A DNA stretch of 64,000 nucleotides from Yuukianura sp. NJ FZ-2021 (Eukaryota). Positions within the stretch are counted from its first letter, which is position 1. Every line of letters begins with the position of its first letter. The stretch is from contig JAJCTO010000009.1 in the NCBI GenBank assembly GCA_046563655.1, positions 62,001-126,000 of the forward strand. The letters run 5' to 3'. The translations under genes were made by a program, and so were the position numbers. This document shows positions 1 through 64,000 of the stretch, one piece after another. Under the pieces are notes generated by a model, which was given only the letters and a program-made list of their open reading frames with translations, was not told the DNA's origin and did no database searches.

Positions 1-707
1 CTGTCTCACGCACTGGTCGAAAGTGTCAACCAGGTTCCTCAGTGAAGTCGCATTTTCCTGAAACAGTTTAGAAAGATTAAACAATTTTCGCAACAATGAA
101 AATGCGATCTCGCGCGTGTTATTGTATCGCTCGATACACAAGTCCCAAGCATCCTGAAAATTAGCGTTAGTGATTACGAATGGCGAGACTATCTTTAGTG
201 CATCGTCCTTGAGAGATGACTTTAGATACTGCAGCTTTCGCAACCAGACAAACCACCACTGTTGACGATGGAAGCCTCGAATTGATCTCGGAAGGATGGC
301 CAGTCTTCGTAACTGCCAGAGAAAGTAGGAAGGTCAAGCTTAGGTAACTTGACCTCAGACGATGGATGAACGACTGACGGAGCAGAGGTCACGGTGGATC
401 CACTCTGGGTGTTGGAGTCCAGCTTCGCTAACTCTCCATTGATAAGACCATGGATCTTAACAATCATGTCATCAATCTGTTCTGAAGCTTCAAGTTGAGG
501 CATTAGATCATCCTCATTAGAAATGTACATTAGGATTTCATTTTGAATGGATTGAACACTACCTTCGATCTTTTCAGTTTGATCCAGCAGTTTGTGGAGT
601 TCAAACTGGGTAGGCGATGAGTCGGAGTTACTTACGTCCCTTAGGATTTTCGCCAGTTTGTGCTTCTGGGCTGTTCGCTTAAGGACGAGAGAGAGGACTT
701 CCGCCAT
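1..707 (-). pseudogene. gag: BEL/Pao retrotransposon gag (DUF1759-like), one frameshift, truncated by the window edge
   Basis: ORF 707..222 ends in VKLPKLDLPTFSGSYEDWPSFRDQF, a typical BEL/Pao gag motif. After a 1-nt shift near 237 it continues KLQYLKSSLKDDALKIVSPFVITNANFQDAWDLCIERYNN to position 1. Confidence 0.9.
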
Positions 708-759
708 GTTGAATGTGAAGTAGTGTTAGTCTGGGTCCAGGCTTTCGGCAGTAACCGTC

Positions 760-770
760 TTTCGGCACCA
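760..770 (-). promoter_or_regulatory. Primer-binding site of BEL element 1 (TGGTGCCGAAA, tRNA-Phe-like)
   Basis: On the minus strand TGGTGCCGAAA starts 3 nt after the LTR end (AACA) and lies upstream of the gag ATG. Confidence 0.75.
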
Positions 771-773
771 AAA

Positions 774-1217
774 TGTTCGTTGACCTCCTTGACCTCAGAT
801 GAATGTGGGAGAGCAAGTGAATTGTGGTGAAGCCACAGAGAGATCAAGACATCGAGAATTACGTTATTTAGTTTATTGAATGTATGTAAGAATAGAGAGA
901 AGACGGTTACTGAATGAAACTCAAAATTGGAATGACCCTGAGTGACTGTGTGTCACTAGTATTTATAACCTAAGAAAAGCACACTGAATTGTAAAGGAGG
1001 AATGAGTATTCCTAGACCTTAGTAATGTAAAGAAACACCAGAAAGAGAACACAATGTAAATTAGTGTGTGTAAGTTAGAAGTTGAGAAAAGGAAGAAACG
1101 AGTGTTTCTAATCCCTGTTACTAAAGTAAAAATAGCGTTATTCTAAGAATTGAAATGCATGAGAAATGTAAAGTAAAATTAGCCTAAGATTATGAACCGT
1201 CGGTTTACCCGCCAACA
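774..1217 (-). mobile_element. 5' LTR of BEL/Pao element 1 (444 bp, TGTT...AACA)
   Basis: Minus strand begins TGTTGGCGGG and ends CGAACA. It contains TATAAATA (960-967) and AATAAA (~872) and is followed by PBS and gag. Integrase-coding sequence of another element starts abruptly at 1218. Confidence 0.85.
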
Positions 1218-1998
1218 TTGACTGGGCGGAATTGGAGCAAAGGACAAAAGGACAGCAAATTCAGTGGATCTTCAATCCACCGGCAGCACCTTGGTGGGGT
1301 GGATGGTGTTAGCGACTTATTCGGTCGCTCAAGGACCTACTCAAGAGGATGCTCGGGTTCCGGAAGTTGAACAAAGTTGAGCTCGAGACCTGCTTATGTG
1401 AAGTAGAGGACACCATCAACCACAGGCCGCTGACTTTCGTGACGGAAGATGTGGATGATCTGATCCCTCTAACCCCAGCCATGTTTATTCACAATCTTCC
1501 GGTAAGTGAGACTCCAGAATCTCAAACTGTAACCGGTTCTGATTTCAACAGGAAGAGCAAGAGGCTGGACAAAATGTTGGAGGAGTTACGACAACGTTTT
1601 TGTAAGGAGTACTTGGGACTTCTTGTGCAACGAGGAAAACAGAAAACCAGAGAATTTGTCGTTGGTGACTGCGTCCTGATTGGCAGAGAGGACGTTAAGC
1701 GGATCCTTTGGCCCATGGGGATAATTCAAGAATTGATCACTGGAAAAGATGGGGTTCATCGGGTGCCAAATTGCGGACGAAGAATGGGATTTTGGTTCGC
1801 CCACTACAGAGACTTTTTCCGTTGGAATTTGACCGAGACTACCCGACTGGTGAACTTTCCCTTGACTTGGAACTGGAAATGGCTGCTCAAGACTCGGATG
1901 AAGAGGAAGACGTGGAAACAGAAGATCCGGAGCAACCAGTGACAACGACTACTCGAAGTGGACGCACTGTTCGTAAGCCCGAACTGTACTGCGACTAA
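1218..1998 (+). pseudogene. BEL/Pao element 2: integrase C-terminal half and DUF5641-like tail, inactivated
   Basis: Reads IQWIFNPPAAPWWGGWC*RLIRSLK (TAG at 1310-1312), then EVEDTINHRPLT...LTPAMF and WPMGIIQELITGKDGVHRV. After a frameshift near 1765 it continues AKLRTKNGILVRPLQRLFPLE...TTRSGRTVRKP*. Confidence 0.9.
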
Positions 1999-2001
1999 TG
2001 A

Positions 2002-2095
2002 TAGTTTTAAGTTTTTGAGTTCGTCCTAAATACAAGTTTTAAGTTTTGTGTTCATCCTAAATACTAGTTTTTAAGATTTTCTGTTCGACCTAAAT
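2002..2095 (+). repeat. Three degenerate ~32-bp repeats in the 3' UTR of BEL element 2
   Basis: agttttaagtttttgagttcgtcctaaatac / agttttaagttttgtgttcatcctaaatac / agtttttaagattttctgttcgacctaaat. Confidence 0.7.
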
Positions 2096-2170
2096 TTTAA
2101 TTTTCAGTTTAAAGGTTAACGTTTGGTTTTATTGTTTTCTTTGACTTCCCAGCCAAAGAAGGTGGGAATG

Positions 2171-2478
2171 TGTTAGAAATTAAGGTTATTTTTAATTATT
2201 GATTTTAAGTTAAATGCCAGCGCCAGATTTGTTTTGTTATTTTTGAGAAAGAGGCGCTAAATTTGAGAAGGCGTTTTTCCTGGCGTGTTTTTGAATAGGA
2301 TTCTTGTGTGTTAATTTTAGAAAAAAGGATTGTGGATAAAAAGAAAAGGAAAGGAATTTGGTCAATTGGTTAATTATCAGAATAAGTAAAATAAATGTTT
2401 CAAAATCAATTCTCGTGACTGCTTCGGTCCAACGAACGAAAATCACTTCTTCTCGGGGAGAGATTAAGGATTTTAACA
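2171..2478 (+). mobile_element. 3' LTR of BEL/Pao element 2 (~308 bp, TGTTA...TAACA)
   Basis: Preceded by the polypurine tract aaagaaggtgggaa and bounded by TGTTA/TAACA. It contains AATAAA, and the 402-bp repeat begins mid-unit immediately after it. Confidence 0.8.
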
Positions 2479-4583
2479 TACACCAACAGCTGGACTTCAA
2501 TTTGTGGAAAACCCACTTTTAGTCTTTTGCAGACACATGTCTGCGAAAAGCTGTGGAAGACTATTGATACAAATTTGTCGGTGTCGTGTTTTTAGGGCCC
2601 TTTGCACTGGAGTACTTAAGGCGGAACAGTCGAATATGTTTCACGTAGAGCTAGTTTCTAGCGCGGTCTCTGTCTTGCTAATCTAACGTAAGTTTCAGCG
2701 TAAATAGGTTAGGGCACTGATTTTGAAACCTCAGTGCGGCTTAGTATATCAAGTTACAACGTATCTGAGTAGCCTGCTCTAACATTTCTCTTTGTATCAA
2801 ATTTAAGTGGAAAGTTTTCCGGCCATTTGACAAATTCATTGTCAAACGCGATACATGGCATCATAACAAAGTTTGTATGTTACACCAACGGCTGGACTTC
2901 AATTTGTGGAAAACCCACTTTTAGTCTTTTGCAGACGCATGTCTGCGACAGGCTGTGGAAGACTATTGATACAAATTTGTCGGTGTCGTGTTTTTAGGGC
3001 TCTTTGCACTGGAGTACTTAAGGCGGAACAGTCGAATATGTTTCACGAAGAGCTAGTTTTTAGCGCGGTCTTTGTCTTGCTAATCTAACGTAAGTTTCAG
3101 CGTAAATAGGTTAGGGCACTGATTTTGAAACCTCAGTGCGGCTTAGTATATCAAGTTACAACGTATCTGAGTAGCCTGCTCTAACATTTCTCTTTGTATC
3201 AAATTTAAGTGGAAAGTTTTCCGGCCATTTGACAAATTCATTGTCAAACGCGATACATGGCATCATAACAGGGTTTGTATGTTTCACCAGCGACTGGACT
3301 TCAATTTGTGGAAAACCCACTTTTAGTCTTTTGCAGACGCATGTCTGCGACATGCTGTGGAAGACTATTGATACAAATTTGTCGGTGTCGTGTTTTTAGG
3401 GCCCTTTGCACTGGAGTACTTAAGGCGGAACAGTCGAATATGTTTCACGAAGAGCTAGTTTCTAGCGCGGTCTCTGTCTTGCTAATCTAACGTAAGTTTC
3501 AGCGTAAATAGGTTAGGGCACTGATTTTGAAACCTCAGTTCGGCTTAGTATATCAAGTTACAACGTATCTGAGTAGCCTGCTCTAACATTTCTCTTTGTA
3601 TCAAATTTAAGTGGAAAGTTTTCCGGCCATTTTACAAATTCATTGTCAAACGCGATACATGGCATCATAACAAAGTTTGTATGTTACACCAACTGCTGGA
3701 CTTCAATTTGTGGAAAACCCACTTTTAGTCTTTTGCAGACGCATGTCTGCGACAGGCTGTGGAAGACTATTGATACAAATTTGTCGGTGTCGTGTTTTTA
3801 GGGCCCTTTGCACTGGAGTACTTAAGGCGGAACAGTCGAATATGTTTCACGAAGAGCTAGTTTCTAGCGCGGTCTCTGTCTTGCTAATCTAACGTAAGTT
3901 TCAGCGTAAATAGGTTAGGGCACTGATTTTGAAACCTCAGTTCGGCTTAGTATATCAAGTTACAACGTATCTGAGTAGCCTGCTCTAACATTTCTCTTTG
4001 TATCAAATTTAAGTGGAAAGTTTTCCGGCCATTTTACAAATTCATTGTCAAACGCGATACATGGCATCATAACAAAGTTTGTATGTTACACCAACTGCTG
4101 GACTTCAATTTGTGGAAAACCCACTTTTAGTCTTTTGCAGACGCATGTCTGCGACAGGCTGTGGAAGACTATTGATACAAATTTGTCGGTGTCGTGTTTT
4201 TAGGGCCCTTTGCACTGGAGTACTTAAGGCGGAACAGTCGAATATGTTTCACGTAGAGCTAGTTTCTAGCGCGGTCTCTGTCTTGCTAATCTAACGTAAG
4301 TTTCAGCGTAAATAGGTTAGGGCACTGATTTTGAAACCTCAGTGCGGCTTAGTATATCAAGTTACAACGTATCTGAGTAGCCTGCTCTAACATTTCTCTT
4401 TGTATCAAATTTAAGTGGAAAGTTTTCCGGCCATTTGACAAATTCATTGTCAAACGCGTTACATGGCATCATAACAGGGTTTGTATGTTACACCAGCGAC
4501 TGGACTTCAATTTGTGGAAAACCCACTTTTAGTCTGTTGCAGACGCATGTCTGCGAAAAGCTGTGGAAGACTATTGATACAAA
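2479..4583 (+). repeat. 402-bp tandem repeat, ~5.2 near-identical units, related to a Helentron 5' end
   Basis: Equivalent positions recur at 2873, 3275, 3677 and 4079 (period 402). Each unit contains ttttagtctt-ttgcagac-gcat-gtctgc...gaagactattgatac, similar to 59498-59551. Confidence 0.95.
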
Positions 4584-4767
4584 GGGTGGTTTCGGATTTG
4601 CGTTGCTAAAACGGCCCAGCGCCATTTGTTTGTTTGTATTTTTTCCGGCCCAGTTTATAACACCATAAACGTTTTATTCGTTTTATTCGGTTGTTGTACA
4701 TTGCACAATTGTGCAATATACAAAAACCTCTGGCATAACTGTTTCGAACTGTGCAAGATCAAACTTC

Positions 4768-5791
4768 AAACAAGGTAGGGCGATGCTCAAGGGTTGAGCA
4801 TAGGTCTTCTGTCGGGAGTTGACAATTCATACGACATAGACCGGTCGGCCGCAAAGGCGTTAAAAAAAACTATATGAAAAACCGTTTTCACAAAATTTCA
4901 GCACCGAAACGTCGTTCACAATTTTCAGTGCGGATGTAGGGGATTCTTGTGCACAAATTGCAGAAAGATGGTCAAGAAGCGTCTGAAAACGTTTTTAACA
5001 AAAATTGAAAAAAACCGTTTGCATAAAAAAAAAGTGTTCAAATTTAGCTCTGAACAGTTTTCGCCCTCTTCAAAACTGTGTTACAAATTGTGCTCTGGTA
5101 TGCACAAATTTTTAAATAACAACGTCCCTTACCCAGCGTCAAAATTACTGCGCAATACGACATTTATGTACATCTATTTATAAGTGTGCACAAAATCGAA
5201 CGTTGAGAGAAGCGGTCGAATATCGTTTCCTTAAAATCAAAATCGGTTCACCTAAATGCACAACTCAACCTTTATGGATCGCTTGTAGTCATTAGTGTGC
5301 GTCATGCACAAAATCGAACGTTGAGGGTGAGGCATCGAATGTCGCTTGTTTAAATTCAAAATTATAAAAATTTCTTGTGAATGCAGCCTGGAACCCTGCC
5401 AAGCACTGTTTACATATTATGAATTTAAGCCAGGTTTTCTACCCTCTAACTAGGCTTAATTTAACAACGTAATTAAAGTAACTGTCACAAAATGACCAGA
5501 TCAAAATTTCGTTGTTTAAATAAATTTTGAGTGTAACCGAAACCAAAAAATTTCGTCGAGCCACGATACTGCGGATACGTAAAGTAGCCGCTAACATCTA
5601 CGTTGTTAATATAACACTTTGAGTGCAACGTAGACGTACTGAAAACACTTGAGCCATACATGACCCCCTGACTGCGATGTGGCTTATGTTTCAGTGGAAA
5701 GGGTCCTAAAAAATGTGACAGACAGACGGACAAAGTCGTATCAATAGTCTTCTTCAGCACGTCGTAGACGTGCGTCTCCAGAAGACTAAAA
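4768..5791 (-). mobile_element. Non-autonomous Helentron derivative (HINE / DINE-1-like), ~1.02 kb
   Basis: The minus-strand 5' end is TTTTAGTCTTC...GCACGTC-TAC-GACGTGC...GAAGACTA (nested hairpin) followed by a GTCC/GTCT microsatellite. The 3' end is AGAAGAC (subTIR), the stem-loop ATGCTCAA-CCC-TTGAGCAT (4783-4801) and CTTGTTT. Both ends lie in T runs with no TSD. About 600 bp are homologous to 59498-60070. Confidence 0.8.
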
Positions 5792-8700
5792 GTATTTTCC
5801 AAAAATTTTATCCAAAAATGGCCAAAAATGCTGAATGTTCAATTTTGATTTAGAAAATGTAATAGTCGGTTTTTCCCTGAAGTTCGATTGAAGTGTGAGT
5901 TGTCATGATTCATGGTGTCAAAATGAGAACTCATCGTTTGCATCTAAAGTGAAGGCATGCTTGACACTTTACCGGCACTTCTAGTTTAAGCTCAAGGATG
6001 GAGGCTGACAACATGTTTTTCAACGTGTGATTTAGTCAGTTATGCACTACGACGAAGTGGACCGTTATTTGATGAATACCAAGAATTTTTGTATAAGCGG
6101 TAAAAAGGCATAAGTTCCATTTTTCACAACGTTTAACACCTTGTTGTATAGTTTCAACCCTAAGTTTAACCTAAATCGTAGTTAGACTTTTGCACTTGTG
6201 GTATGGTGGAGCTGGGCTAAAATACAATTTCGGACTATTGTTGGGCAGAAGTTTTCAGACATGATCTATTTAATGTGCAAGTTGGTAGGCAATATAAAAA
6301 AGTATTTTCCAAAAATTGTATCCAGAAATGGCCAAAAATGCTGAATGTTCATTTTTGATTTAGAAAATGTAAGGGTCGGTTTTTCCCAGAAGTTCCATCG
6401 ACGTGTGAGTTATCATGATTTATGATGTCAAAGTGAAAACTCATGGGTTGCATCTGAAATGAAGGCATGCTTGACACTTCACCGGCAATTCTAGTTTGAG
6501 CTCAAGGATGGACGCTGACAACATGTTTTTCAACGTGTGATTTAGTCAGTTATGCAGTACGACGAAGCGGACCGTTATTTGATGAATACCAAGAATTTTG
6601 GTATGAGCGGTAACAAGGCATAAATTTCATTTTTCAGAACGTTTAACACCTTGTTGTATAGTTTCAACCCTAAGTTAAACCTAAATCGTAGTTAGACTTA
6701 TGCACATGTGGTATGGTGGAGCTGTGCTAAAATACAATTTCGGACTATTGTTGGGCAGAAGTTTTCAGACATGATCTATTTAATGTGCAAGTCGGTAGAA
6801 AATATTAAAAAGTATTTTCCAAAAATTTTATCCAAAAATGGCCAAAAATGCTGAATGCTCAATTTTGATTTAGAAAATGTAATAGTCGGTTTTTCCCTGA
6901 AGTTCGATTGAAGTGTGAGTTGTCATGATTCATGGTGTCAAAATGAGAACTCATCGTTTACATCTAAAGTGAAGGCATGCTTGACACTTTACCGGCACTT
7001 CTAGTTTAAGCTCAAGGATGGACGCTGACAACATGTTTTTCAACGTGTGATTTAGTCAGTTATGCATTACGACGAAGTGGACCGTTATTTGATGAATACC
7101 AAGAATTTTGGTATGAGCGGTAACAAGGCATAAGTTCCATTTTTCACAACGTTTGACACCTTGTTGTATAGTTTCAACCCTAAGTTAAACCTAAATCGTA
7201 GTTAGACTTATGCACTTGTGGTATGGTGGAGCTGGGCTAAAATACAATTTCGGACTATTGTTGGGCAGAAGTTTTCAGACATGATCTATTTAATGTGCAA
7301 GTTGGTAGGAAATATAAAAAAGTATTTTCCAAAAATTGTATCCAGAAATGGCCAAAAATGCTGAATGTTCATTTTTGATTTAGAAAATGTAAGGGTCGGT
7401 TTTTCCCAGAAGTTCCATCGACGTGTGAGTTATCATGATTTATGATGTCAAAGTGAAAACTCATGGGTTGCATCTGAAGTGAAGGCATGCTTGACACTTT
7501 ACCGGCACTTCTAGTTTAAGCTCAAGGATGGACGCTGACAACATGTTTTTCAACGTGTGATTTAGTCAGTTATGCACTACGACGAAGTGGACCGTTATTT
7601 GATGAATACCAAGAATTTTTGTATAAGCGGTAAAAAGGCATAAGTTCCATTTTTCACAACGTTTAACACCTTGTTGTATAGTTTCAACCCTAAGCTTAAC
7701 CTAAATCGTAGTTAGACTTTTGCACTTGTGGTATGGTGGAGCTGGGCTAAAATACAATTTCGGACTATTGTTGGGCAGAAGTTTTCAGACATGATCTATT
7801 TAATGTGCAAGTTGGTAAGCAATATAAAAAAGTATTTTCCAAAAGTTGTATCCAGAAATGGCCAAAAATGCTGAATGTTCATTTTTGATTTAGAAAATGT
7901 AAGGGTCGGTTTTCCCCAGAAGTTCCATCGACGTGAGAGTTATCATGATTTATGATGTCAAAGTGAAAACTCATGGGTTGCATCTGAAATGAAGGCATGC
8001 TTGACACTTCACCGGCACTTCTAGTTTGAGCTCAAGGATGGACGCTGACAACATGTTTTTCAACGTGTGATTTAGTCAGTTATGCAGTACGACGAAGTGG
8101 ACCGTTATTTGATGAATACCAAGAATTTTGGTATGAGCGGTAACAAGGCATAAATTCCATTTTTCAGAACGTTTGACACCTTGTTGTATAGTTTCAACCC
8201 TAAGTTAAACCTAAATCGTAGTTAGACTTATGCACATGTGGTATGGTGGAGCTGTGCTAAAATACAATTTCGGACTATTGTTAGGCAGAAGTTTTCAGAC
8301 ATGATCTATTTAATGTGCAAGTCGGTAGAAAATATTAAAAAGTATTTTCCAAAAATTTTATCCAAAAATGGCCAAAAATGCTGAATGTTCAATTTTGATT
8401 TAGAAAATGTAATAGTCGGTTTTTCCCAGAAGTTCCATCGACGTGTGAGTTATCATGATTTATGATGTCAAAGTGAAAACTCATGGGTTGCATCTGAAGT
8501 GAAGGCATGCTTGACACTTTACCGGCACTTCTAGTTTAAGCTCAAGGATGGACGCTGACAACATGTTTTTCAACGTGTGATTTAGTCAGTTATGCACTAC
8601 GACGAAGTGGACCGTTATTTGATGAATACCAAGAATTTTGGTATGAGCGGTAAAAAGGCATAAGTTCCATTTTTCACAACGTTTAACACCTTGTTGTATA

Positions 8701-11700
8701 GTTTCAACCCTAAGTTAAACCTAAATCGTAGTTAGACTTATGCACTTGTGGTATGGTGGAGCTGGGCTAAAATACAATTTCGGACTATTGTTGGGCAGAA
8801 GTTTTCAGACATGATCTATTTAATGTGCAAGTTGGTAAGCAATATAAAAAAGTATTTTCCAAAAATTGTATCCAGAAATGGCCAAAAATGCTGAATGTTC
8901 ATTTTTTGATTTAGAAAATGTAAGGGTCGGTTTTTCCCAGAAGTTCCATCGACGTGTGAGTTATCATGATTTATGATGTCAAAGTGAAAACTCATGGGTT
9001 GCATCTGAAATGAAGGCATGCTTGACACTTCACCGGCACTTCTAGTTTGAGCTCAAGGATGGACGCTGACAACATGTTTTTCAACGTGTGATTTAGTCAG
9101 TTATGCAGTACGACGAAGTGGACCGTTATTTGATGAATACCAAGAATTTTGGTATGAGCGGTAACAAGGCATAAATTCCATTTTTCAGAACGTTTGACAC
9201 CTTGTTGTATAGTTTCAACCCTAAGTTAAACCTAAATCGTAGTTAGACTTATGCACATGTGGTATGGTGGAGCTGTGCTAAAATACAATTTCGGACTATT
9301 GTTGGGCAGAAGTTTTCAGACATGATCTATTTAATGTGCAAGTCGGTAGAAAATATTAAAAAGTATTTTCCAAAAATTTTATCCAAAAATGGCCAAAAAT
9401 GCTGAATGTTCAATTTTGATTTAGAAAATGTAATAGTCGGTTTTTCCCAGAAGTTCCATCGACGTGTGAGTTATCATGATTTATGATGTCAAAGTGAAAA
9501 CTCATGGGTTGCATCTGAAATGAAGGCATGCTTGACACTTCACCGGCACTTCTAGTTTGAGCTCAAGGATGGACGCTGAGAACATGTTTTTCAACGTGTG
9601 ATTTAGTCAGTTATGCAGTACGACGAAGTGGACCGTTATTTGATGAATACCAAGAATTTTGGTATGAGCGGTAACAAGGCATAAATTTCCATTTTTCAGA
9701 ACGTTTAACACCTTGTTGTATAGTTTCAACCCTAAGTTAAACCTAAATCGTAGTTAGACTTATGCACATGTGGTATGGTGGAGCTGTGCTAAAATACAAT
9801 TTCGGACTATTGTTGGGCAGAAGTTTTCAGACATGATCTATTTAATGTGCAAGTCGGTAGAAAATATTAAAAAGTATTTTCCAAAAATTTTATCCAAAAA
9901 TGGCCAAAAATGCTGAATGTTCAATTTTGATTTAGAAAATGTAATAGTCGGTTTTTCCCTGAAGTTCGATTGAAGTGTGAGTTGTCATGATTCATGGTGT
10001 CAAAATGAGAACTCATCGTTTGCAGCTAAAGTGAAGGCATGCTTGACACTTTACCGGCACTTCTAGTTTAAGCTCAAGGATGGACGCTGACAACATGTTT
10101 TTCAACGTGTGATTTAGTCAGTTATGCATTACGACGAAGTGGACCGTTATTTGATGAATACCAAGAATTTTGGTATGAGCGGTAACAAGGCATAAGTTCC
10201 ATTTTTCACAACGTTTGACACCTTGTTGTATAGTTTCAACCCTAAGTTAAACCTAAATCGTAGTTAGACTTATGCACTTGTGGTATGGTGGAGCTGGGCT
10301 AAAATACAATTTCGGACTATTGTTGGGCAGAAGTTTTCAGACATGATCTATTTAATGTGCAAGTTGGTAGGCAATATAAAAAAGTATTTTCCAAAAATTG
10401 TATCCAGAAATGGCCAAAAATGCTGAATGTTCAATTTTGATTTAGAAAATGTAAGGGTCGGTTTTTCCCAGAAGTTCCATCGACGTGTGAGTTATCATGA
10501 TTTATGATGTCAAAGTGAAAACTCATGGGTTGCATCTGAAATGAAGGCATGCTTGACACTTCACCGGCACTTCTAGTTTGAGCTCAAGGATGGACGCTGA
10601 CAACATGTTTTTCAACGTGTGATTTAGTCAGTTATGCAGTACGACGAAGTGGACCGTTATTTGATGAATACCAAGAATTTTGGTATGAGCGGTAACAAGG
10701 CATAAATTCCATTTTTCAGAACGTTTGACACCTTGTTGTATAGTTTCAACCCTAAGTTAAACCTAAATCGTAGTTAGACTTATGCACATGTGGTATGGTG
10801 GAGCTGTGCTAAAATACAATTTCGGACTATTGTTAGGCAGAAGTTTTCAGACATGATCTATTTAATGTGCAAGTCGGTAGAAAATATTAAAAAGTATTTT
10901 CCAAAAATTTTATCCAAAAATGGCCAAAAATGCTGAATGTTCAATTTTGATTTAGAAAATGTAATAGTCGGTTTTTCCCTGAAGTTCCATCGACGTGTGA
11001 GTTATCATGATTTATGATGTCAAAGTGAAAACTCATGGGTTGCATCTGAAATGAAGGCATGCTTGACACTTCACCGGCACTTCTAGTTTGAGCTCAAGGA
11101 TGGACGCTGAGAACATGTTTTTCAACGTGTGATTTAGTCAGTTATGCAGTACGACGAAGTGGACCGTTATTTGATGAATACCAAGAATTTTGGTATGAGC
11201 GGTAACAAGGCATAAATTCCATTTTTCAGAACGTTTAACACCTTGTTGTATAGTTTCAACCCTAAGTTAAACCTAAATCGTAGTTAGACTTATGCACATG
11301 TGGTATGGTGGAGCTGTGCTAAAATACAATTTCGGACTATTGTTGGGCAGAAGTTTTCAGACATGATCTATTTAATGTGCAAGTCGGTAGAAAATATTAA
11401 AAAGTATTTTCCAAAAATTTTATCCAAAAATGGCCAAAAATGCTGAATGTTCAATTTTGATTTAGAAAATGTAATAGTCGGTTTTTCCCTGAAGTTCGAT
11501 TGAAGTGTGAGTTGTCATGATTCATGGTGTCAAAATGAGAACTCATCGTTTGCAGCTAAAGTGAAGGCATGCTTGACACTTTACCGGCACTTCTAGTTTA
11601 AGCTCAAGGATGGACGCTGACAACATGTTTTTCAACGTGTGATTTAGTCAGTTATGCATTACGACGAAGTGGACCGTTATTTGATGAATACCAAGAATTT

Positions 11701-14700
11701 TGGTATGAGCGGTAACAAGGCATAAGTTCCATTTTTCACAACGTTTGACACCTTGTTGTATAGTTTCAACCCTAAGTTAAACCTAAATCGTAGTTAGACT
11801 TATGCACTTGTGGTATGGTGGAGCTGGGCTAAAATACAATTTCGGACTATTGTTGGGCAGAAGTTTTCAGACATGATCTATTTAATGTGCAAGTTGGTAG
11901 GCAATATAAAAAAGTATTTTCCAAAAATTGTATCCAGAAATGGCCAAAAATGCTGAATGTTCAATTTTTGATTTAGAAAATGTAAGGGTCGGTTTTTCCC
12001 AGAAGTTCCATCGACGTGTGAGTTATCATGATTTATGATGTCAAAGTGAAAACTCATGGGTTGCATCTGAAATGAAGGCATGCTTGACACTTCACCGGCA
12101 CTTCTAGTTTGAGCTCAAGGATGGACGCTGACAACATGTTTTTCAACGTGTGATTTAGTCAGTTATGCAGTACGACGAAGTGGACCGTTATTTGATGAAT
12201 ACCAAGAATTTTGGTATGAGCGGTAACAAGGCATAAATTCCATTTTTCAGAACGTTTGACACCTTGTTGTATAGTTTCAACCCTAAGTTAAACCTAAATC
12301 GTAGTTAGACTTATGCACATGTGGTATGGTGGAGCTGTGCTAAAATACAATTTCGGACTATTGTTAGGCAGAAGTTTTCAGACATGATCTATTTAATGTG
12401 CAAGTCGGTAGAAAATATTAAAAAGTATTTTCCAAAAATTTTATCCAAAAATGGCCAAAAATGCTGAATGTTCAATTTTGATTTAGAAAATGTAATAGTC
12501 GGTTTTTCCCTGAAGTTCCATCGACGTGTGAGTTATCATGATTTATGATGTCAAAGTGAAAACTCATGGGTTGCATCTGAAATGAAGGCATGCTTGACAC
12601 TTCACCGGCACTTCTAGTTTGAGCTCAAGGATGGACGCTGACAACATGTTTTTCAACGTGTGATTTAGTCAGTTATGCAGTACGACGAAGTGGACCGTTA
12701 TTTGATGAATACCAAGAATTTTGGTATGAGCGGTAACAAGGCATAAATTTCATTTTTCAGAACGTTTAACACCTTGTTGTATAGTTTCAACCCTAAGTTA
12801 AACCTAAATCGTAGTTAGACTTATGCACATGTGGTATGGTGGAGCTGTGCTAAAATACAATTTCGGACTATTGTTGGGCAGAAGTTTTCAGACATGATCT
12901 ATTTAATGTGCAAGTCGGTAGAAAATATTAAAAAGTATTTTCCAAAAATTTTATCCAAAAATGCTGAATGTTCAATTTTGATTTAGAAAATGTAATAGTC
13001 GGTTTTTCCCTGAAGTTCGATTGAAGTGTGAGTTGTCATGATTCATGGTGTCAAAATGAGAACTCATCGTTTGCAGCTAAAGTGAAGGCATGCTTGACAC
13101 TTTACCGGCACTTCTAGTTTAAGCTCAAGGATGGACGCTGACAACATGTTTTTCAACGTGTGATTTAGTCAGTTATGCAGTACGACGAAGTGGACCGTTA
13201 TTTGATGAATACCAAGAATTTTGGTATGAGCGGTAACAAGGCATAAATTCCATTTTTCAGAACGTTTGACACCTTGTTGTATAGTTTCAACCCTAAGTTA
13301 AACCTAAATCGTAGTTAGACTTATGCACATGTGGTATGGTGGAGCTGTGCTAAAATACAATTTCGGACTATTGTTAGGCAGAAGTTTTCAGACATGATCT
13401 ATTTAATGTGCAAGTCGGTAGAAAATATTAAAAAGTATTTTCCAAAAATTTTATCCAAAAATGGCCAAAAATGCTGAATGTTCAATTTTGATTTAGAAAA
13501 TGTAATAGTCGGTTTTTCCCTGAAGTTCCATCGACGTGTGAGTTATCATGATTTATGATGTCAAAGTGAAAACTCATGGGTTGCATCTGAAATGAAGGCA
13601 TGCTTGACACTTCACCGGCACTTCTAGTTTGAGCTCAAGGATGGACGCTGACAACATGTTTTTCAACGTGTGATTTAGTCAGTTATGCAGTACGACGAAG
13701 TGGACCGTTATTTGATGAATACCAAGAATTTTGGTATGAGCGGTAACAAGGCATAAATTTCCATTTTTCAGAACGTTTAACACCTTGTTGTATAGTTTCA
13801 ACCCTAAGTTAAACCTAAATCGTAGTTAGACTTATGCACATGTGGTATGGTGGAGCTGTGCTAAAATACAATTTCGGACTATTGTTGGGCAGAAGTTTTC
13901 AGACATGATCTATTTAATGTGCAAGTCGGTAGAAAATATTAAAAAGTATTTTCCAAAAATTTTATCCAAAAATGGCCAAAAATGCTGAATGTTCAATTTT
14001 GATTTAGAAAATGTAATAGTCGGTTTTTCCCTGAAGTTCGATTGAAGTGTGAGTTGTCATGATTCATGGTGTCAAAATGAGAACTCATCGTTTGCATCTA
14101 AAGTGAAGGCATGCTTGACACTTTACCGGCACTTCTAGTTTAAGCTCAAGGATGGACGCTGACAACATGTTTTTCAACGTGTGATTTAGTCAGTTATGCA
14201 TTACGACGAAGTGGACCGTTATTTGATGAATACCAAGAATTTTGGTATGAGCGGTAACAAGGCATAAGTTCCATTTTTCACAACGTTTGACACCTTGTTG
14301 TATAGTTTCAACCCTAAGTTAAACCTAAATCGTAGTTAGACTTATGCACTTGTGGTATGGTGGAGCTGGGCTAAAATACAATTTCGGACTATTGTTGGGC
14401 AGAAGTTTTCAGACATGATCTATTTAATGTGCAAGTTGGTAGGCAATATAAAAAAGTATTTTCCAAAAATTGTATCCAGAAATGGCCAAAAATGCTGAAT
14501 GTTCAATTTTGATTTAGAAAATGTAAGGGTCGGTTTTTCCCAGAAGTTCCATCGACGTGTGAGTTATCATGATTTATGATGTCAAAGTGAAAACTCATGG
14601 GTTGCATCTGAAATGAAGGCATGCTTGACACTTCACCGGCACTTCTAGTTTGAGCTCAAGGATGGACGCTGACAACATGTTTTTCAACGTGTGATTTAGT

Positions 14701-17700
14701 CAGTTATGCAGTACGACGAAGTGGACCGTTATTTGATGAATACCAAGAATTTTGGTATGAGCGGTAACAAGGCATAAATTCCATTTTTCAGAACGTTTGA
14801 CACCTTGTTGTATAGTTTCAACCCTAAGTTAAACCTAAATCGTAGTTAGACTTATGCACATGTGGTATGGTGGAGCTGTGCTAAAATACAATTTCGGACT
14901 ATTGTTAGGCAGAAGTTTTCAGACATGATCTATTTAATGTGCAAGTCGGTAGAAAATATTAAAAAGTATTTTCCAAAAATTTTATCCAAAAATGGCCAAA
15001 AATGCTGAATGTTCAATTTTGATTTAGAAAATGTAATAGTCGGTTTTTCCCTGAAGTTCCATCGACGTGTGAGTTATCATGATTTATGATGTCAAAGTGA
15101 AAACTCATGGGTTGCATCTGAAATGAAGGCATGCTTGACACTTCACCGGCACTTCTAGTTTGAGCTCAAGGATGGACGCTGACAACATGTTTTTCAACGT
15201 GTGATTTAGTCAGTTATGCAGTACGACGAAGTGGACCGTTATTTGATGAATACCAAGAATTTTGGTATGAGCGGTAACAAGGCATAAATTTCATTTTTCA
15301 GAACGTTTAACACCTTGTTGTATAGTTTCAACCCTAAGTTAAACCTAAATCGTAGTTAGACTTATGCACATGTGGTATGGTGGAGCTGTGCTAAAATACA
15401 ATTTCGGACTATTGTTGGGCAGAAGTTTTCAGACATGATCTATTTAATGTGCAAGTCGGTAGAAAATATTAAAAAGTATTTTCCAAAAATTTTATCCAAA
15501 AATGGCCAAAAATGCTGAATGTTCAATTTTGATTTAGAAAATGTAATAGTCGGTTTTTCCCTGAAGTTCGATTGAAGTGTGAGTTGTCATGATTCATGGT
15601 GTCAAAATGAGAACTCATCGTTTGCATCTAAAGTGAAGGCATGCTTGACACTTTACCGGCACTTCTAGTTTAAGCTCAAGGATGGACGCTGACAACATGT
15701 TTTTCAACGTGTGATTTAGTCAGTTATGCATTACGACGAAGTGGACCGTTATTTGATGAATACCAAGAATTTTGGTATGAGCGGTAACAAGGCATAAGTT
15801 CCATTTTTCACAACGTTTGACACCTTGTTGTATAGTTTCAACCCTAAGTTAAACCTAAATCGTAGTTAGACTTATGCACTTGTGGTATGGTGGAGCTGGG
15901 CTAAAATACAATTTCGGACTATTGTTGGGCAGAAGTTTTCAGACATGATCTATTTAATGTGCAAGTTGGTAGGAAATATAAAAAAGTATTTTCCAAAAAT
16001 TTTATCCAAAAATGGCCAAAAATGCTGAATGCTCAATTTTGATTTAGAAAATGTAATAGTCGGTTTTTCCCGGAAGTTCGATTGAAGTGTGAGTTGTCAT
16101 GATTCATGGTGTCAAAATGAGAACTCATCGTTTGCATCTAAAGTGAAGGCATGCTTGACACTTCACCGGCACTTCTAGTTTGAGCTCAAGGATGGACGCT
16201 GACAACATGTTTTTCAACGTGTGATTTAGTCAGTTATGCAGTACGACGAAGTGGACCGTTATTTGATGAATACCAAGAATTTTGGTATGAGCGGTAACAA
16301 GGCATAAATTTCATTTTTCAGAACGTTTAACACCTTGTTGTATAGTTTCAACCCTAAGTTTAACCTAAATCGTAGTTAGACTTATGCACATGTGGTATGG
16401 TGGAGCTGGGCTAAAATACAATTTCGGACTATTGTTGGGCAGAAGTTTTCAGACATGATCTATTTAATGTGCAAGTCGGTAGAAAATATTAAAAAGTATT
16501 TTCCAAAAATTTTATCCAAAAATGGCCAAAAATGCTGAATGTTCAATTTTGATTTAGAAAATGTAATAGTCGGTTTTTCCCTGAAGTTCGATTGAAGTGT
16601 GAGTTGTCATGATTCATGGTGTCAAAATGAGAACTCATCGTTTGCATCTAAAGTGAAGGCATGCTTGACACTTTACCGGCACTTCTAGTTTAAGCTCAAG
16701 GATGGAGGCTGACAACATGTTTTTCAACGTGTGATTTAGTCAGTTATGCACTACGACGAAGTGGACCGTTATTTGATGAATACCAAGAATTTTGGTATAA
16801 GCGGTAAAAAGGCATAAGTTCCATTTTTCACAACGTTTAACACCTTGTTGTATAGTTTCAACCCTAAGCTTAACCTAAATCGTAGTTAGACTTATGCACT
16901 TGTGGTATGGTGGAGCTGGGCTAAAATACAATTTCGGACTATTGTTGGGCAGAAGTTTTCAGACATGATCTATTTAATGTGCAAGTTGGTAAGCAATATA
17001 AAAAAGTATTTTCCAAAAATTGTATCCAGAAATGGCCAAAAATGCTGAATGTTCAATTTTGATTTAGAAAATGTAAGGGTCGGTTTTCCCCAGAAGTTCC
17101 ATCGACGTGAGAGTTATCATGATTTATGATGTCAAAGTGAAAACTCATGGGTTGCATCTGAAATGAAGGCATGCTTGACACTTTACCGGCACTTCTAGTT
17201 TAAGCTCAAGGATGGACGCTGACAACATGTTTTTCAACGTGTGATTTAGTCAGTTATGCATTACGACGAAGTGGACCGTTATTTGATGAATACCAAGAAT
17301 TTTGGTATGAGCGGTAACAAGGCATAAGTTCCATTTTTCACAACGTTTGACACCTTGTTGTATAGTTTCAACCCTAAGTTAAACCTAAATCGTAGTTAGA
17401 CTTATGCACTTGTGGTATGGTGGAGCTGGGCTAAAATACAATTTCGGACTATTGTTGGGCAGAAGTTTTCAGACATGATCTATTTAATGTGCAAGTTGGT
17501 AGGAAATATAAAAAAGTATTTTCCAAAAATTTTATCCAAAAATGGCCAAAAATGCTGAATGCTCAATTTTGATTTAGAAAATGTAATAGTCGGTTTTTCC
17601 CGGAAGTTCGATTGAAGTGTGAGTTGTCATGATTCATGGTGTCAAAATGAGAACTCATCGTTTGCATCTAAAGTGAAGGCATGCTTGACACTTCACCGGC

Positions 17701-20700
17701 ACTTCTAGTTTGAGCTCAAGGATGGACGCTGACAACATGTTTTTCAACGTGTGATTTAGTCAGTTATGCAGTACGACGAAGTGGACCGTTATTTGATGAA
17801 TACCAAGAATTTTGGTATGAGCGGTAACAAGGCATAAATTTCCATTTTTCAGAACGTTTAACACCTTGTTGTATAGTTTCAACCCTAAGTTTAACCTAAA
17901 TCGTAGTTAGACTTATGCACATGTGGTATGGTGGAGCTGGGCTAAAATACAATTTCGGACTATTGTTGGGCAGAAGTTTTCAGACATGATCTATTTAATG
18001 TGCAAGTCGGTAGAAAATATTAAAAAGTATTTTCCAAAAATTTTATCCAAAAATGGCCAAAAATGCTGAATGTTCAATTTTGATTTAGAAAATGTAATAG
18101 TCGGTTTTTCCCTGAAGTTCGATTGAAGTGTGAGTTGTCATGATTCATGGTGTCAAAATGAGAACTCATCGTTTGCATCTAAAGTGAAGGCATGCTTGAC
18201 ACTTTACCGGCACTTCTAGTTTAAGCTCAAGGATGGAGGCTGACAACATGTTTTTCAACGTGTGATTTAGTCAGTTATGCACTACGACGAAGTGGACCGT
18301 TATTTGATGAATACCAAGAATTTTGGTATAAGCGGTAAAAAGGCATAAGTTCCATTTTTCACAACGTTTAACACCTTGTTGTATAGTTTCAACCCTAAGC
18401 TTAACCTAAATCGTAGTTAGACTTATGCACATGTGGTATGGTGGAGCTGTGCTAAAATACAATTTCGGACTATTGTTAGGCAGAAGTTTTCAGACATGAT
18501 CTATTTAATGTGCAAGTCGGTAGAAAATATTAAAAAGTATTTTCCAAAAATTTTATCCAAAAATGGCCAAAAATGCTGAATGCTCAATTTTGATTTAGAA
18601 AATGTAATAGTCGGTTTTTCCCGGAAGTTCGATTGAAGTGTGAGTTGTCATGATTCATGGTGTCAAAATGAGAACTCATCGTTTGCATCTAAAGTGAAGG
18701 CATGCTTGACACTTCACCGGCACTTCTAGTTTGAGCTCAAGGATGGACGCTGACAACATGTTTTTCAACGTGTGATTTAGTCAGTTATGCATTACGACGA
18801 AGTGGACCGTTATTTGATGAATACCAAGAATTTTGGTATGAGCGGTAACAAGGCATAAGTTCCATTTTTCACAACGTTTAACACCTTGTTGTATAGTTTC
18901 AACCCTAAGTTAAACCTAAATCGTAGTTAGACTTATGCACTTGCGATATGGTGGAGTGTGGGCTAAAATACAATTTCGGACTATTGTTGGGCAGAAGTTT
19001 TCAGACATGATCTATTTAATGTGCAAGTTGGTAGGAAATATAAAAAAGTATTTTCCAAAAATTGTATCCAGAAATGGCCAAAAATGCTGAATGTTCATTT
19101 TTGATTTAGAAAATGTAAGGGTCGGTTTTCCCCAGAAGTTCCATCGACGTGAGAGTTATCATGATTTATGATGTCAAAGTGAAAACTCATGGGTTGCATC
19201 TGAAATGAAGGCATGCTTGACACTTCACCGGCACTTCTAGTTTGAGCTCAAGGATGGACGCTGACAACATGTTTTTCAACGTGTGATTTAGTCAGTTATG
19301 CAGTACGACGAAGTGGACCGTTATTTGATGAATACCAAGAATTTTGGTATGAGCGGTAACAAGGCATAAATTCCATTTTTCAGAACGTTTGACACCTTGT
19401 TGTATAGTTTCAACCCTAAGTTAAACCTAAATCGTAGTTAGACTTATGCACATGTGGTATGGTGGAGCTGTGCTAAAATACAATTTCGGACTATTGTTAG
19501 GCAGAAGTTTTCAGACATGATCTATTTAATGTGCAAGTCGGTAGAAAATATTAAAAAGTATTTTCCAAAAATTTTATCCAAAAATGGCCAAAAATGCTGA
19601 ATGTTCAATTTTGATTTAGAAAATGTAATAGTCGGTTTTTCCCTGAAGTTCCATCGACGTGTGAGTTATCATGATTTATGATGTCAAAGTGAAAACTCAT
19701 GGGTTGCATCTGAAATGAAGGCATGCTTGACACTTCACCGGCACTTCTAGTTTGAGCTCAAGGATGGACGCTGACAACATGTTTTTCAACGTGTGATTTA
19801 GTCAGTTATGCAGTACGACGAAGTGGACCGTTATTTGATGAATACCAAGAATTTTGGTATGAGCGGTAACAAGGCATAAATTTCATTTTTCAGAACGTTT
19901 AACACCTTGTTGTATAGTTTCAACCCTAAGTTAAACCTAAATCGTAGTTAGACTTATGCACATGTGGTATGGTGGAGCTGTGCTAAAATACAATTTCGGA
20001 CTATTGTTAGGCAGAAGTTTTCAGACATGATCTATTTAATGTGCAAGTCGGTAGAAAATATTAAAAAGTATTTTCCAAAAATTTTATCCAAAAATGGCCA
20101 AAAATGCTGAATGTTCAATTTTGATTTAGAAAATGTAATAGTCGGTTTTTCCCTGAAGTTCCATCGACGTGTGAGTTATCATGATTTATGATGTCAAAGT
20201 GAAAACTCATGGGTTGCATCTGAAATGAAGGCATGCTTGACACTTCACCGGCACTTCTAGTTTGAGCTCAAGGATGGACGCTGACAACATGTTTTTCAAC
20301 GTGTGATTTAGTCAGTTATGCAGTACGACGAAGTGGACCGTTATTTGATGAATACCAAGAATTTTGGTATGAGCGGTAACAAGGCATAAATTTCATTTTT
20401 CAGAACGTTTAACACCTTGTTGTATAGTTTCAACCCTAAGTTAAACCTAAATCGTAGTTAGACTTATGCACATGTGGTATGGTGGAGCTGTGCTAAAATA
20501 CAATTTCGGACTATTGTTGGGCAGAAGTTTTCAGACATGATCTATTTAATGTGCAAGTCGGTAGAAAATATTAAAAAGTATTTTCCAAAAATTTTATCCA
20601 AAAATGGCCAAAAATGCTGAATGCTCAATTTTGATTTAGAAAATGTAATAGTCGGTTTTTCCCTGAAGTTCGATTGAAGTGTGAGTTGTCATGATTCATG

Positions 20701-23700
20701 GTGTCAAAATGAGAACTCATCGTTTACATCTAAAGTGAAGGCATGCTTGACACTTTACCGGCACTTCTAGTTTAAGCTCAAGGATGGACGCTGACAACAT
20801 GTTTTTCAACGTGTGATTTAGTCAGTTATGCATTACGACGAAGTGGACCGTTATTTGATGAATACCAAGAATTTTGGTATGAGCGGTAACAAGGCATAAG
20901 TTCCATTTTTCACAACGTTTGACACCTTGTTGTATAGTTTCAACCCTAAGTTAAACCTAAATCGTAGTTAGACTTATGCACTTGTGGTATGGTGGAGCTG
21001 GGCTAAAATACAATTTCGGACTATTGTTGGGCAGAAGTTTTCAGACATGATCTATTTAATGTGCAAGTTGGTAGGAAATATAAAAAAGTATTTTCCAAAA
21101 ATTGTATCCAGAAATGGCCAAAAATGCTGAATGTTCATTTTTGATTTAGAAAATGTAAGGGTCGGTTTTTCCCAGAAGTTCCATCGACGTGTAAGTTATC
21201 ACGATTTATGATGTCAAAGTGAAAACTCATGGGTTGCATCTGAAGTGAAGGCATGCTTGACACTTTACCGGCACTTCTAGTTTAAGCTCAAGGATGGACG
21301 CTGACAACATGTTTTTCAACGTGTGATTTAGTCAGTTATTCAGTACGACGAAGTGGACCGTTATTTGATGAATACCAAGAATTTTGGTATGAGCGGTAAC
21401 AAGGCATAAATTTCCATTTTTCAGAACGTTTAACACCTTGTTGTATAGTTTCAACCCTAAGTTAAACCTAAATCGTAGTTAGACTTATGCACATGTGGTA
21501 TGGTGGAGCTGTGCTAAAATACAATTTCGGACTATTGTTGGGCAGAAGTTTTCAGACATGATCTATTTAATGTGCAAGTCGGTAGAAAATATTAAAAAGT
21601 ATTTTCCAAAAATTTTATCCAAAAATGGCCAAAAATGCTGAATGTTCAATTTTGATTTAGAAAATGTAATAGTCGGTTTTTCCCTGAAGTTCGATTGAAG
21701 TGTGAGTTGTAATGATTCATGGTGTCAAAATGAGAACTCATCGTTTGCATCTAAAGTGAAGGCATGCTTGACACTTTACCGGCACTTCTAGTTTAAGCTC
21801 AAGGATGGACGCTGACAACATGTTTTTCAACGTGTGATTTAGTCAGTTATGCATTACGACGAAGTGGACCGTTATTTGATGAATACCAAGAATTTTGGTA
21901 TGAGCGGTAACAAGGCATAAGTTCCATTTTTCACAACGTTTGACACCTTGTTGTATAGTTTCAACCCTAAGTTAAACCTAAATCGTAGTTAGACTTATGC
22001 ACTTGTGGTATGGTGGAGCTGGGCTAAAATACAATTTCGGACTATTGTTGGGCAGAAGTTTTCAGACATGATCTATTTAATGTGCAAGTTGGTAGGAAAT
22101 ATAAAAAAGTATTTTCCAAAAATTTTATCCAAAAATGGCCAAAAATGCTGAATGCTCAATTTTGATTTAGAAAATGTAATAGTCGGTTTTTCCCGGAAGT
22201 TCGATTGAAGTGTGAGTTGTCATGATTCATGGTGTCAAAATGAGAACTCATCGTTTGCATCTAAAGTGAAGGCATGCTTGACACTTCACCGGCACTTCTA
22301 GTTTGAGCTCAAGGATGGACGCTGACAACATGTTTTTCAACGTGTGATTTAGTCAGTTATGCAGTACGACGAAGTGGACCGTTATTTGATGAATACCAAG
22401 AATTTTGGTATGAGCGGTAACAAGGCATAAATTTCATTTTTCAGAACGTTTAACACCTTGTTGTATAGTTTCAACCCTAAGTTTAACCTAAATCGTAGTT
22501 AGACTTATGCACATGTGGTATGGTGGAGCTGGGCTAAAATACAATTTCGGACTATTGTTGGGCAGAAGTTTTCAGACATGATCTATTTGATGTGCAAGTC
22601 GGTAGAAAATATTAAAAAGTATTTTCCAAAAATTTTATCCAAAAATGGCCAAAAATGCTGAATGTTCAATTTTGATTTAGAAAATGTAATAGTCGGTTTT
22701 TCCCTGAAGTTCGATTGAAGTGTGAGTTGTCATGATTCATGGTGTCAAAATGAGAACTCATCGTTTGCATCTAAAGTGAAGGCATGCTTGACACTTTACC
22801 GGCACTTCTAGTTTAAGCTCAAGGATGGAGGCTGACAACATGTTTTTCAACGTGTGATTTAGTCAGTTATGCACTACGACGAAGTGGACCGTTATTTGAT
22901 GAATACCAAGAATTTTTGTATAAGCGGTAAAAAGGCATAAGTTCCATTTTTCACAACGTTTAACACCTTGTTGTATAGTTTCAACCCTAAGCTTAACCTA
23001 AATCGTAGTTAGACTTTTGCACTTGTGGTATGGTGGAGCTGGGCTAAAATACAATTTCGGACTATTGTTGGGCAGAAGTTTTCAGACATGATCTATTTAA
23101 TGTGCAAGTTGGTAAGCAATATAAAAAAGTATTTTCCAAAAATTGTATCCAGAAATGGCCAAAAATGCTGAATGTTCATTTTTGATTTAGAAAATGTAAG
23201 GGTCGGTTTTCCCCAGAAGTTCCATCGACGTGAGAGTTATCATGATTTATGATGTCAAAGTGAAAACTCATGGGTTGCATCTGAAATGAAGGCATGCTTG
23301 ACACTTCACCGGCACTTCTAGTTTGAGCTCAAGGATGGACGCTGACAACATGTTTTTCAACGTGTGATTTAGTCAGTTATGCAGTACGACGAAGTGGACC
23401 GTTATTTGATGAATACCAAGAATTTTGGTATGAGCGGTAACAAGGCATAAATTCCATTTTTCAGAACGTTTGCCACATTGTTGTATAGTTTCAACCCTAA
23501 GTTAAACCTAAATCGTAGTTAGACTTATGCACATGTGGTATGGTGGAGCTGTGCTAAAATACAATTTCGGACTATTGTTAGGCAGAAGTTTTCAGACATG
23601 ATCTATTTAATGTGCAAGTCGGTAGAAAATATTAAAAAGTATTTTCCAAAAATTTTATCCAAAAATGGCCAAAAATGCTGAATGTTCAATTTTGATTTAG

Positions 23701-26700
23701 AAAATGTAATAGTCGGTTTTTCCCTGAAGTTCGATTGAAGTGTGAGTTGTCATGATTCATGGTGTCAAAATGAGAACTCATCGTTTGCATCTAAAGTGAA
23801 GGCATGCTTGACACTTTACCGGCACTTCTAGTTTAAGCTCAAGGATGGACGCTGACAAAATGTTTTTCAACGTGTGATTTAGTCAGTTATGCATTACGAC
23901 GAAGTGGACCGTTATTTGATGAATACCAAGAATTTTGGTATGAGCGGTAACAAGGCATAAATTCCATTTTTCACAACGTTTGACACCTTGTTGTATAGTT
24001 TCAACCCTAAGTTAAACCTAAATCGTAGTTAGACTTATGCACATGTGGTATGGTGGAGCTGTGCTAAAATACAATTTCGGACTATTGTTGGGCAGAAGTT
24101 TTCAGACATGATCTATTTAATGTGCAAGTCGGTAGAAAATATTAAAAAGTATTTTCCAAAAATTTTATCCAAAAATGGCCAAAAATGCTGAATGTTCATT
24201 TTTGATTTAGAAAATGTAAGGGTCGGTTTTTCCCAGAAGTTCGATTGAAGTGTGAGTTGTCATGATTCATGGTGTCAAAATGAGAACTCATCGTTTGCAT
24301 CTAAAGTGAAGGCATGCTTGACACTTTACCGGCACTTCTAGTTTAAGCTCAAGGATGGACGCTGACAACATGTTTTTCAACGTGTGATTTAGTCAGTTAT
24401 GCATTACGACGAAGTGGACCGTTATTTGATGAATACCAAGAATTTTGGTATGAGCGGTAACAAGGCATAAGTTCCATTTTTCACAACGTTTAACACCTTG
24501 TTGTATAGTTTCAACCCTAAGTTAAACCTAAATCGTAGTTAGACTTATGCACTTGTGGTATGGTGGAGCTGGGCTAAAATACAATTTCGGACTATTGTTG
24601 GGCAGAAGTTTTCAGACATGATCTATTTAATGTGCAAGTTGGTAGGCAATATAAAAAAGTATTTTCCAAAAATTGTATCCAGAAATGGCCAAAAATGCTG
24701 AATGTTCAATTTTGATTTAGAAAATGTAAGGGTCGGTTTTTCCCAGAAGTTCCATCGACGTGTGAGTTATCATGATTTATGATGTCAAAGTGAAAACTCA
24801 TGGGTTGCATCTGAAATGAAGGCATGCTTGACACTTCACCGGCACTTCTAGTTTGAGCTCAAGGATGGACGCTGACAACATGTTTTTCAACGTGTGATTT
24901 AGTCAGTTATGCAGTACGACGAAGTGGACCGTTATTTGATGAATACCAAGAATTTTGGTATGAGCGGTAACAAGGCATAAATTTCATTTTTCAGAACGTT
25001 TAACACCTTGTTGTATAGTTTCAACCCTAAGTTAAACCTAAATCGTAGTTAGACTTATGCACATGTGGTATGGTGGAGCTGTGCTAAAATACAATTTCGG
25101 ACTATTGTTGGGCAGAAGTTTTCAGACATGATCTATTTAATGTGCAAGTCGGTAGAAAATATTAAAAAGTATTTTCCAAAAATTTTATCCAAAAATGGCC
25201 AAAAATGCTGAATGTTCAATTTTGATTTAGAAAATGTAATAGTCGGTTTTTCCCTGAAGTTCGATTGAAGTGTGAGTTGTCATGATTCATGGTGTCAAAA
25301 TGAGAACTCATCGTTTGCATCTAAAGTGAAGGCATGCTTGACACTTTACCGGCACTTCTAGTTTAAGCTCAAGGATGGAGGCTGACAACATGTTTTTCAA
25401 CGTGTGATTTAGTCAGTTATGCACTACGACGAAGTGGACCGTTATTTGATGAATACCAAGAATTTTGGTATGAGCGGTAACAAGGCATAAATTCCATTTT
25501 TCACAACGTTTGACACCTTGTTGTATAGTTTCAACCCTAAGTTAAACCTAAATCGTAGTTAGACTTATGCACATGTGGTATGGTGGAGCTGTGCTAAAAT
25601 ACAATTTCGGACTATTGTTGGGCAGAAGTTTTCAGACATGATCTATTTAATGTGCAAGTCGGTAGAAAATATTAAAAAGTATTTTCCAAAAATTTTATCC
25701 AAAAATGGCCAAAAATGCTGAATGTTCATTTTTGATTTAGAAAATGTAAGGGTCGGTCTTTCCCAGAAGTTCGATTGAAGTGTGAGTTGTCATGATTCAT
25801 GGTGTCAAAATGAGAACTCATCGTTTGCATCTAAAGTGAAGGCATGCTTGACACTTTACCGGCACTTCTAGTTTAAGCTCAAGGATGGACGCTGACAACA
25901 TGTTTTTCAACGTGTGATTTAGTCAGTTATGCATTACGACGAAGTGGACCGTTATTTGATGAATACCAAGAATTTTGGTATGAGCGGTAACAAGGCATAA
26001 GTTCCATTTTTCACAACGTTTAACACCTTGTTGTATAGTTTCAACCCTAAGTTAAACCTAAATCGTAGTTAGACTTATGCACTTGTGGTATGGTGGAGCT
26101 GGGCTAAAATACAATTTCGGACTATTGTTGGGCAGAAGTTTTCAGACATGATCTATTTAATGTGCAAGTTGGTAGGCAATATAAAAAAGTATTTTCCAAA
26201 AATTGTATCCAGAAATGGCCAAAAATGCTGAATGTTCATTTTTGATTTAGAAAATGTAAGGGTCGGTTTTTCCCAGAAGTTCCATCGACGTGTGAGTTAT
26301 CATGATTTATGATGTCAAAGTGAAAACTCATGGGTTGCATCTGAAATGAAGGCATGCTTGACACTTCACCGGCACTTCTAGTTTGAGCTCAAGGATGGAC
26401 GCTGACAACATGTTTTTCAACGTGTGATTTAGTCAGTTATGCAGTACGACGAAGTGGACCGTTATTTGATGAATACCAAGAATTTTGGTATGAGCGGTAA
26501 CAAGGCATAAATTTCATTTTTCAGAACGTTTAACACCTTGTTGTATAGTTTCAACCCTAAGTTAAACCTAAATCGTAGTTAGACTTATGCACATGTGGTA
26601 TGGTGGAGCTGTGCTAAAATACAATTTCGGACTATTGTTGGGCAGAAGTTTTCAGACATGATCTATTTAATGTGCAAGTCGGTAGAAAATATTAAAAAGT

Positions 26701-29700
26701 ATTTTCCAAAAATTTTATCCAAAAATGGCCAAAAATGCTGAATGTTCAATTTTGATTTAGAAAATGTAATAGTCGGTTTTTCCCTGAAGTTCGATTGAAG
26801 TGTGAGTTGTCATGATTCATGGTGTCAAAATGAGAACTCATCGTTTGCATCTAAAGTGAAGGCATGCTTGACACTTTACCGGCACTTCTAGTTTAAGCTC
26901 AAGGATGGAGGCTGACAACATGTTTTTCAACGTGTGATTTAGTCAGTTATGCACTACGACGAAGTGGACCGTTATTTGATGAATACCAAGAATTTTTGGT
27001 ATAAGCGGTAAAAAGGCATAAGTTCCATTTTTCACAACGTTTAACACCTTGTTGTATAGTTTCAACCCTAAGCTTAACCTAAATCGTAGTTAGACTTTTG
27101 CACTTGTGGTATGGTGGAGCTGGGCTAAAATACAATTTCGGACTATTGTTGGGCAGAAGTTTTCGGACATGATCTATTTAATGTGCAAGTTGGTAAGCAA
27201 TATAAAAAAGTATTTTCCAAAAATTGTATCCAGAAATGGCCAAAAATGCTGAATGTTCATTTTTGATTTAGAAAATGTAAGGGTCGGTTTTCCCCAGAAG
27301 TTCCATCGACGTGAGAGTTATCATGATTTATGATGTCAAAGTGAAAACTCATGGGTTGCATCTGAAATGAAGGCATGCTTGACACTTCACCGGCACTTCT
27401 AGTTTGAGCTCAAGGATGGACGCTGACAACATGTTTTTCAACGTGTGATTTAGTCAGTTATGCAGTACGACGAAGTGGACCGTTATTTGATGAATACCAA
27501 GAATTTTGGTATGAGCGGTAACAAGGCATAAATTCCATTTTTCAGAACGTTTGCCACATTGTTGTATAGTTTCAACCCTAAGTTAAACCTAAATCGTAGT
27601 TAGACTTATGCACATGTGGTATGGTGGAGCTGTGCTAAAATACAATTTCGGACTATTGTTAGGCAGAAGTTTTCAGACATGATCTATTTAATGTGCAAGT
27701 CGGTAGAAAATATTAAAAAGTATTTTCCAAAAATTTTATCCAAAAATGGCCAAAAATGCTGAATGTTCAATTTTGATTTAGAAAATGTAATAGTCGGTTT
27801 TTCCCTGAAGTTCGATTGAAGTGTGAGTTGTCATGATTCATGGTGTCAAAATGAGAACTCATCGTTTGCATCTAAAGTGAAGGCATGCTTGACACTTTAC
27901 CGGCACTTCTAGTTTAAGCTCAAGGATGGACGCTGACAAAATGTTTTTCAACGTGTGATTTAGTCAGTTATGCATTACGACGAAGTGGACCGTTATTTGA
28001 TGAATACCAAGAATTTTGGTATGAGCGGTAACAAGGCATAAATTCCATTTTTCACAACGTTTGACACCTTGTTGTATAGTTTCAACCCTAAGTTAAACCT
28101 AAATCGTAGTTAGACTTATGCACATGTGGTATGGTGGAGCTGTGCTAAAATACAATTTCGGACTATTGTTGGGCAGAAGTTTTCAGACATGATCTATTTA
28201 ATGTGCAAGTCGGTAGAAAATATTAAAAAGTATTTTCCAAAAATTTTATCCAAAAATGGCCAAAAATGCTGAATGTTCAATTTTGATTTAGAAAATGTAA
28301 TAGTCGGTTTTTCCCTGAAGTTCGATTGAAGTGTGAGTTGTCATGATTCATGGTGTCAAAATGAGAACTCATCGTTTGCATCTAAAGTGAAGGCATGCTT
28401 GACACTTTACCGGCACTTCTAGTTTAAGCTCAAGGATGGACGCTGACAACATGTTTTTCAACGTGTGATTTAGTCAGTTATGCATTACGACGAAGTGGAC
28501 CGTTATTTGATGAATACCAAGAATTTTGGTATGAGCGGTAACAAGGCATAAATTCCATTTTTCACAACGTTTGACACCTTGTTGTATAGTTTCAACCCTA
28601 AGTTAAACCTAAATCGTAGTTAGACTTATGCACATGTGGTATGGTGGAGCTGTGCTAAAATACAATTTCGGACTATTGTTGGGCAGAAGTTTTCAGACAT
28701 GATCTATTTAATGTGCAAGTCGGTAGAAAATATTAAAAAGTATTTTCCAAAAATTTTATCCAAAAATGGCCAAAAATGCTGAATGTTCAATTTTGATTTA
28801 GAAAATGTAATAGTCGGTTTTTCCCTGAAGTTTGATTGAAGTGTGAGTTGTCATGATTCATGGTGTCAAAATGAGAACTCATCGTTTGCATCTAAAGTGA
28901 AGGCATGCTTGACACTTTACCGGCACTTCTAGTTTAAGCTCAAGGATGGAGGCTGACAACATGTTTTTCAACGTGTGATTTAGTCAGTTATGCACTACGA
29001 CGAAGTGGACCGTTATTTGATGAATACCAAGAATTTTTGTATAAGCGGTAAAAAGGCATAAGTTCCATTTTTCACAACGTTTAACACCTTGTTGTATAGT
29101 TTCAACCCTAAGCTTAACCTAAATCGTAGTTAGACTTTTGCACTTGTGGTATGGTGGAGCTGGGCTAAAATACAATTTCGGACTATTGTTGGGCAGAAGT
29201 TTTCGGACATGATCTATTTAATGTGCAAGTTGGTAAGCAATATAAAAAAGTATTTTCCAAAAATTGTATCCAGAAATGGCCAAAAATGCTGAATGTTCAT
29301 TTTTGATTTAGAAAATGTAAGGGTCGGTTTTCCCCAGAAGTTCCATCGACGTGAGAGTTATCATGATTTATGATGTCAAAGTGAAAACTCATGGGTTGCA
29401 TCTGAAATGAAGGCATGCTTGACACTTCACCGGCACTTCTAGTTTGAGCTCAAGGATGGACGCTGACAACATGTTTTTCAACGTGTGATTTAGTCAGTTA
29501 TGCAGTACGACGAAGTGGACCGTTATTTGATGAATACCAAGAATTTTGGTATGAGCGGTAACAAGGCATAAATTCCATTTTTCAGAACGTTTGCCACATT
29601 GTTGTATAGTTTCAACCCTAAGTTAAACCTAAATCGTAGTTAGACTTATGCACATGTGGTATGGTGGAGCTGTGCTAAAATACAATTTCGGACTATTGTT

Positions 29701-32700
29701 AGGCAGAAGTTTTCAGACATGATCTATTTAATGTGCAAGTCGGTAGAAAATATTAAAAAGTATTTTCCAAAAATTTTATCCAAAAATGGCCAAAAATGCT
29801 GAATGTTCAATTTTGATTTAGAAAATGTAATAGTCGGTTTTTCCCTGAAGTTCGATTGAAGTGTGAGTTGTCATGATTCATGGTGTCAAAATGAGAACTC
29901 ATCGTTTGCATCTAAAGTGAAGGCATGCTTGACACTTTACCGGCACTTCTAGTTTAAGCTCAAGGATGGACGCTGACAAAATGTTTTTCAACGTGTGATT
30001 TAGTCAGTTATGCATTACGACGAAGTGGACCGTTATTTGATGAATACCAAGAATTTTGGTATGAGCGGTAACAAGGCATAAATTCCATTTTTCACAACGT
30101 TTGACACCTTGTTGTATAGTTTCAACCCTAAGTTAAACCTAAATCGTAGTTAGACTTATGCACATGTGGTATGGTGGAGCTGTGCTAAAATACAATTTCG
30201 GACTATTGTTGGGCAGAAGTTTTCAGACATGATCTATTTAATGTGCAAGTCGGTAGAAAATATTAAAAAGTATTTTCCAAAAATTTTATCCAAAAATGGC
30301 CAAAAATGCTGAATGTTCAATTTTGATTTAGAAAATGTAATAGTCGGTTTTTCCCTGAAGTTCGATTGAAGTGTGAGTTGTCATGATTCATGGTGTCAAA
30401 ATGAGAACTCATCGTTTGCATCTAAAGTGAAGGCATGCTTGACACTTTACCGGCACTTCTAGTTTAAGCTCAAGGATGGACGCTGACAAAATGTTTTTCA
30501 ACGTGTGATTTAGTCAGTTATGCATTACGACGAAGTGGACCGTTATTTGATGAATACCAAGAATTTTGGTATGAGCGGTAACAAGGCATAAATTCCATTT
30601 TTCACAACGTTTGACACCTTGTTGTATAGTTTCAACCCTAAGTTAAACCTAAATCGTAGTTAGACTTATGCACATGTGGTATGGTGGAGCTGTGCTAAAA
30701 TACAATTTCGGACTATTGTTGGGCAGAAGTTTTCAGACATGATCTATTTAATGTGCAAGTCGGTAGAAAATATTAAAAAGTATTTTCCAAAAATTTTATC
30801 CAAAAATGGCCAAAAATGCTGAATGTTCAATTTTGATTTAGAAAATGTAATAGTCGGTTTTTCCCTGAAGTTTGATTGAAGTGTGAGTTGTCATGATTCA
30901 TGGTGTCAAAATGAGAACTCATCGTTTGCATCTAAAGTGAAGGCATGCTTGACACTTTACCGGCACTTCTAGTTTAAGCTCAAGGATGGAGGCTGACAAC
31001 ATGTTTTTCAACGTGTGATTTAGTCAGTTATGCACTACGACGAAGTGGACCGTTATTTGATGAATACCAAGAATTTTTGTATAAGCGGTAAAAAGGCATA
31101 AGTTCCATTTTTCACAACGTTTAACACCTTGTTGTATAGTTTCAACCCAAAGTTTAAACCTAAATCGTAGTTAGACTTTTGCACTTGTGGTATGGTGGAG
31201 CTGGGCTAAAATACAATTTCGGACTATTGTTGGGCAGAAGTTTTCAGACATGATCTATTTAATGTGCAAGTTGGTAGGCAATATAAAAAAGTATTTTCCA
31301 AAAATTGTATCCAGAAATGGCCAAAAATGCTGAATGTTCATTTTTGATTTAGAAAATGTAAGGGTCGGTTTTTCCCAGAAGTTCCATCGACGTGTGAGTT
31401 ATCATGATTTATGATGTCAAAGTGAAAACTCATGGGTTGCATCTGAAATGAAGGCATGCTTGACACTTCACCGGCACTTCTAGTTTGAGCTCAAGGATGG
31501 ACGCTGACAACATGTTTTTCAACGTGTGATTTAGTCAGTTATGCATTACGACGAAGTGGACCGTTATTTGATGAATACCAAGAATTTTGGTATGAGCGGT
31601 AACAAGGCATAAGTTCCATTTTTCACAACGTTTAACACCTTGTTGTATAGTTTCAACCCTAAGTTAAACCTAAATCGTAGTTAGACTTATGCACTTGTGG
31701 TATGGTGGAGCTGGGCTAAAATACAATTTCGGACTATTGTTGGGCAGAAGTTTTCAGACATGATCTATTTAATGTGCAAGTTGGTAGGCAATATAAAAAA
31801 GTATTTTCCAAAAATTGTATCCAGAAATGGCCAAAAATGCTGAATGTTCATTTTTGATTTAGAAAATGTAAGGGTCGGTTTTTCCCAGAAGTTCCATCGA
31901 CGTGTGAGTTATCATGATTTATGATGTCAAAGTGAAAACTCATGGGTTGCATCTGAAATGAAGGCATGCTTGACACTTCACCGGCACTTCTAGTTTGAGC
32001 TCAAGGATGGACGCTGACAACATGTTTTTCAACGTGTGATTTAGTCAGTTATGCAGTACGACGAAGTGGACCGTTATTTGATGAATACCAAGAATTTTGG
32101 TATGAGCGGTAACAAGGCATAAATTCCATTTTTCACAACGTTTGACACCTTGTTGTATAGTTTCAACCCTAAGTTAAACCTAAATCGTAGTTAGACTTAT
32201 GCACATGTGGTATGGTGGAGCTGTGCTAAAATACAATTTCGGACTATTGTTGGGCAGAAGTTTTCAGACATGATCTATTTAATGTGCAAGTCGGTAGAAA
32301 ATATTAAAAAGTATTTTCCAAAAATTTTATCCAAAAATGGCCAAAAATGCTGAATGTTCAATTTTGATTTAGAAAATGTAATAGTCGGTTTTTCCCTGAA
32401 GTTCGATTGAAGTGTGAGTTGTCATGATTCATGGTGTCAAAATGAGAACTCATCGTTTGCATCTAAAGTGAAGGCATGCTTGACACTTTACCGGCACTTC
32501 TAGTTTAAGCTCAAGGATGGACGCTGACAAAATGTTTTTCAACGTGTGATTTAGTCAGTTATGCATTACGACGAAGTGGACCGTTATTTGATGAATACCA
32601 AGAATTTTGGTATGAGCGGTAACAAGGCATAAATTCCATTTTTCACAACGTTTGACACCTTGTTGTATAGTTTCAACCCTAAGTTAAACCTAAATCGTAG

Positions 32701-35700
32701 TTAGACTTATGCACATGTGGTATGGTGGAGCTGTGCTAAAATACAATTTCGGACTATTGTTGGGCAGAAGTTTTCAGACATGATCTATTTAATGTGCAAG
32801 TCGGTAGAAAATATTAAAAAGTATTTTCCAAAAATTTTATCCAAAAATGGCCAAAAATGCTGAATGTTCAATTTTGATTTAGAAAATGTAATAGTCGGTT
32901 TTTCCCTGAAGTTCGATTGAAGTGTGAGTTGTCATGATTCATGGTGTCAAAATGAGAACTCATCGTTTGCATCTAAAGTGAAGGCATGCTTGACACTTTA
33001 CCGGCACTTCTAGTTTAAGCTCAAGGATGGAGGCTGACAACATGTTTTTCAACGTGTGATTTAGTCAGTTATGCACTACGACGAAGTGGACCGTTATTTG
33101 ACGAATACCAAGAATTTTTGTATAAGCGGTAAAAAGGCATAAGTTCCATTTTTCACAACGTTTAACACCTTGTTGTATAGTTTCAACCCAAAGTTTAAAC
33201 CTAAATCGTAGTTAGACTTTTGCACTTGTGGTATGGTGGAGCTGGGCTAAAATACAATTTCGGACTATTGTTGGGCAGAAGTTTTCAGACATGATCTATT
33301 TAATGTGCAAGTTGGTAGGCAATATAAAAAAGTATTTTCCAAAAATTGTATCCAGAAATGGCCAAAAATGCTGAATGTTCAATTTTGATTTAGAAAATGT
33401 AAGGGTCGGTTTTTCCCAGAAGTTCCATCGACGTGTGAGTTATCATGATTTATGATGTCAAAGTGAAAACTCATGGGTTGCATCTGAAATGAAGGCATGC
33501 TTGACACTTCACCGGCACTTCTAGTTTGAGCTCAAGGATGGACGCTGACAACATGTTTTTCAACGTGTGATTTAGTCAGTTATGCATTACGACGAAGTGG
33601 ACCGTTATTTGATGAATACCAAGAATTTTGGTATGAGCGGTAACAAGGCATAAGTTCCATTTTTCACAACGTTTAACACCTTGTTGTATAGTTTCAACCC
33701 TAAGTTAAACCTAAATCGTAGTTAGACTTATGCACTTGTGGTATGGTGGAGCTGGGCTAAAATACAATTTCGGACTATTGTTGGGCAGAAGTTTTCAGAC
33801 ATGATCTATTTAATGTGCAAGTTGGTAGGCAATATAAAAAAGTATTTTCCAAAAATTGTATCCAGAAATGGCCAAAAATGCTGAATGTTCATTTTTGATT
33901 TAGAAAATGTAAGGGTCGGTTTTTCCCAGAAGTTCCATCGACGTGTGAGTTATCATGATTTATGATGTCAAAGTGAAAACTCATGGGTTGCATCTGAAAT
34001 GAAGGCATGCTTGACACTTCACCGGCACTTCTAGTTTGAGCTCAAGGATGGACGCTGACAACATGTTTTTCAACGTGTGATTTAGTCAGTTATGCAGTAC
34101 GACGAAGTGGACCGTTATTTGATGAATACCAAGAATTTTGGTATGAGCGGTAACAAGGCATAAATTCCATTTTTCACAACGTTTGACACCTTGTTGTATA
34201 GTTTCAACCCTAAGTTAAACCTAAATCGTAGTTAGACTTATGCACATGTGGTATGGTGGAGCTGTGCTAAAATACAATTTCGGACTATTGTTGGGCAGAA
34301 GTTTTCAGACATGATCTATTTAATGTGCAAGTCGGTAGAAAATATTAAAAAGTATTTTCCAAAAATTTTATCCAAAAATGGCCAAAAATGCTGAATGTTC
34401 AATTTTGATTTAGAAAATGTAATAGTCGGTTTTTCCCTGAAGTTCGATTGAAGTGTGAGTTGTCATGATTCATGGTGTCAAAATGAGAACTCATCGTTTG
34501 CATCTAAAGTGAAGGCATGCTTGACACTTTACCGGCACTTCTAGTTTAAGCTCAAGGATGGACGCTGACAAAATGTTTTTCAACGTGTGATTTAGTCAGT
34601 TATGCATTACGACGAAGTGGACCGTTATTTGATGAATACCAAGAATTTTGGTATGAGCGGTAACAAGGCATAAATTCCATTTTTCACAACGTTTGACACC
34701 TTGTTGTATAGTTTCAACCCTAAGTTAAACCTAAATCGTAGTTAGACTTATGCACATGTGGTATGGTGGAGCTGTGCTAAAATACAATTTCGGACTATTG
34801 TTGGGCAGAAGTTTTCAGACATGATCTATTTAATGTGCAAGTCGGTAGAAAATATTAAAAAGTATTTTCCAAAAATTTTATCCAAAAATGGCCAAAAATG
34901 CTGAATGTTCAATTTTGATTTAGAAAATGTAATAGTCGGTTTTTCCCTGAAGTTCGATTGAAGTGTGAGTTGTCATGATTCATGGTGTCAAAATGAGAAC
35001 TCATCGTTTGCATCTAAAGTGAAGGCATGCTTGACACTTTACCGGCACTTCTAGTTTAAGCTCAAGGATGGACGCTGACAAAATGTTTTTCAACGTGTGA
35101 TTTAGTCAGTTATGCATTACGACGAAGTGGACCGTTATTTGATGAATACCAAGAATTTTGGTATGAGCGGTAACAAGGCATAAATTCCATTTTTCACAAC
35201 GTTTGACACCTTGTTGTATAGTTTCAACCCTAAGTTAAACCTAAATCGTAGTTAGACTTATGCACATGTGGTATGGTGGAGCTGTGCTAAAATACAATTT
35301 CGGACTATTGTTGGGCAGAAGTTTTCAGACATGATCTATTTAATGTGCAAGTCGGTAGAAAATATTAAAAAGTATTTTCCAAAAATTTTATCCAAAAATG
35401 GCCAAAAATGCTGAATGCTCAATTTTGATTTAGAAAATGTAATAGTCGGTTTTTCCCTGAAGTTTGATTGAAGTGTGAGTTGTCATGATTCATGGTGTCA
35501 AAATGAGAACTCATCGTTTGCATCTAAAGTGAAGGCATGCTTGACACTTTACCGGCACTTCTAGTTTAAGCTCAAGGATGGAGGCTGACAACATGTTTTT
35601 CAACGTGTGATTTAGTCAGTTATGCACTACGACGAAGTGGACCGTTATTTGACGAATACCAAGAATTTTTGTATAAGCGGTAAAAAGGCATAAGTTCCAT

Positions 35701-38700
35701 TTTTCACAACGTTTAACACCTTGTTGTATAGTTTCAACCCAAAGTTTAACCTAAATCGTAGTTAGACTTTTGCACTTGTGGTATGGTGGAGCTGGGCTAA
35801 AATACAATTTCGGACTATTGTTGGGCAGAAGTTTTCAGACATGATCTATTTAATGTGCAAGTTGGTAGGCAATATAAAAAAGTATTTTCCAAAAATTGTA
35901 TCCAGAAATGGCCAAAAATGCTGAATGTTCATTTTTGATTTAGAAAATGTAAGGGTCGGTTTTTCCCAGAAGTTCCATCGACGTGTGAGTTATCATGATT
36001 TATGATGTCAAAGTGAAAACTCATGGGTTGCATCTGAAATGAAGGCATGCTTGACACTTCACCGGCACTTCTAGTTTGAGCTCAAGGATGGACGCTGACA
36101 ACATGTTTTTCAACGTGTGATTTAGTCAGTTATGCAGTACGACGAAGTGGACCGTTATTTGATGAATACCAAGAATTTTGGTATGAGCGGTAACAAGGCA
36201 TAAATTTCATTTTTCAGAACGTTTGACACCTTGTTGTATAGTTTCAACCCTAAGTTAAACCTAAATCGTAGTTAGACTTATGCACATGTGGTATGGTGGA
36301 GCTGTGCTAAAATACAATTTCGGACTATTGTTAGGCAGAAGTTTTCAGACATGATCTATTTAATGTGCAAGTTGGTAAGCAATATAAAAAAGTATTTTCC
36401 AAAAATTGTATCCAGAAATGGCCAAAAATGCTGAATGCTCAATTTTGATTTAGAAAATGTAATAGTCGGTTTTTCCCGGAAGTTCGATTGAAGTGTGAGT
36501 TGTCATGATTCATGGTGTCAAAATGAGAACTCATCGTTTGCATCTAAAGTGAAGGCATGCTTGACACTTCACCGGCACTTCTAGTTTGAGCTCAAGGATG
36601 GACGCTGACAACATGTTTTTCAACGTGTGATTTAGTCAGTTATGCAGTACGACGAAGTGGACCGTTATTTGATGAATACCAAGAATTTTGGTATGAGCGG
36701 TAACAAGGCATAAATTTCATTTTTCAGAACGTTTGACACCTTGTTGTATAGTTTCAACCCTAAGTTTAACCTAAATCGTAGTTAGACTTATGCACATGTG
36801 GTATGGTGGAGCTGGGCTAAAATACAATTTCGGACTATTGTTGGGCAGAAGTTTTCAGACATGATCTATTTGATGTGCAAGTCGGTAGAAAATATTAAAA
36901 AGTATTTTCCAAAAATTTTATCCAAAAATGGCCAAAAATGCTGAATGTTCAATTTTGATTTAGAAAATGTAATAGTCGGTTTTTCCCTGAAGTTCGATTG
37001 AAGTGTGAGTTGTCATGATTCATGGTGTCAAAATGAGAACTCATCGTTTGCATCTAAAGTGAAGGCATGCTTGACACTTTACCGGCACTTCTAGTTTAAG
37101 CTCAAGGATGGACGCTGACAAAATGTTTTTCAACGTGTGATTTAGTCAGTTATGCATTACGACGAAGTGGACCGTTATTTGATGAATACCAAGAATTTTG
37201 GTATGAGCGGTAACAAGGCATAAATTCCATTTTTCACAACGTTTGACACCTTGTTGTATAGTTTCAACCCTAAGTTAAACCTAAATCGTAGTTAGACTTT
37301 TGCACTTGTGGTATGGTGGAGCTGGGCTAAAATACAATTTCGGACTATTGTTGGGCAGAAGTTTTCAGACATGATCTATTTAATGTGCAAGTTGGTAGGC
37401 AATATAAAAAAGTATTTTCCAAAAATTGTATCCAGAAATGGCCAAAAATGCTGAATGTTCATTTTTGATTTAGAAAATGTAAGGGTCGGTTTTTCCCAGA
37501 AGTTCCATCGACGTGTGAGTTATCATGATTTATGATGTCAAAGTGAAAACTCATGGGTTGCATCTGAAATGAAGGCATGCTTGACACTTCACCGGCACTT
37601 CTAGTTTGAGCTCAAGGATGGACGCTGACAACATGTTTTTCAACGTGTGATTTAGTCAGTTATGCAGTACGACGAAGTGGACCGTTATTTGATGAATACC
37701 AAGAATTTTGGTATGAGCGGTAACAAGGCATAAATTCCATTTTTCAGAACGTTTGACACCTTGTTGTATAGTTTCAACCCTAAGTTAAACCTAAATCGTA
37801 GTTAGACTTATGCACATGTGGTATGGTGGAGCTGTGCTAAAATACAATTTCGGACTATTGTTAGGCAGAAGTTTTCAGACATGATCTATTTAATGTGCAA
37901 GTCGGTAGAAAATATTAAAAAGTATTTTCCAAAAATTTTATCCGAAAATGGCCAAAAATGCTGAATGTTCAATTTTGATTTAGAAAATGTAATAGTCGGT
38001 TTTTCCCTGAAGTTCGATTGAAGTGTGAGTTGTCATGATTCATGGTGTCAAAATGAGAACTCATCGTTTGCATCTAAAGTGAAGGCATGCTTGACACTTT
38101 ACCGGCACTTCTAGTTTAAGCTCAAGGATGGACGCTGACAAAATGTTTTTCAACGTGTGATTTAGTCAGTTATGCATTACGACGAAGTGGACCGTTATTT
38201 GATGAATACCAAGAATTTTGGTATGAGCGGTAACAAGGCATAAATTCCATTTTTCACAACGTTTGACACCTTGTTGTATAGTTTCAACCCTAAGTTAAAC
38301 CTAAATCGTAGTTAGACTTATGCACATGTGGTATGGTGGAGCTGTGCTAAAATACAATTTCGGACTATTGTTGGGCAGAAGTTTTCAGACATGATCTATT
38401 TAATGTGCAAGTCGGTAGAAAATATTAAAAAGTATTTTCCAAAAATTTTATCCAAAAATGGCCAAAAATGCTGAATGCTCAATTTTGATTTAGAAAATGT
38501 AATAGTCGGTTTTTCCCTGAAGTTCGATTGAAGTGTGAGTTGTCATGATTCATGGTGTCAAAATGAGAACTCATCGTTTGCATCTAAAGTGAAGGCATGC
38601 TTGACACTTTACCGGCACTTCTAGTTTAAGCTCAAGGATGGAGGCTGATAACATGTTTTTCAACGTGTGATTTAGTCAGTTATGCACTACGACGAAGTGG

Positions 38701-41700
38701 ACCGTTATTTGACGAATACCAAGAATTTTTGTATAAGCGGTAAAAAGGCATAAGTTCCATTTTTCACAACGTTTAACACCTTGTTGTATAGTTTCAACCC
38801 AAAGTTTAACCTAAATCGTAGTTAGACTTTTGCACTTGTGGTATGGTGGAGCTGGGCTAAAATACAATTTCGGACTATTGTTGGGCAGAAGTTTTCAGAC
38901 ATGATTTATTTAATGTGCAAGTTGGTAGGCAATATAAAAAAGTATTTTCCAAAAATTGTATCCAGAAATGGCCAAAAATGCTGAATGCTCAATTTTGATT
39001 TAGAAAATGTAATAGTCGGTTTTTCCCTGAAGTTCGATTGAAGTGTGAGTTGTCATGATTCATGGTGTCAAAATGAGAACTCATCGTTTGCATCTAAAGT
39101 GAAGGCATGCTTGACACTTTACCGGCACTTCTAGTTTAAGCTCAAGGATGGAGGCTGACAACATGTTTTTCAACGTGTGATTTAGTCAGTTATGCACTAC
39201 GACGAAGTGGACCGTTATTTGACGAATACCAAGAATTGTTGTATAAGCGGTAAAAAGGCATAAGTTCCATTTTTCACAACGTTTAACACCTTGTTGTATA
39301 GTTTCAACCCTAAGTTTAACCTAAATCGTAGTTAGACTTTTGCACTTGTGGTATGGTGGAGCTGGGCTAAAATACAATTTCGGACTATTGTTGGGCAGAA
39401 GTTTTCAGACATGATTTATTTAATGTGCAAGTTGGTAGGCAATATAAAAAAGTATTTTCCAAAAATTGTATCCAGAAATGGCCAAAAATGCTGAATGTTC
39501 ATTTTTGATTTAGAAAATGTAAGGGTCGGTTTTTCCCAGAAGTTCCATCGACGTGTGAGTTATCATGATTTATGATGTCAAAGTGAAAACTCATGGGTTG
39601 CACCTGAAATGAAGGCATGCTTGACACTTCACCGGCACTTCTAGTTTGAGCTCAAGGATGGACGCTGACAACATGTTTTTCAACGTGTGATTTAATCAGT
39701 TATGCAGTACGACGAAGTGGACCGTTATTTGATGAATACCAAGAATTTTGGTATGAGCGGTAACAAAGCATAAATTTCATTTTTCAGAACGTTTGACACC
39801 TTGTTGTATAGTTTCAACCCTAAGTTAAACCTAAATCGTAGTTAGACTTATGCACATGTGGTATGGTGGAGCTGTGCTAAAATACAATTCCGGACTATTG
39901 TTGGGCAGAAGTTTTCAGACATGATCTATTTAATGTGCAAGTCGGTAGAAAATATTAAAAAGTATTTTCCAAAAATTTTATCCAAAAATGGCCAAAAATG
40001 CTGAATGTTCAATTTTGATTTAGAAAATGTAATAGTCGGTTTTTCCCTGAAGTTCGATTGAAGTGTGAGTTGTCATGATTCATGGTGTCAAAATGAGAAC
40101 TCATCGTTTGCATCTAAAGTGAAGGCATGCTTGACACTTTACCGGCACTTCTAGTTTAAGCTCAAGGATGGACGCTGACAACATGTTTTTCAACGTGTGA
40201 TTTAGTCAGTTATGCACTACGACGAAGTGGACCGTTATTTGATGAATACCAAGAATTTTTGTATAAGCGGTAAAAAGGCATAAGTTCCATTTTTCACAAC
40301 GTTTAACACCTTGTTGTATAGTTTCAACCCTAAGTTTAACCTAAATCGTAGTTAGACTTTTGCACTTGTGGTATGGTGGAGCTGGGCTAAAATACAATTT
40401 CGGACTATTGTTGGGCAGAAGTTTTCAGACATGATCTATTTAATGTGCAAGTTGGTAGGCAATATAAAAAAGTATTTTCCAAAAATTGTATCCAGAAATG
40501 GCCAAAAATGCTGAATGTTCATTTTTGTTTTAGAAAATGTAAGGGTCGGTTTTTCCCAGAAGTTCCATCGACGTGTGAGTTATCATGATTTATGATGTCA
40601 AAGTGAAAACTCATGGGTTGCATCTGAAATGAAGGCATGCTTGACACTTCACCGGCACTTCTAGTTTGAGCTCAAGGATGGACGCTGACAACATGTTTTT
40701 CAACGTGTGATTTAGTCAGTTATGCATTACGACGAAGTGGACCGTTATTTGATGAATACCAAGAATTTTTGTATAAGCGGTAAAAAGGCATAAGTTCCAT
40801 TTTTCACAACGTTTAACACCTTGTTGTATAGTTTCAACCCTAAGTTTAACCTAAATCGTAGTTAGACTTTTGCACTTGTGGTATGGTGGAGCTGGGCTAA
40901 AATACAATTTCGGACTATTGTTGGGCAGAAGTTTTCAGACATGATCTATTTAATGTGCAAGTTGGTAGGCAATATAAAAAAGTATTTTCCAAAAATTGTA
41001 TCCAGAAATGGCCAAAAATGCTGAATGTTCATTTTTGATTTAGAAAATGTAAGGGTCGGTTTTTCCCAGAAGTTCCATCGACGTGTGAGTTATCATGATT
41101 TATGATGTCAAAGTGAAAACTCATGGGTTGCATCTGAAATGAAGGCATGCTTGACACTTCACCGGCACTTCTAGTTTGAGCTCAAGGATGGACGCTGACA
41201 ACATGTTTTTCAACGTGTGATTTAGTCAGTTATGCATTACGACGAAGTGGACCGTTATTTGATGAATACCAAGAATTTTGGTATGAGCGGTAACAAGGCA
41301 TAAGTTCCATTTTTCACAACGTTTAACACCTTGTTGTATAGTTTCAACCCTAAGTTAAACCTAAATCGTAGTTAGACTTATGCACTTGTGGTATGGTGGA
41401 GCTGGGCTAAAATACAATTTCGGACTATTGTTGGGCAGAAGTTTTCAGACATGATCTATTTAATGTGCAAGTTGGTAGGCAATATAAAAAAGTATTTTCC
41501 AAAAATTGTATCCAGAAATGGCCAAAAATGCTGAATGTTCATTTTTGATTTAGAAAATGTAAGGGTCGGTTTTTCCCAGAAGTTCCATCGACGTGTGAGT
41601 TATCATGATTTATGATGTCAAAGTGAAAACTCATGGGTTGCACCTGAAATGAAGGCATGCTTGACACTTCACCGGCACTTCTAGTTTGAGCTCAAGGATG

Positions 41701-44700
41701 GACGCTGACAACATGTTTTTCAACGTGTGATTTAATCAGTTATGCAGTACGACGAAGTGGAGCGTTATTTGATGAATACCAAGAATTTTGGTATGAGCGG
41801 TAACAAGGCATAAATTTCATTTTTCAGAACGTTTGACACCTTGTTGTATAGTTTCAACCCTAAGTTAAACCTAAATCGTAGTTAGACTTATGCACATGTG
41901 GTATGGTGGAGCTGTGCTAAAATACAATTCCGGACTATTGTTGGGCAGAAGTTTTCAGACATGATCTATTTAATGTGCAAGTCGGTAGAAAATATTAAAA
42001 AGTATTTTCCAAAAATTTTATCCAAAAATGGCCAAAAATGCTGAATGTTCAATTTTGATTTAGAAAATGTAATAGTCGGTTTTTCCCTGAAGTTCGATTG
42101 AAGTGTGAGTTGTCATGATTCATGGTGTCAAAATGAGAACTCATCGTTTGCATCTAAAGTGAAGGCATGCTTGACACTTTACCGGCACTTCTAGTTTAAG
42201 CTCAAGGATGGACGCTGACAACATGTTTTTCAACGTGTGATTTAGTCAGTTATGCACTACGACGAAGTGGACCGTTATTTGATGAATACCAAGAATTTTT
42301 GTATAAGCGGTAAAAAGGCATAAGTTCCATTTTTCACAACGTTTAACACCTTGTTGTATAGTTTCAACCCTAAGTTTAACCTAAATCGTAGTTAGACTTT
42401 TGCACTTGTGGTATGGTGGAGCTGGGCTAAAATACAATTTCGGACTATTGTTGGGCAGAAGTTTTCAGACATGATCTATTTAATGTGCAAGTTGGTAGGC
42501 AATATAAAAATGTATTTTCCAAAAATTGTATCCAGAAATGGCCAAAAATGCTGAATGTTCATTTTTGATTTAGAAAATGTAAGGGTCGGTTTTTCCCAGA
42601 AGTTCCATCGACGTGTGAGTTATCATGATTTATGATGTCAAAGTGAAAACTCATGGGTTGCATCTGAAATGAAGGCATGCTTGACACTTCACCGGCACTT
42701 CTAGTTTGAGCTCAAGGATGGACGCTGACAACATGTTTTTCAACGTGTGATTTAGTCAGTTATGCAGTACGACGAAGTGGACCGTTATTTGATGAATACC
42801 AAGAATTTTGGTATGAGCGGTAACAAGGCATAAATTTCATTTTTCAGAACGTTTAACACCTTGTTGTATAGTTTCAACCCTAAGTTAAACCTAAATCGTA
42901 GTTAGACTTATGCACATGTGGTATGGTGGAGCTGTGCTAAAATACAATTTCGGACTATTGTTGGGCAGAAGTTTTCAGACATGCTCTATTTAATGTGCAA
43001 GTCGGTAGAAAATATTAAAAAGTATTTTCCAAAAATTTTATCCAAAAATGGCCAAAAATGCTGAATGCTCAATTTTGATTTAGAAAATGTAATAGTCGGT
43101 TTTTCCCTGAAGTTCGATTGAAGTGTGAGTTGTCATGATTCATGGTGTCAAAATGAGAACTCATCGTTTACATCTAAAGTGAAGGCATGCTTGACACTTT
43201 ACCGGCACTTCTAGTTTAAGCTCAAGGATGGACGCTGACAACATGTTTTTCAACGTGTGATTTAGTCAGTTATGCAGTACGACGAAGTGGACCGTTATTT
43301 GACGAATACCAAGAATTTTGGTATGAGCGGTAACAAGGCATAAATTTCATTTTTCAGAACGTTTGACACCTTGTTGTATAGTTTCAACCCTAAGTTAAAC
43401 CTAAATCGTAGTTAGACTTATGCACATGTGGTATGGTGGAGCTGTGCTAAAATACAATTCCGGACTATTGTTGGGCAGAAGTTTTCAGACATGATCTATT
43501 TAATGTGCAAGTCGGTAGAAAATATTAAAAAGTATTTTCCAAAAATTTTATCCAAAAATGGCCAAAAATGCTGAATGTTCAATTTTGATTTAGAAAATGT
43601 AATAGTCGGTTTTTCCCTGAAGTTCGATTGAAGTGTGAGTTGTCATGATTCATGGTGTCAAAATGAGAACTCATCGTTTGCATCTAAAGTGAAGGCATGC
43701 TTGACACTTTACCGGCACTTCTAGTTTAAGCTCAAGGATGGACGCTGACAACATGTTTTTCAACGTGTGATTTAGTCAGTTATGCACTACGACGAAGTGG
43801 ACCGTTATTTGATGAATACCAAGAATTTTTGTATAAGCGGTAAAAAGGCATAAGTTCCATTTTTCACAACGTTTAACACCTTGTTGTATAGTTTCAACCC
43901 TAAGTTTAACCTAAATCGTAGTTAGACTTTTGCACTTGTGGTATGGTGGAGCTGGGCTAAAATACAATTTCGGACTATTGTTGGGCAGAAGTTTTCAGAC
44001 ATGATCTATTTAATGTGCAAGTTGGTAGGCAATATAAAAAAGTATTTTCCAAAAATTGTATCCAGAAATGGCCAAAAATGCTGAATGTTCATTTTTGATT
44101 TAGAAAATGTAAGGGTCGGTTTTTCCCAGAAGTTCCATCGACGTGTGAGTTATCATGATTTATGATGTCAAAGTGAAAACTCATGGGTTGCATCTGAAAT
44201 GAAGGCATGCTTGACACTTCACCGGCACTTCTAGTTTGAGCTCAAGGATGGACGCTGACAACATGTTTTTCAACGTGTGATTTAGTCAGTTATGCAGTAC
44301 GACGAAGTGGACCGTTATTTGATGAATACCAAGAATTTTGGTATGAGCGGTAACAAGGCATAAATTTCATTTTTCAGAACGTTTAACACCTTGTTGTATA
44401 GTTTCAACCCTAAGTTAAACCTAAATCGTAGTTAGACTTATGCACATGTGGTATGGTGGAGCTGTGCTAAAATACAATTTCGGACTATTGTTGGGCAGAA
44501 GTTTTCAGACATGCTCTATTTAATGTGCAAGTCGGTAGAAAATATTAAAAAGTATTTTCCAAAAATTTTATCCAAAAATGGCCAAAAATGCTGAATGCTC
44601 AATTTTGATTTAGAAAATGTAATAGTCGGTTTTTCCCTGAAGTTCGATTGAAGTGTGAGTTGTCATGATTCATGGTGTCAAAATGAGAACTCATCGTTTA

Positions 44701-45362
44701 CATCTAAAGTGAAGGCATGCTTGACACTTTACCGGCACTTCTAGTTTAAGCTCAAGGATGGACGCTGACAACATGTTTTTCAACGTGTGATTTAGTCAGT
44801 TATGCAGTACGACGAAGTGGACCGTTATTTGACGAATACCAAGAATTTTTGTATAAGCGGTAAAAAGGCATAAGTTCCATTTTTCACAACGTTTAACACC
44901 TTGTTGTATAGTTTCAACCCTAAGTTTAACCTAAATCGTAGTTAGACTTTTGCACTTGTGGTATGGTGGAGCTGGGCTAAAATACAATTTCGGACTATTG
45001 TTGGGCAGAAGTTTTCAGACATGATTTATTTAATGTGCAAGTTGGTAGGCAATATAAAAAAGTATTTTCCAAAAATTGTATCCAGAAATGGCCAAAAATG
45101 CTGAATGCTCAATTTTGATTTAGAAAATGTAATAGTCGGTTTTTCCCTGAAGTTCGATTGAAGTGTGAGTTGTCATGATTCATGGTGTCAAAATGAGAAC
45201 TCATCGTTTGCATCTAAAGTGAAGGCATGCTTGACACTTTACCGGCACTTCTAGTTTAAGCTCAAGGATGGAGGCTGACAACATGTTTTTCAACGTGTGA
45301 TTTAGTCAGTTATGCACTACGACGAAGTGGACCGTTATTTGACGAATACCAAGAATTGTTGT
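5792..45362 (+). repeat. 510-bp satellite array, main block (~77.5 units)
   Basis: The unit start agtattttccaaaaatt recurs at 5791, 6301, 6811, 7321 and onward. Two monomer types (gttcgattgaagtgtgagttgtc vs gttccatcgacgtgtgagttatc) occur with few indels. Confidence 0.99.
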
Positions 45363-45795
45363 TGTGAGTAACCCCGCCGGGCGGGATTCCTCACTTCGTC
45401 TCCAAGCAGAGGTGTGTTACGGCACTCGGGATGAGGCTAGGATCTCAGTCATATCCCGATGGTCAGTCAGTGAGTGATGAGCGCTTGGTCGAGGAGGAAC
45501 TATCATCCAGATGGTTCCTCTTCCGACCGAGAGTCACGGCGGAGTCCAGTCACTGGAGTAGGGAGATTCTAGAGACAATAAAGGAACGTAGCCACCCTTT
45601 GCCTTCGTCTACGACTTTCCTTGAGACAGCATTCAGCCATATTCCTCAGCCACGATTCTTAGAGCTGGCACCCAGGACCTGCGCCACCTCGGTGGTGTTC
45701 GGACCTGGGCACAGAGGTCGATGAACCAGTGGACCGCCGACCAAGCGGCGACGTGTGTGACCCATGTCCAGGTTCACCCTGGCTGGGAGGTCACA
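45363..45795 (+). repeat. 5' LTR (TGTGA...TCACA, 433 bp)
   Basis: Matches 54935-55367; I see two substitutions (tatcAtcc/tatcTtcc, gcacAgag/gcacGgag). Confidence 0.97.
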
Positions 45796-45799
45796 TAAA

Positions 45800-45816
45800 T
45801 GGCCCTTCGACCGGAT
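45800..45816 (+). promoter_or_regulatory. Primer-binding site (TGGCCCTTCGACCGGAT, tRNA-Tyr-like)
   Basis: Starts 4 nt after the 5' LTR and closely resembles TGGTCCTTCGAGCCGGA, the complement of the tRNA-Tyr 3' end. Confidence 0.7.
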
Positions 45817-46032
45817 CGACTTTCTTGCCCAGTTAAGGTAATAGAACAACAGGTAATGTAGGGTACGTTTTTTTTTCTTTTTAGTTATAATAGTAATTAT
45901 CATTGCGAAACCTACAAAACCAAAACCACAAGCAGCCAAACCCTTAAGGCGACATACATCGGCAATACATTCAGCGTTTATATATTATTTCACGTTAGGG
46001 TACTAGCAAATACAATCCCAACACACTTAAAG

Positions 46033-46349
46033 TTGGTTAAGAAATTTGGTTCCATGCCGTCAACGTTATAACAACTTATGCGCACCTTGATAACATCCGC
46101 GCAAGGCTTTTCAACCTACATGCTAAGGCGAGATCGCAACTTCATGCAGATTTCACATAACAGAACCTGTTCAGCCATAGTGTGTTCAGAAATTGGTCAA
46201 GAACTTTGGTTCCGTGCCGTCAACGTTATAACACCTTATGCGCACTTTGATAACATCCGCGCAAAGTTTTACAACCGACATGCTAAGGCCAGAACGCAAA
46301 TCCATTTAGATTTCACACATATAACCTGTCAGCCATAATTTATTCAGAT
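46033..46349 (+). repeat. Diverged 160-bp tandem duplication in the leader of the LTR element
   Basis: ttggtt/caagaa.tttggttcc.tgccgtcaacgttataaca.cttatgcgcac.ttgataacatccgcgcaa occurs at 46033 and 46193. Confidence 0.85.
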
Positions 46350-49300
46350 ATAGATTTCTTTTATTTAAGGTTATTTTACTAAACTCAAATAATATAGCGA
46401 GACAACAAATTTGGTTACAATTAAATGACTACAGGGTGATACTCTTGTCCATAATCGTTATTTTTCCTTCCATCTCCGAATTTTAATTCTATTTTTTATA
46501 CCGGAAACGGTTAGCTAACTAGTGTAGCTAACCGACTAGACTAGCAGATGCAGCTATTGACCTAACATAAATTGCTTTCAACGGCGGGGATGGTTGCAAT
46601 GGGACCTACACTTGTTTCACTTAACCATACCAGCATGACTAACATAACCAAGTTCTTCCGTTAGCTGTATGAGGGTTAATTAGCATCGAAATCCACTGTG
46701 TGACTACGGGATTCATAATAACTCCCCTATTAGGTTTAGTTACACCACAATTAATTACAATGCAACAGTGATTCGCCTGTCTACCAATGTTTTCCTGCAT
46801 TCTATGCACGTACGATTTGCTGTTGCGTTTTGCAGCAAACTGAAAATCACGCAGGAGCTAGGGTGAAAGCGTAAAAATTTCAGGAGATCACTTTTGTGGC
46901 CTTGGTGGCTCTAGGTTTACGGAAAACTGCGACGAGGAAACATTCAGATTCTCATTTTCATTTCTTTTTTTTTGTAGTAGTTTTTGTTTCTTTTTATTAA
47001 AGACCCATTCAGTTGTCCACTCCAGGAAGCATAATTTTACTTGCTTTTGAATCTGTTACATTACAATGTCCATACTCCGGCAGAAGCATGACGATGGGAT
47101 TAGTAGACACACCTTAACACGAAAACCAGTTTCAGGCACAACAAAAGCATATTCACTTGGGCGTAAATCTCATCCCCAACCTACTCAAGGAAGCACATGA
47201 TCACATTCTCGTCGCAACAAGGGGAAAAATACGTAATCTTTATTCTTCACACAGTCCAATCTTTTTTGCTTGCTTTTTTGCTGCGTAATTATTAGCATGG
47301 GTTTTTACAACTTCGCAAATTCTACGCAATTAATTTACACCATACGAAGGATTTCGGACAAGACAGATGCTGTAGCAAGGACAAAAAATAAGCAGAAAAC
47401 AAAAATAACACACATGTAGCACACAGCATTTTGCAAAAAACTGGTTTTCCTGGTCATTAATTTCTTCCAATGTTGAAACGTATTCTTTCAGACAAGAACT
47501 TTTTTTTACTAATACTCAACGCGCATTGACTTTGGGCGTCAAAGGATCTTTGAAAATTTGATACAATTCATATTACAAATTCATTCAGCCTTCAAATAAC
47601 TTTCAACCGCACCCTGTTATTTGCTTTCAATTATCGCAGAGGTTCATAACAATGGTGTTGGAAATTTTCCTTTAATCAGCTTTCAAACTCTGAAATCACT
47701 AAACGCTTTGGAGTGGGCGCAAAATACTGCACATCAAGTACAAGGTTTATACATTTATTTTTCCTTACAAGGTTGCGCACTACCTCATGTTTTCTTTCAA
47801 TTTTGAAAGAAAGTTCACTTTCAGTTCACACCTTCACAAATCCGTTGTCATATATGAAATGTATAAATGAATGATAAATGAAGAAATTCCGACTTTTTCA
47901 ATTTTTTTTTGCTTATAAATGCTTCCAGTCAGAAACAATATGAGTTGCAGCTTTAAACTTTAAATTTCAAGTGTCCGATCCTGAGGAACGTCCATACTCG
48001 AATGAATTTCTGAATTATTTCCGGTTCGACGTCTGTGATGAACCAGTTTCAATCTGTAACGTTTCTGCAATGCCAAATTCAGATGCTGGACTTACAATTA
48101 CACTGAGAAACGTTACTGTTAGCAACAGGTTACAATTTTGGGAGCTACGGTTTTTAACGTGTGAATCGAAACGGGAAACAGTTTCGAGAATCAAAACTCT
48201 TTTTATGGGTCCCAAGTTATTTTGGCATTGGCATAATGGTACTAAATTTTTTGTTATTTTCATTATTTTTTTTTTGGTGAACAACGGAGGTATTACTCAT
48301 CCTGTTAGAGAAGACATAAGGTTGTCAAGGAAGCTTGAATCCGGAATTTACTATTTGGGAAATTAAACTGTCCGTCAGTCTCGGCGGTTGTCGGTGGATA
48401 ATCGCGGAAGATCAATGCTCAAGGGTTGTGTATTGGTCTTACGCGTGGTGATGCTGTTAATGCGATTATTGGAAACGGACTTGTTGCAAAAGAAGTTTTG
48501 CAAAATGCTAACTACATTGAGCTCTGAACTGGAAAACTATTTCCACCCACGTGGTGCCAAGTTGGCCCCACTCTCTTTACTACCAACATAAAACGTTGCG
48601 GACTCGTGCCAACTCGTGCCACTGTCCCAAATTACATACATCAACGGTTCTACAGTATCGCACGGCGCAAATTTCTAGTATAGAATTTTCCTCGGCTCTG
48701 CCTATGGATTATGACTTTGAGACGGAATTTTGATCTTACGTTAAAGCCTAAATCGTCGCTAACCGCATCATACAACGCAGAATCCATAATGCTGAAGAAC
48801 ATAACCTGACTTCTGCTTTTCTGGTTTTAGCCTTAACTCTTTTTTTTTTCTAGCACCAATCCCCTCACATTTTTTCATTTGTGCAGCGTCTTGCTTTTGC
48901 AGTAATGTTTAGCGCGTACTCGCATTGGAAAGTGGTCAGGCTAACTATACAAACCATCCGTCTACTTCACCCTAAGTGAAGCGGTCGCGTGCTAAATACA
49001 CACTATCTTGATTACAAGTGTAATCACGCAAGTGGCAGCCAGCAAAGAATTTTATTTTTAGAAGGGAACTAAGCCTGATTAGTTTGAAACCAAAAAATAT
49101 CCCGTCACCAAGAGAAAAAATGGCGCTTAAGCCAGTTTCACACCGAACGCAAAAACATGTAAATGATTGCTTCAATTCAAATTAGCGGTTGGTGTGTGAA
49201 ATCGACTTCACACAGCGAAAAAAACCGTTTTCGTCCCTTTGAAAATGTTTGCAAAAATTTTGTTGAAATCAAGCCTTATTTCCCGTCTAGTCTAGAGAAA

Positions 49301-49789
49301 AACTTAGAAAATCGCCTTGACAACTCTCTGGCAGCCAGCTTCTTTCCTAGTTGTGACGGAACGAAAGATTGGGCAAGTAGTTGCGAGACAGTAAGATATG
49401 CGATGGGTCTTTGTGGCTCAGTGGTCAGAGCAAGTTCCCGGAGTGGAGATTGGCGTGGGACCGATTCCACCCCATTCAACCCCAGACTCAAACTTTTGGC
49501 ATAGCGTTGGGATATGATGTCTCAATGTTGGCCCGAGGTATACTTGCGTCATACAATTGAGCTTTCGGAACTCCTAGGAGGACAAGTAACCGCACAATTG
49601 ACCAGAGTATAAATTCAAGTAAATCTAATGCACGTCCACGCAGTCTTTTCTTTCTCTCTCCACGAACATGAACAGATAACACCTCAGCTCGTCAGTTTTG
49701 GTCCTCACAACCCGACGGCCCAGTAACTACCCTCAGACTCAACGCCTGCAGTACCGTAGAACAGTAAGTTTACTTATGTTTGAGCAATA

Positions 49790-51048
49790 ATGCCAAAGAT
49801 AACAACACGGTCCTCCGCCCAATCGCCTCCTCCTAATCCTGAAACCGAGCAATTACAAACTCCCGGATTTTCACAACACCAGGGGAAACTGAACTTACAG
49901 CCTCGAGTAGTCCTGCCGTCTTCCATTCCTCCTGCCCCACCTCTCCCGAAACCCAAGTCACAGGCGTCGCTTAATCCCACAAATCCACCACCATATATCC
50001 CTTCACCGCTACCTCTCCCTCAAGTGATCCCTCCGTCTGCCATCAGCGGTAGTAAATTACCCTCGCACATCCCCACTTCCTCACAATTACCTACGACACC
50101 GTTGAAATTTTCAGCCAGTCTTCCCATCAATATGTCCCAAGCAACACCGACGGGCGGTTCTAAGTCCGAATCGAAAACAACATACTATAAAATTAAAGTA
50201 CCAACGTTCAGCGGCAAACCCGGAGAAGATGTTGTGCGTTATCTGACGAAGTTTCAATTGGCGATGACCGGGAACTCCATCCCGAAGTCGGAGTGGCCGA
50301 TTTTGCTGAGTAATCATTTGACCGGTACGGCTGAAGCTTGGCTTTTCTCTTTTTGGAATCAACCCGATGTTCCACATCGCCTCCGGCCTCGGCCCTTTTG
50401 GTTGACTACAATATGGTGGAACAAGCTCTGATAAAAGCGTTTGGAAGCACCAGTACGATGTCAGCTGAACAAAAAGTTATCAATCGACGACAACACTTGA
50501 ATGAATCCGCTACGGAATACACTTACGATCTGACCAACCTTCTCCGTCTGATGGATCCGGATATGCCCGAATCGCGTCAAGTACGTTGGTTAATACGTAA
50601 CCTACGACCATCCAACTTAACTGCATTGGGCATCCACAAACCTAAAACCATTGACGAATTCTTAAAAGCGTTAAAATCCATAGAAGAAACGAACGAATTA
50701 CTTCTACACCAAAAAGATGTGCATGTTATGACCCAAGCTCCAGCGGTGCTGGCGGCACAGACAGAGCAATTAGACAAATTCGGACGAATCATCGAGCAAA
50801 TGCAAACATTCATATTACAACAGCAAAATTGTGGAGAGAGTACAGCTTCTGGGCGCCACCTAACTGAAACCGGTGTATGGTGCTCAATGCATCAATCCGC
50901 GACAAACGGCGACGCAGAATGCCGTGCTCAGCCAAAAAACGGTCAGTGGATGGAGACAGCGGCCAACGCCCATCCGTTCTTGACATCAGTGACGAGCCGC
51001 CAATCCGATCCAGTCATAGAATCCTTGAACACCAGTTACTCCCCTTAA
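49790..51048 (+). pseudogene. gag: Ty3/Gypsy-like gag, frameshifted
   Basis: Pro-rich N-terminus, then KVPTFSGKPGEDVVRYLTKF...HLTGTAEAWL. A second frame gives RRQHLNESATEYTYDL...MPESRQVRWLIRNLRP and a degenerate knuckle WCSMHQSATNGDAEC. Confidence 0.8.
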
Positions 51049-51129
51049 CCACCACAATGACAACCAACTCGCCTCGTATTATGTCACCATTCCCACATTT
51101 ACACATCTCTTATCCGGCATCGCTTTTTG

Positions 51130-52600
51130 TTTTAAAAATGGGTACAAATGGTCTTTTGAAGGTATGTGGTTATGTCGTAGAATGCCCACCCGAAATTAGG
51201 TTACATAAGGGAGCGGGAATAAGCTTAGTCAATTCAGCTTTAGTTAAGTCTAACTATATTCAGTCGCCAGATCATACAATAATGTTGCAAGATTTTGCTC
51301 TACAAGTACTTTTGGGAACCGATTTTCTTCGGAATCAACGTGGCATAATCGATTTCGACCGTTTAGCTATTAGTTGGGAAGGCACAACACACGATGGTAG
51401 AATTTTAATCTGTTGTGCTGTATATACATTTACGAAGATTACACAGCCCAGGCTGTCCCTCTTACTCCCATGCTCCGGTTCTCCCTCGGCGCCAAATCGA
51501 AATAGTGTTGGTTGGTGTTCCCAAAGTTTTGTTTGGACGGAAATAGGACTTGGTCGACCTGTAATGCCCAACCTACACGTTTTCGAAACGAACACGAGCA
51601 TGATGACATACACTGACGATAACATGGAGCATTTCAATGAGTTAATCGAGTGTCCCGCTGAAACTCCGAATTTGATTCATACAAGGGTCCCTGAGTCAGA
51701 TTTGTCAGAGTATAGCGAAGAGTTAAACCCCGGGAAGATTGCAATGAGATATGCAATGAAACCTTCTTCGATATCAGTGGCCATGGTACGAAGGAGCACT
51801 GGCGCGAAGGTCCTCACCTCCCCAGTGAAATACAGTGTCCACACGGTCTATACACGTTGATAAATCATCCTCAAAAAAGCGGAGTTAATCGACCCAAGTA
51901 CGGCAGAGCAAGAAGCAGATAAAAATTTACCAACTTTAGTATTTTTAACCTAACAGGAGAACGTAATGAACTATCACACCAATCGGACATTACTGAGAAT
52001 AAATCCCGAGTCGGAACCAGACCAAAGGCACAGTTACAGGAACTTTTGGTTGAGTTCAACGATATTTTTGCTTACAAGAGAGACATTGGCGAAATTATAC
52101 TATATCCTTCTAACCAGCGTAACCTGTGTACTAATTACAATATGCCCACTTAATTATTCAGTATAATGCCCATACCTTCAAAGCCAACTGGCCCGTCGAA
52201 CAACGGAAATGCGGTCATTCGATAATAACAAAGTCAAAAATTACTAAAACATAGTTGAATGGTACCATGTAATGCTACTACTTTTCAGACAAAGATTTCG
52301 TCCCAAATCAATTTTGTGTAGGTTATTTTGTACTGGATTCGCTTATTACACTTATTTTGCGGTGATTAACAATCGGGACTTCCGAAACTAAATACGAAGC
52401 GTTCCAAGCATTATGGTTGCAAATTCAGACTGCGATTGCAGAACAACAACGCAAAACCAATTCTATACCGTAAGAGACCAAGTACTGATGAACAAATTTT
52501 AATCAATTTGTTTGGCGCACAAATTTACTGATATTATTCCGCTTAGTTCTGTCAAGCCTATAACGTACAACATTTACAAATCTAATAACACTAAAGCGCA
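51130..52600 (+). pseudogene. Decayed Gypsy-like pol remnant (protease and pre-RT linker; RT/RNase H/integrase cores not seen)
   Basis: LHKGAGISLV lacks the catalytic Asp of the D[ST]GA motif. VLLGTDFLRNQRGIIDF matches the protease ILGxDFL motif, and QLQELLVEFNDIFA at 52031-52072 resembles the pre-RT linker. I found no YxDD or DDE motifs. Confidence 0.6.
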
Positions 52601-54934
52601 AGTAACCAGTTGGCGGGTTTTTTCATTCATCGGTTATCAAATCCGGTTAATCTCTGGAAATATATCGAAACTCGAAGCTATTTACTGTCTACCTATGCTC
52701 CTATTGTTGTGGAAGGTTGGGAGGAGTGTTTTCTTTCTCCCTATTTCTGTCTTCGATGCACCATCCAATCTACATTTCCATTCGTAGGGGTCTGATACAC
52801 ATTTTGACGCAATCAAAGCATAATGACCGAATTCTCACTTTCTTGCAAACCGAGAAATGTGGGTTTCAGAAAGAGGCACGCTGCTCACGATTGGCGCCAT
52901 TACACGCTCCGCTACCCAGTACTGAGCGCAACCTGTTCAGTTTGACCTTCACACAGAAATATGGCCAGAAAAATGGTCGCACGCCATTCCATTGTTTCCA
53001 GAGTTACCCACGCTTCCTCCTAAACTTACCTCGTGTCTACCCGGACTCCACTTCTCATAACTCTGAGCAACAGACTCTAGTAGTTGTTAGGAAGCACGCG
53101 AACAAGTAGGATCACTAAAACACCAGATCGCCTTACCTATTCCAAGTTTTGAGTTGGCCACAAGCATTTTGGTTTTAGTTTTAACTTGTATTTCACTCTC
53201 TAGCAAGATGGGTAAACAAAAAAACAAATCTACACCAGGTTATCCAGTAAGTCGATGTTTTTAATTTTCTCAAATAATTTGCAAAACTTGCGTCGCCGTG
53301 CCTTTCTATGGCAATGATTTGTATGTAATTTAATAGGAATTTGCGGAAAATTGGCGGAAAAAATTGTTTGGAGGAAGATTTTTGCAAACCCCGAACTACT
53401 GGATAACCTCTTGTAGCCTATTTGTAGATTGGTTGCTATAGTAACCTTGCTCTCTAGTGTGAATGTTCATAATTTAAGTCAAAATAATGAACTTAGTTTT
53501 AGTATTAGTCTTAGTTTTAGTTTTAGTCTAACTCTTTTCCATTTACAATTGTATCATCGCAAGGCAGCGTCAACAACATGCGACTTCTACTCGTCGAGAT
53601 AATCCTTCTTCTCCACATCTCCACGATCAATTGTGCGCTTCCTTCCACAGATGATGAAGCCTTAGATCGTGTTTACTTTTCATCTTTAGCTCAGAAGCAA
53701 CCTATATTCTAACTCTGTGACCCCTACGTTGGATCGTTTACTTTTCGACTTCCAGCAACGACGACATGCTTATTGCCTGAACTTGTTACTCTCACTCGAA
53801 TTTTTTCGACGATTTGGATCTATTACCAATAGTCCTTCTGTGAGCGCTTGGCTTTGTTTCACGTTGTAGTCAGTTTACCATCCCACTGTCATTCTCATTG
53901 TCACCTGCGCTGTTCGTCCATCGGAATAATTATTTGGCGTGTCTACAATGGAAGAGACCGAGCAGCTTGATTAGTCAACGGTCCATACAATTGACACTAC
54001 TGTGAAATGCAGCACGCCGCTCTGTTCACATCTTCGCAGACCCGACACATAACGATGGCATACCACCAACTTTCTGAACCTAAACTTTCAAATTCGTCTC
54101 ACATACAAAGGCCCTGGACCAGTTTCCCAAACCACAATCCTTCCATATACCCCTCGTCATATCAAGAGGAAGGAACCTTCCTCCAGAATTTAACTGCGCA
54201 AAGTAGCAACGGGTATATCAAGAACTAGAACTCACTACGGTTGCTCAGTCGTGATTTTCGGATCCATCCAACGACCAATTTCTTCATTCAATTTCTTTTA
54301 AGAACACAACGGCCTGCTCTATCCTTGTTCTAACCATCTACAATCAACCGCTCAACAAATATACAAAAAACAAAATCCACAAAACATACTTAAAATGGGT
54401 TTGGACACTTGTGTGATAACCGAGAAATCCATCAAACGTAAAGAAACAGTTTTCGAAAAGTAAACACACACATATAGCTCTAACTTAGTGTAGATTTATT
54501 TCCAATTGAATTATTTCTTTTATGTTTCACAATACTTTGCTTTTCTTCGTTATGTCTTATACAATGTTTTTTCTCTGTTGGGTTTAAGTAATTCATTGTC
54601 AGTACCAACACTTACCTTTCTCTCTTTAATTCGTACATTCTTTCTACAAAATAATATAACATCATTTGACAGTGGCATGCCTGTGCTAACAACTTCTAAA
54701 ACTTTTTCTTTCTATGTTCGTAATCTATTAGTAGCAATGTAGTAACATACATATCCTGTAATCCAGCATTGTATTGACATATATATTATTTGAATGTTGT
54801 ACGAATCTTAGGCTAGTAGCAATTAGTCAAAAAACACATAAAAATATCAAAATGTTAGCATATTGAGCTATGACTTTTGTAAACAGACTCTGTTCAAATT
54901 CCTTGACAGGAATTTCGCCGTGACCCGGGGAATA

Positions 54935-55367
54935 TGTGAGTAACCCCGCCGGGCGGGATTCCTCACTTCGTCTCCAAGCAGAGGTGTGTTACGGCACTCG
55001 GGATGAGGCTAGGATCTCAGTCATATCCCGATGGTCAGTCAGTGAGTGATGAGCGCTTGGTCGAGGAGGAACTATCTTCCAGATGGTTCCTCTTCCGACC
55101 GAGAGTCACGGCGGAGTCCAGTCACTGGAGTAGGGAGATTCTAGAGACAATAAAGGAACGTAGCCACCCTTTGCCTTCGTCTACGACTTTCCTTGAGACA
55201 GCATTCAGCCATATTCCTCAGCCACGATTCTTAGAGCTGGCACCCAGGACCTGCGCCACCTCGGTGGTGTTCGGACCTGGGCACGGAGGTCGATGAACCA
55301 GTGGACCGCCGACCAAGCGGCGACGTGTGTGACCCATGTCCAGGTTCACCCTGGCTGGGAGGTCACA
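54935..55367 (+). repeat. 3' LTR (433 bp)
   Basis: Preceded by a short purine tract ggggaata and nearly identical to the 5' LTR. Confidence 0.97.
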
Positions 55368-56093
55368 GTTGTATAAGCGGTAAAAAGGCATAAGTTCCAT
55401 TTTTCACAACGTTTAACACCTTGTTGTATAGTTTCAACCCTAAGTTTAACCTAAATCGTAGTTAGACTTTTGCACTTGTGGTATGGTGGAGCTGGGCTAA
55501 AATACAATTTCGGACTATTGTTGGGCAGAAGTTTTCAGACATGATTTATTTAATGTGCAAGTTGGTAGGCAATATAAAAAAGTATTTTCCAAAAATTGTA
55601 TCCAGAAATGGCCAAAAATGCTGAATGTTCATTTTTGATTTAGAAAATGTAAGGGTCGGTTTTTCCCAGAAGTTCCATCGACGTGTGAGTTATCATGATT
55701 TATGATGTCAAAGTGAAAACTCATGGGTTGCACCTGAAATGAAGGCATGCTTGACACTTCACCGGCACTTCTAGTTTGAGCTCAAGGATGGACGCTGACA
55801 ACATGTTTTTCAACGTGTGATTTAATCAGTTATGCAGTACGACGAAGTGGACCGTTATTTGATGAATACCAAGAATTTTGGTATGAGCGGTAACAAGGCA
55901 TAAATTTCATTTTTCAGAACGTTTGACACCTTGTTGTATAGTTTCAACCCTAAGTTAAACCTAAATCGTAGTTAGACTTATGCACATGTGGTATGGTGGA
56001 GCTGTGCTAAAATACAATTCCGGACTATTGTTGGGCAGAAGTTTTCAGACATGATCTATTTAATGTGCAAGTCGGTAGAAAATATTAAAAAGT
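55368..56093 (+). repeat. 510-bp satellite, ~1.4 units between the two insertions
   Basis: Same unit sequence, in phase with the main block. Confidence 0.98.
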
Positions 56094-57399
56094 TAGGTTG
56101 GAGAGCGAGTTGAGCTGTCAAAGAGGAAGGTTGTTGTTATTCCGCTCCGTGAGATAAAGTTAACTGTTAAGAAGACAAAAGCGAAATGGAAAATTTCTTC
56201 AGTTCCTCACGTGATTTAATCCATAGGATTAACAGTCTAGAAAAAGTGGTACTGAATAAAGAATTGCTTCAAAGTTTCCTATTAGTAAAAAGTGAAATTG
56301 ATGAAGGAATTTTAAACTTCGTGTGTCGTTGCACAGAAAATCAGGTTGCAGAAAAGGGCATCAAAACGGAAGGAATTGTGAAAATGGAGCCAGGCTTTGA
56401 ACACAGAATTGTTATTTATGGACTCTCAACATCGAGTAAGTTGGACTTATTAAACCAGGTGACCCAGTTCTTTGAATTGCGCATGAAATTTACACCAAAA
56501 ATTTTGAAAGCGGTGAAACTTGGACAAACGGAATTTTCGCCGGTGCTAGTGACTGTTGACTCTGCAAAGCAAAAAGCAGCAATTTTTCGGAACTCAGCCA
56601 ATTTGAAAGGATCCAAAATTTCAATTGTCGACGACTTATCGGAACACGACCGAAAACTGAAAAAATCATTGCTCCCTGTTTTACAAAAAGCGAAAGCCAT
56701 TGGGAAAAAGGCATTTTTTCGAGGAACAACGTTGTTCATCAACAATAAAGCCTACGACCCATCTACAGACAATTACGATGCAGTACCAGAAAACTTAAAC
56801 GCAGAAATTGAGATTAGAAAGACATTGGACACTTTTTTCGAAAGGAAGGAGACCTTGGACCTGTTCTTCACAGCTTCACAGCAAGAGCACCCCGAACAGA
56901 CATCAAATAATGACGAATCATTACTTGAAATAGACCAAGCTCGGCAATCCCGTTCCCAGCCGAAGAAAAAGAAGAAAAATGACCACAAGAATTGTATGAC
57001 TTTTGCACCAGGAGACAGGAAACTCATCCATGAGAAGATGGAAAAGGCAATCAAAGATATTCAAAATTTTAGCGACATAGGCAAAACGTCAAGAGAGTTA
57101 GCGAAAGAGTTTATTGTAGAGAAATGCGCTCATTGCGCAAAAAATAATGATGCAAAGTTAAACTGTTTTTACGAAGAAATGTTTAAAGAGTTTCAGTTTC
57201 ATTTAGAAGAATATTTTGAATGGAATGAATATGATAAAAAATACGTCAAAGGAAGCAATACTAAATGCAACTGTAAAGATTGAGGCTAGTTATTTTGAGT
57301 CAAAACTCGCTCTCCAGGTTTGTAAAACAGATTAGAGAGTAAATTGGATGTGACCCCTGGGCTTCGTGCCCGATGGGTTGAATAAATAAATAAATAAAT
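56094..57399 (+). mobile_element. 1.3-kb non-LTR retroposed element encoding only an ORF1-like protein
   Basis: 14-bp TSD AAATATTAAAAAGT (56080-56093 and 57400-57413), (TAAA)n tail at 57381-57399, 3' stem-loop at 57353-57378, a single ORF and no RT or endonuclease. Confidence 0.88.
56186..57283 (+). CDS. LINE ORF1p-like RNA-binding protein (RRM + CTD type) with a C-terminal extension, 365 aa
   Basis: Uninterrupted ORF. The pattern RIVIYGL...AVKLG...PVLVTV...IFRNSANLKGSKISIVDDLSEHDRKLKKSL...AKAIGKKAFFRGTTLFINNKAY fits L1/CR1/L2-type ORF1 proteins. The N-terminus is leucine-rich and probably helical; the C-terminus has PKKKKK, CAHC and CNC. Confidence 0.75.
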   Translation: MENFFSSSRDLIHRINSLEKVVLNKELLQSFLLVKSEIDEGILNFVCRCTENQVAEKGIKTEGIVKMEPGFEHRIVIYGLSTSSKLDLLNQVTQFFELRMKFTPKILKAVKLGQTEFSPVLVTVDSAKQKAAIFRNSANLKGSKISIVDDLSEHDRKLKKSLLPVLQKAKAIGKKAFFRGTTLFINNKAYDPSTDNYDAVPENLNAEIEIRKTLDTFFERKETLDLFFTASQQEHPEQTSNNDESLLEIDQARQSRSQPKKKKKNDHKNCMTFAPGDRKLIHEKMEKAIKDIQNFSDIGKTSRELAKEFIVEKCAHCAKNNDAKLNCFYEEMFKEFQFHLEEYFEWNEYDKKYVKGSNTKCNCKD

Positions 57400-59497
57400 A
57401 AATATTAAAAAGTATTTTCCAAAAATTTTATCCAAAAATGGCCAAAAATGCTGAATGTTCAATTTTGATTTAGAAAATGTAATAGTCGGTTTTTCCCTGA
57501 AGTTCGATTGAAGTGTGAGTTGTCATGATTCATGGTGTCAAAATGAGAACTCATCGTTTGCATCTAAAGTGAAGGCATGCTTGACACTTTACCGGCACTT
57601 CTAGTTTAAGCTCAAGGATGGACGCTGACAACATGTTTTTCAACGTGTGATTTAGTCAGTTATGCACTACGACGAAGTGGACCGTTATTTGATGAATACC
57701 AAGAATTTTTGTATAAGCGGTAAAAAGGCATAAGTTCCATTTTTCACAACGTTTAACACCTTGTTGTATAGTTTCAACCCTAAGTTTAACCTAAATCGTA
57801 GTTAGACTTTTGCACTTGTGGTATGGTGGAGCTGGGCTAAAATACAATTTCGGACTATTGTTGGGCAGAAGTTTTCAGACATGATCTATTTAATGTGCAA
57901 GTTGGTAGGCAATATAAAAAAGTATTTTCCAAAAATTGTATCCAGAAATGGCCAAAAATGCTGAATGTTCATTTTTGATTTAGAAAATGTAAGGGTCGGT
58001 TTTTCCCAGAAGTTCCATCGACGTGTGAGTTATCATGATTTATGATGTCAAAGTGAAAACTCATGGGTTGCATCTGAAATGAAGGCATGCTTGACACTTC
58101 ACCGGCACTTCTAGTTTGAGCTCAAGGATGGACGCTGACAACATGTTTTTCAACGTGTGATTTAGTCAGTTATGCATTACGACGAAGTGGACCGTTATTT
58201 GATGAATACCAAGAATTTTGGTATGAGCGGTAACAAGGCATAAGTTCCATTTTTCACAACGTTTAACACCTTGTTGTATAGTTTCAACCCTAAGTTAAAC
58301 CTAAATCGTAGTTAGACTTATGCACTTGTGGTATGGTGGAGCTGGGCTAAAATACAATTTCGGACTATTGTTGGGCAGAAGTTTTCAGACATGATCTATT
58401 TAATGTGCAAGTTGGTAGGCAATATAAAAAAGTATTTTCCAAAAATTGTATCCAGAAATGGCCAAAAATGCTGAATGTTCATTTTTGATTTAGAAAATGT
58501 AAGGGTCGGTTTTTCCCAGAAGTTCCATCGACGTGTGAGTTATCATGATTTATGATGTCAAAGTGAAAACTCATGGGTTGCACCTGAAATGAAGGCATGC
58601 TTGACACTTCACCGGCACTTCTAGTTTGAGCTCAAGGATGGACGCTGACAACATGTTTTTCAACGTGTGATTTAATCAGTTATGCAGTACGACGAAGTGG
58701 ACCGTTATTTGATGAATACCAAGAATTTTGGTATGAGCGGTAACAAGGCATAAATTTCATTTTTCAGAACGTTTGACACCTTGTTGTTTCAACCCTAAGT
58801 TAAACCTAAATCGTAGTTAGACTTATGCACATGTGGTATGGTGGAGCTGTGCTAAAATACAATTCCGGACTATTGTTGGGCAGAAGTTTTCAGACATGAT
58901 CTATTTAATGTGCAAGTCGGTAGAAAATATTAAAAAGTATTTTCCAAAAATTTTATCCAAAAATGGCCAAAAATGCTGAATGTTCAATTTTGATTTAGAA
59001 AATGTAATAGTCGGTTTTTCCCTGAAGTTCGATTGAAGTGTGAGTTGTCATGATTCATGGTGTCAAAATGAGAACTCATCGTTTGCAGCTAAAGTGAAGG
59101 CATGCTTGACACTTTACCGGCACTTCTAGTTTAAGCTCAAGGATGGACGCTGACAACATGTTTTTCAACGTGTGATTTAGTCAGTTATGCATTACGACGA
59201 AGTGGACCGTTATTTGATGAATACCAAGAATTTTGGTATGAGCGGTAACAAGGCATAAGTTCCATTTTTCACAACGTTTGACACCTTGTTGTATAGTTTC
59301 AACCCTAAGTTAAACCTAAATCGTAGTTAGACTTATGCACTTGTGGTATGGTGGAGCTGGGCTAAAATACAATTTCGGACTATTGTTGGGCAGAAGTTTT
59401 CAGACATGATCTATTTAATGTGCAAGTTGGTAGGCAATATAAAAAAGTATTTTCCAAAAATTGTACCCAGAAATGGCCAAAAATGCTGAATGTTCAT
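57400..59497 (+). repeat. 510-bp satellite, ~4.1 terminal units
   Basis: Same unit, with a 5-bp deletion near 58787. It ends at gttcattttt where the Helentron starts. Confidence 0.98.
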
Positions 59498-60638
59498 TTT
59501 TAGTCTTCTGGAGACGCACGTCTACGACGTGCTGAAGAAGACTATTGATACGACTTTTCTGTCTGTCCGTGTGTCCTGTTTTTTAGTACCCTTTCCGCTG
59601 AAACATAAGCCCCATCGCAGTCGGGGGGTTATCTACGGCTCAAGTGTTTTTAGTAGGTCTACATTGTACTCAAAGTCTTACATTAACAACGTCAAAATAT
59701 GCGGCTGCTTCGCGTTGCAGTTTCTTAAGTCCTCAATATTTTTGTATTAGGTCTGCATTGTACTCAAAATATTTTTAAACAACGAAGTTTTGATCTTCTC
59801 ATTTTCTGACATTATGTTTAGTTACGTTGTTAAATTAAGACTGATAAGAGGGTAGAAAATCCGGCTTAAATGATTACTATGTGAATTGTGAATGACAGGT
59901 TTAAATTTGCACTCACAAGAAATTCTTATAATTTTGACTTTAAAAAGCGCTTTTCGACCCTATAACTTATACACTTAATAACACATGGTGCATTTATTTG
60001 AACCGATTTTAAGGAAACGATATTCGACACCTTCACTCGACGTTTAATTTTGTGCGTGATGCATACTTATAGGCGGGTGCACAAAACTCAATTTCGGTAT
60101 CATTATTTTGAGGCAGTTTGTTGTACGCTCTTTTCGCTATTAGTACATTGCCATGGCAACACCTGCATTATATTATATGTGCATGTTGTTTACTTAATTT
60201 CAACAATAATTGTTTCAATTTCAACATCACTATTTTGATAGAGTTAGTTAACACTCTTTATGCTACAGTGTAGTCATGACATCACTAACGGTACTTTATG
60301 TTTAAATTGTTTATTAGTTGTTTATGCTAATAAATTGCATAAAGTATTTGTGACTGCAATTCGTAATTATTTTTAAAAACATCTTTTACATTTTGTTTCG
60401 TATAGCCTCAACTTCATAAATTGACAATAATTGTTTCATTATATTCATTCAAGTGCTTAGTTTATAGTTTAGCTCATAGTACTCAGTTCTATTCCAAGTA
60501 GTGTATTATTTCAATCTCAGTTACAAGTCTACACAGTTTCGTCGGGTAAAAATATACATTTTCATCATTTATATTTATATATCTACTATCAAAATATATC
60601 ACTCCATTGACGTTTCGCTACATTATACAGGTATAATC

Positions 60639-61323
60639 ATGTCTAGTCGTGATCAACGGGCTAGAGAGAGACATCGGAGGCAGCTCTTAAGAGCCACTGA
60701 ATTCAACAATCAGGAAGGGCGCAGCTTACATTCACTGGCTCAACGTATGGTTCGTGGCAATGAAGAATACCGTGAACTGGAACAGGAAAGAAACAGAGCT
60801 GCCCATGTTCTCCTCAGGCAAAATCAAGAGTACCGTGAACAGGAACAGGGACGGGACAGAGCTGCACATGTTCTCCTCCGGCAAAATCACGAGTACCGTG
60901 AACAGGAACAGCAACGAAACTCAGCCGCTTATCGTACCTTGTGTGATCAAACTCGAGATGTATCTTGGTATTCTATGGTGGAATATTTCAAAGAAAACTG
61001 CAGGGAAGGCCCATCACACACGTGTGTTTGCTGTGGTGGACTTTGGTTTAAGAAGTCCATGAAACATTTGCGACGATCGGACTGTACTCGAGCTGATGAC
61101 AACCTTCTGAACTCTGTCTTCCCTGACGACGCACTGGAAGGAGAATTTTGTACTACTTGTTATGGAGCTGTGAGATCTGGCCGAATTTCACGACTAGCGC
61201 TTAACAATGGACTCGACTTTCCGCTTGTCCCTCCAGAGGTTTCGTCTTTGACGCGTTTAGAGGCCAGATTAGTGTCGCCTTACCACGTGTTTCAAGCGAT
61301 TTGGGCAGTGCAAGGAGATCAAG
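60639..61323 (+). CDS. Helentron Rep-helicase, first coding exon (charged repeats, CxxC..CxxC zinc finger)
   Basis: ATG at 60639 (MSSRDQRAR), GPSHTCVCCGGLWF...FCTTC, LTRLEARLVSP. A GT donor at 61324 removes the TAA at 61332. Confidence 0.8.
60765..60929 (+). repeat. 63-bp coding tandem repeat (21 aa, ~2.6 copies)
   Basis: EYRELEQERNRAAHVLLRQNQ / EYREQEQGRDRAAHVLLRQNH / EYREQEQQRNSAA start at 60765, 60828 and 60891. Confidence 0.9.
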
Positions 61324-61386
61324 GTTACTTTTAAGCAATTGAATTAGAGTTTGAAAAAATGTAATGCAAACGTCTATTATTTTTAG
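61324..61386 (+). other. Predicted 63-nt GT-AG intron (phase 1)
   Basis: g|gttact...tattatttttag|gt. Splicing gives DQGQLKTKGRIVNVP, restoring the conserved GQxxxKGxxVNVP motif. Confidence 0.8.
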
Positions 61387-64000
61387 GTCAACTCAAAACG
61401 AAGGGACGGATTGTAAATGTTCCAGTTTCCGTGACAAATATTGTTCAAAGTCTGCCTCGCCTGCCCTCAGACGATTCAGTTTTGCATCTCCGGCTTGCCC
61501 GTCAGATGCACATTGAACGGAATTACACATCTGGAAATATACGTCCGGAGAAAGTTATTCATGCTGCCGAAGTTCTGTGCAAATCTCCATTATTTTCTCA
61601 GCATGGTGTGTCAATTTCACATTCATGGCTGGCGGATTCTCGACGAGAATTGACTCTAATGGCTTCTACCTTGGAGAGTGAACTAGAAAAATCTCTAACA
61701 ATCACAAATGAAGCAAATGCGGTGGTCGAAAACGAAGACTCTACTGCAACTGAAACAATGTTGACTGATGGCTCAGGGCTTCGGATGGCCCCCGCAGAGG
61801 GAAATCGGCCTATTTCTGTGCTTCTGGATGACGACGCTATATTTCTAGCTTTTCCACAGCTATTCGGCGGACACAAGCTCACTCCAATTTGTGCTGGGAA
61901 GAAATTGTCACGTGCTGACATGTTCAAGTCTTTTGCGAGGAACAAGGACCGACGAGCGGCTGAGTCAATTGATTTTCTGTTGTACATGGCAAAGACTCTG
62001 GAAATTGCACGAATTACAAGCAATCGTACCATACACTTGAGAAAAAGAAGAGTAAACGGCGAGCTCATTGTTCCCTCAGCGGGGCAAGTGCTTCACCAGA
62101 ACTATGTCGATGGCCTCATTCGTGATGATAATGCTTACAAGGTATTGGCTGGAATTCGCAATGCAGGGACGCACTGGAAAAACGAGGGCAACAAAGTTAG
62201 AGCGATGATTCGTACATTTGGGATCGCTACACTTTTCGTGACCGTCAGTGCGGCAGAGCTAAAATGGAATGAGCTGATTGTGTTGCTGAAAAAAATTTTG
62301 GATGGCGTCGACATTTCTGAAGAGGATGCACAGCAATTACCATCGTCTGAGAAGGCTATGTTAATACAGCGAGATCCAATAACATGTGCTCGTTATTTTG
62401 ATCACCGTTACTCAGCTCTGAAAGCTACATACAAATCTCGTAACGGTCCTTTTGGCTCTCGTGAAATACGACACTTTTACGAGAGGGTGGAGTTTCAACA
62501 CCGAGGAAGTCCGCATGTGCATGCTATGTATTGGCTCGCCGATGCTCCAGTTTACAATCCAGAGAACAAATCACAGGACGAAGTTACTGATTTCATTGAC
62601 AGCATAATAACTTGTAATACAAGCTACCCTGACGATGATCCAATCACTGGACTACTATCTCTCCAAACTCATCGCCATACACACACTTGCTACAAACGAA
62701 CACACAAGGGGATCAAATGTCGTTTTGGAATACCCTTCTTCCCGATGGATCGTACCCGCATCTTGTTGCCATTAAATGAAGCAGATGATCTAAAAGAACT
62801 TCATGTAACATACAAAGCAGTTCGAGAATTCTTGGATAGTCGCATTACCGCCGAGAAGATGTCGTTTGAAGAATTTCTAGCAAGGATCAGTTGCGATCTT
62901 ACTACGTATTTACGAGTTATTCAATCAAAGCTGAAGAAACCTCATGTGTACCTCAAGCGAAGTCCATGCGAGATATATATCAACGCATACAGTGAAAAAA
63001 TCCTCCGGCTTCAGCAATCCAATATGGACATCCAATTCATTCTTGATCCATACGCCTGCTGCAGCTACATCGTGGACTATATCAACAAGAGTAATCGCGG
63101 GCTTTCGGAACTGTTGCGGAACGTGGTAGAGGAAGTCAGGAAAGGTAATGCGCCCCTGAAAGACAGTCTACAAGCTATTGGAGCGGCTCATAACTTGAAC
63201 AGCGAACTTTCGGCCCAGGAAGCAGCTTACAATGTTTTGCAAATGCCAATGAGCTATGCTTCTGAAAAATGCGTTTTCATTCAAACTGGGCCTGCCAGCC
63301 ACAGGACAAGGATGCTGAAACCACTAGCGGATCTTTCACAAATGGACCCTGACGATCAAAATATTTTCTTTAACAGTCCAACTGATCACTATGCTCAGCG
63401 CCCTCTTGCTTTAGAGTCCCTGAATCTCGCGCAATTCTCGGCATGGTATGAGTATTCCAAGACTTTGAGACGACCAACAGTTGACCTTAACGAGGAAACT
63501 GCAACTGCCACATCTGAAGAAACTGGTACTGAGGTTTCCAAGCTGATTGATAACTCGGGTTACGTACGCAAGAGAAAATTCCCGAAGGCAATTCGCTTTG
63601 TCCGTTACAACAAGGAAAAGGATCCAGACAACTTCTTCAGAGAACTCTTGATGCTTTATAAACCCTGGAGAGACGAGGAGAAGGAATGTAGCGAAGATGT
63701 AGATTGTCAGAAGATTGTAGCCGAAAACTTAGAATTGATTGCCAAGAACAGACAAGAATTTAATTTTTTTGAAGACTCAATACTTGACTCTGCAATGGAG
63801 GAAGTCCTCGCAAGGCCACCGGAGAATGAGGTTGACTTGGATGAAAACCAGCCTTCGACCGATGAACTGCGCGAGTATCGTCTAGAAGATGCATCAGGCG
63901 CTAACGCAGTTGACTTTGCAAGCTACGAAAGGCGACCATTTGCAGAGAGTTTCAAGAATACACAGCTGACCTCGAATGATGAGTACTGGAATCTTTTGGC
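61387..64000 (+). CDS. Helentron Rep-helicase, second coding exon: DUF6570-like region and HUH-Y2 Rep domain, open to the window end
   Basis: In one frame: VNVPVSV..LPR..IRPEKV, FGIATLFVTVSAAELKW (motif 1), FYERVEFQHRGSPHVHAMYW (HUH at 62514-62522), QTHRHTHTC, NMDIQFILDPYACCSYIVDYINKS (Y2 motif), SAQEAAY, LMLYKPWRDE. It is missing from the ORF track, consistent with no stop before 64000. The helicase is expected beyond the edge. Confidence 0.92.

What the first reader, a model, noticed from the sequence alone, without database searches (positions are those of the whole stretch)
5732..59557. The ~54-kb satellite block is bracketed by inverted, identical Helentron 5' termini
Seen: 5732-5791 and 59498-59557 are a perfect 60-bp inverted pair directly abutting the two ends of the array. 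Similarity continues but decays outward for ~600 bp (5180-5730 vs 59560-60070). Each element points away from the array. Inference: either this family prefers T runs in or at the edge of this satellite (the two junctions are only ~55 bp apart in monomer phase), or Rep-nicked ends helped seed or amplify the array.
Basis: partly seen in the sequence, partly recalled or inferred. Interest (0 to 1): 0.7.

Follow-up and report, generated by a model that had tools for sequence, protein, structure and literature searches.

The report
Two Helentron ends flank satellite array
Two copies of a very abundant rolling-circle transposon family sit back to back, pointing outwards, in runs of T at the two visible ends of a 510-base satellite repeat, which looks like ordinary transposon pile-up in repeat-rich DNA and not a process that made the satellite.

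Summary
5732-5791 is the exact reverse complement of 59498-59557 (60/60), and similarity runs about 600 bp outwards at about 80%. The 60-mer is a true 5' end of a Helentron/DINE-1-type element: TTTT, hairpin (subTIR plus inner repeat), then a (GTCY)n microsatellite. On the right it is followed by a Rep gene on the same strand.

Contigs from public runs show that this 5' region is extremely abundant. In a second organism it has unlike upstream flanks starting exactly at 59498.

The block is not pure satellite. It holds 42,380 bp of 510-bp monomers (83.1 units), a 10-kb LTR element and a 1.3-kb non-LTR-like insertion.

- **Junctions:** both lie on T-runs of the element's own strand. The monomer has 16 such runs, so a 55-bp phase gap has about 0.34 probability by chance.
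- **No shared origin:** the monomer shows no similarity to the element, and the array lies upstream of both 5' ends.
- **Edges:** edge monomers are as homogenised as interior ones.

Best reading: two independent insertions into a T-run-rich satellite. The left border stays unexplained, because the satellite does not resume within 5.8 kb. Rep-seeded amplification is unsupported. A neighbouring 402-bp array does carry six such 5' modules. Earlier notes of this scan report similar Helentron-in-satellite cases elsewhere in this genome.

The parts
59498..59557 (+). 5' terminal module of the right (coding) Helentron-type element: TTTT, hairpin AGTCTTCT..GCACGTC-tac-GACGTGC..AGAAGACT, then ATTGATACGAC
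   Evidence: Perfect inverted twin of 5732-5791. DNA fold -12.8 kcal/mol, z -2.89, 3 of 200 shuffles fold as well. In X3, 10 contigs have unlike flanks before 59498. In X1, X2 and X3, 13, 5 and 4 contigs carry the uninterrupted satellite past 59501.
59558..60165 (+). High-copy 5' region of the right element, opening with a (GTCY)n-like microsatellite (about 59558-59580)
   Evidence: 79-81% similar to the left copy. Summed contig depth in X1 falls 186,199 > 81,699 > 49,098 > 6,181 and then to 83-1,669 in the coding part. Many joints and loose ends start at 59557-59579.
60639..64000 (+). Rep/helicase-type transposase gene, open at the window end. First ATG of the frame is at 60639. Candidate 63-nt GT..AG intron at 61324-61386.
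   Evidence: Frames 60480-61334 (DUF6570, 1.3e-07) and 61365-63998 (Helitron_like_N, 3.6e-20). P0001 residues 177-1236 align to 60729-63983 in one frame-3 HSP at 43%. The intron is inferred from the sequence printed.
5732..5791 (-). 5' terminal module of the left element
   Evidence: 60/60 identity to the right module. It abuts monomer position 1.
5180..5731 (-). 5' region of the left element, with no coding part behind it
   Evidence: There is no similarity to the right element beyond about 610 bp and no Rep-like frame in 1-5800.
4783..4811 (-). Candidate 3' subTIR (CAGAAGAC) directly followed by a perfect 8-bp-stem hairpin; possible 3' end region of the left element. Inconclusive.
   Evidence: Perfect 8-bp hairpins occur at 12 loci in 21,620 non-satellite bases. 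The fold is weak, z -1.89, and 10 of 200 shuffles fold as well.
5792..45362 (+). 510-bp satellite, 77.6 units
45363..55368 (+). LTR element inserted in the satellite: LTRs 45363-45795 and 54935-55367 (99.5% over 433), TG..CA ends, GTTG target duplication, no long pol frame
55369..56091 (+). Satellite, resuming in phase after the LTR element
   Evidence: monomer positions 298-510, then one full unit.
56092..57411 (+). Non-LTR-like insertion with one 370-aa frame, an (AATA)n tail and an 11-bp target duplication ATATTAAAAAG, in the same A-run that holds the left Helentron junction
   Evidence: Pfam gives no family.
57412..59497 (+). Satellite: 4 full units plus the first 51-55 bp of a unit
2479..4583 (+). 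402-bp tandem array (5.2 units, 97% matches). Each unit begins with a related Helentron 5' module, six modules in all. The array ends just after the sixth hairpin.

Best explanation
The 60-mer is the conserved 5' terminal module (T-run, subTIR/inner-repeat hairpin, short spacer) of a very high-copy Helentron/DINE-1-type family. Two members landed independently, in opposite orientations, in T-runs of an already existing and homogenised 510-bp satellite. One is a coding element on the right. The other is a non-coding, HINE-like copy of another subfamily on the left. The satellite is a transposon sink: it also took an LTR element and a non-LTR-like element. It is rich in this family's target. The perfect identity of the two 60-mers reflects constraint on the end that the transposase must recognise, while the interiors differ by about 20%. 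The satellite lies upstream of both 5' ends, so neither element copies or moves it. Shown: the anatomy, the orientation, the T-run junctions, the abundance and the lack of homology to the monomer. Inferred: that the two insertions were independent, and that the left border (no satellite beyond the left element) comes from a later rearrangement or an incomplete transposition.
For: 5' anatomy: matched to passages of PMC4067079 and PMC7492417. Rep gene downstream on the same strand. Abundance: the summed contig depth of the first 160 bp of the element (186,199 in X1; 225,870 in X2) is of the same order as the satellite (347,951-374,053; 279,019-290,089). Exact contigs in the coding part have depth 65-174 (the tool warns that depth is not a copy number). 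Real mobile terminus: X3 has 10 contigs with unlike flanks before 59498. Empty-site form: 13, 5 and 4 contigs in X1, X2 and X3 continue the satellite past 59501. Both junctions sit on T-runs of the element's strand; there are 16 such runs per monomer, and the phase closeness has probability 0.34. A/T runs of 4 or more: 30.0 per kb in the satellite against 17.5 per kb elsewhere in the window. Two other transposons interrupt the array cleanly, with target duplications and phase kept. Edge monomers are typical: the nearest relatives of m5792 and m58937 are 99.81% and 100% identical, against a mean of 95.9%. No monomer-element similarity. Passages of PMC4067079 say that subTIRs can be nearly identical between Helentron families that share under 70% identity. 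Earlier notes of this scan describe similar cases in the same genome (unchecked leads).
Against: The satellite does not resume anywhere in the 5.8 kb left of the left element (best short hit E 0.56). A simple complete insertion is therefore not shown for the left copy, and the right copy's far end is outside the window. No contig listed bridges 59497|59498 with 31 or more letters on each side (4,371 pieces were not shown), so the junctions rest on this assembly alone. X1, X2 and X4 are one sample and may be the window's own source. The window holds eight 5' modules of this kind (two at the junctions, six in the 402-bp array). That points to local clustering, which a purely random-insertion picture does not predict. 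Sixty perfect bases next to about 82% identity could also come from gene conversion.
Confidence: 0.58

Rival explanations
1. The left border was made by the transposition itself. The left element's 5' end was joined to a satellite T-run, but termination at its 3' end was bypassed. Donor-flank DNA was carried along: the roughly 180 bp after the candidate 3' end, the 402-bp array and the BEL/Pao pieces. On this reading the satellite resumes only beyond the window start.
For: A candidate 3' subTIR plus hairpin at 4783-4811 is followed by non-satellite DNA. There is no satellite remnant in 1-5787. Helitron-type elements are known to capture flanking DNA (passages of PMC12628747, and PMC8268682).
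Against: The candidate 3' end is weak: 8 of 10 bases match, fold z is -1.89, and no family 3' end is available for comparison. Nothing in the window marks a second terminator.
Confidence: 0.14
2. The insertions are old relative to array turnover. Unequal exchange kept expanding and homogenising the stretch between the two elements, while the outer parts of the array were lost. The elements therefore act as passive borders of a younger array.
For: Monomers right next to both junctions have 99.8-100% identical twins deep in the array. There is no satellite outside on the left.
Against: Both 60-mers are unmutated and the right transposase frame is open for more than 1,000 codons, so the elements look young too. 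The same monomer data fit a recent insertion into a homogeneous array.
Confidence: 0.1
3. Assembly artefact: a satellite contig was joined to high-copy transposon ends by the assembler.
For: Both sides of each junction are extremely repetitive. No bridging contig was listed.
Against: The two flanks differ by about 20% and carry different contents, a Rep gene against the 402-bp array. Both junctions fall exactly at the family's true terminus and on T-runs, which a random misjoin would not do.
Confidence: 0.05
4. Rep nicking at the two 5' ends seeded or amplified the 510-bp array.
For: Tandem arrays that carry this family's 5' module do exist: the 402-bp array with six modules and the read joints 59996>59498 and 59557>59497. 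Arrays with multiple Helitron 5' ends are described in Xiong et al. 2016, seen only as cited in passages of PMC12628747.
Against: The 510-bp monomer contains no 5' module and shows no similarity to the element. It lies upstream of both nick sites. Satellite-like contigs occur in organism B as well.
Confidence: 0.03

Closest known systems
[quoted passage not shown]
   Same: A string of T's at the boundary. A subTIR a few bases from the 5' end. An inner inverted repeat. A (GTCY)-type microsatellite. TT/T-rich targets. Far more non-coding copies than coding partners. Termini nearly identical between families whose interiors differ widely.
   Different: The inner repeat lies 26 nt from the subTIR, against about 3-22 bp reported. 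The C-terminal AP endonuclease cannot be seen because the window ends. No certain 3' end is in the window.
Cg_HINE elements carrying satellite-like arrays in the Pacific oyster - PMC7492417 (passages); element-associated, one-sided and standalone arrays - PMC8268682 and PMC12628747
   Same: The left flank has subTIR, inner repeat and GTCY/GTCC/GTCK microsatellite. The satellite is physically joined to Helentron modules. Arrays with a Helitron module on only one side, and shuffled loci, are described.
   Different: In those elements the array lies inside the element, between a left and a right flank in one orientation. Here the array lies outside, upstream of two left flanks that face away from each other. 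It is 42 kb long and is not related to the element.
Tandem arrays of truncated Helitrons with multiple 5' ends (Xiong, Dooner & Du 2016; not read, known only through passages of PMC12628747 and PMC12001565)
   Same: The neighbouring 402-bp array has six 5' modules and no recognisable 3' end. Depth along the family falls with distance from the 5' end.
   Different: This applies to the 402-bp array, not to the 510-bp satellite that the finding is about.

Membership tests
Helentron / HINE (DINE-1-like) | Rep (HUH) domain of the Helitron superfamily in the coding partner | tested here: met
   Helitron_like_N, E 3.6e-20, residues 194-388 of frame 61365-63998. 66 long homologues carry PF14214 plus PIF1-type helicase domains.
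Helentron / HINE (DINE-1-like) | C-terminal AP endonuclease, which separates Helentron from Helitron2 (PMC8788227 passages) | not testable with these tools
   The gene runs off the window at 64000. None of the 15 best homologues carries PF03372/PF14529, while 24 of 66 do. In a midpoint-rooted FastTree of the Rep region (63 hits plus query; supports not examined), endonuclease-bearing proteins are scattered over the tree. The query sits next to a clade that holds the Culex protein P0057.
Helentron / HINE (DINE-1-like) | T's at the 5' boundary, subTIR 2-4 nt from the terminus, inner inverted repeat | tested here: met
   TTTT then AGTCTTCT..., paired with AGAAGACT 26 nt later. The same layout occurs in both junction copies and in six modules of the 402-bp array.
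Helentron / HINE (DINE-1-like) | Microsatellite ((GTCY)n type) after the 5' structures | tested here: met
   Right copy CTGTCTGTCCGTGTGTCC, left copy TGTCCGTCTGTCTGTC, 402-bp unit TGTCGGTGTCG. Read loose ends there show GTCC/GTCT repeats.
Helentron / HINE (DINE-1-like) | 3' subTIR complementary to the 5' subTIR, followed by a stem loop | tested here: inconclusive
   A 14-mer search with up to 3 mismatches found only the eight 5' modules, all in 5' orientation. One candidate lies at 4783-4811. The right element's 3' end is outside the window.
Helentron / HINE (DINE-1-like) | Insertion into TT/T-rich sites without target duplication; many copies with different flanks | tested here: inconclusive
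   Both 5' junctions lie on T-runs. Diverse flanks occur in X3 and the empty-site form is seen in reads. No 3' junction is visible, so absence of a duplication could not be checked.
HINE with an internal satellite array (left flank - array - right flank) | Array lies between a left and a right flank in the same orientation | tested here: not met
   Both flanks are 5' (left-flank) modules in inverted orientation, and the array is upstream of each.
Helitron-derived tandem array (multiple 5' ends) | The repeat unit contains element sequence | tested here: not met
   For the 510-bp satellite: local alignment scores of 10.5 and 12.0 against shuffle means of 12.2 and 11.9, and no BLAST hit. The feature is met for the neighbouring 402-bp array.

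The most novel reading that the evidence does not exclude
In this genome the 5' ends of this Helentron family mark satellite-array borders non-randomly. One-ended strand transfer by the transposase into satellite T-runs, with the 3' end bypassed, would join arrays to foreign DNA. The transposase itself would then create array borders and shuffle heterochromatin blocks. The neighbouring array of six 5' modules would be a by-product of the same repeated initiation.
Probability: 0.07. Interest if true: 0.6.

Novelty: new member of a known kind. Interest (0 to 1): 0.22.

Why it matters
The result gives a clean, fully dissected example of how a T-run-seeking rolling-circle transposon family piles up in a T-run-rich satellite and comes to sit at its visible borders. 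It separates this case from the known one, in which Helentron relatives carry satellite arrays inside themselves. For annotation, it fixes the family's 5' terminus to the base. It also flags a neighbouring array built from 5' modules. The work does not open a new question unless a genome-wide count shows border enrichment.

Tried and rejected
- **No whole genome held.** Genome-wide mapping of the 60-mer and the monomer could not be done.
- **Metagenome scans.** Scans for the 5' module, once exact and once degenerate, gave 0 hits each.
- **Earlier-findings look-ups by sequence.** The 5' region and the monomer both returned nothing.
- **Rfam on the whole window.** 0 matches at gathering scores.
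- **PDB sequence search with the Rep frame.** 0 hits at E 0.001.
- **402-bp unit against the 510-bp monomer.** No similarity above shuffles.
- **A 13-16 nt resemblance upstream of the 5' modules.** The sequence just upstream in the 402-bp units resembles the start of the monomer: BLAST extended to 5807, with 12 of 13 matching at E 8.7. I rejected it as chance or as a reflection of the target's composition.
- **Satellite remnants outside the block.** None; best E values were 0.44-0.56.
- **A low-depth joint, 59845>59408 (depth 8.4, X1).** Left aside as possibly erroneous.
- **First tree attempt.** It timed out. A smaller one ran, without support values or an outgroup.
- **Reading the hairpin as a 3' end.** I considered that the hairpin module is a 3' end and the microsatellite the next element's 5' start, because the 402-bp array stops right after a hairpin. 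I rejected this because of the Rep gene's orientation, the published left-flank layout, and the flank divergence at 59498 in reads.
Full report
**The observation.** The stretch 5732-5791 is the exact reverse complement of 59498-59557, 60 of 60 bases. Both stretches touch the tandem array directly.

Outwards, the flanks stay similar:
- 5335-5791 against 59957-59498 is 79.4% over 465 columns.
- 5188-5261 against 60055-59988 is 81.1% over 74 columns (alignment).

Identity does not fade gradually. It drops in one step from 100% to about 82% at the first base after the 60-mer. The 60-column bins read 98, 82, 85, 65, 72, 80, 68 and 75%.

**What the block contains.** A BLAST of the first unit against the window gave 85 rows, all on the + strand: 82 full 510-bp monomers and 3 partial ones. 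The layout is:
- Satellite occupies 5792-45362, 55369-56091 and 57412-59497. That is 42,380 bp, or 83.1 units.
- At 45363-55368 lies a 10,006-bp LTR element. Its 433-bp LTRs are 99.5% identical, with TG..CA ends and a GTTG duplication. It has no long pol frame.
- At 56092-57411 lies a 1,320-bp insertion with one 370-aa frame, an (AATA)n tail and an 11-bp duplication.

Monomer phase is kept across both insertions. So the "54-kb satellite block" is a 42-kb array that has taken in at least two other transposons.

**What the 60-mer is.** Read in the direction of the right-hand gene, the sequence runs as follows:
- TTTT;
- a hairpin: outer stem AGTCTTCT/AGAAGACT, inner stem GCACGTC/GACGTGC (-12.8 kcal/mol; 3 of 200 shuffles fold as well);
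- ATTGATACGAC;
- a GTCY-like microsatellite, CTGTCTGTCCGTGTGTCC on the right and TGTCCGTCTGTCTGTC on the left.

Passages of Thomas et al. 2014 (PMC4067079) describe Helentrons and DINE-1/HINEs as having a string of T's at the boundary, a subTIR 2-4 nt from the 5' end, a nearby inner inverted repeat and a microsatellite, with TT targets. Passages of PMC7492417 describe the oyster HINE left flank as subTIR, complementary inner repeat and a GTCY/GTCC/GTCK microsatellite. The match is close.

Downstream on the same strand lie two frames, one with DUF6570 (1.3e-07) and one with Helitron_like_N (3.6e-20). They are in the same frame and are separated by what looks like a 63-nt GT..AG intron. A 1,957-aa homologue aligns to 60729-63983 in a single HSP.

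**Helentron or Helitron2.** The two differ by a C-terminal AP endonuclease (PMC8788227 passages), and that part of the gene is beyond the window.
- Of 66 long homologues, 24 carry an endonuclease domain, but none of the best 15 does.
- In a quick Rep-region tree, endonuclease-bearing proteins are scattered throughout, and the query lies beside a clade that holds a Culex protein (no supports, no outgroup).
- Named homologues are mostly from arthropods.
- No solved structure matches at E 0.001.

I call the element Helentron-type on its DNA anatomy and leave the endonuclease open.

**Evidence from public runs.** One search found six runs. I laid four of them on 59200-64000. X1, X2 and X4 are one sample of organism A and may be the window's own source. 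X3 is organism B.

Summed contig depth in X1 by region:
- satellite: 347,951-374,053;
- first 160 bp of the element: 186,199;
- next three bins: 81,699, then 49,098, then 6,181;
- coding part: 83-1,669, where contigs without a difference have depth 65-174.

X2 behaves alike. The tool warns that such depth is not a copy number. Even so, the 5' 600 bp clearly belongs to a vastly repeated family, and the coding part does not.

At the junction itself:
- In X3, 10 contigs carry unlike sequence (agreement 0.45) up to exactly 59498. That is what a mobile terminus looks like.
- In X1, X2 and X3, 13, 5 and 4 contigs continue past 59501 with the uninterrupted monomer, which is the empty-site form.
- Joints such as 59996>59498 and 59557>59497 show that the 5' region also occurs in head-to-tail arrays elsewhere.
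- No listed contig bridges the junction itself.

**Are the junction sites special?** The left junction lies in the A-run at monomer positions 506-510, which is a T-run on the left element's strand. The right junction lies in the T-run at positions 52-55.

The consensus monomer has eight T-runs and eight A-runs of four or more. Two opposite-strand sites therefore lie within 55 bp of phase with probability 0.34. Such runs are 1.7 times denser in the satellite than in the rest of the window, 30.0 against 17.5 per kb. Runs of five or more are 2.6 times denser. The non-LTR-like element used the same A-run as the left Helentron. The phase closeness therefore carries no weight, and the satellite is simply target-rich.

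**Did the elements make the array?** I found nothing that says so.
- The monomer shows no similarity to the element or to the 402-bp unit and contains none of the terminal motifs.
- The array lies upstream of both 5' ends. Rolling-circle transposition starts at the 5' end and proceeds towards the 3' hairpin (summary in PMC12628747), so neither element would copy it.
- Monomers next to the junctions are ordinary members of the array. Their nearest relatives are 99.81% and 100% identical, against a mean pairwise identity of 95.9%.
- Satellite-like contigs occur in organism B as well.

**What remains odd.** The satellite does not resume anywhere in the 5.8 kb left of the left element. That stretch holds three things:
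- about 600 bp of unknown sequence;
- a 402-bp tandem array (2479-4583; 5.2 units, 97% matches), each unit of which begins with a related 5' module on the + strand. Five modules differ from the 60-mer at 9-12 positions. A sixth is cut at 57 nt where the array ends;
- BEL/Pao-like fragments.

A search for a 3' subTIR found only the eight 5' modules. One candidate 3' end, CAGAAGAC directly followed by a perfect 8-bp hairpin, lies at 4783-4811, but its fold is weak. The left border may therefore come from a later rearrangement, from a transposition that ran past its 3' end and carried donor DNA along, or from loss of the outer array. The window cannot tell these apart.

**Comparison with what is known.** Helentron relatives that carry satellite-like arrays do so inside the element, between a left and a right flank in one orientation (PMC7492417). 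That layout was tested here and is not met. Arrays with a Helitron module on only one side, truncated copies and shuffled loci are described in oysters (PMC8268682; PMC12628747). Arrays of truncated Helitrons with many 5' ends are attributed to aberrant rolling-circle replication (Xiong et al. 2016, known to me only through passages). The 402-bp array fits that description; the 510-bp satellite does not.

Earlier notes of this scan report several Helentron-in-satellite cases in other pieces of the same genome, all judged ordinary. I did not check them.

**Verdict.** The best reading (0.58) is two independent insertions of a high-copy, T-run-seeking family into a target-rich satellite. The left border stays unexplained. 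A role of the transposase in seeding the array is unsupported. A genome-wide count of junctions is the decisive test, and it could not be run here.

Noticed in passing
2479-4583: 402-bp tandem array (5.2 units, 97% matches) in which every unit begins with a Helentron-type 5' module, six in all. No recognisable 3' subTIR is present. The array stops 57 nt into the sixth module, just after the hairpin. It looks like an array of truncated elements with multiple 5' ends.
   Followed up: partly
45363-55368: 10-kb LTR element with 433-bp LTRs at 99.5% identity and a GTTG target duplication, but no long pol frame. The three gag-like frames tested gave no Pfam family. It may be a non-autonomous LTR element that inserted recently.
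   Followed up: partly
56092-57411: 1.3-kb insertion with a single intact 370-aa frame (no Pfam family), an (AATA)n tail and an 11-bp target duplication. It sits in the same A-run of the monomer as the left Helentron junction.
   Followed up: partly
1-1998: BEL/Pao-type retroelement pieces on opposite strands: a DUF1759 gag-like frame on the - strand (1-333, 1.1e-17) and a DUF5641 frame on the + strand (1313-1942, 1.9e-08).
   Followed up: no
60759-60920: 63-bp tandem repeat (2.6 copies, 85%) inside the N-terminal coding part of the transposase frame. It gives a repeated EYREQEQ..RNRAAHVLLRQN peptide, and the homologue P0001 aligns to it at several offsets.
   Followed up: no
4689-4728: Palindrome with 20-nt arms and no spacer (90% complementary), in the unassigned stretch between the 402-bp array and the left element.
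   Followed up: no
5485-5838 (-) and 59490-59750 (+): The same reading frame stays open through the 5' module and the next 200 bp or so in both copies, and the microsatellite length difference is 3 nt. By eye, from the translations, amino-acid identity is about what neutral divergence would give, so it is probably fortuitous.
   Followed up: no
window 59537-59545, in a contig of run X2 (table 5c): One contig joins the 5' module to AACCT-type repeats (the complement of TTAGG). Some copies of the module may therefore lie next to telomere-like repeats elsewhere in the genome.
   Followed up: no
5792-59497: Monomers fall into three clusters at 3.5% distance. The A and B types are mixed in no strict higher-order period. 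Several monomers tens of kb apart are 100% identical.
   Followed up: partly

Follow-up and report, generated by a model that had tools for sequence, protein, structure and literature searches.

The question raised by this locus is whether two complementary segments, one at the very start of a short retrotransposon and the other behind its open reading frame, pair in the element's RNA, and whether such pairing has been maintained. Working from the letters of the window (the whole 64-kb stretch of DNA analysed), the first-pass annotation had proposed an RNA panhandle between the 13-mers at 56099-56111 and 57304-57316. Both the sequence and an inverted-repeat search confirmed that these two arms are exact reverse complements (13 nt, 100%, 1192 nt apart; Table 1). 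It was also right that the 5' arm starts 5 nt from the element start, as the insertion begins at 56094, and that the 3' arm follows just after the stop codon, 20 nt on. The pairing of the arms is purely Watson-Crick, without G-U pairs, and without the copy-specific TG at 56099-56100 the match in the window copy would be 11 nt long instead of 13. When the 92-nt 5' UTR and the 116-nt 3' UTR were subjected to dinucleotide shuffling (n = 5000), exact inverted repeats of at least 13 nt arose in 2/5000 pairs and of at least 11 nt in 7/5000.

The arms lie within an ORF1-only, target-primed insertion

The host of the arms is a 1306-bp target-primed insertion (56094-57399) within a 510-bp satellite, with boundaries set by the satellite register and by junction alignment against uninterrupted monomers. 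Both copies of the target-site duplication have one monomer-specific T in common, and in empty-site contigs position 56093 runs directly into the sequence after 57413. The insertion thus bears the marks of a non-LTR retrotransposon, namely the flanking target-site duplication and a simple-repeat tail behind a predicted stem-loop, which is presumably the element recognised by the reverse transcriptase (RT). Unlike in the L1 clade proper, the tail is not poly(A).

We found no ORF2 in 56094-57399, which holds a single plus-strand ORF of at least 50 aa, and Pfam matched no RT or endonuclease in 9 further long frames tested from the window. The insertion therefore lacks the ORF2, with endonuclease and reverse transcriptase, that characterizes an autonomous LINE. 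What it does have is an ORF1p homologue that stands alone and was amplified as such, as in HAL1: the ORF1p homology is joined by several distinct 5' flanks in contigs from public sequencing runs and by a window-like 3' junction in two of these runs (X3 and X4). The host is an ORF1-only, LINE-tailed, HAL1-like retrotransposon, and its single ORF1p frame, missing ORF2 and target-primed hallmarks bear out the earlier description of an ORF1-only element with a LINE tail. The tail and the alternative continuation of other family copies (see below) had no other occurrence in the window, and an Rfam scan of 55900-57600 gave one sub-threshold snoRNA match alone.

Table 1. Features of the insertion and its flanks (window coordinates).
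Feature	Position	Strand	Details
Left target-site duplication	56080..56093	+	AAATATTAAAAAGT, 14 bp; in 510-bp satellite monomer; junction alignment
Copy-specific 5' junction letters	56094..56100	+	TAGGTTG; absent from contigs of other copies
5' arm	56099..56111	+	TGGAGAGCGAGTT; family-level part 56101-56111, extreme 5' terminus of family consensus
5' UTR	56101..56185	+	Alignable with 5' region of relative L001 (CGAGTT..., TCC.CTCCGT.A.TAA block)
Single ORF, 365 aa	56186..57283	+	Stop codon 57281-57283; L1-type ORF1p fold
3' arm	57304..57316	+	AACTCGCTCTCCA; starts 20 nt past stop codon, 83 nt before element end; homologous to AACTCGAACTCCA of L001
Alternative local hairpin of short form	57309..57340	+	57309-57314 pairs with 57335-57340 (GAGAGT); 3' UTR-only fold, z = -2.67
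Branch point between two family forms	57326..57327	+	Window form continues to tail, second form to unrelated letters
Predicted tail stem-loop	57352..57379	+	Inner stem GGGC/GCCC, loop TTCGT; directly before GTTGAAT and repeat tail; from folds
(AAAT)n microsatellite-type 3' tail	57380..57399	+	From sequence
Right target-site duplication	57400..57413	+	AAATATTAAAAAGT; junction alignment

The encoded protein is an L1-type ORF1p

The ORF is laid out as N-terminal helices, an RRM-like domain with a CTD (residues about 70-195), and a helical, Cys-containing C-terminal extension for which no relatives were detected. A homologue search with the ORF returned 351 relatives at E ≤ 1e-3, and many of those whose source contigs were examined sit on contigs of 1.1-1.6 kb. 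Profile alignment matched human LINE-1 ORF1p 2ykp (E = 1.5e-7 over RRM and CTD), with profile positions about 42-192 aligned to the coiled-coil end, RRM and CTD of the human protein. The predicted structure was confident for residues 71-190 (pLDDT 94-98), and human L1 ORF1p chains took Foldseek ranks 1-10. The RRM-then-CTD order of an L1-type (type II) ORF1p was therefore found by profile, model and Foldseek alike. Like the human structures (PDB 2ykp, 2yko, 2ldy, 2w7a), the window protein has a coiled-coil end, RRM and CTD; it differs from them in its short N-terminal helical part (helices predicted at residues 2-21 and 25-56, pLDDT 70-81, at the monomer level), its extra C-terminal helical region and its low identity (12-16% in structural alignments).

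Pfam Transposase_22 gave no match for the ORF at E ≤ 1, nor for 30 relatives at E ≤ 0.01, and the sole Pfam match of the ORF was a sub-threshold one to DUF1137 (E = 0.059). In a word-indexed protein search among near lengths 0 of 2400 candidates scored, and the ESM Atlas returned no usable match. Among family copies, 16 of 34 ORF variants were synonymous versus 19.6% expected, which indicates a family under selection rather than a dead one.

Both arms are retained in the main family contigs

We read family copies from contigs of four public runs (X1-X4), which cannot show absence. All listed 5' junctions of the family fell at 56101 or 56103 and carried flanks of their own in all four runs, and the 5' arm is therefore terminal. 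That these junctions coincide is the one hint of the effect on full-length insertion which the first-pass annotation had raised, alongside cis-loading of the protein, as something the pairing might favour. No variant letters were listed in 56101-56167 or 57302-57326 among the contigs that cover them; in contrast, 57231-57301 holds 14 variant rows at 13 places. The 3' arm was intact in six listed contigs that cover it, and across two organisms the main contigs of the family showed both arms unaltered. Conservation of the complementarity, which the first-pass annotation had named as a check, thus held in these main contigs and in the one relative described below, but not in one X4 contig, whose 3' arm diverged after 57310 and, set against the usual 5' arm, would form 7 + 2 pairs. 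Bins 57360-57449 were without cover in any run (repeats skipped) and are uninformative.

A distant relative shows a related complementarity of different extent

The only relative with DNA reaching the 5' region is L001, a 1392-bp contig with an ORF1p 35% identical to that of the window. Its start, CGAGTTTGGT (positions 1-10), is matched by an exact complement at 1294-1303, a site that precedes the L001 tail by ~80 nt, and 6/20000 shuffles of its 3' region contained the complement of its 5' start. L001 and the window have a CGAGTT/AACTCG core in common and their arms align, yet the L001 helix extends inward (TGGT/ACCA) at positions that are mismatched in the window; hence more than the inheritance of a single block is needed to account for the complementarity. 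Complementarity was thus kept, with different extent, in 1/1 testable relatives. As for the compensatory substitutions that had been suggested as a check, the main contigs and L001 kept the complementarity, but no true compensatory double change was seen among the window family and L001; the 3' arms differ at two positions (CT in the window, AA in L001), whose 5' partners fall just outside the L001 contig start.

The L001 3' arm lies ~315 nt past the annotated stop codon, versus 20 nt in the window, and the two elements therefore do not agree in having the arm close behind the stop codon. The layout downstream is an arm, about 70 nt, a hairpin and GTTGAAT, with no ORF2, and the end (a GGGC-GAAA-GCC hairpin plus GTTGAAT) is like the window tail. 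An Rfam scan of L001 gave no match.

A second metagenome locus, L002, begins inside its ORF and so offers no 5' region for comparison; towards the end of its downstream frame it has a motif with a loose likeness to the 3' arm, to which we gave no weight because C-terminal protein comparisons found no similarity (E = 8; P0012, E = 9.7). Searches with the window ORF gave 72 pattern matches in metagenome contigs and 42 in genome contigs, with 0 relatives in either, and viral contigs gave 61 matches for alignment A4 and 8 for P0002, again with 0 relatives. An arm-plus-tail DNA pattern occurred at 6 loci in viral contigs; we rejected these as chance matches, as tblastn found no ORF1p relative there (best E = 6).

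The predicted RNA fold closes on the helix

Folding of the full RNA, another check named at the outset, placed a closing helix in both the MFE and the centroid folds of the whole element, in the window and in L001 alike, with the caveat that long RNAs yield many long-range helices in silico. Pair probabilities of the helix were 0.70-0.99 for the window element, 0.49-0.69 for an RNA starting at 56101 and 0.83-1.0 for L001 (duplex energies -22.7, -17.8 and -13.9 kcal/mol, respectively). One mark of a cyclization element, 5' and 3' segments that complement each other and are predicted to pair within the whole RNA, is thus present in the element. The proposed TCAAA/TTTGA extension (56118-56122 / 57294-57298) fared less well: its letters exist, but a 6 x 5 internal loop sets them off from the helix, the MFE and centroid folds leave them unused, and in X1 and X4 contigs the pairing is broken by a T>C change at 57295. 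In the L001 fold, a second 9-bp segment lengthens the helix and has no counterpart in the window.

The short form also has a predicted local hairpin (57309-57340), which would compete with the long-range helix because 57309-57314 belongs to the 3' arm. This hairpin spans the branch point 57326/57327, and no counterpart was seen by eye in L001. Taken together, the complementarity, its low chance odds and the helix predicted in both elements speak for the RNA panhandle first proposed, whereas pairing within the RNA itself is what we infer from them.

Alternative explanations for the complementarity

The helix may have been carried over from a longer parent, perhaps an autonomous LINE, with the 3' arm between ORF1 and the next part, and be a passenger in the ORF1-only derivative; we regard this as doubtful. 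In such a parent the helix would loop out ORF1, for example controlling ribosome access to a downstream ORF. All four runs have contigs of a second family form, near-identical to the window over 56101-57326 and then diverging into other letters, and the window form could be a deletion derivative of it, in the way that HAL1 derives from L1 (PMC5753468). Two contigs follow the window form past 57326, to 57357. In X3 the contig depth of the second-form continuation was about twice that of the window-like one (196.4 vs 99.5), contig depth not being copy number, and 30 letters of this longer form are visible beyond 57326. Against a carry-over stands the distant L001, which has the same short architecture without ORF2 in its 1392-bp contig and thereby argues that the arm-near-tail layout is old or recurrent.

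It is improbable that the complementarity is a product of chance or a functionless historical scar, left when an ancestral copy once gained an inverted 5' terminus (by RT snap-back or template switching, for example) that has not decayed since. Non-templated or switched letters are common at LINE 5' junctions. The window copy itself has 7 copy-specific junction letters, the last 2 of which happen to extend the pairing, and the missing compensatory change is in keeping with a scar. Snap-back copying of the 3' arm predicts the letters ahead of 56101, of which 2/7 fit, an uninformative result. A scar accounts poorly for arms that stay unchanged in the main contigs beside a variable stretch, for a 35%-identical relative that keeps perfect 10-nt pairing partly at positions unpaired in the window, and for the chance estimates of 2/5000 and 6/20000.

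We give little credence to a DNA-level motif present in two orientations, in which a protein-binding or initiator site acting in double-stranded DNA would serve sense transcription at the 5' end and, in inverted form close to the 3' end, perhaps antisense transcription, with complementarity as a by-product. LINE internal promoters are located at the transcript start, and the 5' copy sits exactly at the presumed one. The absence of G-U pairs is also what a repeated DNA motif would be expected to give; judged from the letters, Watson-Crick-only complementarity cannot tell RNA pairing from such a motif. The shared part shifts four letters inward in L001, which a fixed protein site need not do, and at up to 2 mismatches the motif occurs in the 64-kb window at the two arms only.

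The first-pass annotation had offered as its alternative a scar, in which a LINE tail became joined to some unrelated cassette or DNA transposon and the arms are that unit's terminal inverted repeats. This is highly improbable: the inverted orientation itself speaks for it and nothing else does, the target duplication flanks 56094-57399 instead of the arms, 83 nt separate the 3' arm from the end of that unit, no direct repeat adjoins either arm, the arms measure 13 nt only with no extension, the interior encodes a LINE ORF1p, and the unit as a whole bears target-primed hallmarks.

Discussion

We give about even odds to the reading that the inverted repeat has been maintained as a cyclization element, forming a helix over a long range in the RNA of a HAL1-like (half-LINE) lineage of non-LTR retrotransposons with ORF1 alone. 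Pairing at the RNA level, selection on that pairing and a role as switch or scaffold are all three things that we infer. As a maintained helix, the first 11-13 nt of the element RNA would pair with a 3' UTR segment shortly upstream of the stem-loop/microsatellite tail, closing the 5' UTR and ORF1 into a loop and leaving some 40-70 nt between the 5' terminus and the tail at which the RT would begin. A cap-proximal helix of -18 to -23 kcal/mol would, when closed, damp translation, and it would keep both template ends together in the ORF1p RNP for a trans-acting RT.

HAL1 is a non-autonomous L1 derivative that encodes ORF1p alone and arose several times (PMC5753468). Like the window element it has an ORF1p without ORF2, a target-site duplication, multiple copies and a presumed partner RT. 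The window element differs in its tail, a stem-loop plus (AAAT)n instead of poly(A), which suggests a stringent-type partner, and in its ORF1p, which has no Transposase_22 match at E ≤ 1 and bears a 170-aa extra C-terminal region. To our knowledge, no 5'/3' complementarity has been described for HAL1.

The helix itself may be likened to a feature of Ty1, as a functional analogy only. The Ty1 CYC5 and CYC3 sequences, short and complementary, lie near the RNA ends, cyclize the genome and are among the cis elements needed for retromobility (PMC7969010). The window arms are likewise short complementary 5' and 3' sequences of a retroelement RNA; Ty1, in contrast, has LTRs and a reverse transcription that takes place in particles and is primed by a tRNA, whereas the window element is target-primed and has its 5' arm at the extreme terminus. 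RNA viruses such as flaviviruses (5'CS/3'CS), bunyaviruses and influenza virus have complementary 5' and 3' sequences too, which let the template close on itself and tie the entry of the polymerase to both ends. The viral arms lie at the two termini or close to them and make up the polymerase promoter, whereas in the window element the 3' arm sits 83 nt inward from the end and a separate stem-loop is presumed to serve as the polymerase site. A literature search of titles and abstracts found no described LINE panhandle or cyclization element, in agreement with the earlier remark that this is not a standard LINE/SINE feature, a blank search being weak evidence.

A stronger reading, which we hold to be unlikely, makes the helix indispensable, both for cyclization and for end definition, across an old and widespread lineage of ORF1-only LINE parasites. 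The helix starts at the first consensus nucleotide in L001 as well as in the window family, and could for this reason define the RNA 5' end, either through processing of a read-through transcript at the helix base or as a defined RT stop. It might then act as a switch from an open state, in which ORF1 is translated, to a closed state, in which the ORF1p-coated template offers both ends to the partner RT. If true, target-primed retrotransposons would have their first described cis element of the panhandle type. Work on LINE cis-acting RNA has so far centred on the RT-recognised 3' tail and on 5' promoters or ribozymes, to which a helix joining the 3' UTR to the very 5' end would, if conserved, add a third kind of LINE cis element. 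The 11-13 bp helix would offer a mutable handle on how an ORF1-only non-autonomous element competes for its partner RT, and on whether end-to-end contact of the template affects translation, ORF1p packaging or copy completeness. Half-LINEs with ORF1 alone would then also be known from beyond mammalian L1, as elements persistent enough for ORF1p identity to have fallen to 35%.

An ORF1-only insertion in a satellite array

A tandem satellite that repeats every 510 bp, with monomers 91-100% alike, occupies most of the window, and the ORF1-only element has inserted into it; the satellite is absent from the Tandem Repeats Finder listing, its period being above that tool's 500-bp limit. Aligning both junctions with uninterrupted neighbouring monomers gave clean boundaries for the element; on each side lies one copy of a 14-bp duplication (AAATATTAAAAAGT), and both copies carry a monomer-specific T. 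The empty site is found in public-run contigs, where 56093 is joined directly to the letters following 57413. The element occurs once in the window and ends in GTTGAAT(AAAT)n, downstream of a predicted stem-loop. A further interruption of the array, about 10 kb of non-satellite DNA, may itself have been inserted there.

Positions of the element, its parts and the other features of the window
Feature	Position	Strand	Remarks
ORF1-only element	56094-57399		1306 bp
5' arm	56099-56111		TGGAGAGCGAGTT
Single ORF	56186-57283	+	365 aa
C-terminal 170 residues of ORF	56786-57280		residues about 200-365
3' arm	57304-57316		AACTCGCTCTCCA
Local 3' UTR hairpin	57309-57314 with 57335-57340		predicted
Stem-loop of tail	57352-57379		predicted
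510-bp satellite	5788-45368, 55371-56080, 57401-59501	+	array broken at 56081-57400
Non-satellite DNA	45369-55370
Two-copy repeat in it	46033-46348		160 bp
Open frames in it	47944-48366, 49784-51860, 52651-53109		no Pfam match
DUF5641 frame	1313-1939		E=1.9e-8
Tandem repeat following it	2479-4583		402 bp, 5.2 copies, 97% identity
Helitron-like gene	60480-63998
DUF6570 frame	60480-61331		upstream of Helitron_like_N frame
Helitron_like_N frame	61365-63998		E=3.6e-20; runs past window end

The ORF had no Pfam match and no near-length match in a word-indexed protein search. A HMMER scan of 1.84 billion representatives recovered 351 relatives with E<=1e-3, of which 11 reached E<=1e-10; all 351 align to residues about 70-195. 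A profile of 60 relatives matched human LINE-1 ORF1p (2ykp; E=1.5e-7) over the coiled-coil end, RRM and CTD. In the AlphaFold model (mean pLDDT 74.4), residues 71-190 scored 94-98, and the ten best Foldseek matches were human L1 ORF1p chains. In a relative from a beetle genome, the ORF1p-type domain is followed by Exo_endo_phos, the domain with which a LINE ORF2 usually begins. Neither a reverse transcriptase (RT) nor an endonuclease was found anywhere in the window, the element included. The element, with an ORF1p-type ORF and a LINE tail, is therefore a non-autonomous retrotransposon that has ORF1 only. This ORF1-only, non-autonomous kind is known in mammals as HAL1 (PMC5753468), which has a poly(A) tail where the window element has a stem-loop/microsatellite tail.

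Among copies, 16 of 34 ORF variants were synonymous, compared with 19.6% expected for random changes, showing that purifying selection has been acting on the ORF during family diversification. The C-terminal 170 residues are predicted to be helical, with a Cys-x2-Cys...Cys...Cys-x-Cys pattern and a KKKKK stretch; no relatives of this part were detected outside the family, and P0002, an ORF1p relative, has only the lysine-rich stretch in common with it. In seven of the eight unnamed clusters among P0001-P0014, the longest contig was 1.1-1.9 kb (2.6 kb in P0004). Contigs of 1.1-1.9 kb, about the size of an ORF1-only element, might be similar half-LINEs bounded by repeats, or merely short contigs.

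Complementary arms in the element and its family

The first-pass annotation had described the two arms as exact reverse complements, which was borne out over 13 nt with a spacing of 1192 nt; the motif was found nowhere else in the 64-kb window (two mismatches or fewer, either strand). When the 92-nt 5' UTR and 116-nt 3' UTR were shuffled 5000 times with dinucleotides preserved, an exact inverted repeat of at least 13 nt arose in 2/5000 shuffles and one of at least 11 nt in 7/5000. The complementarity is real and unlikely by chance, even given the many features inspected in that first pass.

Among public sequencing runs, five DNA runs from two studies contained the family; four were compared (X1, organism A; X2-X4, organism B) at a likeness of at least 80%, all as Logan contigs, from which presence can be read but absence cannot. 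Family contigs span 56101-57326. Their 5' junction lies at 56101 (X1, X3, X4) or 56103 (X4), preceded by letters that vary by contig (agreement 0.62-0.72 where several contigs were pooled), and no 5' junction inside the element was seen among the contigs listed, which record presence only. Since differing flanks are joined at these positions, the family's 5' end is at about 56101 and the arm is its extreme 5' terminus; 56094-56100 (TAGGTTG) is peculiar to the window copy. The family-level arm is 11 nt (GAGAGCGAGTT), lengthened to 13 by the window copy's TG.

Across contigs of the four runs, 56101-56167 and 57302-57326 are free of listed variant letters, compared with 14 variant rows at 13 places in 57231-57301 (two at 57271). 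The 3' arm is intact in six listed contigs (records 7, 8, 16, 23, 24 and 32), and each of the 8 differences between record 7 and the window lies upstream of it. One X4 contig diverges from the window after 57310, which counts against arm conservation; a subfamily with a diverged 3' arm therefore exists. The suggested extension of the pairing by TCAAA/TTTGA is broken by a T>C variant at 57295 in family contigs. In the 5' UTR, AAG is inserted after 56168 in every organism B contig and 56171 reads G>A in all four runs, so that the window copy departs from the family majority shortly before the start codon.

At 57326, contigs from all four runs go on with non-window letters, and records 23 (X3) and 32 (X4) are window-like up to 57357; there are therefore two forms with 56101-57326 in common. 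The alternative continuation (30 letters visible) does not occur within the window, and the second form could represent the autonomous partner or a variant 3' region. Contigs of this second form were about twice as deep in X3 as those of the window-like one.

Pairing in a distant relative

P0002 resembles the window protein in its short N-terminus and lysine-rich stretch, with 35% identity over residues 71-269. Its metagenome contig, L001 (1392 bp, no second ORF), begins with CGAGTTTGGT, which is matched at 1294-1303 by its exact reverse complement, ACCAAACTCG; when the 411 nt following the ORF were shuffled, the complement of the first 10 letters appeared in 6/20000 cases. The arms of L001 are homologous to those of the window: the 5' regions can be aligned, CGAGTT falling opposite 56106-56111 and other blocks being common to both, and alignment of the 3' arms gives C[A/C]AAACTCG[CT/AA]CTCCA. 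L001 terminates about 70 nt past its 3' arm in a GGGC-GAAA-GCC hairpin plus GTTGAAT, resembling the window tail, and appears to be a further ORF1-only element on a contig bounded by repeats. A second metagenome locus, L002, from a more distant relative, starts within its ORF, and the 5' arm comparison is therefore limited to L001. Positions 943-960 of L002, close to where an open frame ends and about 75 nt before an ATG, loosely resemble the 3' arm and its continuation; protein comparison gave this no support, and it may be chance.

A 6-nt core of the pairing is common to both elements, while its extent differs. On the inner side, L001 has four additional pairs (TGGT/ACCA) that are mismatched in the window; on the outer side the window has seven pairs, where the 3' letters of L001 are AACTCCA and any 5' partners would fall just beyond the contig's first base. 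The L001 5' letters at which a double compensatory change might show (window AG/CT vs L001 ??/AA) are among those outside the contig. The 3' arm had been placed just after the stop codon, which holds in the window (20 nt) but not in L001 (about 315 nt past the annotated stop); what is conserved is its closeness to the tail.

Folding the full RNA (1306 nt), as proposed in the first pass, placed the 13-bp helix in the MFE and the centroid structure alike, and both structures of L001 likewise contained its 10-bp helix. Pair probabilities were 0.70-0.99 for the full window RNA, 0.49-0.69 with the start at 56101 and 0.83-1.0 for L001, with duplex energies of -22.7, -17.8 and -13.9 kcal/mol, respectively. 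Folded by itself, the 3' UTR adopts a local hairpin (z = -2.67) that competes with the long-range helix; this hairpin straddles the branch point at 57326, and no counterpart is evident in L001. No Rfam family matched the window element or L001.

Discussion

We read the arm complementarity, very unlikely to be chance, as a feature that has probably been maintained, because it is terminal in the family consensus, invariant in the main contigs, and recurs with shifted extent in a relative whose protein is 35% identical. The arms may instead be oppositely oriented copies of a motif that works at the DNA level, which is compatible with perfect Watson-Crick pairing. The helix may also belong functionally to the longer form with 56101-57326, where the 3' arm would precede whatever follows ORF1; from the architecture of L001, however, the short layout would be an old or recurrent one. 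If a single template switch had left the complementarity behind as a scar, its persistence would be hard to explain. The remaining alternative, that the arms are ends of a DNA transposon or the scar of an inverted-repeat cassette, is contradicted by where the target duplication and the arms lie.

For a maintained pairing, a long-range RNA helix would be the simplest mechanism, closing the 5' UTR and ORF1 into a loop and bringing the 5' end near the tail, where the partner's RT would start. A cap-proximal duplex of such strength would also hinder ribosome loading. The helix could plausibly switch the RNA from an open state that is translated to a closed one that serves, coated with ORF1p, as template, or act as a scaffold holding both ends of a trans-mobilised template together. 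Of the first-pass proposals, the predicted helix and the apparently maintained complementarity in two elements stand, and the extension and the cassette alternative fall away. The cyclization sequences of some RNA viruses work by end-to-end closure of the RNA. The CYC5/CYC3 cyclization sites of Ty1 are described as working in this way (PMC7969010), and cyclization is the likeness proposed for the window element; at the level of titles and abstracts, we found no description of a cyclization element in non-LTR retrotransposons. Sequence and predicted folds from two elements partly support a view of the window element as a half-LINE, with ORF1 only, that also carries a cyclization element of the retroelement kind.
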